NCBI GenBank assembly: GCA_963823665.1
Contig: CAWGMQ010000008.1
Span: 768,001-832,000, forward strand
Length of the DNA stretch: 64,000 bases
Origin: an uncultured Planctomycetota bacterium
Lineage (GTDB): Bacteria; Planctomycetota; Planctomycetia; Isosphaerales; Isosphaeraceae
Direction: 5' to 3'
Below are positions 1 to 64,000 of the stretch, one piece after another (position 1 is the stretch's first letter; every line of letters starts with the position of its first letter). The notes below the pieces were generated by a model, which made no database searches, was not told the DNA's origin, and saw nothing but the letters and a program-made list of their open reading frames with translations. The position numbers were made by a program, and so were the translations under genes.

Positions 1-242
1 TCGCTGTCGCGCTTACGCCGGGCACGCATAGACCGAGGCGGCATTGCCCAGCTTACCTAAGCGGCATCCCCGGAATAATCCTTAAGTTGGAACCACCGCG
101 AATCCGAAAAAGTAAACGGTTTCCCCGATCAAGAGATCGTGCGCGAGGCTCTTCTTCGGGGGCGTTCGATGACGAACTCCTGGTTGATTCCCGGGGTTTG
201 GTCCAGCTCGATTCTGGGTAACCTGGTCAATACCTGCGAGGC

Positions 243-3154
243 ATGTTTGCTTTGATGCGAACCGTTGGGGCGGGAATCAAGCTGATCGCTCTCTTGCTCG
301 GGCTCACGCCGATCGTCCGCGCCCAGGACGCGAGCCCCGAGGTATCGAGGGCCGGGTTCGAGCTGGTGCCCGCGCCCCCGGTGCAGACTGCCCCGAGCCA
401 GGCCCGCACCGGCGGCCAGGCGCAGCCGGAAACGGCTGGGCGGCCCGTGGCCAACCCTCCGCAGCCCGGAGGCGGACTCGGCCGTCAGCCGGCCCGCCCT
501 GCCGCAAACGCCGCCCCACCCGAGCAGCAGATTCAGTTTGATCGGAACGGCCTGGTGACAATGCACGTCAACGAGCTCGACGTCCGTCAGTTGCTCGAGC
601 TCCTCAGCCGTCGCAGCGGACTGAATATCCTGGTCTCGCCCAGGGTGAGCGGCACCATCACCGCCAACTTCGAGAACACCAAGGTGGATCAGGTGCTCAA
701 GGCGGTGATCAAGCTGGCTGGTCTCATTGAGAAGACGGAAGGATCGATTCACTTTCTCTACACCAGAGGCGAGATCGACGACGACGCGGAGATCACCAAA
801 CGCGAGAAGATCATGACGAGGGTCTACCGGCTCAATTACGTCCGCTCTGACGAGCTTCTCAATATGATCAGGCCGTTCTTGAGCCCCGACGTCGGCCAGA
901 AGCGGGTCGCCGTCACACCCTCGTACCGGTTCGGCATCGGCGAATCGGCGACCTTTGTCTCCGGAGGGGCTGGAGCGGCATCGGCCGGAGGCGGCGGGGC
1001 CAGCAGCGCGAACACCGGCGGGCCGACCAACCAGGGTGCATCCGGCGGCGGCGCGACCGTGGGGGGTTATCAACCGCCAACCGGCGGAAACTCGATGTCC
1101 GACAGCGACCTGCTCATCATCCAGGATTATGAATCCAACCTGAAAATCATTGACCAGATCATCAAGCGTGTCGACGTTCGGCCCGTCCAGGTGTTGATCG
1201 AGGCCGTCATCATCAGCGTCGACCTCGAGCGAGCCCGCCAGCTCGGCGTCAACTTCGCGCTCGTCGATAACCTCGGGACCGCGCTCGGCGAAATCGGCAG
1301 CGGCACGTCCCTCAACAACAACGTCGGCTTTAACCCCACCTCACTACTGACGACCGCCGGCAAGATCGCCGGCGTAGCCGCCGATCCGACGGGGCTTGCA
1401 TCCGCGGTCGGCGGCGCCAAGTTCGGCTTCGTCGCCAATAACGTCACGGGCTTCATCCAGGCACTTGAGACAATCGGCAGCACCAAGATCCTGGCCAGCC
1501 CCAGGATCCTCGTACTCAACAAGCAACGCGCCGAAATCCAGCTCGGCAGCCGCCTGGGATTCCAGACCTTCTCCCAGAACTTCACCAGCACGATCCAGCA
1601 GGTTCAGTTCCTGAACACGGGCACTCTGCTCCGGATCCGACCGTTCATTTCCCGGGATGGAATGATCCGGATGGAAATTCACCCTGAGCGCAGCTCGGGC
1701 TCGGTCACCAACAACATTCCCAACCAGCAAACCGCCGAGCTCACGACCAACGTCATGGTTCCCGACGGCGCGACACTCGTGATCGGCGGATTGATGGAAG
1801 ACGAAGACGACTATCAGCTTCAAGGGCTGCCCGGCCTGGCGCGCATCCCCGCGCTCGGCTTCCTCTTCGGATTCCGCCAGAAGAACGAAGGCCGCCGCGA
1901 GCTGGTCGTGCTGCTGACCCCGCATATCTGGTCGCCAGACGTTGCAATGGCATACAAGGTCGATCCCAACCTCGACGGGAACGAACCCGATGCGCCCCCA
2001 GCCGCGGAGCGCGGCTCCAAGGGCGATGGCTCGCCGAGCCCGGTCCCCGCCGTCGCGCCATTGCCAGGCGGAGACTCCACCGGCACCGCGCCGCCAACCG
2101 CTGGCGCCGACGTCGCCCTGGTTACCGATGCGCCCACACCGGTGGCTCCAAACGCGCCTGGCTCCCGCCCAGCGGCTCGCACGGCTTCAGCCGCAGCGCC
2201 TCCTCCGGACCAGCGGACGCAGGATTCACGCCCGCCCAGAAAAGGCGTCCTGAGCTCGTTCTGGCAGAGGATCACAGGGCACGACGACACGTCCCATCGC
2301 GACCTACCCCGCCAGCGCACCGCAACCGCCGGCACCGGCTCGGCACTGATTCACGTGGCGGCGACCCGAATCCGATCACGGCGGAACCCGATCGCTCGCC
2401 CGCAAGCGCCGAAACTCAGGCGACCACCACACCTGAACCGGGCCCCCCGGCCCAGACGGCTGTGCCCGTCGCTCAGACCGGCCCAGATTCCGCGGCCCGC
2501 CTCGGTATGAGACGCCAGGATAACCGCGTCATTCGTACGTCGGCCGAGTCGCGGCCCCCGACAACAACAATGGTTGAATCTCCTCCAGTTTCTAATCGGA
2601 CCGCCGCAGGCGGGCCCAGTCGGCACACTGTCGGCGAAGGCGAAACCTTCGCGTCGATCGCCCAGTCCTACTACGGCTCGACGCGGTATGACACGGCGCT
2701 CTGGTGGCTCAACCGGCGCCAGGTGAACTGGCCCGACCAGCTCGCTCCCGGAGACAGCCTGATCATCCCGTCAGCTCGCGAAATCAAGTCGACCCTCGAC
2801 CAGATCGGCGGCGGACGCAGCGCAGGATCGGCGGGCCGGCCCAATCCGCCCGCTAAAATCAATCCGGACCGCGCACAACCGAACGCCCGTGAGCCCAAGG
2901 CGACCACGGCCCCGCGTTCGGATGCGACTCGCGGCCAGGCCGAGCGCGCCCGCTCTGCCGAATTTCCACCTTCATCGCAGGAGGGCGGCTGGGTGCCCGC
3001 GCAGCAGGCGCGCAATTCGCAACAACCAGCCGGCTGGATGCCCGTGCAGCCGGCGCGAACGGCGCGGAGCCGCGCTCCAGCTACGGCGCCGGATCGGACG
3101 AACGATCAGCAGCCGCGCCGCTCTTCGGAACCAGTCGAAAACTCACCGGAATAA
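243..3154 (+). CDS. Secretin (GspD/PilQ family), probably one gene with a C-terminal low-complexity linker and LysM domain (frameshift near 2340)
   Basis: ORF 243..2510 has a signal peptide, N-domains and secretin motifs (QVLIEAVII, KILASPRILVLNKQRAEI, DGATLVIGGL, PGLARIPALGFLF, RELVVLLTPHI). The frame of ORF 2462..3154 is open from at least 2345 and encodes LysM-like HTVGEGETFASIAQSYYG...LAPGDSLIIP. Confidence 0.85.
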
Positions 3155-3581
3155 CGAAACGCCTCGTGTCGTGGTAAATGAGCGATGCCGTCTCGGCAAT
3201 GCCGACAAAAGACCAGAACACGGCCAGCCGGATGAGCACGCCGATCGCGCCGGTTTGTTCCCAGACGTCTGCGCTCGAAAGGGCGATCCAACCGAGATAA
3301 ACGCCGGCGAACATGAGGCCCGTCGCGAGCTCGATCGCAGGGTAACGCGGCGAAATCGCCCCCTCGCAGACGCGGCAGCGACCACGCAGTATCAGCCAGC
3401 CGATGACTGGGAAATTATCACGCGCCGCAATCGACGAACGGCAGCGCGGACATCGCGACCTCGGCCGCAGAACGCTCAGGCCTCTCGGAACGCGATAAAC
3501 ACATACGTTGACAAAACTGCCTACCGCGCTGCCGATCACCAGAAACAGCAAGGCAAGTACGGCATGATGCCCGTAGCCCAT
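3081..3581 (-). CDS. Prepilin peptidase A24 N-terminal (zinc-binding) domain protein, short; lacks the C-terminal GxGD half
   Basis: GSFVNVCVYRVPRG, SRCPRC, DNFPVIGWLILRGRCRVC, ISPRYPAIEL are PilD/GspO N-terminal motifs. Confidence 0.85.
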   Translation of the reverse strand: MGYGHHAVLALLFLVIGSAVGSFVNVCVYRVPRGLSVLRPRSRCPRCRSSIAARDNFPVIGWLILRGRCRVCEGAISPRYPAIELATGLMFAGVYLGWIALSSADVWEQTGAIGVLIRLAVFWSFVGIAETASLIYHDTRRFVIPVSFRLVPKSGAAADRSSDPAP

Positions 3582-4033
3582 TTAATCATGCTCCACTGGT
3601 AGAAGAGCAAGGTCAGGTAGAGCCCGATGAAGGCCGGAAACAAGAACCCCACGCGAAATCGGGTTCCAAATAGCCGGTAATTCTTGAACACGAGCAGGAA
3701 TGGAAGACCAGCGGCCGTCAGCACGTACTTGCCCGCGAAGAATGCGTTTCGACTTCGCGCAAGTAGATAGGCCATGAACGGATTGACTTCCTCGCTTTGG
3801 GAATCCAGCAGCTCGACCGTCAAGATGCCGTCGGCAATCGTCAGCACCAGGAGGCCCACGATCATCGCCAGAGTCGTCACGCTGAACCGGTCGACAAAGT
3901 AAGTCTCCGCACGCTCCTCGCTGCGCCTCGGCACTTCACGCCTGCCTCTGCCGCGGAGCGCATCGATCGGACTGGTCGGCCGCTGCCGACGGTCACCCTG
4001 CCCACGCTCGCCGCGACCTTCTTCGTGGTTCAT
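3536..4033 (-). CDS. DUF5658-like small membrane protein
   Basis: Arg-rich N-terminus (DRRQRP, RGRGRR), YFVDRF, LTIADGILT...EVNPFMAYLL and transmembrane segments. Confidence 0.65.
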   Translation of the reverse strand: MNHEEGRGERGQGDRRQRPTSPIDALRGRGRREVPRRSEERAETYFVDRFSVTTLAMIVGLLVLTIADGILTVELLDSQSEEVNPFMAYLLARSRNAFFAGKYVLTAAGLPFLLVFKNYRLFGTRFRVGFLFPAFIGLYLTLLFYQWSMIKWATGIMPYLPCCFW

Positions 4034-4042
4034 GAATTCCGA

Positions 4043-5851
4043 TCAGCCCTCTTCGGCCATGGTCACGCTGAGCGCGGCCTCCAGGCTGGTCAGCCCCTGC
4101 CGCACCTTGTCGAGCGCGCTGTCGAAGAGCATCTTCATTCCCTCCTCGCGCGCCGCCTTGCGAAGCTGGTCGAGGGGCGCGCGCTTCTGGATGAGCTGGG
4201 TCAGTCTGGGCGTGATCCGCACCACCTCGAACACGCCGACCCGTCCGCGATAACCCATCCGCCGGCATTGCAGGCAGCCCTTGGGCCGATAAAACGTCTC
4301 GCCCGGAACCAGCCGGTGCTGCTCGGCGAGCTCTGCGCTGATCTCGTAGGGCTCCTTGCAGTTGGGACAGAGCCGCCGGACCAGCCGCTGGGCCTCGAGC
4401 ACACGGAGCGCACACGCCAGCAGAAACGGCTCGATACCCATGTCTTGAAGCCGCGTGATCGCGGAAAGTGCGTCATTGGTGTGGATCGTCGAGAGCACGA
4501 AGTGGCCCGTGAGCGCAGCACGCAGACAGATCTCGGCTGTCTCCTGGTCGCGCACCTCGCCCACCATGATGATGTCCGGATCCTGCCTCAGGAACGCCCG
4601 CAGTGCCGACGAGAATGTGAGCCCCACCTGTGCCTTCACCTGAACCTGGTTCATCCCCTTGAACTTGTATTCGACCGGATCTTCAACCGTGCAAATATTC
4701 ACCTTCGCGTCGTTGAGCTGGTTCAGGCACGAATAGAGCGTCGTCGACTTCCCGCTCCCCGTCGGACCGGTCACAAGGGCCAGGCCGTACGGCGACTGGA
4801 TCGACTCGAGCAAGTCCCTGGACTGGCGCTCGTCGAGCCCCAGGCCCGTGAGCTCGAGTGGTATCGCTCCCTTGTCCAGAATTCGCATGACCATCTTTTC
4901 GCCGTACACCGTCGGAACTGTGTTCACGCGAAGATCGATTCGCTTATCACCGGTACGGAGAGCGATGGCACCGTCCTGGGGAATCCGTTTCTCGGCGATG
5001 TCCATCCTCGCCAGCACCTTGAGCCGGGAAACGATCATGATGAAGATGCTCTTCGACGGCGGCGGCAGCTCGTGCAACACGCCGTCGATGCGCAGCCGGA
5101 ACTTGCAGCCGTCCTCGAACGGCTCGAGGTGAATGTCGCTGGCACGGTTGCGAAGCGCCTGCTCGACGATCTGGTTGACCATCCGCACAATCCGCCCGTT
5201 GGAATCGGCCGGCGGCGCGAGATCCAGGTCGAGGATGTTCTCGTCATTTCCGTCACGATCTTCCTCGAGACCGGCGAAATCCTCGGTCCCCTCGCCGATG
5301 GCCTTGGTGTCGCGAGTCGAGCGATACAGCACGTCCAGCCGCGATTCCACCACCGACAAGGGCGCGATCAGCGGGTTGATCCGCAGACCCGTCATCAACT
5401 GCAGCTCGTCGACGACACCCATCTCCTCGGGCGACACGAACGCGACATCCAGCACGGTGTCGCGCACCGCCAGCGGACAGATCAGCCGATCGACGCACAA
5501 TTTTTCGGGCAGCAGACCCCCCAGCTCCTTGTCGACGGGGCAAGCCTCGACCGTACTGTTCACAACCGGCAGAAACAGGTCTTCCGCATAGACGCTGGCG
5601 ACCTCCTGCTCGGAAATGAAGCCACCCCGGATCAACACCACCTCGGACAACATTCCGGGCTTGGCCTTCTGAAGCGTCTGCTCGATCTCCTCCAGCCGCC
5701 GGGCGTCGAACCAGTTGCGCCGGGAGAGCAGCTCGAGAATCAGGGCGCAACACCGGTATCGCTCAAGACTTCCGCCATCAGCGAGCGCTCGCTCCGGGAG
5801 GATCTCGGGTTTCATCACGGTCGGGCCTGTCATGCCAAGTGTAGGTCTCAA
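4043..5851 (-). CDS. GspE/PilB-family secretion/pilus assembly ATPase (true start probably 5815 or 5833)
   Basis: RASDIHLEP, MDIAEKRIPQDG, Walker A GPTGSGKST, TVEDPVE, LRQDPDIIMVGEVRD, tetracysteine CPNC...CLQC, GYRGRVG. Confidence 0.95.
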   Translation of the reverse strand: MRPTLGMTGPTVMKPEILPERALADGGSLERYRCCALILELLSRRNWFDARRLEEIEQTLQKAKPGMLSEVVLIRGGFISEQEVASVYAEDLFLPVVNSTVEACPVDKELGGLLPEKLCVDRLICPLAVRDTVLDVAFVSPEEMGVVDELQLMTGLRINPLIAPLSVVESRLDVLYRSTRDTKAIGEGTEDFAGLEEDRDGNDENILDLDLAPPADSNGRIVRMVNQIVEQALRNRASDIHLEPFEDGCKFRLRIDGVLHELPPPSKSIFIMIVSRLKVLARMDIAEKRIPQDGAIALRTGDKRIDLRVNTVPTVYGEKMVMRILDKGAIPLELTGLGLDERQSRDLLESIQSPYGLALVTGPTGSGKSTTLYSCLNQLNDAKVNICTVEDPVEYKFKGMNQVQVKAQVGLTFSSALRAFLRQDPDIIMVGEVRDQETAEICLRAALTGHFVLSTIHTNDALSAITRLQDMGIEPFLLACALRVLEAQRLVRRLCPNCKEPYEISAELAEQHRLVPGETFYRPKGCLQCRRMGYRGRVGVFEVVRITPRLTQLIQKRAPLDQLRKAAREEGMKMLFDSALDKVRQGLTSLEAALSVTMAEEG

Positions 5852-5876
5852 ACCGCAGCCTCGCGTGATAGTCCGT

Positions 5877-7520
5877 TCATTTGCGCCAGATCTTGAGGAG
5901 CGATCCCGTGCCAGGCCGGAAGTTGTTGTCGATGACCCAGGCGTCGCGCTCGAGCACGTAGAGGCTGCCGTCGGGCGCGAACTGAAGATCGACGGGCCGG
6001 GCGAGCCCGGTTGCGAACGTCGCGACCTTCTCCGGGTGTTCCGGATCGAGGACCTTGATCCATCCCTTGACGAAATCGGCGAAGAAGTACCGGCCCCGAA
6101 ACGCCGCCGGGAAGCTGTGGGATGCGCTGCTCGGGCAAAACGCCGCCGCCGGCTATCGAGGCCACCGGGTAGTGGTGGATCGGCCCGCGAAACCGCGGCT
6201 CCTTTGTCGGGCCCTCGCTCGCCGGCCAGCCGTAGTTGGCGCCGGGAAAACCCTCGTTGATCTCCTCCCAGGCAGACTGCCCCACGTCATTGATGAAGAT
6301 CCGGCCCGTCTCCTGCTGCACGGCGAACGTGAACGGATTGCGCAGCCCGAGCGCCAGATCGCGCGGTACTTCCCGCGCGCCTTCTTGTAGAACGGATTGT
6401 CTTCCGGCATCGAGCCGTCGGCGTTCAGTCGCAGCAGCTTGCCGAGCAGAGAGTCCATCGCCTGAGCAGGAGCCCCGGCCGTTTGCTCGCCAAATGCGAT
6501 ATAGAGTTTTCCGTCCTTGCCGAAATGGATTGCTCCGCCTTGATGGCCGTTGGGAGTAACGCCGCCCATCTTTGTCTGGTCGTCGCCTTCGAGGAGGACT
6601 TTCTCGCTCCTCGGGTCGGCGATGTCTCCTCGTGCCGTGAAGCGGCTCAAGCGATGGTGAGGATAGGGCTCACGCAGGACGCAGTTGACGTAGACGTAGC
6701 TGTTGCTGGTGAACTGCGGGTCGATCGCGACGCCGATCACGCCGCGCTCCCAGGTGCTGTCGACCATGGCGGTCAGGAAGGGAGCATCGAGCAATCGGCC
6801 GCCTTTGACGATGCGGAGCGCGCCGGTTTGCTCGCACACGAAGACGCGGCCGTCGGGTGCGATCGCCATCGCCGTCGCGCCGGTGATTCCGCCGGTCACC
6901 CGCGTCCACGTGAATTCCTCGGGCAGCGTGATGGGACCGGTTGAGCGCAGGGATTCGAGGAAGGCGATCAGGTCGGCGAATTCCGCGGGTGAGATGCCCG
7001 TGGTGAGGCTCGAGGGCATGAGCGAGGTACCGTCGATCTTGCGGTTCTCGATATCGCCCGCCTTCACGCGCTGCATCTGCCCATCCGCGTCGATGAGCAC
7101 CAAGCCCGCGGCGGACTCGTCCCGGGCGATGCCGCTAAGAACTCGCCCGTCTCTGGTCGCGATGGTGGTGGTGCGGTAGCCCTCGACGATCTGGCGTGAG
7201 GGCTCGAGTATCGACTCGACGAGCAAGGGGCGATCAAACTTGCCGCCGATGTCGGAGAGGTCCGGGCCGATGTCGCCCCCCTGGCCGCGAGCGCGGTGGC
7301 AGCGTGAGCAGGCGAGGCGCTTGGGATCGCCGAAGAGGGCGCGGCCGCGGGCGGGGTCGCCGTGGTGGGTGGCAGCGTACCGCGCGTAATCAGCCGCGGT
7401 CGCCTGCCCGCCATCTTGCCCGCGGGCGGCCGCGACAATACTCAGAGCGGTCAACGTGACGGCGATCGCCAGCAACTTACCGACTCCAACGCGAGCTCGA
7501 CGTACACGCTCACGGCGCAA
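5877..7520 (-). CDS. Secreted cytochrome c (CxxCH) plus glucose/sorbosone-dehydrogenase-type beta-propeller protein; frameshifted near 6350 and 6150; start approximate
   Basis: GDPARGRALF..CSRCH..GPDLS..ESILEPS..SLMP heme domain; then PDGRVFVCEQTG, HQGGAIHFGKDGKLYI, GKLLRLNADG; continues in ORF 5848..6321 (WEEINEG..GANYGWP) and ends GSLLKIWRK*. Confidence 0.8.
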
Positions 7521-9324
7521 CGATGTCGAAAATGTTAACACCGGCTCCAACCGGCGACGTGACGGCCATCCAACGCCCGTCCGGCGAGACGGCCAGGCCG
7601 TCGGATGATCCGCCGCTGCTTCGCTCGAACGCATCCGTTTCCGCACCAGTAGAGGCATTCCACGTCCTGATCTTGAGCGCTCCAACGGCCACTACCCGCC
7701 GTCCGTCAGGTGTGAATTTGACGTCGCTACAGAATGGGACCTGATCTTGACGGTTCGCTCCACCGGGAGCGTGCGCGTCGCCATCAAAAGTCAGCACGGC
7801 GCACCGGCGGAATGGTTCGCGAGCCACGTCGTACAAGCGCACGTGGCCGTGCTCGTTTCCATTCTTGCCGTCGTTCATCGCTCCACCGGCGGCCAAGGTC
7901 CGGCCGTCAGGAGAAAACGCGATCGACCGAACGCGGAATGCCTCGGTCTCCAGTTCCGGCGTCAATCGCCGCCGATTGGCCGCGACATCCCAGAACGTGA
8001 GACTCCCTCCGCCTCCGATCATCACGAGCATCTGCCCGCTGGGGGAGAACGCGAGTGCACCGCCGCCCACCCCATCAATGAGACGGATCTCGCGCCCGCT
8101 TCCGACGTCCCAGACGCGTACGGTTCGATCCGATCCGCTTGTAGCAAGGGTCTGGCTGTCGGGTGAGAACGCCACGGCGACTATATTTACAGCGGGGACG
8201 CCGATCGTGAGCACTGCGCGGCGCGACGCGACTTCCCAGAGCATCACCTCGCTCGGACCATCCTGATCGTCCAGCATGTGGACCCGGCCGGCAAGCAGCT
8301 TGCCATCAGGCGAGAACGCCACCGACTCAACGCCCCGATCGGCCACCGGCAGCGTCGCGACCTTCTTGCAGGAGACGGTGTCCCAAAGCACCACTTCCCC
8401 GGGGCCGTTCTTGGTGTAACGCGCAGCGGCCACAAGTTTGCCAAGAGGTGAAAACGCGACGTCTTGCACCTCACGGCCGATGTCGCGCAAGGGCAAATAG
8501 CGGATCCGCCGGAAGGAGGGCCCGCCGCCGCGCGCAGCGTCTTGTCGCACCCGATGATGTCCGGGAAACCGCCCGTTCTCGGCGTCCGCGGATGCCGCAA
8601 GATCGAAAACCCCCACGGATTTATCACGGTCCCCCAGCTTGATCTCGATTGGCCGATCCTCCCATTTTACGTCGGGGCCGTACGCGTGGATCGTGACGTG
8701 CCCCGGCGGCAAGAAGAATTCGAGCTCACCGTTCGTTGAGCTGGCGAAGAGCGGACGAGGTCTGCCTTCGCTACTGGCGCCCAGCACAACGTAAGCTGCC
8801 CGCCACCATCCCTCGCCAACGAGCTCGGCGTGATACTTCTTCTCCAGGCCGGCTAAACCCGTGCTATCGATCCGGAAGTGCACGCGACAAGCCGGATACA
8901 TGACGACGCTGATCGGCTTGTCGAGCATTTCGCGCGTGACTTTGCAGAGACCGACAAGCGGACGACCCTCCGCCGGTCGGATCGCGTAGATTCCCACTCC
9001 GTCCAGTTGCCTCGGAATTCGTAGCTCGAGCGCCGCTAATCCCCGCGAATTCGAGGTCGCCCCTTCGATTGACTCGGGAACGCTGAAAGACGCCTCCCGG
9101 TCGCAGTCACGCTGAAAGTAGGTGCTCGCAATCGCCCCCTCCATGGGCCGCCCGTCCGCATCGACCAGGCGGATCACCCTGCGAGCGGCTTTCACGGTGT
9201 ACCTCTGGTCCTGTGGATCGCGCTGAGGGTTTCGATTCCGAACCGCACCAACTGACGACCCGAAACCGAAGCAGGCCAGGATCGCACCGAACACGATCTT
9301 CCGAATGGGCGCTCGCATTGGCAC
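7510..9324 (-). CDS. Secreted WD40-repeat protein
   Basis: Signal-like N-terminus; repeated VAFSPDG..LA and VRVWDV motifs. Confidence 0.85.
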   Translation of the reverse strand: MPMRAPIRKIVFGAILACFGFGSSVGAVRNRNPQRDPQDQRYTVKAARRVIRLVDADGRPMEGAIASTYFQRDCDREASFSVPESIEGATSNSRGLAALELRIPRQLDGVGIYAIRPAEGRPLVGLCKVTREMLDKPISVVMYPACRVHFRIDSTGLAGLEKKYHAELVGEGWWRAAYVVLGASSEGRPRPLFASSTNGELEFFLPPGHVTIHAYGPDVKWEDRPIEIKLGDRDKSVGVFDLAASADAENGRFPGHHRVRQDAARGGGPSFRRIRYLPLRDIGREVQDVAFSPLGKLVAAARYTKNGPGEVVLWDTVSCKKVATLPVADRGVESVAFSPDGKLLAGRVHMLDDQDGPSEVMLWEVASRRAVLTIGVPAVNIVAVAFSPDSQTLATSGSDRTVRVWDVGSGREIRLIDGVGGGALAFSPSGQMLVMIGGGGSLTFWDVAANRRRLTPELETEAFRVRSIAFSPDGRTLAAGGAMNDGKNGNEHGHVRLYDVAREPFRRCAVLTFDGDAHAPGGANRQDQVPFCSDVKFTPDGRRVVAVGALKIRTWNASTGAETDAFERSSGGSSDGLAVSPDGRWMAVTSPVGAGVNIFDIVAP

Positions 9325-9562
9325 TACCTCAACTTCGGGCCAACGGATTATTGCCGACCGGCGTTTTGACCGGCGGTGCAGACCTCTCCGAGTTTAACAT
9401 CGCCGCCTCGAGACGAACACGTTGCAGATGGCTCGAGTGAGTATCAGCCACTCATTTCGGCCGCACATCGGAACGCCAGCCGCTCGTACCAGCAGGCTTG
9501 TTTCCGGCTTGATCGGGTGGGATGATCGGCTCTGCTTTTCTATCCGTCAAGAGCCTGGGATC

Positions 9563-11056
9563 ATGAAGCAAGTCTCACTTTCTCTACTACTGGCAGGAGG
9601 GCTGGAGACGGTCGTCCGGAACGCCAATCCGTGGTGGCTCGGCGAGCCGATCGCGGGGCTTCCGTCGTTTCGACGTTCGGCGTTCGAGCCGGTTTACCAC
9701 CGGCTGTCGCGCGGGCTAGCCCCGGCCGTCGTGCTGCGCGGCCCGCGCCAGGTCGGCAAGACGACGCTGTTGACCCAGGTCGTCGATCAGTTGATCCGCG
9801 ACGGCGTCGATCCGAAGCGGCTGTTCCGGCTCCAGTTTGATGATCTCAGCAACTTGAAGCGGCTTGCGACTCCAATCGTCGAGCTTGTCGACTGGTACGT
9901 GCGCAACGTGCTGGGCGAGACGCTCAACAGCGCGGCCGCGGCGGGCCGCGCGCCGTTTCTTTTTCTTGACGAGGTGCAGAATCTCCCCGAGTGGGCACCT
10001 CAACTGAAGCATCTCGTGGACCTCGGCAAAGTGCGGGCAATGGTAACCGGAAGCAGCGCGCTGCGGATCGATTCAGGGCACGACAGCCTGGCTGGGAGAG
10101 TGCAGACACTCGAGATGGGGCCGCTCTTGCTGCGAGAAATCGCCGCCTTGCGAGGATTCGGCGACGTTCCGCAGTGCCTTCCTCCCAACGGCCTCGCGCC
10201 GCTCAAGGACAAAATGTTCTGGCAAGCGCTGCGGGCGCATGGCGAGACTTATCGCGAGGTGCGAGATCGGGCTTTCCAGGCCTTCGCAGAGCGGGGCGCG
10301 TACCCGGTGGCCCAGGTCAGGTCCGATATACCCTGGGGCGAGCTGGCCGACTTCTTGAACGAGACCGTCATTCGCAGGGCGATCACCCACGACCTGCGGA
10401 TGGGTTCGCGGGGACAAAAGCGCGACGAGCATCTCTTGGAAGAGGTATTTCGTTTGGCGTGCCGTTACATCGGGCAGTCACCCTCGCAGGCGATGTACCT
10501 CGACGAGATCAGACGAGCGATGAGCGCCGACGTGGGCTGGCAACGAATCCTGGCGTATCTCCGGTTCCTCGATGGTGCCCTCTTGATTCGACTGATCGAG
10601 CCGCTCGAGCTTCGTCTCAAGCGACGGCGCGGCGGTTCCAAACTCTGCCTGTGTGACCCGATGCTGTGCGCAGCGTGGTTACAAGAGGTGATCCCGCTTG
10701 ATCCGGAGGGCCTCGCCGCATCGCCGCATTTGTACGATCTCGCGGGTCATATCGCCGAAAGCGTCGTGGGGTACTTCTTTCGCTCCTTGATCGGTCTTGA
10801 CGTGGCGCACTTCCCCGAGCGCAGCGCAGAGCCCGAAGTCGACTTCGTGCTGACGGTGGGCGAGCAACGGATCCCGGTGGAAGTAAAGTACCGTCGCCGG
10901 ATCGATCACCGCGACACCCTCGGCCTGCGGTCCTTCGTCGAAAAAGCTCACTACAACGCGCCCTTCGGCGTTCTGGTGACCATGCTCGACGACCCGGGAA
11001 CCGACGACCCGCGGATCGTTTCCGTGCCGCTGGCAACGTTGCTTTTCATGCGATGA
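9563..11056 (+). CDS. AAA_14 ATPase with C-terminal DUF4143 (PD-(D/E)xK-like) domain
   Basis: NPWW, Walker A GPRQVGKTT, Walker B LFLDEVQ, TGSS, SLAGR, C-terminal EVDFVL...IPVEVKY. ATG at 9563 is in frame with ORF 9422..11056. Confidence 0.9.
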   Translation: MKQVSLSLLLAGGLETVVRNANPWWLGEPIAGLPSFRRSAFEPVYHRLSRGLAPAVVLRGPRQVGKTTLLTQVVDQLIRDGVDPKRLFRLQFDDLSNLKRLATPIVELVDWYVRNVLGETLNSAAAAGRAPFLFLDEVQNLPEWAPQLKHLVDLGKVRAMVTGSSALRIDSGHDSLAGRVQTLEMGPLLLREIAALRGFGDVPQCLPPNGLAPLKDKMFWQALRAHGETYREVRDRAFQAFAERGAYPVAQVRSDIPWGELADFLNETVIRRAITHDLRMGSRGQKRDEHLLEEVFRLACRYIGQSPSQAMYLDEIRRAMSADVGWQRILAYLRFLDGALLIRLIEPLELRLKRRRGGSKLCLCDPMLCAAWLQEVIPLDPEGLAASPHLYDLAGHIAESVVGYFFRSLIGLDVAHFPERSAEPEVDFVLTVGEQRIPVEVKYRRRIDHRDTLGLRSFVEKAHYNAPFGVLVTMLDDPGTDDPRIVSVPLATLLFMR

Positions 11057-11093
11057 ATTTGATCTACGGGTCCCCCGACCGGAGACGACGCTG

Positions 11094-14000
11094 ATGAGCA
11101 CGACCCGAGTGATTGACCCGAGCTTGCAAACCGAGTACGAGGCCCTCCAAACGTTGTACACGGCGAGCCTCAACAGACGGCCGATTGTTCCCCTGCTCGG
11201 TGCGGGAATCTCGGTCGAATCCGGCTATCCGGCCACGAGTTCGATCATGCGCTATCTCGCGATGGTGCGTTACTTCCTTGATAAACGTCTTTACTTCCCA
11301 GATCAGCTCTTCATGACCGAACGGGATAAGGAGCTGCGTTACGAGAGCAAGGAACACATCGGACGGTTCGGGTGGCCGGACCCGTTCCAATTGAGAGATG
11401 ATCTTTGGAACTCGGACGAGATCGACCGCGATCAGAAGAAACTATTTGGGGCGATAGAAAGTATATACCGTCAGTGGCAGGACGATGAAAATCCCGACGA
11501 AGCCAAGCGTCTGAGATTGATCCACAAACTATTCGCTCGCATGACCGAAAAGGAGCAACGTGATTTTGCCCGTGCCTCGAAAGACCGAGATGGGCTCACC
11601 GATGACGAAGTGAGAGCCTTCCTGAGCCTTCGCCAGTCGCCGACGATCACTCCGAAATGGCGCCCGTTCTTGCGATGGGTAACCGGTCGCCGGGCGGAGT
11701 ATGCGGACAGCCTTTTCCACATGCTTAATCGCGGCCGCGTTCCGGGCAACAGCCATCGCTTTCTCGCATTCCTGACGCGCGTGATGCACTGGAGGCTCAT
11801 CCTGACGACGAACTTCGACGATCTCATCGAACGCGCGATGAGATCGGAGGGATTGTCGCCGATGGTCTTTGACGTATGGCGTCAGGCTGAGCTGCCGAAC
11901 GAGTTGTTAGTAAGAGGGAGCCTTTCTGTCGTGAAGCTTCATGGCAGCGCCTACGGCCTGCGCGTGGATGAGTCGCTTGACGACCCCGTGGCCGACCATG
12001 AAACTGCCCGATTCTGGGGCTACTTCCCAACTGATGCCCTGTTGCTGGTAATAGGCTACGGCGGACACGACCGCCGGATCATGGACTTGGTCGCAGCAGT
12101 GATGGAATTCCAAAGTGCTGCGGGCATGCCGCCGCCGCACGTGCTTTGGACACATGTCGAGATGAGGTGCCCTAGCCATATCAACAATTTGGCCACGCGT
12201 TTTAATTACCCTTCAGCATTTGCCGATCCCGCAAGTCCCGCGATGATCACGGCACGCATCAACGACGCGGGAGCGTTCTTGGCCGGTCTGCATGCTTCGT
12301 ACGCTCAAACTGATCCGGCGAGCACGGAAGCTTACCCGGCACACTCGCAACGCCCGCTCGGCCTGAGACGTGCCGAGGCCGGCAACCCTGTCCCATGGCG
12401 ACAGTCGGCCAGATCCACAGCAGATCCGCGGAGGGATTATGGCGAGCAACACAACCAGCCGCTGGTGCATGTCTTCACGGGAGAGCCGGTCGATGGCACG
12501 CTGCCCGAGGACGATTGCCCCTCCTTCGCTTCATCAATCGCGATGTCGGAGTTCCTCGTCGAGCGAGCTTCAACGCACACGCCGATCTGGCTCAATACTG
12601 CAGTGCACCAATCCGTCGAGGAATTGGTCTCGGAGGTAGTCCGCCAGTGTCGCAAGCACGACGTGGCGTTTCCCTCGTTCGTCCTCGCGTTGCGGGGGAC
12701 ACACCGGGAAGAACAACTGAGGACGGCGGTGAACAGGATTTACGCCACCTTGCGCAGGGGCTCCTACATCCTGGCTCTGGACGGCATCGGCGAGTTCGGG
12801 CGACCTCCCACCACCCACCACGGCCTTCCTGCCTCCTGCGCAGAGCACGTTCTCTCAAGAGTCCAGGAGTTCAGAGCATTCCTCAGCGAGCTGGTCGCGT
12901 CGGCTCATCAATGCAATGACTCTTACATTTGTTTGGCGATCAACGACGTGGCCGACCGATTCGATTCAGGCGGCCGGAGTCCGACTGCCCACCAGAAAGA
13001 GGCATTCGCTCGCATTGTTAATGAGTTCAGGAGCCTGTGTGATGAGATGAGACAAGCCGGCGCCAAATCCGGTCTCGTGCGTTTCCACACCGTCGACGTC
13101 GAGCCACGGCGAAGCCTGTCTGGCGCCAAGATGAGAGCGGAGCTCAAAAAACTCAAGGGGGAGCGAGTTCTATCTGACGATGTGCTGGACGATGTTGAAG
13201 CCCTGCTCGCGAGCTTTCGGCGGCCAATGAGCCGCGTGGCCGTTCGCAAATTGACGGAGGACTACATTAAACCTTATTATAATTTTAATAGCAACCAAGC
13301 ATATCTTGAGTATTTTGACGACCTTTTGGGTGCCTATGTTGCAAACGGCTTCCTCGAACCAATCGCAGGCGATCTGTATTGGATTACCCCGAAGAAGCGT
13401 GACGAAACTTATAACGCCGCGTCGTCTTTGGCGACCAGCAAGGCAATTCTCGACGCCGTTGGCGCGCCGCAACTGGCCCACACTTTCTATGGTCACGCGC
13501 CTGGGTTCGAGACGAATCACTCCGCGCCAGCCGCGGCTAAGATGGCGCGCCAGGTTGCCAGGCTCACGTGCCAGCACAAAGATATCGCGAGCTACTACTA
13601 TTCGGATTTGTTCCTCGCAAGCAAGGACACCTCAGCATACTTCGAACACCTCTACCACAGGATTTCGTCGATTCGCTACCTCACCATCCAGGACGCACTG
13701 GTATTCAGGTGCAGCACTCAGATTCGCAGTCGGCGACAACCGCCCGGTCCCGGCATCCCAACCCCTGTAGACAGCTACCTCCAGAGCATGCTCCAACCAA
13801 AACGACCCGGACGGAAGGACCGGCTCGATGATATTCGCGCTGGAACAGACTCTCTTGCGCGATCGCGAAGTGCTCTTGAGCCAGGTCCCGTCCGACACGC
13901 TCCTGGGCTGGATCGATTGGATCGTCACGCACGACCTTGCCCGGTTTCGCATGAGCTATTACGTTCCGGATAACGCCAAGCCGGTCCCAGGGGAAAAGGC

Positions 14001-15868
14001 GATTGAACGAGAGGTTCGAAAACTCCTGCGGATGTTACTTGACCTCCGGGCCGAAGTCTTGCGGCAGAAAACCGACTACAAAGCGTGCATCGATGCCCGG
14101 ATCATGCAAGTCGAACACCTTCTTGAGGACCTGGATTTCCCGGTCCATCTTGCCAGAGTGATGCATGGCACGCCAATATGTCATACATATGCTCATATGA
14201 TTAAAAAACTCAATATAGAATTAGCGCTCGCTTTAAGGATAAGCTACTAACGAAGAGCGTAAGGAGGCGATGTTTCGGTGCCATGGCTGCATTGCTCGAT
14301 ATCGGCGTCTGCCTCAATGGGCTTGGGGAATTCGAGGAAGCAGCGTCGATCATCACCTGGTTGCGGTGGGCCATCGAGCCCATGAAAGCCAAGAAGGGCA
14401 AGGAGGCCATCGAGCTCGCCGAACACTACGAGCCGCTGGAACTGGAGATCCACTTCCGGGCGGCGGAGCTGATCCTGAGGCCAGTCGAGCGCTGGGATTA
14501 CAAGAACGACTCCCTCGGGGCCAGCGACCATCTTGAGCAACGGTGTGCGGCGGCGATCAAAGAATGTGATGCGGGGCTGATTCTCGTGCACGAGACGAAC
14601 ACCAAGCTGGACAGCTATTTCGTGTACCGGAGCTCTTTTCGCATTCACCGCGCGCGGGCACTGGCACGTCGTTCCAATTTCGTCACGGCCCAACAAGATT
14701 TCGACCGGGCGGTCGCCGAACTGGACACGCGAAGAGTGAGTAGTCGTACGTCTTTGGCAGTGCGAGCACTATATCTAGCCGAAGCGTTGATGGCCTGGTC
14801 CGACTATCAACTTATGAGCAACTGCAGGAGCACATTACGCAATCCCACGTACCAGAGGAGCCTTTCACCTCAAGGCCGGTTCTTTGTCGGATTCGATAGA
14901 TTCATTTCGAAATTGGCCCCCGGCCTCACGGGTCCGGCCGCGAAGGAGCTGCTTCGTCGCGCGATGACTCCCTGGGTCGATTGTGTGTCCGACGACCCCA
15001 AGAAAGCGCGAGGCCTCGCCGAAAAGAGCCTGAACCTGATCCGAGCGGTGAACCCAAGAATCGAAGACGCGGTGGCAGACGCCCGAGATGCACTGAAAAA
15101 GGAGAACCTCAAAGCCGCATGGCTTGACGCCGCGAATCAGAACATAAACAAGGAACAGCTAGATGACGCTCTACGACGTTCGTTAGCGTACTGGAGCGCT
15201 GCCTCGCTCACGACGCTGAAACCGAGCCGATGGGATTGGCGAAGGATCGGAGTTCAGACCCTCACGAGCGTCCAAACCACGCTCGACGACGCCGAGGGCT
15301 ATCTGACGAACGCCCGGCGTGACATTCAGTTCTGGTATCTGCTTCACCGCCTTCGCGCCCAGGCCTGTTTCGAGGAACTCTTGATGATGCTTACTCTTGG
15401 ACCGGACGAGCAGCAGAAACCGAAGAGAAGAACCGGGCTTACCAGCTCTTCCACGCCAACTTCGTCGGTCGCGCCCGCGCAGGGTTACGGGCACTGGCCA
15501 ACGCTCATGACAACCTCCTGGACGATGACGATCCCCGCGCCGCCGGGCTTAAGCGGCTCCATTTCCAGATCTTGCTGGCATGCGCTTGCAACGAATGGAT
15601 CAGACTGAAGGTCAATCCAGAACACGTCGACATTTTCGCGGAGGGGTTCTGGAAGCTCTGGGGTTGGCTCAGTCGCTCCGCCGGGCACGGCACGGATGAA
15701 GACCTCAAGACGCCAAACGCATGCCGAGTGTACCTCAAGCTCATCCTCAGTTCTGCAGACGGACTCGATTACTCACTCTTGGCCAGGGCGTTCGTGGAGC
15801 GACACATCAAGATCTTTTACAACCCGCTAGTTCCTGTTCCCGACCTCTCTCCTGCTCCACTGAATTGA
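11094..15868 (+). CDS. Large SIR2-domain protein (SIR2 - degenerate STAND-like NTPase/winged helix - helical repeats), split into ORFs 11094..13973, 13828..14250, 14283..15608 and 15572..15868; candidate anti-phage NADase
   Basis: SIR2 motifs PLLGAGISVESGYP, LILTTNFDDLIE, VVKLHGS, LLVIGYGGHD; Walker-B-like YILALDGIGEF; winged-helix-like LLASFRRP...LYWI; helical C-terminal part. Joining the fragments is inferred from overlapping or abutting frames. Confidence 0.75.
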
Positions 15869-15963
15869 GCGCATGGTCGTGATTTCGGTCGAGCTGACCA
15901 ACACCCTCGAACGACTCGGCAGCGGCGCGGAAAGCTTGCGCGTGGCTGGAGGGAATGCATGTG

Positions 15964-17047
15964 TCATTCCTTGTTGTGTCTGCGCGCAACGAGGGTAATC
16001 TTTGCCAAGCAGGCTCGCGATGCCCGTCACGTAGTAACTATACCCATTCCGGCGCTCATGCTCGATTTCGCTGAGTGCGTAACGAATGACCTTGTCTCGC
16101 CCGGTGAAGACGGGGCGATTCGTCCCCAGCTCGTAGAACCGCGCCCACAGCGGACCGGCCTTGGGGTCGGCGACGACGCGCTTGTCACGCTTACCGTCAG
16201 CGCCCGTGAATTCTTCGAGGCGCACGCCGTGAATCGCCACGGCCTGGAACCAGGCCACGGCGCCTTCGATAGCGGCGATGATGTCGGGCGTGGGCTGCTC
16301 GATCTCCATCAGAAAGCGGACGATGCCGACGCTTTCGCCGCCAGAAAGCGTCGGCGGCTCGAAGTTGCGCGCCCAGGCGGGCTCGAGCGTCGTTTCGTCG
16401 TGCTGGGCGCACCAGGCGGTGAGCTTGCCATTCTGTTTGATCTGGGTGCGCAGGATGCAGTCGATTCCCCGGGCCACGGCGGACGCCGCCCGGGCGCGGC
16501 GGGCGGCGTCCACGAAGTCATATGGCCGCTTGCCGGCGGAGCTGTCACGCAAGACGGTCAGTACATTGACCATCGCGTCGTCGTTATAGGTGATATGCGA
16601 GTAGTAGCCCTTTCGGAGCGGGAAATACTGCGGCCAGCCGCCGTTTTGAAACTGGGCGGCGAGCAAATAGTCGAAGCCCCGGTCGAAAACCGCGCGGTAG
16701 CGGGGGTCTTCCGTCGCTTGCACCATCAGGGCGAGAAACCGCAACGGCGTGGTGGTGGCACCGTTGTCGATGGTGTTCGCGCCACCATGCCGAGCCAGTT
16801 CGCCGAGGACTTCGGGCGAGGGTGCAGCGGCAAGGTCGGTGTTCTTGGGCCAGCCACCTTCGGGTGACTGCCATCGGATGACCTCGTCGGCGATGGCACG
16901 CGCCGCGGCCGAGGCGTACCACTCCGGTTTCTGGCGGAGCATGGCGGTGGTCCAGCGGACTTGCGTATCGCCGCGTGCGCATTCGGGGGCGATCAGTATG
17001 ATGCCGAAGGTCGCGGCGAAACAGAAACGTGCGATCGATCGATCCAT
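15964..17047 (-). CDS. pelA: Pectate lyase, polysaccharide lyase family 10 (C-terminal frameshift near 15985)
   Basis: Signal peptide; GGWPKN, TIDNGAT, NGGWPQYFP, ITYNDDAM, AWCAQHD, ARNFEP, WARFYE, ERRNGY. AGGAAGGA RBS precedes ATG 17047. Confidence 0.92.
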
Positions 17048-17147
17048 GTCCTTCCTCGTGCCCATGCGCTGCATCCACTTTATGGGAGTGGCCGCTGTGT
17101 CTGTCCGGCGACGCGGAGCGTCGGGGAGAGCATTCCCACGCAGATTT

Positions 17148-20042
17148 TCATTTTAAGGGTCCTGACACCTTTTTCTCGAACTCCTGGAGCAAGGCTTGAA
17201 ATCCCGGGTCGTTGCGGATCGGCTCGAGATCGGTGTCTTTCTTGAGGACAACGACGTCGGTCCAACCCCGCTCCTTGGCGTTGCGCAGGCATTCCAGCGC
17301 GGCACTCGTGTAACGCGCTTTTGTCTGCTGATCACTCCCCGTGGCGGCTGAGGCGACCGCGTAGCCGAAGGCGGCCTGGACGTAAAGGTTCTCATCCTTG
17401 GGCGGTGTCGCCACCAGCGAGTGGGCAATCTTCGCGGCTTCGACGTGCTCGCCGCAACGGCCGAGCGCGAGCATGAGGTTCAACTGCATGCCTTTGGGAT
17501 CCGTCTGTTTCACGAGCTCTTTACAGACCGCCAGGCTTTCCTGGAATCCGGTCGCGGCGCCGGCCTTGTCGCCTGCGTGCATGGCGCAGGTCGCGTCGTA
17601 ATAGAGCGTCTCGGCAAGCACCTTCTTGTTCGCGGCATCCTCGGGATCGGCCTTCGCTCGCTTCCTCAGAATCTCGAGCGCCTTGCGGTGGAAGTCGCGG
17701 GCGAGTGCGGGATCCTTTCCATTGGGATATCGCATCGAGGCTTGATTGTTGTACGAGAGGGCAAGGTCGTTCTGGACCGGCCAGGAGTCCGGCTGTTTGG
17801 CCGTGTTCTGGCTGCGCAGCGACGCCACCTTATCATACAGTCGCAGCGCTTCATCGTTGTCGCCCATTCGGACATACATCGCTGCGCGTTCCGCAATGAA
17901 GCCGGCGAGCTCGCGCCGGTTCTCGAATTCGCCGGCGGCTGCGGCGGAAAATGACTCGCGGATCTCGATCTCCTGGCGATAGAGCTCACGGGCCTTATCG
18001 AGATGACCGAGATTCGCTTCCGACTTCGCCAGCCCACCCACCGAATTGGCCAGCTCACTCTTGAAGGCGTCGCTGTCGGGCTCTTTGGCCAGGCGTGTCT
18101 TGCTGAGCTCGATGGCGGTGTTGAAGTAGCTCTGGGCCCCCGCGGTGTCGCCGATCTGGTCCATGGTGACGTAGCCGAGCTGGCGCTTGATTTTTATCAA
18201 GTTGACCTGCATGACGCGGTCGGCCGGATCGGCGACGGTGAGCTTGGTGACGATTTCTTCGGCCTGGTGGAATTGTGCGAGAGCCTCCTTGACCTGGTTC
18301 CGCGATAGATGGAGGGCACCCTGTGACTGGTGCGCCTTCGCCAGTGTTCCCCAGTTGCGTCCTTCGTCTTCCGGTGCCCAGTCCACGTCGCGGCGCAGGT
18401 TAGTCATTGCCTGCGCCGCCTCTTCCAGTCGCTTGCTCGCCTTGTCGAGCAGAGCTTCGCGCTCGTCATGGATCGCGGTCACGAAGCGCAGCTTGCGCCG
18501 CAGCAGATCGATCATATCGAGCTGGGCTTCCACCGCACTGCGGTTTTGTACGTTGGCCGCGCGGGCGGCGGCGACGGCGACCTTTTCCTTGCGCTCGGCC
18601 TCTTGACGCTTTTCCTCAGCGAGTGTATTCGCCGCGGCCAGTGCCTGACTTTGCTGACGGTAAACCACCGCAGCGATGGCCGAGCCGGCCGAACCCGTCA
18701 ATATCAAAGCGGCGACCGCCCCAGTCAGAATCGCAACCGTCTTGTTGCGCAGGCACCACCGGCGCACGCGTTCGACGTCGGAGACCGGTCGCGCGGTGAT
18801 CGTTTCACCCGCCCGGAACTTGCGCAGGTCCTCGGCCAGAGCCAGCGCGTCGGGATAGCGCCGCGCGATGTCCTTTTCCAGGCATTTCAGGCAGATCGTC
18901 TCCAGATCGCGCGGCGTTTTGGGCTGGAGCTGCGAGGGCGGCACGGGCTCACGGCTGCGCACCATGTCGAGCGTGTCGAGCACCGAAGTTCCCTGGAACG
19001 GCGGCCGCCCGGTGAGTAGCTCGTAAAGGATCGCGCCCAGGGCATACTGGTCCGCGGCGGGCCCGACCCGCTGGCTCTCACCCCGCGCCTGTTCCGGAGC
19101 CATGTAGCTGGGCGTGCCCAGGATCGAGCCGCTGCTGGTGTGCCCCGAGTCATCCTCCAGCCGCTTCACCAGCCCGAAATCGGTGATTTTCACGGTGCCG
19201 TCGGCCGCGAACAGGATATTGGTTGGTTTGAGGTCGCGATGGATCACCTTGTGCTCATGCGCCACGTGCATCGCGCGCGCGAGCGTCTCGACGATTCGCG
19301 CAGCCTCGTGAAACGGCTGGGGCTTGCCGCCGATCTTCTGGGCGAGGGTACCGCCCGGGAGATACTCGAGCGAGAAGTAAGGCAGCCCCTCGTGCTCGCC
19401 GATCTCGAAAATCCGGACGAAATTGGAGTGTTCAATCGCGGCAACCGCTTTCGCCTCGATCTCGAACCGCGCGAGATCCTCGGGCCGCGCATTGGCCCCG
19501 CCGCGAATCATCTTGAGCGCAACGAACCGGTCGAGCCGCGGCTGTCGCGCCTTGTAGACAACCCCCATGCCGCCGACGCCCAGGACACCGAGAATCTGGT
19601 AACCGGCGATTTGCGCCTTGGGCAGCTCCACTGCGCCGGCAGTCGGGGGCAGGGTGTGGTTGAGATCCCGGGTGAGAGAGATTCCTAAGTCTGAGGCGAC
19701 GGTCGAGTCGCGCGAACCAACCGCCGTGATCCCGTCCGCGAGCTCGGGGTCGTCGAGCTGCTCGAGCCGCTCGAGCCATGACGGAGAGGCGACGAGTGTG
19801 GCGATCGTCTTCCGGGCATCGCCGTCATGCCGCTTGAGACACTCGGTGGAAAGCGTTTCAATCAACCCACGCTGCACCGCGGAAAGCACGCCCTGGTCGA
19901 CCAGCACGTCAGCCAGTGTGCGGCCCGGTTCCCGCGCCTGAGCCCTGAGCGCGGCCGGAATCACCTCCGGCGCAACCAGATCGTTGTGCATCGCGATGAG
20001 GCCGAAGAGCAAATCGCTGGGGGCGTCGCCGAGTCGAACCAT
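17148..20042 (-). CDS. Membrane Ser/Thr protein kinase (Hanks type) with C-terminal TPR-like region
   Basis: LGVGGMGVVY, VALKMI, HRDLKPTN, DFGL, GTPSYMAPEQ; one hydrophobic segment (VAILTGAVAALIL...) followed by a coiled coil and TPR-like helices. AAGAGGAG RBS precedes ATG 20042. Confidence 0.95.
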   Translation of the reverse strand: MVRLGDAPSDLLFGLIAMHNDLVAPEVIPAALRAQAREPGRTLADVLVDQGVLSAVQRGLIETLSTECLKRHDGDARKTIATLVASPSWLERLEQLDDPELADGITAVGSRDSTVASDLGISLTRDLNHTLPPTAGAVELPKAQIAGYQILGVLGVGGMGVVYKARQPRLDRFVALKMIRGGANARPEDLARFEIEAKAVAAIEHSNFVRIFEIGEHEGLPYFSLEYLPGGTLAQKIGGKPQPFHEAARIVETLARAMHVAHEHKVIHRDLKPTNILFAADGTVKITDFGLVKRLEDDSGHTSSGSILGTPSYMAPEQARGESQRVGPAADQYALGAILYELLTGRPPFQGTSVLDTLDMVRSREPVPPSQLQPKTPRDLETICLKCLEKDIARRYPDALALAEDLRKFRAGETITARPVSDVERVRRWCLRNKTVAILTGAVAALILTGSAGSAIAAVVYRQQSQALAAANTLAEEKRQEAERKEKVAVAAARAANVQNRSAVEAQLDMIDLLRRKLRFVTAIHDEREALLDKASKRLEEAAQAMTNLRRDVDWAPEDEGRNWGTLAKAHQSQGALHLSRNQVKEALAQFHQAEEIVTKLTVADPADRVMQVNLIKIKRQLGYVTMDQIGDTAGAQSYFNTAIELSKTRLAKEPDSDAFKSELANSVGGLAKSEANLGHLDKARELYRQEIEIRESFSAAAAGEFENRRELAGFIAERAAMYVRMGDNDEALRLYDKVASLRSQNTAKQPDSWPVQNDLALSYNNQASMRYPNGKDPALARDFHRKALEILRKRAKADPEDAANKKVLAETLYYDATCAMHAGDKAGAATGFQESLAVCKELVKQTDPKGMQLNLMLALGRCGEHVEAAKIAHSLVATPPKDENLYVQAAFGYAVASAATGSDQQTKARYTSAALECLRNAKERGWTDVVVLKKDTDLEPIRNDPGFQALLQEFEKKVSGPLK

Positions 20043-20142
20043 GGTTGCTCCTCTTGCGGTCAGGCCGGGTCGGGTCGGGCTGGGTTGCGCCCGACGCGGC
20101 GAAGGTGATTCGCTGGCGGCGAGGCCGCCCATCATTGTGCGG

Positions 20143-20167
20143 ACGGCACACGGAGTGTGCCTGCTAC
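20143..20167 (-). repeat. GTAG-type REP-like palindrome
   Basis: Minus strand reads GTAGCA-GGCACAC-TCC-GTGTGCC-GT, a GTAG tetranucleotide followed by a perfect 7-bp hairpin, just downstream of the ECF stop codon. Confidence 0.65.
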
Positions 20168-20169
20168 AA

Positions 20170-20772
20170 CTACGAAGGGTCGTCGAGCAGCTTGATCTCC
20201 TCTCGGAGGAACTCAAGTACGCGGCTCTTTGCCTTGAATACCGTCGCCCGGCTCATCCCCAGCCGGGTCGCGACCTCGTCGCCGGAAAAGCCCTCGTAGG
20301 CCGTTAGCCGGAACGCTTCCCACGTCTGCGGCTCAACTCGTGCCCGGGCGCGGGCGGAGGCCATCGCCACGATCTCCGAGTCAAACTGGTCCTTGAGATG
20401 CGCGAGCAGATCGGCTCGCGCCTCCACGCTTTGAAGCTGCTCGAGCACTGCGTCGTCGCCGCTGCCGGAGCACTGGCGCTTCCGTTCCGCGAGGAAGTCG
20501 GCCAGGGCGTGCTGGGTCACCGTGCGCAGCCAGCCACGAAAACTCCGGGACGGGTCATACTGAAACGCCCCGAGCTTCTGAGACAGACGCAAGAGCACGT
20601 CCTGGGTGACATCTTCCGAGTCGGCCTCCTGCAACCCCCAGCGCCGGCACCAGCCGCGAATCCGCGAACCGTACAGGTTCACGAACCGCGCCCAGGCGAC
20701 GTGGTCTCCCGGGCCCAGACCGACGCGACCCAGCAGGGTCGCACTCGTCGGATCGGTCGATTCGAGCGGCAT
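20170..20772 (-). CDS. ECF sigma-70 factor (planctomycete kinase-associated type)
   Basis: TSATLL, AWARFVNLY, EADSEDVTQDV, SFRGWL, TWEAFRL, VATRLGMS..VFKAKSRV. It is co-oriented directly upstream of the kinase; GAGGA RBS precedes ATG 20772. Confidence 0.93.
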   Translation of the reverse strand: MPLESTDPTSATLLGRVGLGPGDHVAWARFVNLYGSRIRGWCRRWGLQEADSEDVTQDVLLRLSQKLGAFQYDPSRSFRGWLRTVTQHALADFLAERKRQCSGSGDDAVLEQLQSVEARADLLAHLKDQFDSEIVAMASARARARVEPQTWEAFRLTAYEGFSGDEVATRLGMSRATVFKAKSRVLEFLREEIKLLDDPS

Positions 20773-21009
20773 CGGATCCTCGACGGACGTCGTGGCGGGA
20801 CTACAAAGATGGTTTTTCACGGGTTACTCGCGAAACATCTCGTAACTAAAAGATAACGGCCTCGCCAAGGCTCGTCCATGAACAGGTCACGCTTGCACGC
20901 GCGGACCTGGAACGGGCGCCTGAACCGGGCCGGACTGGAGATACACCTCTCTTACGTTCGTCTGCGAAAATCCTTTCACCCCGAAAGAAAAAAGAATTTT
21001 TGCGCGGTT

Positions 21010-21046
21010 GAGTCAGGTCCGCCGCGCCCGGCCGGTACGATCTTCC
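21010..21046 (+). promoter_or_regulatory. Conserved promoter-like element, copy 1 (candidate ECF promoter)
   Basis: GAGTCAG GTCC GCCGCGC CCGG CCGGTA CG ATCT TCC, preceded by an A/T tract (GAATTTT) and about 55 nt upstream of ATG 21102. Matches 21535-21571 at 28/37 positions without gaps. Confidence 0.65.
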
Positions 21047-21101
21047 GAGCCACACAGCTCGGGTTCAATTACACGGCCGCATACCTGGAAAGGTCAAAAT
21101 C

Positions 21102-21383
21102 ATGACACGGAACTTGATCGCGACGGCGTCTCATGCTTTTGGAATCGTTCGCTCGAGTTCCGGCCGCCGGAGCCGGCCTCGCGCGAGCATTTGCCTCGAG
21201 AACCTCGAGGGCCGGCTGTCGTTGTCGTCCGTCTCGGCGGGCGGGCCCGCGCCGCTGATCAAGCACGGCGCTGATCCGACGGCTGTCCAGATGCAGCCGA
21301 TGATTCAGGGCAACCAACTCAGCACGAATGCCACTGGCCAGCACATCGAACCGGCTATCCTTTTCCCCGTGTTCGCTCAATAA
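21102..21383 (+). CDS. Short secreted protein with planctomycete LExLExR leader and one GNxIGTD-like repeat unit
   Basis: GGAAAGG RBS; RRSRPRASICLENLEGRLSLS leader; mature part contains MIQGNQLSTNATGQHIEP. Confidence 0.75.
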   Translation: MTRNLIATASHAFGIVRSSSGRRSRPRASICLENLEGRLSLSSVSAGGPAPLIKHGADPTAVQMQPMIQGNQLSTNATGQHIEPAILFPVFAQ

Positions 21384-21443
21384 GAGTCTCACGACCGTCA
21401 TGGCCCGAGCGCGGGCGTTCAGTATCGAAATTCTCGAACGTCA

Positions 21444-21480
21444 GGGTCAGATCCGCCCGGTCGCACCGCTACCCTCCCAC
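21444..21480 (+). promoter_or_regulatory. Conserved promoter-like element, copy 2
   Basis: GGGTCAG ATCC GCCCGGT CGCA CCGCTA, preceded by GAAATTCT; same spacing as copies 1 and 3. Confidence 0.5.
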
Positions 21481-21534
21481 GCGACCGTAGCGGATGCGTG
21501 TCATGAGCCCACGTTCGAATTTCTTGGTGAAGCC

Positions 21535-21571
21535 GAGTCAGATCCACCGCGCGACACCGGTAACATCTCCC
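21535..21571 (+). promoter_or_regulatory. Conserved promoter-like element, copy 3
   Basis: GAGTCAG ATCC ACCGCGC GACA CCGGTA AC ATCT CCC, preceded by GAATTTCTT and about 62 nt upstream of ATG 21634. Confidence 0.65.
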
Positions 21572-21633
21572 AGCGGTGCCGCGAACCCGGTCGAACAGGG
21601 TGATTCACTCCTAATTTTGCGAGATTTTCAACC

Positions 21634-22074
21634 ATGTTTCGCTCTTGGAACTCAATATGGCGTCATTGTGAAAAAGTTCCTGCTCGCGGCGGTCACAGAC
21701 GGCGACAGCCCGGCGGGAGAGCGCTTGAAAGCCTCGAGCAACGTTTGGCCCTCAGCCTCAGTCACACCGTCGCCCCGTTCGCTGAAGCGACGCAAACCTT
21801 TGTTGCAACGATGGTTGCACCTTACCAAAGGCACGCCGAGGTCGCGGGCGCCTCCGTCGCCGGCAATGATCTCACCGGTCAGGCCAGCGGCAAGCGCCAG
21901 CACATCCCGCTGGTCACGCAAGGCGACGGGTCCGCTCGGAAGATCTCCCCGGAGTGGATTCAGGGGATGCCAGGTGAAGACGTCGTCGCGAACACGGCGC
22001 CAGAGCAGCAGTCGTTCACACACAGGCACCCTACGCTCACCAATGTTGACAGGCGCACCATCACCGTCACGTGA
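21634..22074 (+). CDS. Short secreted protein with planctomycete LExLExR leader; likely paralog of 21102..21383
   Basis: MFRSWNSIW...RRRQPGGRALESLEQRLALS leader; mature part contains VAGNDLTGQASGKRQHIP. Confidence 0.75.
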   Translation: MFRSWNSIWRHCEKVPARGGHRRRQPGGRALESLEQRLALSLSHTVAPFAEATQTFVATMVAPYQRHAEVAGASVAGNDLTGQASGKRQHIPLVTQGDGSARKISPEWIQGMPGEDVVANTAPEQQSFTHRHPTLTNVDRRTITVT

Positions 22075-22464
22075 AACCGGCGCAACTCATCCGGTTTCGA
22101 TCCTTGGTCGCAGCGGCGCGTGCAAGGGGCGTGCCGAAAAAGAGATGCGTTCCCAAAAGACCATACGTGCGTACAAAAATGAATCCGTTCGCGAGTGGAA
22201 TAGTGACAAGATGGAACTCGCGAGTGTATTACTTTTCTCTTCTCCCACTGCTTGCGTTGTTGCGCGGTGTCTTGCGCCCTATGACCGAGCGCCTCCGCGA
22301 TTCGCCTTGGGGAAATCGCGAAAACGAGATTCGCGTGCATCGAAGCACGTGCTTCCAACGTACCTTGGGAAACCACGCCCGACGCGAGGACGGCTGAACG
22401 CCTCTCGTGCGTTTGAATTTGCCATCCTGATCTTGGATCTCTCCCGACAAAAGAGGCTCGTTCG

Positions 22465-25400
22465 ATGTCAACACCAGAGGGACCGGGCGCCGGCGGGCCG
22501 AGTTTCCGCCCCGGCAAGCAATGGAAGCGAAGTCTGCGGCGACGAGACGCCGCCAAGCGACCGAAGCGGAAGCCGTTTCTGCCGGACTTCCTTCCGCTCG
22601 ATCAGCGGATGATGCTGTCGACGTTCACGGTGACCGACACCAGCGACAGCGCCAGCGATCCGAACTCGCTGCGCTCGGCGATCACCCAGAGTAACTCTTC
22701 CGGACCCGGGCCAAACACGATCGACTTCGACATCCCGACGACCGACTCCGGCTACAACATGACCACCGGCGTCTGGACGATTGACCTGACTTCTGACCTC
22801 CCGCAAATCTCCGTTCCGGTACTGATCGATGGCTCCAGCCAGCCCGGATACGCAACCGCGCCGCTCATCGACTTGGACGGCACGAGTGCCGGAGCCGATG
22901 CGACCGGCCTGAGTTTCACGAACGGCTCAGATTTCAGCACGGTCGAGGCGCTCGTCATCAACAATTTCGCCAGTACAGGCATCGATCTCGACGGTGGAGA
23001 CTCGAACACGATCGAGGGCTGTTACATCGGCACGAACTCCACCGGCACCGCTGCGGAGAGCGGGTCGATGACCGTAGGCATTGACGTGCTCACCGCCTTC
23101 AACACGATCGGCGGCGCGACGAGCACTCCAGGCACAGGCGCAGGGAACGTGATTTCCGGACCGTCGAGCGCCGGCATCGAGATCGACGCCTTTTCTCAAA
23201 CAACCCTCGTCATCGGCAACGCAATCGGTACCAACGCGAGCGGTACGGCCGCGGTGCCGAACGGGACCGGCGTCTTGGCGGTCGACCACTCCGGCCTCGC
23301 CACAATCGGCGGCACCGCATCCGGCACAGCCAACTTGATTTCCGGCAACTCGAACGCAGGCATCGAGATCACTGGCGTCTTTGCCGGTGCAGACGCCGTC
23401 GAAGGCAACTTGATTGGCACCGACGTGACGGGCAGCCTCGCCATTCCCAATGCCAGCGGCGTGGAAATCGATACGGGCGCGTCCGAATCTACGGTCGGCG
23501 GCTCGGTCGCCGGCGCGGGCAATCTCATTTCGGGAAATCTGGGCGCCGGCGTGGAGATCTCCGCTGCATCGTACAACGACATTTGGGGCAATGTGATTGG
23601 CCTCAACCTGGCTGGAAACGCCACGCTGGGCAACTTCTACGGCGTGCGCCTCGATTCCGATGCCGCAAACAACATGATCGGCGGGCGCGAATTAGGATTC
23701 GGCAACACCGTAGAGCAAGGCTTCGCCAACGTTATCTCGGGCAATAACGTTTCCGTCAACAGCGTGGGCGTCTTCATCGATGGAGCCGTCGATAATGCTG
23801 TCCCGGGCAACTTCATCGGCACCGACATCACCGGCACAGTTGCCTTTCCAAACACGATCGGAGTCGAGATCGGCGGGGGTGCTAGCGCCAACACCATCGG
23901 CGGCGGCACTGTAACCTCCAACGATATCAGTCTGGGCGCCACCAGCGTCATTTCGGGAAACACCGACCAGGGCGTAGTGATCACGGATTCCGGCACGTCC
24001 AGCAACGTGCTCGCCGACAACCTGATCGGGACCGACATCACCGGCACGATAGCAATCCCCAACGGAGCCGACGGCGTCCAGATCGCCTCGAGCGCCGTCG
24101 GCAACACGATCGGCGGCGCCACCACCGCCTCCGCCAACGAGATCAGCGGCAACACGGGCTACGGCATCGATTCCGAGAGCTCGAGCTATGACAACTATGT
24201 TGCGAATGACTATCTCGGCACAGGCCCCGGTGGCTCCGGCAACCTACCCAACAGCTCGGCGGGGCTCTTCATCGGCGGCACCGTCACCGCCGGAGGCGAG
24301 CTCGTCGGCAATGTGGTTAACGACGGAACGCTCGGCGTCGCGGGCTTGAGCTCGGTCACGATCGATGGCGACTACGCGCAGACCGCCTCCGGATCGCTCG
24401 ATATCACTGTGGCCGGAGCGTTCCCGCCGCACTATGACCAGGTGCAAGTGTCCGGCACGGCCACGCTCGACGGCTCGATCAATGTCCTGTTTCTGATTGG
24501 CTTCTCGATCAATTCGGTCGACGCGTTCGACGTTCTATCCTATGGCGCCGTTACCGGCTCGTTTTCAACATACGGCGCGGCAGCCTCGACGCTCTTTCCG
24601 ACCTACGGCCCGACCGCGTTCCTCCTTTCGGCAACATCGTCGGTCCAAGTGGTCACGACCACCGCCGACTCAGGCGCAGGCAGCCTGCGACAAGCGATCA
24701 CCGGCGCGAACTTGGCCGCCCCGGCCGCCACAGTCATCGCCTTCGACATCCCGACGTCCGACTCGGGCTACGACTCGGCCACCGGCGTCTGGACAATTTC
24801 GCCTGCTTCGGCCTTGCCGGACATCACGGCGCAGGTCGGGCTCAACGCCTCGACGCAGCCGGGCTATGCCAGCTCGCCGGTCATCGTCCTCGATGGCACG
24901 AGCGCCGGCAGCGATGCAAACGGCTTGGTGCTCGACACCGGCTCCGACGGCAGCGTGCTGACCGCGCTCGCGATCAACGCCTTCAGCACCGGTAACGGCA
25001 TTTTGGTCGAGACGACGGACAACACGATCGAAGCCTCCTACATCGGCACCGACGCAACGGGCACCGTGGCAATCGCCAACTTGAACGGCGTCGAGCTCGA
25101 TTCCGGCTCTTCCGGCAACACGATCGGCGGCACGCTCTCAGGCGCAGGCAACCTGGTTTCCGGCAACTCCCAGAACGGCATCCTCGCCCTGAGCTCTTCC
25201 GACAATCTTATCGAAGGCAACTTGATCGGAACTAATCGAAGCAGCACGGGCTCGCTTGCCAACCAGTTCGAGGGGATCAAGCTCGATACCGGATCCTCCG
25301 GCAACACGATTGGCGGGATCACCACCACTCCGGGCACAGGTCCAGGCAACGTCATTTCCGGCAACGACGTCGGCGCCGAGTGGGGCATCATTATCGACGG

Positions 25401-28400
25401 GTCGGGAAACCTGGTGGCCGGCAACGTGATCGGCACCGACTCGACTGGAACCATCGCCGTCCCCAATGGCACAGCGATCGGTGTCTTTGCCCCTGCATCC
25501 TCCAACACGATCGGCGGTACGGCCGCGGGGGCAGAGAATCTCATCTCGGGCAATGCGAGCGGCGGTATCGCGAGTGGTGCGCCCGGTCTACTTATCGCCG
25601 GCAATTTTATCGGCACCGATATCACCGGCACGCAATCCCTGCCTAACGGCGGCGCCGGCGTGTCGGTCGCGGGTGCCGGCACGACCATCGGTGGAACCAC
25701 CGCCGGCGCGGGAAACTTGATCTCGGGCAACAGCGACGGGGGAATCCTCTTGGGCGGCGGTTCGCTCGTCGTGGGCAACATGATCGGCACCGATATCACC
25801 GGCACGATCGCCATCGGAAACGGCTTGGCCGGTGTCGAAATCTACGAGTCATCGGACAACACGATCGGTGGCACCACCGCTGCCGCCAGAAACCTGATCT
25901 CGGGCAACTCCGACTACGGCGTTGAAATAACGGGCATAGGCGCAGCGGGGAATTTCGTTCTTGGCAACTACATCGGCACCGATATCACCGGCAGTATCGC
26001 ACTTGGCAACGGCATCGGGGTCGGAATAGAGACTGCGGCGAAAGACAACACGATCGGCGGCGACGTCGCCGACGAAGGAAATCTGATCTCCGGCAACGAA
26101 AACTACGGCGTCCAGATCGCTCCCAATCTCACCCAGGCGGCGGACAATGTGGTCGCGGGGAACCTGATTGGCACGGATGCAACCGGCACGCAGCCGCTGG
26201 GCAACGGCACGGGCGTTCAGATTCTGAATAGATCCATAGGCAACACGATTGGCGGCACCACGGCCGCCGCCGCGAACGTCATCTCGGCCAACTTGAACAG
26301 CGGCATCATCATCACCGACTCGTTCGGCGGAGACAATCTCGTCGCCGGCAACTTGATCGGCACCGATGTCACCGGCGATCTGGCCCTGGGCAACTATTTC
26401 TATGGTGTCGAGATCGACGACTCATCGGACAACACGATCGGCGGTACAGCCTCGGGCGCGCTCAACATCATCTCCAACACTCAACCCGACCCCCTGAACG
26501 ATTCCATCGGCGGCGCCGGCGTCGTGATGATGGACTTCTCGGGCGACAACGTCGTCCTGGGCAATGACATCGGCACGAATCTCTCGGACAGCACGGCCAT
26601 GGGCAATGCCGCCGACGGTGTCGACATCGAATCCGGCTCGATGTTCAACACGATCGGCGGTTCCGTTTCCGGAGCGGGCAACCTGATCGCCGAAAATGTG
26701 AACGGCGTCGACATCGACGGCCCCGGCACCTCAGGCAACTTCGTGGAAGGAAACCTGATCGGTACCGACTCGAATGGCGACTACGACCTGGGCAACGACA
26801 CGGGTGTCGTGATCAGCGACAGTGCCACGGACAACACAATCGGCGGCGTGACGACGGCCGCCGGCACCGCTCCAGGCAACGTGATCACCGGAAGCAACGG
26901 CTACGGCATCTTCATCGGCGGCTCGGCCGGCGACAATGCGGTGGAAGGCAACTTGATCGGCACGGGCCAGAGCAGCTCACTCACGCTGGGCAATAATTAT
27001 GGCGGCGTCTCGTTCTATCAGGCCGGCTCCGGCAACACGATCGGCGGCGATGTCTCAGGCGCCGGCAACTTGATCGGGGGCAACGCGGGCGACGGCATTT
27101 ACGACCAGGATGATTCGGGCAACGTGTTCGAAGGGAACGTGATCGGCCTCAACCCGACCGGGACCTCCTCCTCCGACAATGGCAACAGCGGCGACGGCGT
27201 GGAGCTCCAGCGGGTATCGGGCGACACAGTGGGCGGCACGGTCGCCGCGGCTCGGAATGTCATCTCCGGCAACAGCAATGACGGCGTCCAGCTCGACGGG
27301 TCGAACACGACCGACAACGTGATCGAAGGGAACTTTATCGGGACGGATATCAGCGGTACAACTGCCGTCGACCCGAGAGACCAAACCATCGGCAACAACA
27401 ACGACGGCGTCGAGATCGACTCGGGGGCAACGGGGAATACGGTGGGCGGAACACTCTCGGGCGCCCTTAATCTGATCTCGGGCAACATTCAAGTCGGTGT
27501 CGAGATCTCGGGTAGCGGCGCGACTGGGAACCTCGTCGAGGGCGACTTTATCGGCACGGACGTGACCGGCACGGTGGCGATCTTCAACCCGACAACCCTG
27601 AACTTCGGTAACGACGGAGTGGAGATCGATCACTCGGCCTCGGGCAACACCGTGGGCGGCACGACTGCGCAGGCCAGAAACGTGATCTCCGGCGCGGGAT
27701 TGTCCGATGTTGGCATCGACAGCTCGGCGACCGGGAACCTGGTCGAAGGCAACTACATCGGCATCGATTCCTCGGGCACGTTCTCGCTGGAGGACGGCCA
27801 GGGCAGCGACGGCGTGGAGATCTCCGCACCCGGCAACACGCTCGGCGGCACGGTTTCGGGTGCCCGCAACGTGATCTCGGGAAATGCCGGACCGGCCGTC
27901 GAGCTCGATGGGGCAAATTCCACCGGCAATCTGGTGCTTGGCAATTTCATCGGCACCGATTACACGGGCACCGTCGCCAGCGGCAACGTAACGGACGGGA
28001 TCGATATCGACTCGGCCGCCTCGGACAACACGATCGGCGGCGTTGCGAGCACCTCCGGTCCTTCGAGCCTGATCGGCGGCGGCGCGGGCAACCTGATCTC
28101 CGGTAACCAATACGGAATCGACGACACGAGCGCCGGCGGCAATCTATTCGAGGGCAACGTGATCGGCCTCGACGCGACTGGCACCATCGCCGTTCCCAAT
28201 GCCAGCGACGGCGTGGCCATCCAAGATGTGTGGTACGATACCGTGGGCGGCACGGCCTCGGGCGCCGCAAACCTCATCTCGGGCAATCAAAGCGACGGCG
28301 TGGAAATTTCCGGCGACAACAATCTCGTCGCAGGCAACTTCATCGGTACCGATGTCTCGGGCAGCACCGCATTCGATGCCAGTGGCGATCCAATCGGCAA

Positions 28401-31400
28401 CGCCAACGACGGCGTCGAGATCGATGGGGCCGGCAGCGACAACACGATCGGTGGTGCGACTCCGCAGGCACTCAACGTCATCTCAGGAAACGTGCTATAC
28501 GGTGTCCAGATCGCCGGTGAGGGCACGTTCAACAACCTGGTCGAAGGCAATTCGATCGGTCTGAACCAGACCGAAAACTCCACCCTCGATAAAGCGGGAC
28601 GTGGACTCGGCAATTACGCCGGCGTCGAGATCGACTCAGGCGCTGGCTATAACACGATCGGCGGAACATCTGCCGCCACCGCCAACGTCATCTCCGGCAA
28701 CAGAGACGTTGGTGTCTACATTCAAACGGACTCCGCCTTTATCACGGCCTACAACCTGGTCGAAGGAAACCTGATCGGCACCGACTCGACCGGCACTTTC
28801 AGTTTTGAAAACAGTCAAGAGCCGAATGGCGAGCAGGCAAATGGGCTTGTCATTCAGGCCGCGGACGACAACACAATCGGCGGCACGGCGCAAGGCAGCG
28901 GCAACGTCATATCGGGCAACGCAAGCAATGGCATTGATATTTTCAACTCCGCGAACCAAAACACCATCGAAGGAAATGAAATCGGAACCAACGCCGCTGG
29001 CACCTCGGCAATCCCCAACGGCAATGACGGCGTTTACATCGAAGTCAACTCGAGCCTTAACACGATCGGCGGACCGACCGCCGCCGCGAGCAACCTGATC
29101 TCCGGCAATCAGAACGCCGGTGTAGAAATCGACGCCGACCAGAACCTCGTCGAAGGCGACTACATCGGGACCGACACGACCGGATCGAACCCTGTCTCGA
29201 ACGCCGATGGCGTCATCGTCAATTCATCTTCTGACACGATTGGCGGCACGGCCTCAGGCGCCGGAAATCTGATCTCTGGCAACACGAGCAACGGAATTTT
29301 CACCACTTCGGGGGGAACGAATGTCCTGATAGCCGGCAACATGATCGGCACCGATATCACCGGTACGCAATCCGTGCGCAACGGCTACGGCACATCAATC
29401 ACCTCGATCGGCGGTGTGTCGATCGGCGGGACGGGCGCCACCATCGGCGGCACGGTTGCAGCAGCGGGCAACCTGATCTCGGGCAACTACGCCCTCTACG
29501 GACTCAAGCTCGCCAGCACCGGCTCGCTCGTTGTGGGCAACATGATCGGTACCGATGTGACCGGCACATCCGTCCTTGCGAACTACAGCGGTATCTACGT
29601 CGTGTCGGGACCCAATACGATTGGCGGCGCCACGCAGGCGGCGGAAAACCTCATCTCGGGGAACGAGATCGGCATCGAGTTCCAGGGCTCAGCCGCCTCC
29701 GGGAATATCGTCGATGGAAACCTGATCGGCCCAGACTATACCGGCACCGTTTCGCTGGGGAACAACGTCGGAGTCTATCTCGCAGTTGGCGCATCAAACA
29801 ACACGCTTGGCGGCATCGTCACCGGCCAAGGAAATGTGATCTCTGGCAACAACATCGGCGTGGAGCTCAGTCCCGGAACCTCTCAGGCGGTATCGGACAA
29901 TCTGATTGCGGGCAACAAGATCGGCACCGATCCGACCGGCACGCTTCCACTCGGCAACGGCACGGGCGTCGACATTTTCGGGCTCGTCACCGGCAACACG
30001 ATCGGCGGCACCACGGCCGCGGCCGCCAACGTCATCTCGGCCAGCCTGAGCGACGGGATCGATATCGTCGGCTCAGGGGCCACGGGCAACCTCGTCATCG
30101 GCAACATGATCGGCACCGACGTCACCGGCACCACCGCGTTCGACCCGACCGGCACCTATCCGCTGGGAAATACAATCGACGGCGTCTCGATCAGCTCCTC
30201 GGCCCAGGGCAACACCATAGGCGGCACCGCGGCCGGCACCCGCAATATCATTTCCGGCAACCTGAGCGACGGCATCGAGATCTCCGGCAGCGGCACGTCC
30301 GCCAACCTGGTGGCGGGTAATGAGATCGGCACGAATGCGGCCGGCAATGCCGCGATCCTGGCGGCTGCCTTCGTGAACGCCTATGGCAGCGACGGCGTGG
30401 CAACTGACTCGAGCGCCTCCGACAACACGATCGGTGGTACAGCCGCCGGCGCAGGCAACTTGATCTCGGGCGACTACACCGGCGTGGACATAAACTTTGC
30501 CAGTGGCACCGTGGTCGAGGGCAACCTGATCGGCACCGACGTCGCAGGAACCTTCGCGCTGCCCAACTCGATCGGCGTCTGGGTCCACGGCGGTTCGACG
30601 CAGAACACGATCGGCGGCTCGACTTCCGGTGCGGGCAACCTGATCTCGGGAAACACCGGCGGTGGTGTGAGTATCACCGACATCGTGACGGCGAGCAACG
30701 TCATCGCGGGCAACAAGATCGGCACGGACGTTTCCGGTACCCTCGCCCTGCCCAACTCAGGCGATGGTGTGCTGATCAACGACTCGGGCAGCAATACGAT
30801 CGGCGGCTCGACTTCCGGCGCAGGCAACCTGATATCGGGGAACAGCTCCTTTGGCGTTGCGATCGAAGGCCAGAACGCGTATGTGAACGTGGTCGCCGGC
30901 AACCTGATTGGCACCGACGCGTCCGGAACCGTCGCGCTGGGGAACAACGATGGCGTGGGCATTTTGGGAGCAGATTATGGCAACACGATCGGCGGCTCCG
31001 CCGCGGGCTGGGGCAACCTGATCTCGGGGAATACCGAGACTGGAGTCGTGATCAACGGCCAGGACGTCGTGATACAGTCCGTCAAGAATGTTGTCGCGGG
31101 AAACCTGATCGGTACCGACATCACGGGCACGTTTGCAGTCCCCAACGAGACCGGGGTGTTGATCGACGACTCGCCCAACAATACGATCGGCGGTTCGGTC
31201 TCCGGCGATTCCAACCTGATCTCGGGCAACACCGCGTACGGGATCTATCTCGACTTCGGAACGACGGAAACCATTATCGTCGGTAACAAGATCGGCACCG
31301 ACATCGCTGGCACCCTTGCACTGCCCAACTCCACCGGAATATTCGTCTCGGCGGACGACAACACGATCGGCGGCGGAGCCGCCGGCATGGGGAATCTGAT

Positions 31401-34400
31401 CTCGGGTAATACCGCCGACGGCGTCGCCATCAGCGGTGCATCTGGCACCGTCGTCGCCGGGAACCTGATCGGCACCGACGTGACGGGGACCTTTGCGATT
31501 GCCAACTCGATCGGCGTCGAGATCGATACGGGCGCCTCGGGAAACACCATCGGCGGATTGACCGCCGTTCCGGGCGTGGGGCTCGGCAACCTGATCTCGG
31601 GCAACGCTACCGGGATCAACGACAGCGGTGGCGGCGACGACGTGTTCTTGGGCGATTCCATTGGCCCAACTAACGATGGAATCGCCGGCGGCGGGACCGA
31701 CGGTATCGACGTGTCAACCTCGGGCGACACGATCGGCGGAACGATCGCCGGCTCGGCCAACCTCATCAGCGGCAACTCCAGCTACGGCATTCATTTCACC
31801 GGCGCGGCGCGACCGGCAACCTGGTCGAAGGCAACTTCATCGGCACTAACTTGCTGGGCACCATGGCGATTGCCAACTCAGTGGGCGTCGAGATTGACGC
31901 GGGCGCCTCGGGCAACACGATCGGCGGTCTCCACAAGCGTGCCGGGCACCGGCGCGGGCAATGTGATCTCGGGCAACGCGACTGGAGCCATCGACTTTGG
32001 TGGTGGAAACGACGTGTTCGAAGGCAATTTGATCGGCTTAAAGGCTGGGGGGCTTGCCGCGCTGCCGAACACGAGCGGTGGGATTGGCGCGGGGAGCGCT
32101 GGAGACACCATCGGCGGCACGGCTGCCGGCGCGAGCAACGTTATTTCGGGGAACGGGGACACCGGCGTCTCGGTCTCCGGAGGCGTCGTTGTCGTGGGTA
32201 ATCTGATCGGCACGGACTCAAGCGGCACCGTCGCGGTTGCCAACGCGCTGGGAATTGATGTCGCACAAGGGGAGAACACAATCGGCGGGACAATCTCCGC
32301 CGCGCGCAATGTGATCAGCGGCAACACCGGTGATGGCATTCAGATCGACTTCTTTCCCGGATTTTCCATCAACACCCTGATCGAGGGAAACTACATCGGC
32401 CTCGATTCCACGGGCACGCTCGCTCTGGGAAACGGCGGCGATGGGATCGACATCATCGCCCCACCGCTGTCCGGCGGCAGCGCCACGACCATCGGCGGAT
32501 CGATCACCGGATCAGGCAACGTCATTTCCGCCAACGTCGGTGTTGGCATCTCGATCGCGACCAATAATAGCGGAAATCTGATCGAGGGGAATTTCATCGG
32601 GACCGACCACACCGGTGCGACGTCGACCGATTCCGACGGTGATTCGCTCGGCAATCAGCAAGGGGGGATCCTGGACGTCGCAGCCAACGACACCATCGGC
32701 GGACTGACCGCGGCGCGCGCAACGTCATCAGCGGAAACCCCATGTTCGGTGTTTCCCTCGGTGAAAGTATTTATTCGGCGGCGACCGATGCGAGCGTTAT
32801 GGGTAACTACATTGGCACCGACGTCACCGGCACCGTTGCGCTGCCCAACGACCTGGGCGTGCAGCTTGCCGGCGGAGGCAACACGATCGGCGGCACGGCC
32901 TCGGGCGCGGGGAATCTGATCTCCGGGAATGGCATCGGAATCAGCGACGCGGCACCCAGCGGTAACCTCATCGCAGGCAATTTCATCGGCACCGATGCCG
33001 GTGGCACCGCCGCTCTGGGAAACACGGTCGACGGCATCGACATCTCCGCGTCGGGCCAGACGATCGGCGGAACGGCTCCGGGGGCAGGAAACCTGATCTC
33101 GGGGAACGACGGTGAGGGCATTCAGATCGCCAGCCACCCCGCTGGCTTCGACTTTATCAGCCCCGCAGAAGACAATGTCATCCAGGGCAATCTGATCGGT
33201 ACCGACGTCACCGGCGACGTCGCGATTCCGAACTACGATGGCGTGGATGTGGTTGGCGGGTACGCCGGCAACACAATCGGCGGCAGCGTGTACGGTGCGG
33301 GCAACCTCATCTCAGGCAATACGAATGACGGCATACTGCTCCGGGGCTCTAACGCCAACACCATATCCGGCAATCGAATCGGCACCGATCGAACCGGCAC
33401 CATCGCTTTGGGCAATCAATCAGGCGGTATTCAGCTCGAAGACGCCACTCTCATGCAGCGTGGTGTATTTGGTGGTGTGCGGGTCTACGGATCAGACAAT
33501 AACACGATCGGCGGCACGACCGCGGCGGCGCGGAACATCATCTCGGGAAATCGAGGGAGCGGTGTTGAGATCGGTGAAGCCAGCCAAAACGTGGTGGCGG
33601 GGAACTGGATCGGAGTCGATGCCGCCGGCGCGAAAGCCCTGGCAAACGCGATCTTCGGCGTCTCCATTCAAGGAGCGTCCGCAGGGGAAGGCGGCACCGG
33701 CAGCGCCAGCAACAGCAGCAGCAGCTCCAGCGGCAGCGGCAACACATCAGGAAAAAGTAATATCATCGGCGGCACCGCCGCGGGCTCAGGCAACGTCATA
33801 TCGGGGAATGGTTCCGGCGGAATCTACATCTCCGGGGGGACCCTGGACGTCGTGGCGGGGAACTGGATCGGGACTGATGCCACCGGCACCGTCGCGCTGG
33901 CGAATGCCGGCGACGGCGTGGAACTCAACCAGACGTCGGGCAACACGATCGGCGGAACCGTGCCCCAAGCCGCAAATTTGATCTCGGGCAATACCAACGG
34001 CGTCGAGATCAACGACTCGAGCCAGAACTTTGTCCAGGGGAACATGATCGGCACCGACACGACTGGAACGCTGGCAATTGGTAACACCGGCGCCGGCGTG
34101 CTGGTCGACGCCGGTTCCGCGTCCAACACGATCGGCGGGCCGGTGGGCGGGGGCGCAACCTGATCTCGGGGAACGCGGAAGGCGTGATGATCGAGGATGG
34201 AGACCCGACCGGAACACTCGTGGCCGGGAACCTGATCGGCACCGACATCAAGGGCACCTCCAGCGTACCCAACCTGAGCGGCGGCATCATCATCACGGGC
34301 GGCTCGGGCACCACCATCGGCGGTGCAGGCACGCTGGGTCTCAACGTGATCTCGGGGAACAAGGGTGACGGCATCGACATCGACAGCGATGCGGCGAGCA

Positions 34401-37400
34401 CGCTCGTCGAGGGCAATTACATCGGCACGGACCAGACCGGAACCGAGCCGTTGCCCAACACGGGCGACGGGGTGTCGGTCGACGACGCCTCGGGCGTTAC
34501 CATCGGCGCCACAGTGCAGAGCGCGGGCAACGTGATCTCGGGCAACGCGCAATCGGGTGTATCGATCACCGGGACCACCACGACGGGGATCCTGATCCTG
34601 GGCAACCGCATCGGCACCGACTACACCGGCTCATTGCCCGTGGGGAACACGTCCTTCGGCGTGATGGTGAGCGGCACGCCCGGGGTCGTGATCGGGGGCA
34701 CAGCGCCCGGGTATCGGAACATCATCTCGGCCAACACCACCGGCGGCATCGGGCTGTACGCGGATACGACCGGTGCGCTCGTCGAGGGCAACTACATCGG
34801 CACCGACATCACCGCCTCGCAGCCGCTGGGCAACGGAAACGGCATCCAGATCGACGGGGGCTCGTCCGACAACACGATCGGCGGCACAGTCGCCGGCGCC
34901 GGCAACACGATCGCGTTCTCGACGGGCACCGGCGTGTATGTCGACTTCACGGCCGGGACCTGCAACGAAATCCGGCTCAACTCGATCTTTTCCAGCACCG
35001 GATTGGGGATCGCCCTGGGGAGCACCACTGTCACCCTCAACAACTCGGCCGGGCATGTCGGACCCAACGACTATCAGAATTTCCCCGTACTGACCATGGT
35101 CTCGAGTGCGGGTGGCTTGACGACCGTCACAGGCACGTTGAACAGCACGCCGGACACCACGTTCGAGCTCGATTTCTACACGCTCTCATCGATGAACATT
35201 TATGGCTATGGCGAGGGCCGGTACGTTCTGGGCTCGAAGCCGGTGACGACGGACGACACGGGCAACTTCAGCTTCAGCTTCAATTTCCCGACCCCCGCGG
35301 GCGGGGCCAAGTTCGTTGCGGCGACGGCCACCGACCCGAGCGGCAACACGTCTGAGTTTTCTCAGGCTTATGGTGTCGATACGCCGCCTACCGCCGTCAT
35401 CGGGTTCACCAGCATCACGGTCGACGCGGGAGCGTCGATCCCGTTCGATGCCCTGGGATCGACCAGCCCCAGCGGTCTTCCACTCACCTATTCCTGGTCG
35501 TTCGGCGATGGCGCGACCGCGTCGGGGCCGGAGCCGATGCACGCGTACGCCGCGCCGGGGCCAGAGACCGTGACCTTGACCGTCAATGACGGGTTCGGTG
35601 GAATCGACATCGCCACGGCCAAGGTCAATGTCGACGACGTCGCGCCGGTGTTCACTCCCAACAATTATACGCCGCCGCTGGCCTACACAACGCCCACACC
35701 CGGCGACGGATTTGGCGACTCCGTCGCCTCGAACTACGGCAATGTCGCGATCGGCGCCCCGCTAGAAAACGGCACGGGCGCGGTCTACCTGTACGACGGC
35801 GTGTCCACTGACGACGGGGTTTCCTCAACTTACATTTATGGCGCGCTCATCCACACGTTCACGGACCCTAACACCGAGCCCGGCGATGAGTTTGGTGCAT
35901 CGCTGGCGGTGGTCGGCAACGAGCTGGTGATCGGGGCCCCCGGCAGCTCGCTCTCCGGGCCCGGCGACGGCGTGGCGTACGTTTACGACGCCAATGTCGA
36001 AAGCACGACCTTCGGGAAGTTGCTGGCGACACTCGAGATTCCCAATCCCGACCTCATGAATGATGCGCATTTCGGCGCCGCGGTCGGCACGACCGACACG
36101 AATATTGTGATCGGCGCGCCCGGCAGGGATGGCGGCACGGGCGAGGCTTACGAGTTCGAAGGCGACACCACGCAGGCGAACTTCGGTGATCTTCTGGTGA
36201 AGTTCATCAACCCCGACGGACAGGCCGGCTCGGGATTCGGTGCGGCGGTCGCGGGTATCGGGGACAACGTGATTGTCGGTGCACCATCCGACAGCACGGC
36301 GGGTGCGGGCACGGGGACCGTCTATCTGTTCGACGGCACGAGCGGAGCGGAGTCCGTGGCGATCCTCAATCCGCACCCGGCCGACTCGACGGGGTTCGGC
36401 TCGGCGGTTGCGTCGGTCGGATCAAATATCCTGGTCGGGTCGCCGGATGACAACACCGCCGGGCCCGGCGCGGGTGCGGCATTCCTGTTCCTTCCGACGG
36501 GCCTGTTGCGCACGACGTTCGTTCAGCCCGATGGCGGCGGCGGTGGCTTCGGCACCTCAGTCGCGGGGACGCAGAACACGGCGCTGATCGGCGCACCCGG
36601 TGCCCACCTGGCGACGAGCGACGCCGGGGCCGCCTACCTCTTTGATGCCGATCCGGCGAGCCCGACCTTCAGCCGGGCGATCGGCGCTGTGCAAGAGGCA
36701 ACACCCACCACGGGCGACGCCTTTGGCACCGCGGTCGGATTCGACACCGGCGCCCTGATCGTGGCGCGGCCGGGGCGATCGGTTCGGGAATCACGGGGGC
36801 CGAGGCCGTCGATCTTTATCAGCAAGGTGCGACGCTCTCTCTTTCCTCGGCCCTGACCTACGCCACCCCCGCGCCATACGACTCGGTGATCGTGAGCGGC
36901 ACGTACCTGGACGCCAACACCTCGGCGACGCTCAAGGCGACGATCGACTGGGGCGATGGGTCGGCCTCGACGGTTGTGATGCTTCCACCAGGGTCTTACG
37001 CTTTCTCCGCTCCGCACGACTACCTGGCTGACCCGGCCGGCGGCTACTACAGCATTGGCGTGACCCTGACCGACCAGGGTGGCGAGACGACCGTCGCAGA
37101 AACGACCGTCACCGTCAGCAGCCCGGAGCCGCACTTCGCGTCGCCCGGCCTGGTGCTATCGTCGTCGAGCATCGTCGAAGGGGGCACGGCCCAACTGAGC
37201 GGGAAAATCACGAGCCCCGGCGGCAGCGACGGCAACACGATCGCGATCAACTGGGGCGACGGCACCGGTCCCACCACGATCTCACTCGCTCCGGGCATCG
37301 ACACGTTCTCGACAACCCATGCGTATCCGGCGAACCCGATTGGGGTCGAATCTGCGAATTACACGATCAACGCTTCGGTGACCGACCAGTCGACGGAGAA

Positions 37401-40400
37401 GGCAGGATACGAGTCGGCGACAGTCACCGTGAACAAGGTGGCCGCGCAGTTCACCACGGCCGACCTGAGCTTGTCGACGACGACCGCCAACGAGGGAGAC
37501 ACGATCACACTCAGCGGCCAGTTCACCGACCCGGACGCGGTCAGCTCGTACACGGCGACGATCAACTGGGGCGATGGGGCTACTCCGATCACTCTCAAGG
37601 AGTCGCTGGGGCAGATCGTCGCGTCCTTGATCACGCCGGGGCTCTACACGTACTCGGCCACTAATCAGTATCTCGATAACCCGCCCGGCGAACTGACCGG
37701 GGGCAGCTACCCGATCAGTGTATCCGTCTCCGACGGCGTGAACACCACTTCGGCCGCCACGTCGATCATCGTGAATAACGTTCCGCCGACGGTGGTGATC
37801 GCCAGCGACGTCGATCTGACGAACGGCACGATCACGACGACGGCCAACGTGACCGACCCGGGCTTTCTCCAGATCGAGTCGGTCGCGTGGACGCTGACCC
37901 AGAATGGGATCGTGATCGGGACGGACTCGATCACCGGCACGACATACACATTCCCGATCCTCAACCCACTGGGGGTGCTGGTTGCGAGCGCAACTGTAAC
38001 CGACAGCGACGGCGGCATCGGCTACGGCAGTGCGCAGATGATTGTCATCTATCAGACCGGCGCCTCGGTCGTGATCAACTCGTCCGCGATCACCGTCTCG
38101 ATGGGCGCAACCCAGGTCGCGACGACCTTGCTCTCGGGCGCCGGACAGGTGGTCGCGCTCGTCACCGGGTCGAACGTGGCGGTCAATGCCATGGCCGCGA
38201 CGAACTCGGTCGAGCTCATCGGCTACGGCTCGGATGAGACCCTCCTGGGAGGATCGGGTGATGACCTGCTCATCGCCGGACCGGGGGCCAACAGCCTGGT
38301 CGGCGGCACCGGTGACGACACGCTGGTCTCCAACCAGGGCGACGATACGCTAGTGGGCGGCGGGGGGAACGATGTTTTCCGGATCAATCCCGGACAGGAC
38401 CCGCTGGTGGTCGCTCCCGGCGGGTTCAACACGCTCGACTTCTCGATCGCCACCGTGCCCGTCAGCATCAACCTCGGCATGGAATCGGGCCAGCAGCAGA
38501 CCGTCAACTCGGATAATGACGAAGTTGCCCTCATAGGCCAGTTCAACGCGGTCATCGGCTCGCCGTACGGCGGCAACATCACGGCCAATAGCGGCAACGA
38601 CCTGCTTTATACGACCACCGGGAACTCGACCATCAACGCCGGATCCGGCAGCGATTCGATCGTCGGCGGGTCGGGCAACGACATCATCTACACCACCACT
38701 GGAAACGCCACCATCACCGGAGGATCGGGCAGTGACTCGATCAGCGGCGGGTCGGGCAACGACATCATCTACACCACCACCGGAAACGCCACGATCACCG
38801 GCGGCTCCGGCAGCGACTCGATCTTCGGCGGACAGGGCAATGACATCATCTACACCACCACCGGAAACACCACGATCACCGGCGGCTCCGGCAGCGACTC
38901 GATCTTCGGCGGACAGGGCAATGACATCATCTACACCACCACCGGAAACGCCACGATCACCGGCGGCTCCGGCAGCGACTCGATCTTCGGCGGACAGGGC
39001 AATGACATCATCTACACCACCACCGGAAACACCACGATCACCGGCGGCTCCGGCAACGACTCGATCTTCGGCGGACAGGGCAATGACATCATCTACACCA
39101 CCACCGGAAACACCACGATCACCGGCGGCTCCGGCAACGACTCGATCTTCGGCGGACAGGGCAATGACATCATCTACACCACCACCGGCAACACGACGAT
39201 CACCAGCGGCTCCGGCAATGACTCGATCTTCGGCGGACAGGGCAACGACATCATTTACACTACCACCGGAAACACCACCATCACGGGTGGCTCCGGCAGT
39301 GATTCAATCGTGGGCGGATCGGGCAACGACATCATCTACTTGACCACGGGCAATGCGACGGTGAGCGCCGGGTCCGGCAACGATTCGATCACCGGCGGGC
39401 AAGGCAACGACATCATCTATCTCACGACCGGCAATTCAACCGTCACCGGCGGATCGGGGAACGAGACAATCCTCGGCGGGCAAGGCAACGACATCATCTA
39501 TGCCTATGCCGCCACCGCGCTCATCGTGGGCGGCTCTGGTGACAGCACGATCACCGGCGGCCAGGGCAACGACATCATCGTCGGCGGCTCGGGCAACGAT
39601 TCGATCACGGGCGGGTCGGGCGACGACCAGATCGTGGGCGGATTCGGCAACGACACGATCACGGGTGGGTCGGGCGACGAGACCATCACTGGCGGATCGG
39701 GCAACGACATCATCTTCGGCGGCACCGGCAACGACTTGATCGTGGGCGGCACGGGCAACGACTCGATCGCCGGCGGCAGCGGCAGCGACTCGATCACGGG
39801 CGGATCGGGCAACGACATCATCTGGGGCGGCACGCTTTCGAGTACTGTCAACTCGAGCGGCGCGGCGACCATCGTTTTCACCGGCACGACTGGCAACGAT
39901 TCGATCACCGGCGGCTCGGGCGATGATACGATCTTCGGCGGCAATGGCAGCGACATCATCTACGGCGGACTCGGCGACGACACGATTGTGGGCGGGCAGG
40001 GCGCTGACTCGATTCTGGGCGGCTCGGGCGACGACATCATTTACGGCGGCACCCAGTCGAGCACCTTGAGCGGCGGCAGCGGCAACGACTCGATCTTCGG
40101 GGGCAACGGCAACGACATCATCTACGGCGGCACCGGCGATTCCACGATCGTCGGCGGTACCGGCAACGACTCGATCACGGGCGGCCCGGGCGACGATGTG
40201 ATCTACGGTGGGCCTGGCGACAACACGATCTCCGGGGGCGGCGGCAACGTCACAATCGTGGGCGGCGTGGGCTACGACACGAACCTGGGCGGCGGGACAA
40301 CCGATTCGGTCTTCTCGAGCAATGGCAACGACGTGCTCGAGGGGGGCGGCTTCGATTCGTGGCTGATGGATTTTGGCTCGCAGAACTTGACGGTCACCGA

Positions 40401-43400
40401 CTCGAGCCTCACGACCACGGGCGGCGGCTTGCCCTCGTCAGTCTCGACGTTCAGCGGCTTCCAGAACGTGCTGCTCGCGGCGGGCACGGGGAACTTCACG
40501 CTCGACGCCTCGGGCTTCTCGGGCGGTTCCTTCCTTCAGGGTGGAACCGGCAACGACACGTTGATCGGCGCTCGCGGCGCGGACACTCTGGTCGGCGGCA
40601 CGGGCAACGACTCACTCGTCGGCGGCGGCGCCAATGACACCTTCGCCTTCAACAGTGACTCGAGCGGGGGCCAGACAATCGACGAGCCCCAAGACGGTGG
40701 CGTTGCGGGGCTCGATTTCTCTCAGGCCCCCGCAGGGATCTCGATCAATCTCAGCGAATCCGGGCCCCAGGCCGTGATGCCGGCCACGCTGGGCGACGGC
40801 GCGCTTAACCTGACCCTGGCCGACCCGCTTGGCATCGACAACGTGGTCGGTAGCTCATACGACGACACGATTCTCGGCAATGCCAACGACAACACCTTGA
40901 TCGGTGGCGGCGGCCAGGACCTGATCGCGGGCCTGGCCGGTGACGACGTCATCGAGGGGTCGGTCACCCGGACAGTCTATCTCGACTTCGACACCTACGA
41001 GCTGCCGGGCCAGCACTACTACACCGATGACGAGCGCGAGGCGATCCAGAAGCAGATCGAGACCGACTATTCCGCGTTCTCTTATGTCTTTACCCAGACA
41101 CAGCCGCAGTCGGGGCTGTATACCACGATCTATTTCAACGATCCGACGCTCGTCGGCCTCGAGGGGGGAATCGCGACCGAGATCGACTGGCGCGACCTGG
41201 ACATCTCCGGTACGACGAGCCTCACCGCCGCCGGCCTGGACGTCATTCCGCCCGATACCGGCGGGGTCAACGTCAATAACTTCCTGGGCGGTCCCGGCCA
41301 GCCCGCCGCCTCGAGCGCCGACTTCATCGGCCTGTCGGCCACGATCGCCGCCCACGAGCTGGGGCATCTCTCCGGCCTGGAGCACGCCGACGCGTTCGGA
41401 CCGATCGGCTCGGGGATTTACTCCGGGGTCAAGCCCGGCCTTTACAATCCCAGCTATCCCGGGGCGATCGATGCCAGCGAGACGATCTGGCACATCATGG
41501 CCTCTGGCGCGTCGGTGAACTCGACACTCGAGGATGCGATCAACGACCCGTTCTTCGGCGAGCGGGAGTCGATCGCGCTTGCCTTCGGCGCGAGCGGCTC
41601 ACCGACCAACGAGCAGATCGCTCCACACGATTCGATGGGCGATGCTCAGCCAATCGTGCTTGCGCCGCTGGTCGTGCCCGACACCGACCTCGAGGGCGTG
41701 GATGCCGACAAGTCGTTCGACGTCACCGCCGCCGACGTGGTTGGCTACCTCGGGGAGACAGACGGAGCATCGAACACCGACTTTTATTCGTTCAATGCCC
41801 CGGCGGGCACGCTGATCAACTTTCAGCTCATGTCGGCGCTCTTGACACGGACCGTGGCCCCTGCCGGCACCACCCCGAATGCCTACAACCAGGGGCCGTT
41901 CGACACCTATCTGGCCATTTACAATTCCAGCGGCCAGGTGATCGAGTACAACGACGACTCGTTCCAGGATACCGATTCCTCGATCATCGACCTGACCCTG
42001 CCGTACACGGGCACCTATTACGCGATGGTGACCTCTTCGCCGAATTCGGTATCCCTGAACGAGCCGCTGACCGGAGACTACGAGCTCTTCATGTACACCT
42101 TCGCGACCACTGGCGACCCGCCCGCCGGCGACACGTTGTACGGCGGCCCCGGCGACGACACGATCGTCGGCGGCTCGGCCGACGACACGATCGCCGCCCA
42201 GCCGCAGGACACGATCGTCTACGGCTCGGGCACGGCGACCGTGCTCGGCGCTGCCCCGTACCTCGACGTCTCCGCCGGATCGAATCAGACGGTGAACGAG
42301 GGCCAGTGCGTCACCTTGACCGGCTCGTTCCTCGACCCATTCGAGAACCCCACGCACATCTACGACTGGCACGTCGTCGCGTCGAGCGGCCAGATGATCG
42401 CCGATGGAAACGGCCCGACCTTCACCTTCACCCCCGGCAACGCCGGCACCTACACCGTCACCTACACGGCGTCTGATCCAAACGGCGGCATGGGCACGAC
42501 CCAGGTGGTGATCACCTCTCTGGCCGTCCCGCCGGTGATCACCCCCCCCACAACCGCCGAGACTGCCCTGGCGGGAGTGAACAACTCGATCGGCCTCGGA
42601 ACGCTGACCGTCAAGGGCGATGGTCCGTGGACCGACACGATCAAGTGGGGCGACGGCCAGTGCTCGACGTACGACCCCGCCGGCTCAGGGCCGCTGTCGC
42701 TGGCACACAAGTACGCCGCGCCGGGAACCTACACAATCTGCGAGACCGTCTCCGAGTACGACGGCGACTCCACGACCAGCACGTTTTCGATCAAGGTCGT
42801 ACAAGCCACGACCACCACGATGTTGTCGTCCGCGGCGCCCTCCGCCGTTTACGGCCAGAACGTCACATTCACGGCCACGGTCAGCGGTCCGGGCGTCGCT
42901 ACCGGCTCGGTGGCATTCTACTCCGGGCCGGTCGACCTTGCCGATCAGATCGGAATCGGCACGCTCAGCGTCGTGGGCGGCTCCGACGTGGCGACGTTCA
43001 GCACGCATTCGCTGGCGGTAAGCCGCAATCCGTATGCGATCACCGCAGTTTACGGCGGAGATACCGACGATGTGGGCAGCCCGTCGAATGTCGTGAGTGA
43101 AACGATCAGTCCCGACGGAACGACCACACAGCCTGGCTCGTCCGCGGGCTCGTCGAATTTCGGCCAGGCCATCACGCTCTCGGCCAGCGTCGCACCCAAG
43201 GCGCCCGGTGCGGGCACGCCCACCGGATCGGTCGACTTTTACGACACGACGACCGCCACCGACCTCGGCTCGGTGCCCCTCACCGCCGGCTCGGCGTCCA
43301 CGACAATCTCGACGCTGCCGGTCGGAACCCAGACCATCACGGAGACGTATTCCGGAGACTCGAATTTCACCACCAGCAATGGTGCGGTCTCGCAGACAGT

Positions 43401-44552
43401 GATCCTTTCCATCTACGCCCTCAACGCCTCCACGGTCAGTCCCACGATCACGGGCCCGGTGTATCTTTCCGGCAGCTCGAGCATCAACATCCCAGGGCAA
43501 CTGATCGTCGACTCGCCAGCGAAGCCCGCGGTCACCCTGACCGGAACATCCAGGATCATCGCTTCGAACGGAGTGGAGGTCGCCGGCACCGTTTCGGTAG
43601 CCAGCACGGCCAGCATCGGCCCCGATCTCACAACGGGAATCACGGCTGTCGCCGATCCGCTCACGGGACTCGCGCTCCCGAACCTCACCGGATCCGCGGT
43701 ATCGATCAACGTCACGTCCGGCTCAACGATCATCAGCCCCGGCATCTACAGCCAGATCAAAGTCTCGGGCACGAAATCGAGCCTCGTGCTGAACCCCGGT
43801 GTCTACGTCATCACCGGCGGTGGTCTCTCCGTCACCGGCTCGGCGAGCATCACCGGTTCGGGCGTGATGATCTACAACGCCGGCAGTACCTACCCGGCCT
43901 CGGGCGGTACCTACGGCGGCATCACCTTGAGCACGACGGGCAGTGTCAACCTCTCCGCTCCGACGACTGGCGCCGGCGCGGGGTACCTTTTCTTCCAGTC
44001 ACGCACCAATCCGACGGCGATCTCGATCACCGAGAGCTCGTCGATGACTCTGACAGGGGTCATCTACGCATCGGACGCCCTCATTTCCGCGAGCGGCACG
44101 AGCGCGGCGCGCTGAATGACGCGATGGTCGTCAACCGTATTCAGTTGAGTGGCAGCGCGACCGCGGGCGCACCGGCCGGCATGGCCGTTCAAAGCGTCTC
44201 CGTCGACGTCGCCGCGTCAACGAGCGCGCCGGTTGCTGGGCGGTCTGCCGCTCCCACAGTCTCCGAAGCCGGCACGTTGCCGGACCCGGTGCTCGACGAA
44301 CTGGTTGCTGCTCTCTTGTCCTCGCGAAACGAAGACGTGTCCCACACCGACGCTCTTGGGAGCGGCCAGTCCAGCAAGGTGGCGATCGCGCGGGCCGGTG
44401 ATGGCAGAGTGCGTTCAGCAAATTCCGGCCAGACGTCGATTCCGGGCGGGCCGCTGGCTCGGTTGGAACGGCCCCGGCAGACGAGCAAGAATGTAACGCG
44501 TCTGACGGATTCGCTCGCGATCGTGGCACGCTCGAACACGGACCGAGCATAA
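22465..44552 (+). CDS. Giant (~7,300 aa) surface protein/adhesin: planctomycete leader, SLR-AI (CSLREA-like) caps, long parallel beta-helix repeat array, PKD, FG-GAP propeller, RTX Ca-binding repeats, metzincin protease, PPC-like and bacterial Ig-like domains; frameshifted
   Basis: Leader FLPLDQRMMLS; dozens of NTIGG..GNLISGN..GNLIGTD units. Same-strand fragments 22465..32919, 31851..32201, 32742..34163, 34184..36856, 36886..44115 and 44124..44552 continue the same motifs across apparent single-base shifts near 31810, 31930, 32710, 34150, 36765 and 44105. Also YSWSFGDG (PKD), FGAAVA..IVIGAP (FG-GAP), GGxGxD (RTX), HELGHLSGLEH. Confidence 0.85.
38596..39486 (+). repeat. Coding tandem repeat, 11 x 81 bp (27 aa: NDIIYTTTGN[A/T]TITGGSG[S/N]DSIFGGQG)
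   Basis: Central copies are near-identical at DNA level (e.g. 38761-38841 vs 38842-38922); outer copies diverge. Confidence 0.9.
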
Positions 44553-44685
44553 TGGCGACGGGTGGTTCAGGACTCAGAGCCCACCCGAGGATTTCGCCAT
44601 GCACGTGGCAACGAGGCTCCTCCGGAGCGCCGCCCTGTTCGGCGGGTTGCTGCTCGGCCGCTCATTCGTTTGATTAGTGCCGGGA

Positions 44686-45084
44686 TCAATCAGCCACCGT
44701 TGACGCATATACGACAAGAAAGCAACAGTTCTTTTCGTCACGGCCAGTGCCGACAATCGGAAAATCGATGTGAACGGTTTCGCCGCCGTCCAGCACAATG
44801 GGCGTTTCGCAGCAGTCCACCGTGAACTCGCTCACGGATGACATCAATCGGGCGAGTTCTTCCTCCAGTCTTGCGAGCGAAAGCGGCAGGCCGTCGGAAT
44901 CTGTGATCAGCAGGATCTCTTCTGCTGTCTCCTCCACCTGCACCGATGTTACTGGCTGCCGGACGCCCTCAACTTCGTGCCACTGGCCTGCCGGGTTCCG
45001 CTTGAAGGACGCAAATAGGACCGGCCACTCTTCAGCGCCCTTGCTGTCCTCCAGAATCATTTCCACCAGGCGTTTGAGCTTCAT
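44686..45084 (-). CDS. Hypothetical acidic protein (132 aa)
   Basis: Clean ORF with GTAGGA RBS-like sequence and natural amino-acid composition; no recognised motif. Confidence 0.6.
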   Translation of the reverse strand: MKLKRLVEMILEDSKGAEEWPVLFASFKRNPAGQWHEVEGVRQPVTSVQVEETAEEILLITDSDGLPLSLARLEEELARLMSSVSEFTVDCCETPIVLDGGETVHIDFPIVGTGRDEKNCCFLVVYASTVAD

Positions 45085-45339
45085 GGCAGTCCTACCGCTA
45101 AACGCTCACCGAAAGCTGAGGCGAAAAACGGATTTACACGATTCTGTCGCTTTCAATCATTTGTCGTCAATCGATGATAATCGGACGCGACCACCTCATG
45201 GCGACTCAACCAGCAGATACAGCCCAGGTCTGCCCGCCTGCTGGTGCGTCTGGTCGATTGGAACAGGCGGCCGCATGTCCGTCTCGGAAGTCAGAGGCTA
45301 CGACTTGGCGGATTCTAAACAGGCGGGCTCGGCCAAATG

Positions 45340-45535
45340 AGCCTCGCCCGCTCATCATGGAGTTCTTCTGAAAGCGTTTCTCGGAGACGATGCCCCGCTC
45401 GTCGAGCAGGAACTCGCCCGGATACGGCACGCCCCAGAAGCGGTCCTCCCGGCTCGTGATGCCGAAGGCGGCGTGATGCTCGTACACCTGCTCGTCGAGC
45501 ATCCCCAACTCGCGGATGACTTTGCTGCCCTCGTC
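45340..45535 (-). pseudogene. Internal fragment of an AhpC/TSA (redoxin)-like gene
   Basis: DEGSKVIRELGMLD...GVPYPGEFLLDERGIVSEKRF resembles the C-terminal half of peroxiredoxin-like proteins; no N-terminal half is visible. Confidence 0.5.
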
Positions 45536-45643
45536 TCAACCCCAGCAGAACAGCCTTGGCGTCAGCTCGATCTCAGGAATGCGACGACCAAATTACCTGC
45601 CCGGTGTTCTAGCCCAAGTTTCCTATCCATCCTTTCCATTTCT

Positions 45644-45652
45644 TGTTATGCT
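45644..45652 (+). promoter_or_regulatory. Extended -10 promoter candidate (TGnTATGCT) for the first RRM gene
   Basis: TGTTATGCT in a pyrimidine-rich tract about 155 nt upstream of GTG 45808. Confidence 0.45.
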
Positions 45653-45662
45653 TTGGTCGGTT

Positions 45663-45792
45663 GGTCTGATGACCGAGCGGAACCGCTGGATCTTGCCGAT
45701 CCGGTCGATGACTCTCGCTTGTCTTATCGACCGAATGGGCTTCAACGGAAGCCCCTTTTCTTCTCGACCCTGAAAGGGTCGTCAGCCATTCG
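45663..45792 (+). ncRNA. Highly structured 5' leader (candidate cis-regulatory RNA) of the RRM gene
   Basis: Consecutive hairpins GGTC-tgat-GACC, AGCG-gaac-CGCT, GGATC-ttgcc-GATCC and GGTCGAT..ATCGACC, then CGAATGG/CCATTCG closing GCTTC-aacg-GAAGC and CGACCCT-gaa-AGGGTCG. Confidence 0.5.
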
Positions 45793-45807
45793 TTTCGGAG
45801 TTCAACC

Positions 45808-46170
45808 GTGGGTAAGAAGCTGTATGTGGGCAATCTGACTTACAACGTCAACGAGTCCGACCTGGAGGCGTTATTCTCGCCGTTCGGGTCGGTCCAGAGC
45901 GCACAGGTGATCGTTGATCGGGACACGAACCGATCCAAGGGGTTCGGGTTTGTGGAAATGGGCTCCGACGCCGAGGCTCAGGCGGCGATTCAAGGTCTCA
46001 ACGGACATGATCACGACGGCAGGAACTTGACGGTCAACGAAGCCAAGCCACGGGAGGAGCGTGGGGGCGGCGGCGGTCGAGGCGGCTACGGCGGTGGTGG
46101 CGGAGGAGGTCGGGGCGGCTACGGCGGCGGCGGTGGCTATGGAGGTGGTGGTGGCGGTCGGCGTTATTGA
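45808..46170 (+). CDS. RRM RNA-binding protein with Gly-rich tail
   Basis: RNP2 LYVGNL, RNP1 KGFGFVEM, C-terminal GGRGGYGG repeats; GTG start. Confidence 0.95.
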   Translation: MGKKLYVGNLTYNVNESDLEALFSPFGSVQSAQVIVDRDTNRSKGFGFVEMGSDAEAQAAIQGLNGHDHDGRNLTVNEAKPREERGGGGGRGGYGGGGGGGRGGYGGGGGYGGGGGGRRY

Positions 46171-46191
46171 GCATTCGATACTGCCGCAGGG

Positions 46192-46221
46192 TCAAGAAGC
46201 CTTCTCAACGGGGCTTCTTGA
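46192..46221 (+). terminator. Hairpin downstream of the RRM gene (terminator-like)
   Basis: TCAAGAAGCC...GGCTTCTTGA 10-bp inverted repeat about 20 nt after the stop; no strong U-tract. Confidence 0.5.
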
Positions 46222-46327
46222 TCGACCTGCCCCATAACCGGTGCTTTCTGCATCTGCCTGGGACTTCGGCTCATGGCTGCGCCGATTCATGACGCACGAG
46301 CATTCGGTCACTGCAAATAATTTTAAA

Positions 46328-46371
46328 TTGACTATATCATATTGTTTCAATAGTATAGTAAGCGACAATAT
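46328..46371 (+). promoter_or_regulatory. Sigma-70 promoter with overlapping inverted repeats (candidate ArsR operator)
   Basis: TTGACT-N17-TAGTAT (46328-46356) in an AT-rich island; inverted pairs ACTATA/TATAGT, TATTG/CAATA and ATATTGT/ACAATAT. Confidence 0.6.
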
Positions 46372-46549
46372 ACAAGCTTGGCGGGCAGACTTTGACACCG
46401 GGATGCTTATTCGCCGGGTGCCGGTGGTCTGTACAAGCCGCCCCTCGTATCTTCCAGCGCAAATGGAATCCGGGCTCAACGCCCCCGACGGACAGGGTGA
46501 TGTATTGCCCTGCCTCCATCCCGTCACACCTCTTTGGAGACAGAATCCG

Positions 46550-46891
46550 ATGGCAACGGCAACCCTCAAGATGAAGAAGGCGACGAATTCTGCACTGGCC
46601 ATGAACGAGACGCTGCTACGTACAAAGACCTTTCAGCGGGCAGCTAATCTGCTCAAGCAAGTCAGCGACCCGACCCGAGTCCGGCTCATCACAATGCTTT
46701 CCGAACGTGAGCACCATGTCGGGGGGCTATGCGAACATTTCAACATGAGCCACCCTGCGGTGAGCCACCACCTGGCGCTGTTGCGGCACGGGGGAATCGT
46801 CGAACGTCGCCGCCAGGGCAAGAACAACTTCTACACCCTTACCGACACCGGCTATCGGCTTTCCAATGTCGTGAAAGCCGTGATCCGTTGA
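46550..46891 (+). CDS. ArsR/SmtB-family transcriptional regulator
   Basis: LKQVSDPTRVRLI..L, SHPAVSHHLALLRHGGIV..RRQGKNNFY. GGAGA RBS precedes ATG 46550. Confidence 0.9.
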   Translation: MATATLKMKKATNSALAMNETLLRTKTFQRAANLLKQVSDPTRVRLITMLSEREHHVGGLCEHFNMSHPAVSHHLALLRHGGIVERRRQGKNNFYTLTDTGYRLSNVVKAVIR

Positions 46892-46982
46892 GATGCCATC
46901 CTGGGCTCCTGTGTGTGCCCCTTTCTCATCGACTGAGAAAGCAATCAACGGATCGACAAATCTTTGACGCAAGGAGATCAGG

Positions 46983-47291
46983 GTGGGGAAAAAATTGTAT
47001 GTTGGAAATTTGACCGATGCGGTGACTCATTCCGATCTGAAAAAGTGGTTCACCGCTTTCGGGACCGTGCAGAGCGCTCAGGTGATTCAGGATCGTGAGA
47101 TGGGAGGGAGCAAAGGATTCGGTTTTGTCGAGATGGAGACCGACGCCCAAGCTGAGGCTGCTATTCAGGGACTCAATGACCACGAACACGACGGACGGCG
47201 GATGGTGGTGAGCGAAGCCAAGCCACGGGTAGCCCGTACCGTCCGTTTGGAGGGTGGCAGCGCTGGCGGCAGTGGTAATGGACGTCAGTGA
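46983..47291 (+). CDS. RRM RNA-binding protein (paralog 2)
   Basis: LYVGNL, KGFGFVEM; AAGGAG RBS; GTG start. Confidence 0.93.
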   Translation: MGKKLYVGNLTDAVTHSDLKKWFTAFGTVQSAQVIQDREMGGSKGFGFVEMETDAQAEAAIQGLNDHEHDGRRMVVSEAKPRVARTVRLEGGSAGGSGNGRQ

Positions 47292-47576
47292 TCCCTACGA
47301 TACCGCCGATCGGTCCAGTCACACGCAAGCCGAATCAGAGCAGGTGGGGCGAGTCCTCTATCCCGGCGTTCATTCGTGAGCAAGACGAAATCGGGAAGTT
47401 AATTCCGGCCTGTTCCTGAGGGGCGACACGGGCCTGGCTTGTCGTCGACCGGCGCTCTATGCCGTTAGCTTTCTTGCAACCCTGACGGTTGTCAGAGCCA
47501 TGGCGAAAGGGCTATTCTGGATAGGGATCGACGTCCGGTCGATGTTCGCGCTCAAGCATTCACGGATCGACAGGCC

Positions 47577-50500
47577 ATGCCCACTGACGACTCGACAAAT
47601 CCTCCGCTTGCGGAGAGCGCCGCTGCGAGTGAGCCGATTGAGCGCAGGTTTTCGCGAAGGTCAGGACCGGTCGATCACGGCATAGGCCGGCGTCGCCCTG
47701 CGCTCGCTCTCGTGGGCGTGACCGTCGCGGCGACCGTCGTACTCATGTCGATTGCCCTGGCGGGCTTTAGTGCTTACAGCGAATGGCGGCTCGGCCGCGT
47801 CGTGCTCACGACAGATGGCCCCGCCCTTGTCGGTCAGGTATTGGCCGAAGCAACCGACACCACGATCGGTGAGCGATTCTCGATCGGTCCGTACGCTCCG
47901 CTTGCCCTGCCGGCAGGAGACTATCGTGTGCGCGTACAGGATCGCGGACGGATGAGCCAGACCTACCGTGTGGCCTTTAACCGCGGCGAGGTGCGGACGC
48001 ACCGGTTGACACTCTCCGACGGCCGCATGAACTTTAGCGAGAATATCCCCTTCTCGCGCGTCGTTGCGGTTGAATTGACTCCCGGCAAAGCAGACTTCAT
48101 CGAATGGACCAACGGAATCATGATTCGCCGCGACGGCGCGACGGGCAAGCCGATCTGGGACGTCAGCAGGCCGCGCGCCGCCTGGCAGCCCGGTCGCGAT
48201 CCGACCGAATTGCTCAATCGCCTGGCCCGTGCAGGCTACGCGAAGTTACCGCGCGGGCTGGTCGAACCCGCACCTGACTTGAATCACGACGGCACGCGCG
48301 ACCTTGTATGGCCCATTCACGGGCCCCCGTCGTATCTGGCTCTTTCTGGCGTGGACGGCTCACTCCTCTGGACCGACCGGGGTACCGGCGGGCCGGCGCT
48401 GCCGCGAGTGAACGAGCAACCGGCGCGAGTGGGGCAAATCATCGGCAAGCCGGTCATCGCGGACGTCGATGCTGATGGCTGTCCGGACCTGATTGCGAAA
48501 TTCCAGGTCAGCGAACATCCGTACGACGACGACGCACTGCTCGAAAGCCTCACGGAAGGTCGTCGGGTTATCGTGGCCGTCTCGGGCCGGTCGGGAAGGG
48601 AGCTTTGGAATCACGTCATTGACCAGAAGACGGTGGAACTACCAGCGACGACGCCTGACGACGGCATCTACCACGTCAGAGCACCAGAGGGCTCACTGGT
48701 GGCATTCGTCGATCAATCGCGGTGGATCGGGCTCGATTTGAAATCTGGCCGTCCAGGAAACCTGGCGATCGATTTTGGGTTCGCGCCGGTGCCGCCGATC
48801 GAGCACGTCGATCTCGACGGCGATGGGATCGCCGAGGTTCTCGCGCTCAAGAAATGGGCCGGGAACGAGCCGCTCACGGCTCCCACATTGGTTGCGTTCT
48901 CTGCGACGTCGGGTAAGCGACTGTGGAAAAAGGAACTGCTGACGTTCTACCGTCCCATGCCAAGACCAGCAACGAGAAGCTGGCCGCTCGCCGCGGACCT
49001 TGACGGCGATGGCCGTTGCGAGATTGTAGTTCCCGATTTCGACGGGAACCGTTCGTATACCGGCTCGCGCTCTTCCGGGGGCATTCAGTTGGTCGATGGC
49101 GCAAGTGGAGAGCGCCGCTGGAGCTGCCCGATCTGGCCGGGAATGGACTACGCTTATGACGGCCTCATTCACTTACTCAAAGCGCCTGATCTTGATGCCG
49201 ACGGCACGCGCGACTTGATCGTCGTATCTCGCCATACCGGCGGCCTTCGGCGCGAGCGGCCGGCGTATTTGAGGCAACAGCGCGAGCCGAGCCGCATCTA
49301 CGTCGACGCCGTTTCCGCCAAGACTGGAGCGAAACTCTGGCACTGGCGGACGGACGTCGATCATGGCGATTACACGCCCGTGGGCGCTCCCTTCTGGTGG
49401 GGCCGTGGAAGAGACGGCTGGCCGATGCTCGGTCTGGCGATTGGCTCGAGTGACAGAGCGAACGTTCAATCGCCGTTCATGGCTCCCGACCTGCCGGTTG
49501 TGCACATCATGGCCGCATCAACCGGTCGCGAGCTTCATGCGATCGAGGGCCTCTCCTCGCCCGCAACGGCCGATCTCGACGGCGACGGCCTCGCCGATCT
49601 TTGGGGCGAGCTGGGCGGCAACGTCTGTGCGTTTCGCGGGCTCGCCGCAGAGTCCTGGCGTGCGCTCGGAGGCTTCCAGCCGGCCGGCGACCTGGACGGC
49701 GACGGCCTCGCCGACGTCGTCAACAACGACCTCGGGCGGGAGGAGAACGCTACGGACGAGCGCACCGACAGCCGGACCGTCATCACCCGAAGCGGTCGCG
49801 ACGGCAGGTTGCTCTGGCAGGCACCGCTCGAACAGTGGGAGGACTGGTCTAACTGGAACAATGTGACAGGTTCTTATACTATCGTGCCCTTAAAGCTCCC
49901 CAACGGCGATCTGGATGGTGACGGCATTCCCGACCTGATCGCACAGCGCTCCATGTGGGGTTCGCCGCACAGTTACGAGCGCGCGGCGGGCCTGGGATTG
50001 CGGGCTCTTTCGGGACGCACAGGACGCCAGCTCTGGTCCTCCGGAGCGCTCCCCTATATCGCCGTGACCCCCTTCGGCAACGCCGATATCAAGGCCATGA
50101 CAGCCTTCCGCGGCGATCATCGAGGAGGTACGGATCTGTACGTGCGGCATCTTCTCTTCATGCCGGGAAGCGTGCCACCGCTTTCTGCAATGGAACGAGA
50201 ATCACGAATCGCACGGGTTTCGGGTCGCGACGGCCGCGTTGTGTGGGACGTGCTCCTCGCGGATTACCGTGGGCAATTTGGCAGGCCCGTCCATTTCGAT
50301 CAGCAGAGTGCCGACCTGGACGGTGACGGTGCGCTCGAGTTGGTGCTTCCGGTCGAGAGCGGCGCAGCCGCGGGGATCGGTCCGCCGGAGCTGCGAGTTT
50401 TGTCGGCCGCCACCGGTGAAACGCGCTGGAGCCATCCACTCGACTCGCGCGCGGCGGGCTCGCTGCGTTCGTGGTCGGGGATCTCCAGGGCGATGGTCAT

Positions 50501-51835
50501 TCGGAGGTCGTCCTCAGCGAGCAGTCGTCCATGAACGATGAGACCATCCAGCGGGTGGCTGCTCTCGACGGCGCGACCGGCAAGCCGCGCTGGGTTTGGC
50601 ACGGGCGCCCCATTGCCGAAGCCACCGGCGAGAAGCCGGCGCTCTGCCTGGCCGATCTTGATGGCCGCGGCCGGCGCGACATCTGCGTCGGTTGGGGTTC
50701 GGGAAACACGCGCATGGAGGTCATCGATGCCGCTGGTAAGAGCCGCTCGAGCTGCGAGCTGTCTGCTGAGGGTCCAATCGAGCTCACTCCAGTCGATCTC
50801 GACGGTGACGGCCGCGACGAGCTGCTCGTTCGCGGCTCAGGCCGCTTGCGTGCCCTTCGGGCCGACCTCACCGAACTCTGGTCGACGCAGGACGGCGAGC
50901 CGGTGCGTGAGATTTTGCCCGCCTCAACGGGGCGGCCCGCGACCGTCATCTTGAACACGGGGCTGGGGCTCGACGGCAAGGCGGGAACGCCGATCTGGTC
51001 GGTCGGCAAGGCTACGGCGATCTTGCCTGCCACCGACGGCAAAAGTCTGCCGCTCGCACTCGAGGGTCCGGACGGCTCGACAATCTGCCGCATGGCTCTG
51101 GCGACCACCGACCAGGGAAGCTACGCTCCTGCCCTGGGCGTTCCCGCCCGGCCTGCTTCCCCACGCGACGATCCGCGCTGGGAGCGCCCGCTCCCGTGGG
51201 TCGCCCAGGTTGAGCCCGTCGCCGATCCGGTCGTGCAGCTTGCCCTTGCGGCTACGTTGTGCAATATCTGCATTCCCTGGTCGATCCTCTGGCTGGCCAC
51301 GCGCCGGCGTTTCTTCAGTGTGCGGCTGCTCATGGCCATGCCGGCAGCCGTGGCGATTGCGCTCACCGGCTCCATGGCCGTGATCGAGATTCTCCAGAGC
51401 CAAAACCCGCCCGGCCCCGGGATCGGCTACTGGATCCGGTACACGCTGCTATTGTCGCTTGGTGGCTTGCCGATCGCGGCCTGTGCGTATGCAGTCGGCT
51501 CATCCCTCATCCGCCGGCGCTGGCGTACGGTGGGCCTCCTGGTCGCGCTAGCCGGGCTCGCGGCCATCGTGATCGGGGCGTGCATGTTCGGAGTCGATCA
51601 ACTTGGGAGGGGGTCGATCGAGCATTACGCCTGGTCGGGCTGGCATCATGCAGGCTATTGCGGTTTCTACGCAGTTGGCGCCGTGTCCGTACTCAGTTGG
51701 CCGGTGCGGTGGTTGAGTCCACGGCTCGTGCAGCTTGCCCGCCGGTACCGCGCGGTTGTTCGATCGACACGCGCAAGAGCTGACGGGCACCCCTCCGCAC
51801 CACCCGCTTCCCCTGGCGCATCAATCAAGCTATGA
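47577..51835 (+). CDS. Membrane-anchored FG-GAP/VCBS (DxDGDG) and PQQ-like beta-propeller repeat protein with C-terminal TM helices; frameshift near 50460
   Basis: N-terminal TM, many ADLDGDG and SGRxGxxLW repeats in 47577..50534, continuing in 50471..51835, which ends in several hydrophobic helices. Confidence 0.8.
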
Positions 51836-54172
51836 TGCATGCACATCGAGCGACCCAAAGTTTCTCGAGCACGACGCTTCGATTGAGAATCCCACGCGGG
51901 TATGGAACACCCAAACGGTTCTCCCGGCGCTCCGTGGGAAAGGACCTTGCGCGCATGAATCCCAAGGCATGCTCCCTATTGAGTACACTGCGATCCGCAT
52001 TGCGACGTCCAGCGCGGCGGGCTCGCGCGTGTCTCTCGCCGGGGCTCGAGCCACTCGAGCGCCGCGTGGCGCTCACCACGTATACGTGGTCGGCGCTTGG
52101 TGACGCGACGACCTGGAACGATCCCAACAACTGGACTCACTACGACCCCAATCTCAGAGCCCAGGAGCCCGGCACACCGACGGCCTACTCGGATGTCGTG
52201 TTTCCACCGCAAGCGATCTTGCCGAAAGGTTCGTCGGCGACCATCAATTTCAACTTCACGTTCCTCAACATGCCGCTGGATTCCCTCACGATCAACGACT
52301 CCTACACCTTCACCGGCACGCCTGTGACGATCGAACAGTCGCTGTCGCTCAATAATCCGTTCACGTCGGCACGCAATGGCGCTGTAACGGACCTCGAGCT
52401 CTCCGGCATGAATCTCGCCCCCGGCGCCACGATCTACACCCAGACCGGCAGCACGCTCCAGCTTGGCACCGCGGCTTCGCCGACCGGGTTTCTGTTTGGT
52501 CTTCAGGGTCCGATGACCAAGACGGGCGGCGGTGCGCTCCTGGTCGACACGTCGAGTATCTCGTTCCCGACCACTGCGCTTCGACTGCCGGTGCCGGTCT
52601 CGGTCGCGGGCGGGTCGATGACGCTCGGCGAAAACGTCACGTTGAACGCCGTCAACTTCGATGTCTCCCCGAACGCGAGCCTGATCATTGCCGACGACGT
52701 CGCCGCGGGCGTTCGCTCTATTACGGGAACAGGGTACGTGAACCTCGCCGGAACGACCGCAGCAGGAGACACGACAAGCCTGTCCATCCTCGTTCCCATC
52801 TCGAACACGGACGCCTTCGGCGGCCTGATCGCCGGCACCGGCCAGTTCATCATGGGCGGATCCGGTAGCCTCACCACCGGGTCAATCAATTTTCAAGGTG
52901 CAGGGGGGATCACCGCTGCGCGGGGCTCGTTGCAGGTGAATGGCACCATCAGCGCCGGCTCGCTCCTGGTCAATTCCACCGCAACATTTGGCGGATTGGG
53001 AACGTGGGCATTTTCCGGGCCCGCGGTCTTTCAATCGGGCTCGACTTTCCTGGTCACGCTGAACGGTACCCAGGCCGGAAGCCAGTACACTCAGCTCGTG
53101 GACACGAATGCCACGAGCGGCGTGGATCTGGGATTCAGCACTCTGGCGGCCTCCATTGGCTATAGCTACGAGGAATCAGATCTTTTCACGGTGATCACGG
53201 CGCCGGTGGTGCAGAACGCGTTCGGGAACGTCATCGGCGGCCAGGCGGTGCTCGACGGTGTTCCGTTCCTCGTCAGTACCGGGCAGACCGCGGTGAAGCT
53301 CGCACCCCTTCAGTCCCTCACCTCAACCGGACTTTCCAGCTCAACCACAACGAGCCATCCGGGACAGCCGGTGAGTTTCACGGCGAGCGTCAGCACGCGG
53401 ACCGCACCGGTTCTGGTGGGAACGGTCAGCTTCGTGCAAAACTCGACGGTGGTCGCGACGATTCCGATCGATGACGGCATCGCAACGTACACGACAAACT
53501 CCCTTCCGGTGGGAACATTTGCGTTCGCTGCGGTGTACGACGCAACCGCGGGAAACGTCGGGTCAACCAGCTCGACCATCGCGCAGACTGTGGTTCCGTA
53601 CTCAACCACCACGAGCATCGCGAGCAGTTTGAATCCCAGCGTCCTGGGGCAGACGGTCACGCTCACGGCATCGGTCGTGAATGCACTAGGGCCCGTGACG
53701 CGCAGGCACGGTCACGTTCCGTCAGGGCAAGAAGTTTCTGGGAACCGTGTCCCTGGGCGGGTCGGGAACGGCGAGCATATCGATCGGCTCGCTGCCGGTC
53801 GGCAACGCGCGAATCCAGGCTGTCTACAACGGAGTGCCAAACGACTTGTCGTCGGTGAGCCCGGTCTTGACGCAGAGGGTGGGCGCCCTCCCAACGGTGA
53901 CCGTCCTCAGCTTGAGTAGCCAGGTCAAAGCGAACGGCCAGACGCAGTATTTCCTCGTCGCCACGACACAAACCTCCGGCGCGATGCTTGTGCCCTCGGG
54001 CGCTGTCATCTTCCGCAAAAACGGGCGATCCCTCGGCAGCGCCAGGCTGAAGAACGGTACGGCGGTGCTGCGCATCAGCGCGAGGGCCGCGCAGAGCGGG
54101 CGGTTCGTCGCCCGGTTCCAGGGGAGTGCGCGATTCCTGTCCAGCACCTCTGGCGCGATCTCCGCCGGCTGA
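51832..54172 (+). CDS. Secreted protein with planctomycete LEPLERR leader, passenger-type beta-strand repeats and bacterial Ig-like (group 3) domains; frameshift near 53700; start probably 51955
   Basis: LEPLERRVALTTYTWS..WNDPNNW, TKTGGGAL, SSLNPSVLGQTVTLTASV; continues in 53747..54172. Confidence 0.8.
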
Positions 54173-54341
54173 GCTGCGGTGGCGGCCCACGGTGAAATCG
54201 CGGCGATCGGCGCCCTGACGTGCGCCGAATCTCATAAGACACTGCACTCACGTCAAGGAATGGGCAGCCATGTACTCCGCAAGCCGGCTGGGTTAGTCTG
54301 TTAGCGACAGGCATTTCCCGTTCCTTTGCCGGTCGGATGCG

Positions 54342-55901
54342 ATGAGCATGAAAGAGGCCTCGAGCCCAAGCCTTGGTGGCCAGCGCGCGTGGTGGAAGCG
54401 GTACGGCGTTGCGGCGCTGGCGGTCTTCGACGCGTTCGTGGTCTTGATCGCGTTTCCCACGCTGGTTCAGGCACCTGGAACGACACAGCTCTTGCTGTCG
54501 CTCGCGGTGCTGGTCGTGGCGTGGTATGGCGGGCTCGGCCCGGGATTGTGCGCGGGCGCAGCGATTCTCATCTTGACCTTACCGCGCGAGCTGACGACCC
54601 CCAACGTGATGCGCATGCTCATCTTCACGGGGCAATGCCTCCTGTGCAGTGCACTCATGGAATCGCTTCATCGCTCGCGCAAGACCGCGGTCTCCGAAGC
54701 GGCGGTGCGGCAAGCGAGCGAGCTTGCGCTTGTCCGCGAGATCACCGCACGCACAAGGCTCGAGGACGAGCTGCGGCGGCAGGCTGAAGCGCTTCGCGAA
54801 GCCTCGCGGCGCAAGGACGAGTTTCTCGCCATGCTGGCGCATGAGCTGCGCAACCCGCTGGCGGCCTTGAGCGGCGCCGCCGATATCGCGGCGCGTTCGT
54901 CCGATCCTGACGACCTGGAATGGAGCCGGAGTGCGATCCAGCGAAACATCAAGCAGCTCGCGCGGCTGATCGACGACCTGCTCGACGTCTCGCGCGTGAC
55001 CCAGGGCAAGATCGAGCTGCGCCGAGAACAATTCGAGGCGTCATCCGCGATGGAACAGGCAGTCGACTCGATCCAGTACCTGCTCGCAACCAAGGGACAC
55101 CAGATCGCGGTTTCCCTCGATCGGGGATCGCTGTGGCTCGACGCCGATCCCGCGCGGCTGCAGCAAATCGTCTCGTGCCTGCTCATCAACGCCATCCAGT
55201 ACTCCGAGGAGGGAAGCTACATCCGCTTGCGCGCATGCCGGCAAGACGGCGAGGTCTTGATCAGCGTCCGCGACCGAGGGCAGGGGATTCCCCCCGATTT
55301 GCTCCCTCACGTCTTCGATCTCTTCAAGCAAGGAGACCGGTCGCTCGCGCGAACCGAGGGGGGCCTGGGCATCGGGCTGACCATGGTCAAGGCGCTGACC
55401 GAGCTGCACGGCGGGACAGTCACCGCCTCAAGTGACGGGCCGGGCAAAGGAAGTGAATTCGTGGTGCGCCTACCCACTTCGAGAAGAGAACTGCCCAGCT
55501 CGCTTGAACCCAGCGCGATGCCCGCCAAAAAACGGAGTGGCAACAACCGGATCCTGGTGGTCGATGACAACGTCGACCTCTCGCGCGCCATGACCACACT
55601 GCTGTCGCGGTTCGGCTACGAGGCGCAGGCCGTCAACGATGGGCACTCGGCGATTGAAGCCGCCCGCGCGCTTCGACCCGAAGTCGTGCTGCTCGATCTG
55701 GGTCTACCGGGGATCGACGGTTTTGAAGTCGCGAGAAGACTCAGACGAGAGGAAGGCGTCCGCGACGCAACCATCATCGCGATGACCGGCTACGGACAGG
55801 AAGACGGCGGACTGTACTCGCGTGAAGAGGGGTTCAATCACCATTTGATCAAACCCGTCCAGATCGAAGCGCTCGTGGCGCTGCTGGAACGCAATGGCTG
55901 A
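54342..55901 (+). CDS. Hybrid sensor histidine kinase/response regulator
   Basis: N-terminal TM helices; H-box FLAMLAHELRNPL; DRGQGI, GGLGIGL; receiver ILVVDDN..LLDLGLP..KP. Confidence 0.95.
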   Translation: MSMKEASSPSLGGQRAWWKRYGVAALAVFDAFVVLIAFPTLVQAPGTTQLLLSLAVLVVAWYGGLGPGLCAGAAILILTLPRELTTPNVMRMLIFTGQCLLCSALMESLHRSRKTAVSEAAVRQASELALVREITARTRLEDELRRQAEALREASRRKDEFLAMLAHELRNPLAALSGAADIAARSSDPDDLEWSRSAIQRNIKQLARLIDDLLDVSRVTQGKIELRREQFEASSAMEQAVDSIQYLLATKGHQIAVSLDRGSLWLDADPARLQQIVSCLLINAIQYSEEGSYIRLRACRQDGEVLISVRDRGQGIPPDLLPHVFDLFKQGDRSLARTEGGLGIGLTMVKALTELHGGTVTASSDGPGKGSEFVVRLPTSRRELPSSLEPSAMPAKKRSGNNRILVVDDNVDLSRAMTTLLSRFGYEAQAVNDGHSAIEAARALRPEVVLLDLGLPGIDGFEVARRLRREEGVRDATIIAMTGYGQEDGGLYSREEGFNHHLIKPVQIEALVALLERNG

Positions 55902-56201
55902 GGAAAACCGATCGCGGAGGCGCGATCGCGGTTTGAAGCCGGAACCCCGTGAACCCGCAGGCACAAGTCAAGCACAGCGACGAAGAAAACCGGCGGAGAC
56001 TCAAGACCGGCGCGTCTTGTAATCCGCCGTGACTATTTCTATAGGAGAGCAAAGGGTCATACAAAGGATGCCTTATTCCGGCTCGGCCGATTTCGCCGGC
56101 CGTCAGGCTTCCGCTCGCAGAGGGTCGCTCGAGCGCGAGCTATTCGCAATTCAGTCGACTTGATGTCGAACCGGTGCAGGCCTCTCAAGGAGGCGATCGG
56201 G

Positions 56202-56260
56202 CTCCCAGCCGTGTCCCGCCGAGCTACAGTCTCCCGGCGGGACGCGGCGGGAGTTTTTCT
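56202..56260 (+). terminator. Long GC-rich hairpin with T-tract between convergent genes
   Basis: CTCCC-a-GCCGTGTCCCGCCG..loop..CGGCGGGACGCGGC-GGGAG followed by TTTTTCT. Confidence 0.6.
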
Positions 56261-56308
56261 GTGCGCAATCCAGCGGATCGCCGCGCCGATATTCCTGTTG
56301 CCGAACCC

Positions 56309-57670
56309 TTAGCGCCTGTTTGCCGCGATAAATGGGGCCCAAACGCTCTTCGGCAAACCCGCACTCCTCGACCCCGGTTCAAGCCGAGGCTTCAGCGCCT
56401 CTGGTCGGACCGGCGCTTCCTCGCACTTGATCACAAGCCCTTTCCGTTCTGCTTGCAGACGAGCGATCGTTTTCGGAGACGCCACCGAAGCTGTCACAAC
56501 GACACATCGAATAGATTTCGATCTACAAAGATCTGTGAGTCCTTTCTCGCTGATCCTGGTGCCCCTCAAGTCGACAGTCTTCAGAAACGCAAATTGGCGA
56601 AGCGCGGTGCATGCAGCATCCGAGATGCGCGTGTCCCGCAGCGTTAACGACTGGAGCTGCTTGAGCGGCCGCAGCTTGTCAATTCCCGCATCGGAGACCT
56701 TGGTCGCTTCCAGATTCAGGGTGGATAAACGCGCCAGCGCCTTGAGAGATTCAAGCCCGTGATCACCGACCGCCGTGCCCCCGATATCAAGCTCGCGAAG
56801 TTTGTAGAGTTTAGACAGGGTTGCGAGACCGTCATCGTTTATGCCGGTGTAGGCTACATTGAGCTCAACGAGATTCGCGAATGGCAACAGGTAGCCGCAT
56901 GTCTGGTTGTCGATCGATTTGTTCTCGCGCAAAGTGAGGTTTGCCATCCTCCGCGGCTCCTTGAACGCTTTGAGAAACTGTCCGTTCGTACCCGTGCGCG
57001 TCACGTCAAGTTGCTCAAGTCGAAGTCCTCGAAGTTGTGCGAGGTCGTTCTCTGAAACAGTCGCGTCTCGAAGGGAGAGGATTTCCAGGGAGCGCATGCT
57101 CTTCAGATGGCCGAGCCCGCCGAGCGCGTCCGTGCCATCGAGATGGAGTATGGCTACATGAGCGAGCCGGCCGATACTCGCTAGTCCTGCCCCGGTCATC
57201 TTGGTCCCCGCGAGATTGAGGATGTCGAGGCGTTGCAGATGCTCGATTGTTCGCAGCCCGCGATCACTTATGCTCGTGTAGCTGAGGTCGAGCATATTCA
57301 GGTTGAACACGTGCGCAAGGTTTTCTAGATCGTCGTCTCGTAGTTGCAGGTGACTCAGGTCAAGTATACGTATGTGCTCCAAGCCCTTGGCGGCGGATGG
57401 GGCCACGCGCCCGGCATCGAGCCGGTTGAAAAACTCGAGTGCCTTCGCCTCATCTCCGTCTTTCGCGGTTTGTGATTGTTCAGACACAGAAGCCGCTGCC
57501 ATCGCGAAGACACCCGGCGAATGTGCGAGACACGCAGACAGGGTCACAGGAATGAGCGAATCGCCGCCCGCAGCAGAGTCTGCACGCGCGAACGCGAGCA
57601 ATACGCACACAACTGCAACCCAGAGCTTGAGCAATTGAGCACCAGAGGCTTCGCGTGGCGGGTGATTCAC
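56309..57670 (-). CDS. Secreted leucine-rich-repeat protein (start approximate)
   Basis: Repeated LxxLxLxxTxIxDxGL units and a hydrophobic signal-like segment. Confidence 0.85.
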   Translation of the reverse strand: MNHPPREASGAQLLKLWVAVVCVLLAFARADSAAGGDSLIPVTLSACLAHSPGVFAMAAASVSEQSQTAKDGDEAKALEFFNRLDAGRVAPSAAKGLEHIRILDLSHLQLRDDDLENLAHVFNLNMLDLSYTSISDRGLRTIEHLQRLDILNLAGTKMTGAGLASIGRLAHVAILHLDGTDALGGLGHLKSMRSLEILSLRDATVSENDLAQLRGLRLEQLDVTRTGTNGQFLKAFKEPRRMANLTLRENKSIDNQTCGYLLPFANLVELNVAYTGINDDGLATLSKLYKLRELDIGGTAVGDHGLESLKALARLSTLNLEATKVSDAGIDKLRPLKQLQSLTLRDTRISDAACTALRQFAFLKTVDLRGTRISEKGLTDLCRSKSIRCVVVTASVASPKTIARLQAERKGLVIKCEEAPVRPEALKPRLEPGSRSAGLPKSVWAPFIAANRR

Positions 57671-57875
57671 AGCACTGGCCTTCTTAAATTCGGCGGCGTC
57701 CGTATGAGCAAGGCGAAAACACGTCGCTGATGTATATCCTACTTCCTTGCTCCTGTGAGCAACACCGTGCTGGCAAGCCCGCTCCGTCAGGCTGTTGCCA
57801 GGCCGGGGCTTGCCTGGCAGACTGGGGGGCTGGCAGTAGTTCAAAAGCATTGCCCTCCCGGGGAGCTGACGACCT

Positions 57876-59991
57876 ATGTACACGAGAACCGGCTTTTTCG
57901 CGGCGGTTTCCGCCCTAGCGATGGCTCATGCCACAGCGCCGGCTTTTGCGCAGACGCCGGCCGAATACGCTCAGACCGCTGCCTACGCGGCCGCGCACCA
58001 GAACAAGGATGGTGGGTTTGCCGGCAAGCCGGGCGGGAAGTCGAGCCTGGGCGCGACCAATTCGGGCCTGAAAGTCTTGTTGCATGTGGGCGGCTCGGTT
58101 CCCGACATTCTGAGCTGCGTCAACTATGTCAAGTCGTGCCGCGACTCGAGCGGAGGCTTTGCGCCCGAGCCTGGAGGCAAGCCGGACGTCGTCACGACCG
58201 CGGTCGGCCTGATGGCTGCATCCGAGCTCAAGATCGCCGATGCGGAGCTCGTCAAGGCAGCGATCGGCTATCTCGGCAAGAACGCCAAGTCGTTCGAGGA
58301 AGTCAGGATGGCCATCGCTGGTCTTGAAGCGGTGCACACACCCTCGCCCGACTTTCCTCGCTGGCTGGAGGAGATCAACAAGCTTCGCGAGCCCGACGGC
58401 ACCTTTGGCAAGGGTGCAGGCAAGGCGTATGCAACGGGGGGCTGTGCCGCGGCGATCCTGCGTATGGGGATGAAGCTGGAAAACCGCGACGCGATCATCA
58501 GCGCGATCAAGGCCGGCCAGCACGACGGCGGCTGGTCCAAGGAAGACGGGCCTCCCGACCTCGGTGCAAGCTACCGCGTGATGCGGGCGCTTTACATGCT
58601 TGGCGAAAAGCCGGACGTCGATCGCTTGATGTCCCTCATCAAGACCTGCCGCCAATCCGACGGCAGCTACGCGAGCACGCCGGGTGGAACCGGCGACATG
58701 GGTGGAACCTATACGGCAACGATCATCACTCGGTGGGTCCGCCTTCTGACCGGCCTTCCAGCGGTGACCGAAACCGCGGGCTTCGCGCCCTTGGTCGCCG
58801 CCAAGGACCTGACCGGCTGGGAAGGCGATAAAGACCTCTGGTCGGTGGCCGACGGCATGATCATCGGCCGCTCGCCCGGCATCAATCACAACGAGTTCCT
58901 GGCAACGACTCGCCCGTTTGGCGACTTCGTCCTGGCGCTGGACTTCCGGATGATGGACGGCAAGGGCAACAGCGGCGTGCAGTTCCGCAGCATCCGCATT
59001 CCCAAGCGCGAGATGTCGGGCTATCAGGCCGACATCGGCGAAGGGTACTGGGGCTGCCTTTATGACGAGTCGCGCAGGAACAAGATCCTTGTGCAAGCAT
59101 CTGAAAATGCCAAGAAAGCGCTGCACAAGACCGACTGGAACCATTACGTCGTTCGCGCAATGGGAGATCATATCACGATAGGTCTGGGCGGCGCTTCGTC
59201 GGTCGACTACCACGAGAAAGACTCGAGCGTCGCCAGGTCTGGTCTGCTCGCGGTTCAGATTCACGCGGGCGGGCCGATGGAAGTGCAATACAAAGATGTG
59301 ATGATTCAAGAACTTCCCACGCCCACGGCGGAGAAGCCAACGGGCCCCGGGTTCCATCTCCGTACCATCAAGACAGAGCAGGGCGAGCGGAAGTACACCG
59401 TTTACCTGCCGAAGGGTTACGACGGCACGAGAATATACCCGGTCGTCTTGTTCCTCCACGGTGCGGCCGAGCGAGGGCAGGATGGTATTGTGCCGGCGCA
59501 GGTCGGGCTCGGCCCAGCGATCTTGCACCGGGGCGACTTTCCCGCGATTGTCGTCTTCCCGCAAGCTCGCGAGACCTGGGCGGCGAATTCAGCCGACATC
59601 AAGGCCGCGCTCGCGGCACTGGCCGACGTCATGACCGCCTACGCGACCGACCCCAAGCGCGTGGTGCTCACCGGGCTTTCGATGGGCGGACGAGGGAGCT
59701 GGGAGCTCGCAGCCGTCGCGCCCGCCACGTTCGCGGCCGTCGTGCCGATCTGCGGCCCGGGCCGACCCGACCAGGCAGCAAGGATGAAAGACCTGCCCGG
59801 TCTGGAGCTTCTGCGGCGATGCGGACCGCGCCACGACCGTGCTCAACATCCGGGCGATGATCGAGGCGCTCCAGCGCGAAGGCATCCATGCCAGGCTCAC
59901 GGAATATCGCGGTGTCGGCCACAATAGCTGGGACCGTGCCTACAATGATCCTGAGCTGCTCCAGTGGATGCTCGCCCAGCGCAAGCCCTGA
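57876..59991 (+). CDS. Secreted three-domain protein: prenyltransferase/squalene-cyclase-type repeats + DUF1080 + alpha/beta-hydrolase; frameshift near 59800
   Basis: QNKDGGF/SSGGFA/DGGW repeats; DLTGWEG, GNSGVQFRS, GYQADIG, LAVQIHAG; VLFLHGAAERG, TGLSMGG, and GVGHNSWDRAY after the shift. Confidence 0.8.
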
Positions 59992-60060
59992 GTCTCAACC
60001 GCAGGGATTCGCTCATCCGACTGCCGATTTCGAGCAAAACTCTTCAAGGACCCGTCAGTC

Positions 60061-61139
60061 ATGGAACAAAGGACGCTGGAGTTTCGTCGCCGGATTTCGA
60101 CATTGCCTGCTTTGGTGGCGCTCGCGGGTTTTCTCGCGGCCTCGCTGCCGGCCACGATCGCCGCCCAGGTACCCAAGCGCGCGGAATCGACTCTCGTCGA
60201 GGAGACGAGGACTTCGAATCTGCGGGACGACGCCAAGCTTTTCAGCGCCGCGGCGATCGCCGCCGCGCGTACCAAAGCTCCGCGACGTCGAAAGCAAGAC
60301 GGGCGTCGGGACGATGATCGCAACGGTTGAATCGGTGGGCGATCGATCGATCGAGGAGCTGGCGCCCGAGATGGCCAGACAGTCGGGCATCGAAGGCGTC
60401 TTTATCCTCATCAGCAAGAAGGAAAGGAAAATCCAGGTCCTGGTCTCGCATCGCTTGCTCGGGGAGACGATGAAACGGCAGCGCGACGTGATCCGAACGG
60501 CCTTCCTCGAGGGATTTCGCCGCGGCGATCTTAACGAGGGCCTCGAGCTCGGAGTCTTCGCGATCGAGGAATCGCTGCTCCTTGCCCACCGCGCCGGCGA
60601 GATTCCCGGACAGCCGGCTTTGGCGGCGACTGGTCCTCCCGGCAGACACCGCCAGTTCAGGCGGCCCGCTCGTGCTCCGCAACCAGGTTCGGCTGACTCT
60701 TTCCGGCGCCCGTGTATTGATCAGCGCCGCCCAGGAAAAGGCAAACTTGCTCAAGCTCAAGGTGAACATTGCTGTGGTCGATGACGGCGGCCATCTGATC
60801 GCGTTCGAACGAATGGATGGCGCTCGTCCAGCCAGCGGCTACACCGCGATCACCAAGGCCACCTCAGCCGCAACTTTTCGCCAGAACAGCGGGCCACTCC
60901 CGGCCGGCGCTCCCCTCCCCGATCCGCTATTGAACCTCAGTCTGCAGATGGCTGCCTCAGCCAGCGGGGGAAAGATCACAAGTCTTTACGGCGGCGTGCC
61001 GGTCGTCGTGGACGGGCAGGTCATCGGCGCAATCGGCGTTGGCGGCGGCACGGGTGAACAGGACACGCAGGTCGCAACCGCAGGCGTTGCGGCGTTGATC
61101 CAGAAAGTCAGCGGCGAGACGCCACAGCAAGCAAAGTGA
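60061..61139 (+). CDS. TPM-domain + GlcG/HbpS heme-binding domain fusion; frameshifts near 60275 and 60640
   Basis: Signal peptide, LRDDAKLFS, IATVES..GVFILISKKERKI (TPM); VNIAVVDDGGHLIAFERMDGA..AITKA..GGVPVVVDGQVIGAIGVGGG (GlcG). Confidence 0.75.
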
Positions 61140-61149
61140 TGCCCGGCCC

Positions 61150-61731
61150 CTACGGATTAATCTCGGCACCTTCCCAGCGGCCCGATTCGTTGCGGCGATA
61201 GATCCACCGGTTCTGTGGGTTACCATTGATCTCGAGAAGGTCGACTTCGTGAGGATCGAGCACGAGCAGGCAGAAATGAGCGGGAGGAGTTTCCGGGTCG
61301 GGATGAACCGAGGGAAGCGGCGTGGTGCCGTCGCGCGGCGCGCCGGGTGCCGGCCAGGTGAAGCTCACGCGCACCGCCTCGGCCAGCTCTCGCCAGGAGC
61401 TTCTTCTGGCATCGCGAAGCGCAGCGTCATCATTGTCGTGCCGCACCACCAGCGCGGCGCCGCTGATTCGATACTGTTCGTGCGTGACCGGAAAATACCA
61501 GCACACTTGCGCCCAGGGCGAATGTTCGAGGTCTTTAACCTTTTCACTTCGCGCGTCGGTGACGAAGGTCAAACGGGGGCTGTCGTTCAGGAATCCACGG
61601 AACACCAGCGTGCGGTTGGCGGGACGGCCGTCGCTGCGCACCGTCGCCATCTGCACGAATCGCGAGTAAGGTGCGTGCCGGTTCTGATGCAATGCCAGAA
61701 CAAGTGAGGGCAACCAGATTGTTTGTGACAT
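61150..61731 (-). CDS. Pyridoxamine 5'-phosphate oxidase-like FMN-binding protein
   Basis: QMATVRSDGRPANRTLVFRGF, TDARSEK, VCWYFPVTHEQYRISG. Confidence 0.88.
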   Translation of the reverse strand: MSQTIWLPSLVLALHQNRHAPYSRFVQMATVRSDGRPANRTLVFRGFLNDSPRLTFVTDARSEKVKDLEHSPWAQVCWYFPVTHEQYRISGAALVVRHDNDDAALRDARRSSWRELAEAVRVSFTWPAPGAPRDGTTPLPSVHPDPETPPAHFCLLVLDPHEVDLLEINGNPQNRWIYRRNESGRWEGAEINP

Positions 61732-61814
61732 ATCTCTATTCTGGACCGCTGTGTTCGCCACGGAAAGAGCATGCCGCCGGATTCGCCGCCCACAGTGCGA
61801 GCCGCCGGCGCTCG

Positions 61815-64000
61815 ATGCGCTCGCTCGCCGCGGCGCTACTCGTGCTTACGTGCCACGCGCTGTTCGAGCCGCACTCGGCCGCGCGCAGCGCGACCAGCCC
61901 ACCACCGAGCCAGTTCCGCACGGACAGGATATGGCGCCGAACCCTGCCCGAACGCCCGCCGAGGCGATCAAGGCGATGACGGTTCCCCCGGGCTTTCAGG
62001 TGGAGCTGGTCGCGTCCGAGCCCGATATCGTCAACCCCGTGGCCATGACGTTTGACGAGCGCGGCCGGGTCTGGATCACTGAAAGCCTCGAATACCCAAG
62101 GCGCCAGGCCGGCCCGGGACGCGATCGGGTGAAGGTGATCGAGGATACGGACGGCGACGGCAAAGCCGATCGGTTCTCGGTCTTCACGCAGGGACTCAAC
62201 ATCCCATCGGGAATTGCCGTCGGTCACGGTGGAGTCTGGGTCGCCAATTCGCCCGACATCCTCTTTCTCCAGGACCGAGACGGGGACGGCAAGGCTGATT
62301 TCAGCGAAGTCGTCGCCACGGGGTTCGGCCGGCACGACACGCACGAGCTGCCCAATTCTCTCACGTGGGGTCCGGACGGTTGGCTCTACGGCTGGAACGG
62401 CGTGTTCAACTCGTCGAGAGGTGGTTTCGAAGAACGGCAAGACATACGAATTCACGTGTGCGATTTTTCGAGTCCACCCCAGGACGCGAGTTTTTGAAGT
62501 CTGGTGCGAGGGCACGAGCAACCCGTGGGGCATCGCGATCGACCCGGAAGGCTCGTTCTTTGCGAGCGCCTGCGTGATCGATCATCTCTGGCACCTGGTC
62601 GAGAGCGGTTATTACATCCGCCAGGGCGGGCCTTATCCACCGTTCACCTGGCCGATCGAGTCGATCGTCGATCATAAGCACCAGAAGGCGGCTTATTGCG
62701 GCATTCACTACTTTGATAGCCCGGCGTATCCGGCGGAGTATCGCGGCAGGCTCTACATGGGCAACATTCACGGAAACGCAATCAACGTGGATGTACTCAG
62801 CCGCGATGGCTCGACCTACAAGGCCGAGCACCGAGGCGATTTCCTGCGGGCCAATGACGCGTGGTTCATGCCGGTCGTCCAGAAGACCGGGCCCGACGGC
62901 TCGCTCTATATCCTCGACTGGTACGACCGGTACCACTGCTACCAGGACGCCAATCGCGACCCCGCCGGCATTGACCGGCTCAAGGGCCGGCTGTACAGGG
63001 TGAGGTACAAGGATACCCCGAGGCGAATCGGGTTCGACCTGGCCAGATCGAACGATGACGAGCTGATCAATCTATCTGGGCAGCCCGAACGTATACGATC
63101 GTGACATCGCTCAGAGGCTGCTCTCCGAGCGAGCGTCGCCCACCATCCGCGCGCGGCTCGAATCGCTGGTCCTCGCCGAAAACGCGCCGCGCACCGCGCG
63201 GATGCATGCGCTCTGGTCGCGCCTGGGCAGCGGGCCGCTCGAGCCTTCCTTCCATGCCAGGCTCCTCGAGCACACCGATGCAACGCTCCGAGCCTGGGGC
63301 GTGCGCAGCGGGAAATCAACGCACGGTCGAACGCGCGATCAGCGATCGCATTCTGAAGCTGGCAACCGACCCCGCGCCGGACGTCAGGCTTCAAGTCGCG
63401 ATCGCCGCTCGCAAGCTCGATGGTGTCGACGCGATGCGGCTGCTGCTCGACGTCCAGCAGTCGAGCTACCACGACCCGCTGATTGCACCGATCGTCTGGC
63501 AGAACTTGCTTCCCTCCATCGAGACACGCCAGGCCGAGCTTGCTGAGCGGCTCGGCGGAAACAGAGGTAAGGAATCTGGTCTGACCACGCTTATCCCGCG
63601 AACGATCGAGCGACTGCTTGAAGGCAAGGAGACACGCGCGGCGTCAATCGCTCAGCTTGTCGCCGCCACGAGCGACGACGAGTCGACTGTCGAAGCTCTC
63701 GACGTGGTCCTCGAGCGCTTCCGCAATCACAGCCTGCCTCCCGCGCGAAGACGCGCTTCGCAATCAGCTTAACGTCGCTCTCAAGTCGATCGCCCAGGCT
63801 CGGGACCATATCAATGAATATGCAACTGTAGCCCGGGCTTATTGCGGCGATCACGAAAGCCTGACCAAGGCGGTTGAGTGGGCCAGGGCAAGCGCCTTGA
63901 ATGAAGATCCGGACGACCGCGCAGCACCGCGAACAGATACGCATTCGTGCTCTGCAAGCGGTCTTTTATCGGAAGCTCAAGGGCCTCGAGGGCGGATTGA
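61815..64000 (+). CDS. PVC-type membrane-bound dehydrogenase/heme-binding protein, N-terminal part; several frameshifts, appears to run off the window
   Basis: PPGFQVELVASEPDIVNPVAMTFDERGRVW, EDTDGDGKAD, NSLTWGPDGWLYG, GTSNPWG, TGPDGSLYILDWYD, then HEAT-like repeats. Confidence 0.85.

What the first reader, a model, noticed from the sequence alone, without database searches (positions are those of the whole stretch)
17148..44552. Candidate new signalling/surface system: kinase + ECF sigma, single-repeat mini-proteins and a giant repeat protein
Seen: a membrane Ser/Thr kinase with TPR-like C-terminal region and an ECF sigma are transcribed leftward. Divergently lie two short ORFs and then a ~22 kb gene, all three with planctomycete LExLExR-type leaders. 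A shared promoter-like element precedes the short ORFs, and each short ORF carries one unit resembling the giant protein's repeat. Established: planctomycete ECFs are often encoded with Ser/Thr kinases instead of anti-sigma factors, and ECF targets often lie next to the sigma gene. Inference: the ECF drives the mini-proteins, which act as secreted ligands for the kinase sensor, or as caps/nucleators for the giant beta-helix. I do not know of a description of such a circuit.
Basis: partly seen in the sequence, partly recalled or inferred. Interest (0 to 1): 0.85.

Follow-up and report, generated by a model that had tools for sequence, protein, structure and literature searches.

The report
Sigma-kinase switch controlling secreted motif peptides
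In a soil planctomycete, a membrane sensor kinase and its partner sigma factor sit beside a conserved promoter that most likely switches on a giant surface protein and two small secreted proteins built from short motifs also found in other bacteria's pili and injection tubes, which suggests an undescribed peptide-signalling or decoy system.

Summary
The layout is real. The kinase (964 aa, one membrane helix, TPRs) and ECF point left. Two conserved short genes and one ~7,360-aa giant point right; short-read contigs show that three of the giant's frame breaks are assembly errors. The shared element GAGTCAG(A/G)TCC-N11-CCGGTA behaves as an ECF promoter. It lies beside 19 of 30 ECFs with this sigma-4 helix and 0 of 37 others, and 18 of 20 sites examined precede LExLExR-leader genes. 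The regulon is therefore a secretome; mini-proteins are optional. The 'single repeat unit' idea mostly fails: the match is 8-12 residues and is lost in close orthologues. Instead the mini-proteins are motif mosaics. ORF1 ends in a 9-mer identical to a prepilin helix segment, ORF2 carries an Hcp-like motif, and a family motif also occurs on double-glycine (bacteriocin-type) leaders. Exported peptide precursors are likely. Binding to the kinase is untested, and close kinase/ECF orthologues also occur without mini-proteins. This scan earlier noted such divergent promoters elsewhere in this genome (e1-2569084) and a similar module in another planctomycete (e1-1163083). Verdict: new variant of ECF/Ser-Thr-kinase signalling.

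The parts
17148..20042 (-). Hanks-type Ser/Thr receptor kinase, 964 aa: cytoplasmic kinase domain, one membrane helix (about aa 435-461), extracytoplasmic coiled coil plus TPR region
   Evidence: Pfam Pkinase and TPR; gene call P0039 and 83 homologues of the C-terminal region; hydropathy
20170..20772 (-). ECF sigma factor, 200 aa; sigma-2.2 motif DSED (acidic residues kept), sigma-4 helix TVFKAKSR; no anti-sigma gene seen next to it
   Evidence: dN/dS 0.09 against the same-genus orthologue
20850..20878 (-). Possible housekeeping-type promoter of the ECF-kinase operon (TGGACG-N17-TATCTT); weak inference
   Evidence: similar hexamers recur in most orthologues (sequence); below the threshold of the consensus scan
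21010..21037 (+). ECF-type promoter element 1 (-35 GAGTCAG, -10 CGGTA), 92 nt before ORF1, followed by a short palindrome at 21045-21062
21102..21383 (+). Mini-protein ORF1 (93 aa): basic N-terminus plus LExLExR leader; core ends in AILFPVFAQ, identical to a prepilin N-terminal helix segment; degenerate IQGN motif
   Evidence: dN/dS 0.71
21444..21471 (+). Degenerate third copy of the promoter element
   Evidence: matrix score 19.2 against 28.3 and 30.0 for the other two
21535..21562 (+). ECF-type promoter element 2, 99 nt before ORF2; probably also serves the giant gene
   Evidence: no further element and no convincing terminator between ORF2 and the giant; giant relatives lie directly behind an element in L099 and L192
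21634..22074 (+). Mini-protein ORF2 (146 aa): LExLExR leader plus motif mosaic (invariant APYQRH; GQASGKRQH resembling an Hcp/TssD segment)
   Evidence: dN/dS 0.42 over codons 1-85; the same-genus orthologue is truncated at 85 aa
22465..44552 (+). Giant predicted surface protein, about 7,360 aa: variant leader, about 54 GNxIG beta-helix repeats (to about 35.1 kb), PKD, FG-GAP repeats, RTX-type Ca-binding repeats, HExxHxxGxxH zinc motif at 41353, PKD and Big_3_5 Ig domains. Frame breaks near 31806/31928, 32711, 34148, about 36770-36850 and 44105 are most likely assembly errors

Best explanation
This is a planctomycete (Isosphaeraceae) receptor-kinase/ECF switch that controls a small secretome. 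(1) The ECF-kinase operon is probably made constitutively from a housekeeping promoter (inferred, weak). (2) A signal bound by the extracytoplasmic TPR region activates the kinase, which activates the ECF by phosphorylation. This is inferred from PknS/EcfK and PknT/EcfP. The site cannot be the ECF43 one in its known form, because the acidic DxED motif is intact. (3) The active ECF binds GAGTCAG(A/G)TCC-N11-CCGGTA and transcribes ORF1, ORF2 plus the giant, and at least three remote large leader-bearing genes in this genome (strong comparative support, about 0.8). (4) All products leave the cell by the LExLExR route (inferred from what is known of the leader, about 0.75). The giant acts as a long beta-helix adhesin or surface scaffold with a protease-like tip. 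(5) The mini-proteins are precursors whose active parts are short interchangeable motifs, not repeat units of the giant (about 0.65). Their most likely role is as diffusible peptide signals for TPR receptor kinases, of this or neighbouring cells, that amplify or spread the response (about 0.35-0.4; untested).
For: Promoter: all 8 ECFs of the window's clade (support 99, quick tree) have the element divergently upstream. Five match strictly within 500 bp, one lies at 1.2 kb behind an insertion, and two are degenerate, amid poorly conserved intergenic DNA. 19 of 30 ECFs with helix V[FH]KAKS[RK] have it against 0 of 37 others; the reversed control gives 0. The helix occurs in three separately supported clades. 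In the clade with a changed sigma-2 loop, 2 of 4 loci keep the -35 box but change the -10 box. Remote copies are enriched in genomes with the ECF: G000 6 vs 0 control, G029 5 vs 0, G035 5 vs 0. Targets: 18 of 20 sites examined precede a LExLExR-type gene, 1 a GG-peptide and 1 nothing recognisable. Synteny: ECF-kinase / mini-protein / giant is kept in G029 and G035; ORF1 and ORF2 homologues lie on contigs of equal length in 3 further cases. Peptides: LNPQPLPP follows both LExLExR leaders and GG leaders (TIGR01847 above cut-off for the copy in this genome). 17 of 24 motif-peptide loci have a Ser/Thr kinase gene within 4 kb against at most about 25% expected. Sister ECFs drive GG-peptides with HlyD and ABC exporters, one with a C39 peptidase.
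Against: No expression or binding data exist. Co-inheritance of ECF and adjacent DNA could explain part of the co-location, and kin are not independent. The genome has at least 52 ECF homologues and up to 542 kinase candidates; one paralogue (59%, helix VHKAKSR) has a similar element and could read these promoters. 5 of the 8 closest ECF loci have no mini-protein behind the adjacent element. Only 7 of 24 peptide loci have an ECF within 2.5 kb. Selection on ORF1 is weak (dN/dS 0.71), and ORF2 has lost its C-terminal 60 codons in G029. The Ser of DSED is not conserved in the clade (DAED, DVED, DTED). PF07595 does not score the leaders.
Confidence: 0.55

Rival explanations
1. Same regulon, but the mini-proteins are outward-facing mimics or decoys. 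They display short motifs of other bacteria's pili and injection tubes to elicit or jam receptors of competitors, predators or phages, or to feed a danger-sensing kinase.
For: AILFPVFAQ lies in the prepilin N-terminal helix in 21 of 21 hits in viral contigs. Related peptides end in AILFPVFAQAR or IIAIL, the adjoining pilin segment; an independent lineage has AAILFPVFAQ. In 121 family genomes the back-translated pilin motif occurs only in ORF1 and one other peptide gene, and the GKRQH motif only in ORF2 (codon-restricted patterns), so the family's own machines do not seem to carry them. The ORF2 profile hits tandem repeats of P0035 (E 1e-10), which match TIGR03344 Hcp1 positions 46-70 (E 8e-8, below cut-off) and PDB 3he1 Hcp3 (E 0.19).
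Against: The Hcp link is two-step: ORF2 itself hits no Hcp model. The motifs were picked after the fact. No receptor is identified. The same motifs could be generic processing or assembly tags.
Confidence: 0.2
2. The mini-proteins are caps or nucleators for the giant's beta-helix.
For: The family motif I[QV]GNHIG does occur in the repeats of related giants: 8 of 16 loci inspected out of 30 returned. Several family members score above shuffles against the repeat matrix. ORF1, ORF2 and the giant are adjacent and probably co-regulated.
Against: In this window the likeness is weak and is lost in the closest orthologues. Most peptide loci have no beta-helix giant nearby, and giant relatives occur behind the promoter without an intact mini-protein (L192).
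Confidence: 0.07
3. The short ORFs are decaying stubs of larger LExLExR genes or nearly neutral by-products of promoter/leader duplication; only the giant is a real output.
For: ORF1 dN/dS is 0.71 and ORF2 is truncated in G029. A decayed mini-ORF remnant precedes a giant paralogue (L192). Most close ECF loci lack them.
Against: ORF2 keeps exactly 146 aa in 6 homologues at 72-83% identity, with invariant blocks. ORF1's C-terminal 10 residues are near-invariant in 5 of 5 close homologues. The motifs recur on two different leader types.
Confidence: 0.13
4. The element is read by another factor (a paralogous ECF or a transcription factor) and merely travels with the cassette.
For: At least 52 ECF homologues in the genome; a paralogue with a similar helix and element; part of the element forms an inverted repeat in some orthologues.
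Against: Fixed spacing typical of ECF promoters; -35 and -10 boxes change with sigma-4 and sigma-2 residues; 8 of 8 in the clade.
Confidence: 0.12

Closest known systems
Planctomycete kinase-associated ECF groups ECF59 (subgroup s2), ECF62 and ECF217 (PMC7826278, main-text and supplement passages)
   Same: ECF with a one-helix Ser/Thr kinase at +1 and no anti-sigma; TPR fusion in some ECF59s2 kinases; a Planc_extracel gene near ECF217s1.
   Different: The passages seen give no conserved promoter for ECF61 or ECF217 and only 'TC in -35' for ECF59; the ECF62 promoter entry was not seen. Here a full divergent promoter, a regulon and a peptide family are defined. The exact group was not assigned.
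PknS/EcfK of Xanthomonas citri and PknT/EcfP of Vibrio parahaemolyticus, group ECF43 (PMC13147305 and PMC8999054, passages)
   Same: Membrane Hanks kinase with periplasmic TPRs (PknS) that activates an adjacent ECF; the output is exported machinery; the ligand is unknown.
   Different: ECF43 lacks the acidic DAED motif and is phosphorylated there; this ECF keeps DxED. The output is a LExLExR secretome with peptides, not a T6SS or polymyxin resistance.
Planctomycete extracellular-leader proteins (PF07595; RRLxxExLExRxLLA; PMC8567305, passages)
   Same: Same leader motif, found on the longest proteins of the genome and thought to be an export signal.
   Different: The described carriers are large multidomain proteins; 75-150 aa motif-only carriers were not found described in my searches.
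Peptide pheromone circuits with double-glycine leaders, such as ComC/ComAB/ComDE (recalled)
   Same: Short precursor, dedicated export, membrane kinase, positive feedback. Sister loci here have GG-peptides with HlyD and ABC exporters.
   Different: Ser/Thr kinase plus sigma factor instead of histidine kinase plus response regulator; the window's peptides use the LExLExR leader; feedback is not shown.

Membership tests
ECF sigma factors | sigma-2 and sigma-4 domains only, about 200 aa | tested here: met
   PF04542 and PF08281 above cut-off; TIGR02937 71 bits against cut-off 42.9
Kinase-associated planctomycete ECF groups (ECF59/62/217) | Ser/Thr kinase at +1 with one membrane helix, no anti-sigma | tested here: met
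   the kinase follows the ECF in the orthologues L092, L099, L180, L181, L184
Kinase-associated planctomycete ECF groups (ECF59/62/217) | Assignment to one group by the group HMMs | not testable with these tools
   group HMMs not held; TIGR02984 (Planctomycetaceae subfamily 1) below cut-off
ECF43 (EcfK/EcfP type) | Loss of the acidic DAED motif, with a phosphorylatable Thr in sigma-2.2 | tested here: not met
   motif is DSED here and DAED/DVED/DTED in orthologues; definition from PMC8999054 and PMC13147305
Phosphorylation-activated ECFs | Direct phosphorylation by the cognate kinase | not testable with these tools
   inferred only
Planctomycete extracellular leader (PF07595) | ExLExR-type motif after a basic N-terminal stretch | tested here: met
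   by sequence for ORF1 and ORF2 (invariant E-L-E-R); variant form in the giant
Planctomycete extracellular leader (PF07595) | Pfam model above gathering cut-off | tested here: not met
   no hit for ORF1, ORF2 or the giant; relative L104 scores 15.7 against 25.5 bits
Beta-helix repeat unit of the giant (for ORF1/ORF2) | A conserved full 60-70 aa repeat | tested here: not met
   matrix scores -1.1 and -5.5 against a median of 40.9; lost in orthologues
Hcp/TssD or type IV prepilin (for ORF2/ORF1) | Family model match over the domain | tested here: not met
   no Pfam, NCBIfam or PDB family hit; only 9-11 residue motif identity
RTX toxins (for the giant) | RTX hemolysin model above cut-off | tested here: not met
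   NF033943 337 bits against cut-off 1000; the matched stretches lie in the nonapeptide-repeat region
Peptide pheromone circuit | Peptide processed, exported and sensed by the linked kinase | not testable with these tools
   needs proteomics and a kinase assay

The most novel reading that the evidence does not exclude
Isosphaeraceae use TPR receptor kinases as pattern receptors for short conserved motifs of other bacteria's attack and attachment machines (pilin stem, Hcp tube loop, beta-helix adhesin turn). The ECF output includes self-made peptides that copy these motifs and re-trigger or spread the alarm, a bacterial counterpart of plant danger peptides, together with giant surface proteins as the defensive or adhesive response.
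Probability: 0.13. Interest if true: 0.92.

Novelty: new variant of a known kind. Interest (0 to 1): 0.62.

Why it matters
Planctomycetes carry hundreds of Ser/Thr kinases and dozens of kinase-linked ECFs; in the papers I could read, none has a known target promoter or ligand. This locus gives a specific, testable promoter. It also suggests why searches that assume autoregulation found none: in this clade the site faces away from the sigma gene. It names a regulon (leader-bearing surface proteins) and supplies short, synthesisable candidate ligands for an orphan TPR receptor kinase. If the peptides feed back on the kinase, this would be a peptide-pheromone circuit built from a Ser/Thr kinase and a sigma factor. 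If their pilin- and Hcp-like motifs are functional mimics, it would point to receptor-based sensing of rival bacteria.

Tried and rejected
Co-folding of the kinase extracytoplasmic region (aa 495-960) with mature ORF1 gave no verdict: scores 0.01 and 0.00, controls not run. AlphaFold2 gave no confident model for ORF2 (pLDDT 49.6, 11 sequences) or for a multi-repeat IQGNHIG relative (pLDDT 44.5, 16 sequences), so no fold search was run. ESM Atlas: only unnamed hits under 0.9 for P0016, none for ORF2. No RNA holder was listed. Rfam found nothing in 15000-47500. The sigma-70 and terminator scan found nothing above chance. The metagenome scan with A1 gave only 2 loci, of one type. Direct searches for ORF2's Hcp-like segment found nothing in plasmids, 0 and 1 viral contigs, and one chance-level PDB hit. 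The genome's own PF05638 match does not contain the motif. LNPQPLPP in viral contigs (6 hits) gave no common source family; about half of the 28 family loci inspected were off-frame chance matches. Rejected readings: the giant as an operon or pseudogene; recurring frameshifts in ECF orthologues as programmed (they differ in place and size within a GC run); autoregulation of this ECF (no same-strand element). The conserved 5' regions in L180, L181 and L193 show no common reading frame. The careful ECF tree did not finish; only the quick tree was used, with 66 of 68 rows. Single one-mismatch element hits in other family genomes were at chance level and were not followed, nor was G000:C7:704808. 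Jogler 2012 and Wiegand 2020 were not held.


Full report
Setting. The window is G000:C8:768001-832000 of a 16.46-Mb, 12-contig assembly, 91.9% complete. The closest ECF relatives come from Isosphaeraceae/Isosphaerales records. The genome is rich in signalling genes, with at least 52 ECF homologues and up to 542 kinase candidates, of which 150 were scored. An ECF-kinase pair as such is therefore ordinary here.

Anatomy. The kinase (17148-20042, 964 aa) has a Pkinase domain, one hydrophobic helix at about aa 435-461 and TPRs. The ECF (20170-20772) precedes it on the same strand. ORF1 (21102-21383), ORF2 (21634-22074) and the giant (22465-44552) face the other way. The giant appears as several ORFs. 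Short-read contigs of two other runs each carry one extra base at 32711 and 34148 (X1) and at 44105 (X2), from single low-depth contigs. The same-genus orthologue shows single-base offsets at 31806/31928, 34153, 36766 and 44099-44118; that comparison also shows offsets where the window is in frame, so that assembly has indel errors too. I read it as one gene of about 7,360 aa. It holds about 54 beta-helix repeat cores, PKD, FG-GAP, RTX-type Ca-binding repeats, a zinc-protease motif at 41353 and Ig domains. RTX toxin models stay far below cut-off, so it looks like an adhesin or surface scaffold.

The promoter. The shared element is GAGTCAG(A/G)TCC-N11-CCGGTA, exact at 21010 and 21535 and degenerate at 21444. 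A matrix trained on 10 sites not next to a detected ECF finds only these three in the window, against 1 in the reversed control. At <=1 mismatch G000 has 6 sites against 0 for the control, G029 5 vs 0, G035 5 vs 0 and G030 5 vs 1; most other family genomes have 0-1, like their controls. All 8 ECFs in the window's clade have the element upstream and facing away. Five match strictly within 500 bp, one lies at 1.2 kb and two are degenerate. Over 68 ECF loci, a relaxed form (GTCAR-N17-VGTA) lies divergently within 500 bp of 19 of 30 ECFs whose sigma-4 helix reads V[FH]KAKS[RK], 0 of 37 others and 0 of 1 without helix data; the reversed control gives 0. Kin are not independent, so I give no probability. 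In the quick tree these ECFs form three separately supported clades. In the clade with a different sigma-2 loop, 2 of 4 loci keep the -35 box but have a different -10 box. This is the pattern expected if the sigma itself reads the element. One clade has copies in both directions; the window's clade has only the divergent one. Its own operon has a weak housekeeping-like promoter seen in the alignment that the consensus scan does not call.

The regulon. Of 20 sites of this type that I examined, 18 precede a gene with a LExLExR-type leader, 1 a double-glycine peptide and 1 nothing recognisable. In G000 these are ORF1, ORF2 and three remote large genes. The full order kinase-ECF / mini-protein(s) / giant is kept in G029 and G035. 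Of the 8 closest ECF loci only 3 have a mini-protein; four drive large leader proteins directly and one shows no target. Near-full-length kinase orthologues (58-66%) persist in three loci without one. In sister clades the same promoter type precedes GG-peptides, HlyD and ABC exporters, one with a C39 peptidase.

The mini-proteins. Both are conserved genes. ORF1 has 21 homologues. ORF2 has 9, six of them exactly 146 aa. Three pairs lie on contigs of equal length, and four more ORF1-type peptides share contig lengths with close kinase homologues (inferred from lengths only). Selection is modest: dN/dS is 0.71 for ORF1 and 0.42 for ORF2 against 0.09 for the ECF, and ORF2 is cut to 85 aa in G029. 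No family model recognises them. They are not single repeats of the giant: matrix scores are -1.1 and -5.5 against a median of 40.9, the three closest ORF1 homologues lack the segment, and it varies in ORF2. Many relatives carry tandem I[QV]GNHIG motifs, and this 7-mer also occurs in giant repeats in 8 of 16 loci inspected out of 30 returned.

The cores are better described as mosaics of short motifs. P0034 joins an ORF1-type leader to ORF2-type motifs. ORF1 ends in AILFPVFAQ, near-invariant in 5 of 5 close homologues. The same 9-mer lies in the prepilin N-terminal helix in 21 of 21 viral-contig hits, and other members end in the adjoining IIAIL. ORF2's GQASGKRQH matches tandem repeats in an unrelated 1,239-aa protein (E 1e-10). 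Those repeats match the Hcp1/TssD model at positions 46-70 (E 8e-8, below cut-off) and weakly PDB 3he1 (E 0.19). ORF2 itself hits no Hcp model. In 121 family genomes these two motifs were found only in peptide genes (codon-restricted patterns). LNPQPLPP, common in the ORF1 family, also sits right behind double-glycine leaders in G000, G029 and G032 (TIGR01847 above cut-off for the G000 copy). A motif that moves between two export leaders argues that the motif peptide is the product. Of 24 motif-peptide loci, 17 have a Ser/Thr kinase gene within 4 kb and 7 an ECF within 2.5 kb. At G000's kinase density at most about 25% would be expected; several loci are related.

Mechanism. Shown: gene layout, conservation, element-ECF co-variation, target class. 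Inferred: kinase activates ECF by phosphorylation; ECF transcribes ORF1, ORF2, the giant and remote leader genes; export by the LExLExR route; peptide release. Least supported: what the peptides do. I favour signals for TPR receptor kinases, then mimics or decoys of foreign machines, then near-neutral stubs, then caps for the giant.

Literature. PMC7826278 (main-text passages; supplement passages from a file cut when stored) lists kinase-linked groups. It notes one-helix TPR kinases in ECF59s2 and a Planc_extracel neighbour in ECF217s1, and reports unconserved promoters for ECF61 and ECF217 and only 'TC' for ECF59; I did not see the ECF62 promoter entry. PMC13147305 and PMC8999054 (passages) describe PknS/EcfK and PknT/EcfP, and note that other groups keep DAED and may work differently. 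PMC8567305 (passages) describes the leader on very long surface proteins. Searches for the circuit or motifs found no description. The library lacks most subscription papers; Jogler 2012 and Wiegand 2020 were not held and Iyer 2020 was not seen, and their supplements may hold promoter predictions. The comparison with ComC-type pheromones and plant danger peptides is recalled.

Verdict. A real, conserved ECF/kinase-controlled secretome with an apparently undescribed promoter and peptide family. It is a new variant of a known kind, interest 0.62. The peptide-ligand loop remains a hypothesis.

Noticed in passing
window 15827-17074 (-): Pectate lyase (PF09492) directly downstream of the kinase, in the same order in the same-genus genome (87% identity); its last ~50 codons look frameshifted.
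   Followed up: partly
window 9422-13973 (+): AAA_14/DUF4143 ATPase followed by a 959-aa protein with a SIR2-like domain, a possible defence pair.
   Followed up: no
window 243-5851: Secretin (+) and a MshEN/T2SSE ATPase (-), parts of a type II or type IV secretion system, about 11 kb from the kinase.
   Followed up: no
L320:7392-7580 (G000:C7, about 710.4 kb): Double-glycine-leader peptide with core LNPQPLPP, embedded in an array of LExLExR genes and conserved in G029; no matching promoter element upstream.
   Followed up: partly
L100, L101, L102, L105, L106 upstream of the peptide genes: The IQGNHIG-repeat subfamily has a different conserved upstream motif (TTTTCGCGACAGG ... CTTT); in three of these loci a distant ECF (30-35% identity) lies next to it. 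Probably a second ECF-promoter-peptide channel.
   Followed up: no
window 21045-21062 and orthologues: A short palindrome (GAGCC-N-GGCTC type) just behind the -10 box is conserved in the clade; it could be a 5' hairpin or an operator.
   Followed up: no
L181-L184, ECF codon about 155: Four ECF orthologues are frameshifted in the same GC run, by different amounts and at slightly different places; most likely recurrent long-read errors.
   Followed up: yes
L198:3250-3459 and P0036/P0037: A GG-leader peptide behind the sister promoter shares an NL-x4-PDGR motif with LExLExR mini-proteins.
   Followed up: no
P0035; L335: An unrelated 1,239-aa protein is itself built from tandem short motifs including the Hcp-like one, and one viral-contig frame holds both an Hcp-like and a pilin-like motif. 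This hints at a wider motif vocabulary in secreted proteins.
   Followed up: partly
L180, L181, L193, first 600-800 nt behind the element: Long 5' regions conserved at 80-90% with no common reading frame; possible regulatory RNA or decayed genes.
   Followed up: partly
window 46241-46891 (+): ArsR-family regulator downstream of the giant.
   Followed up: no
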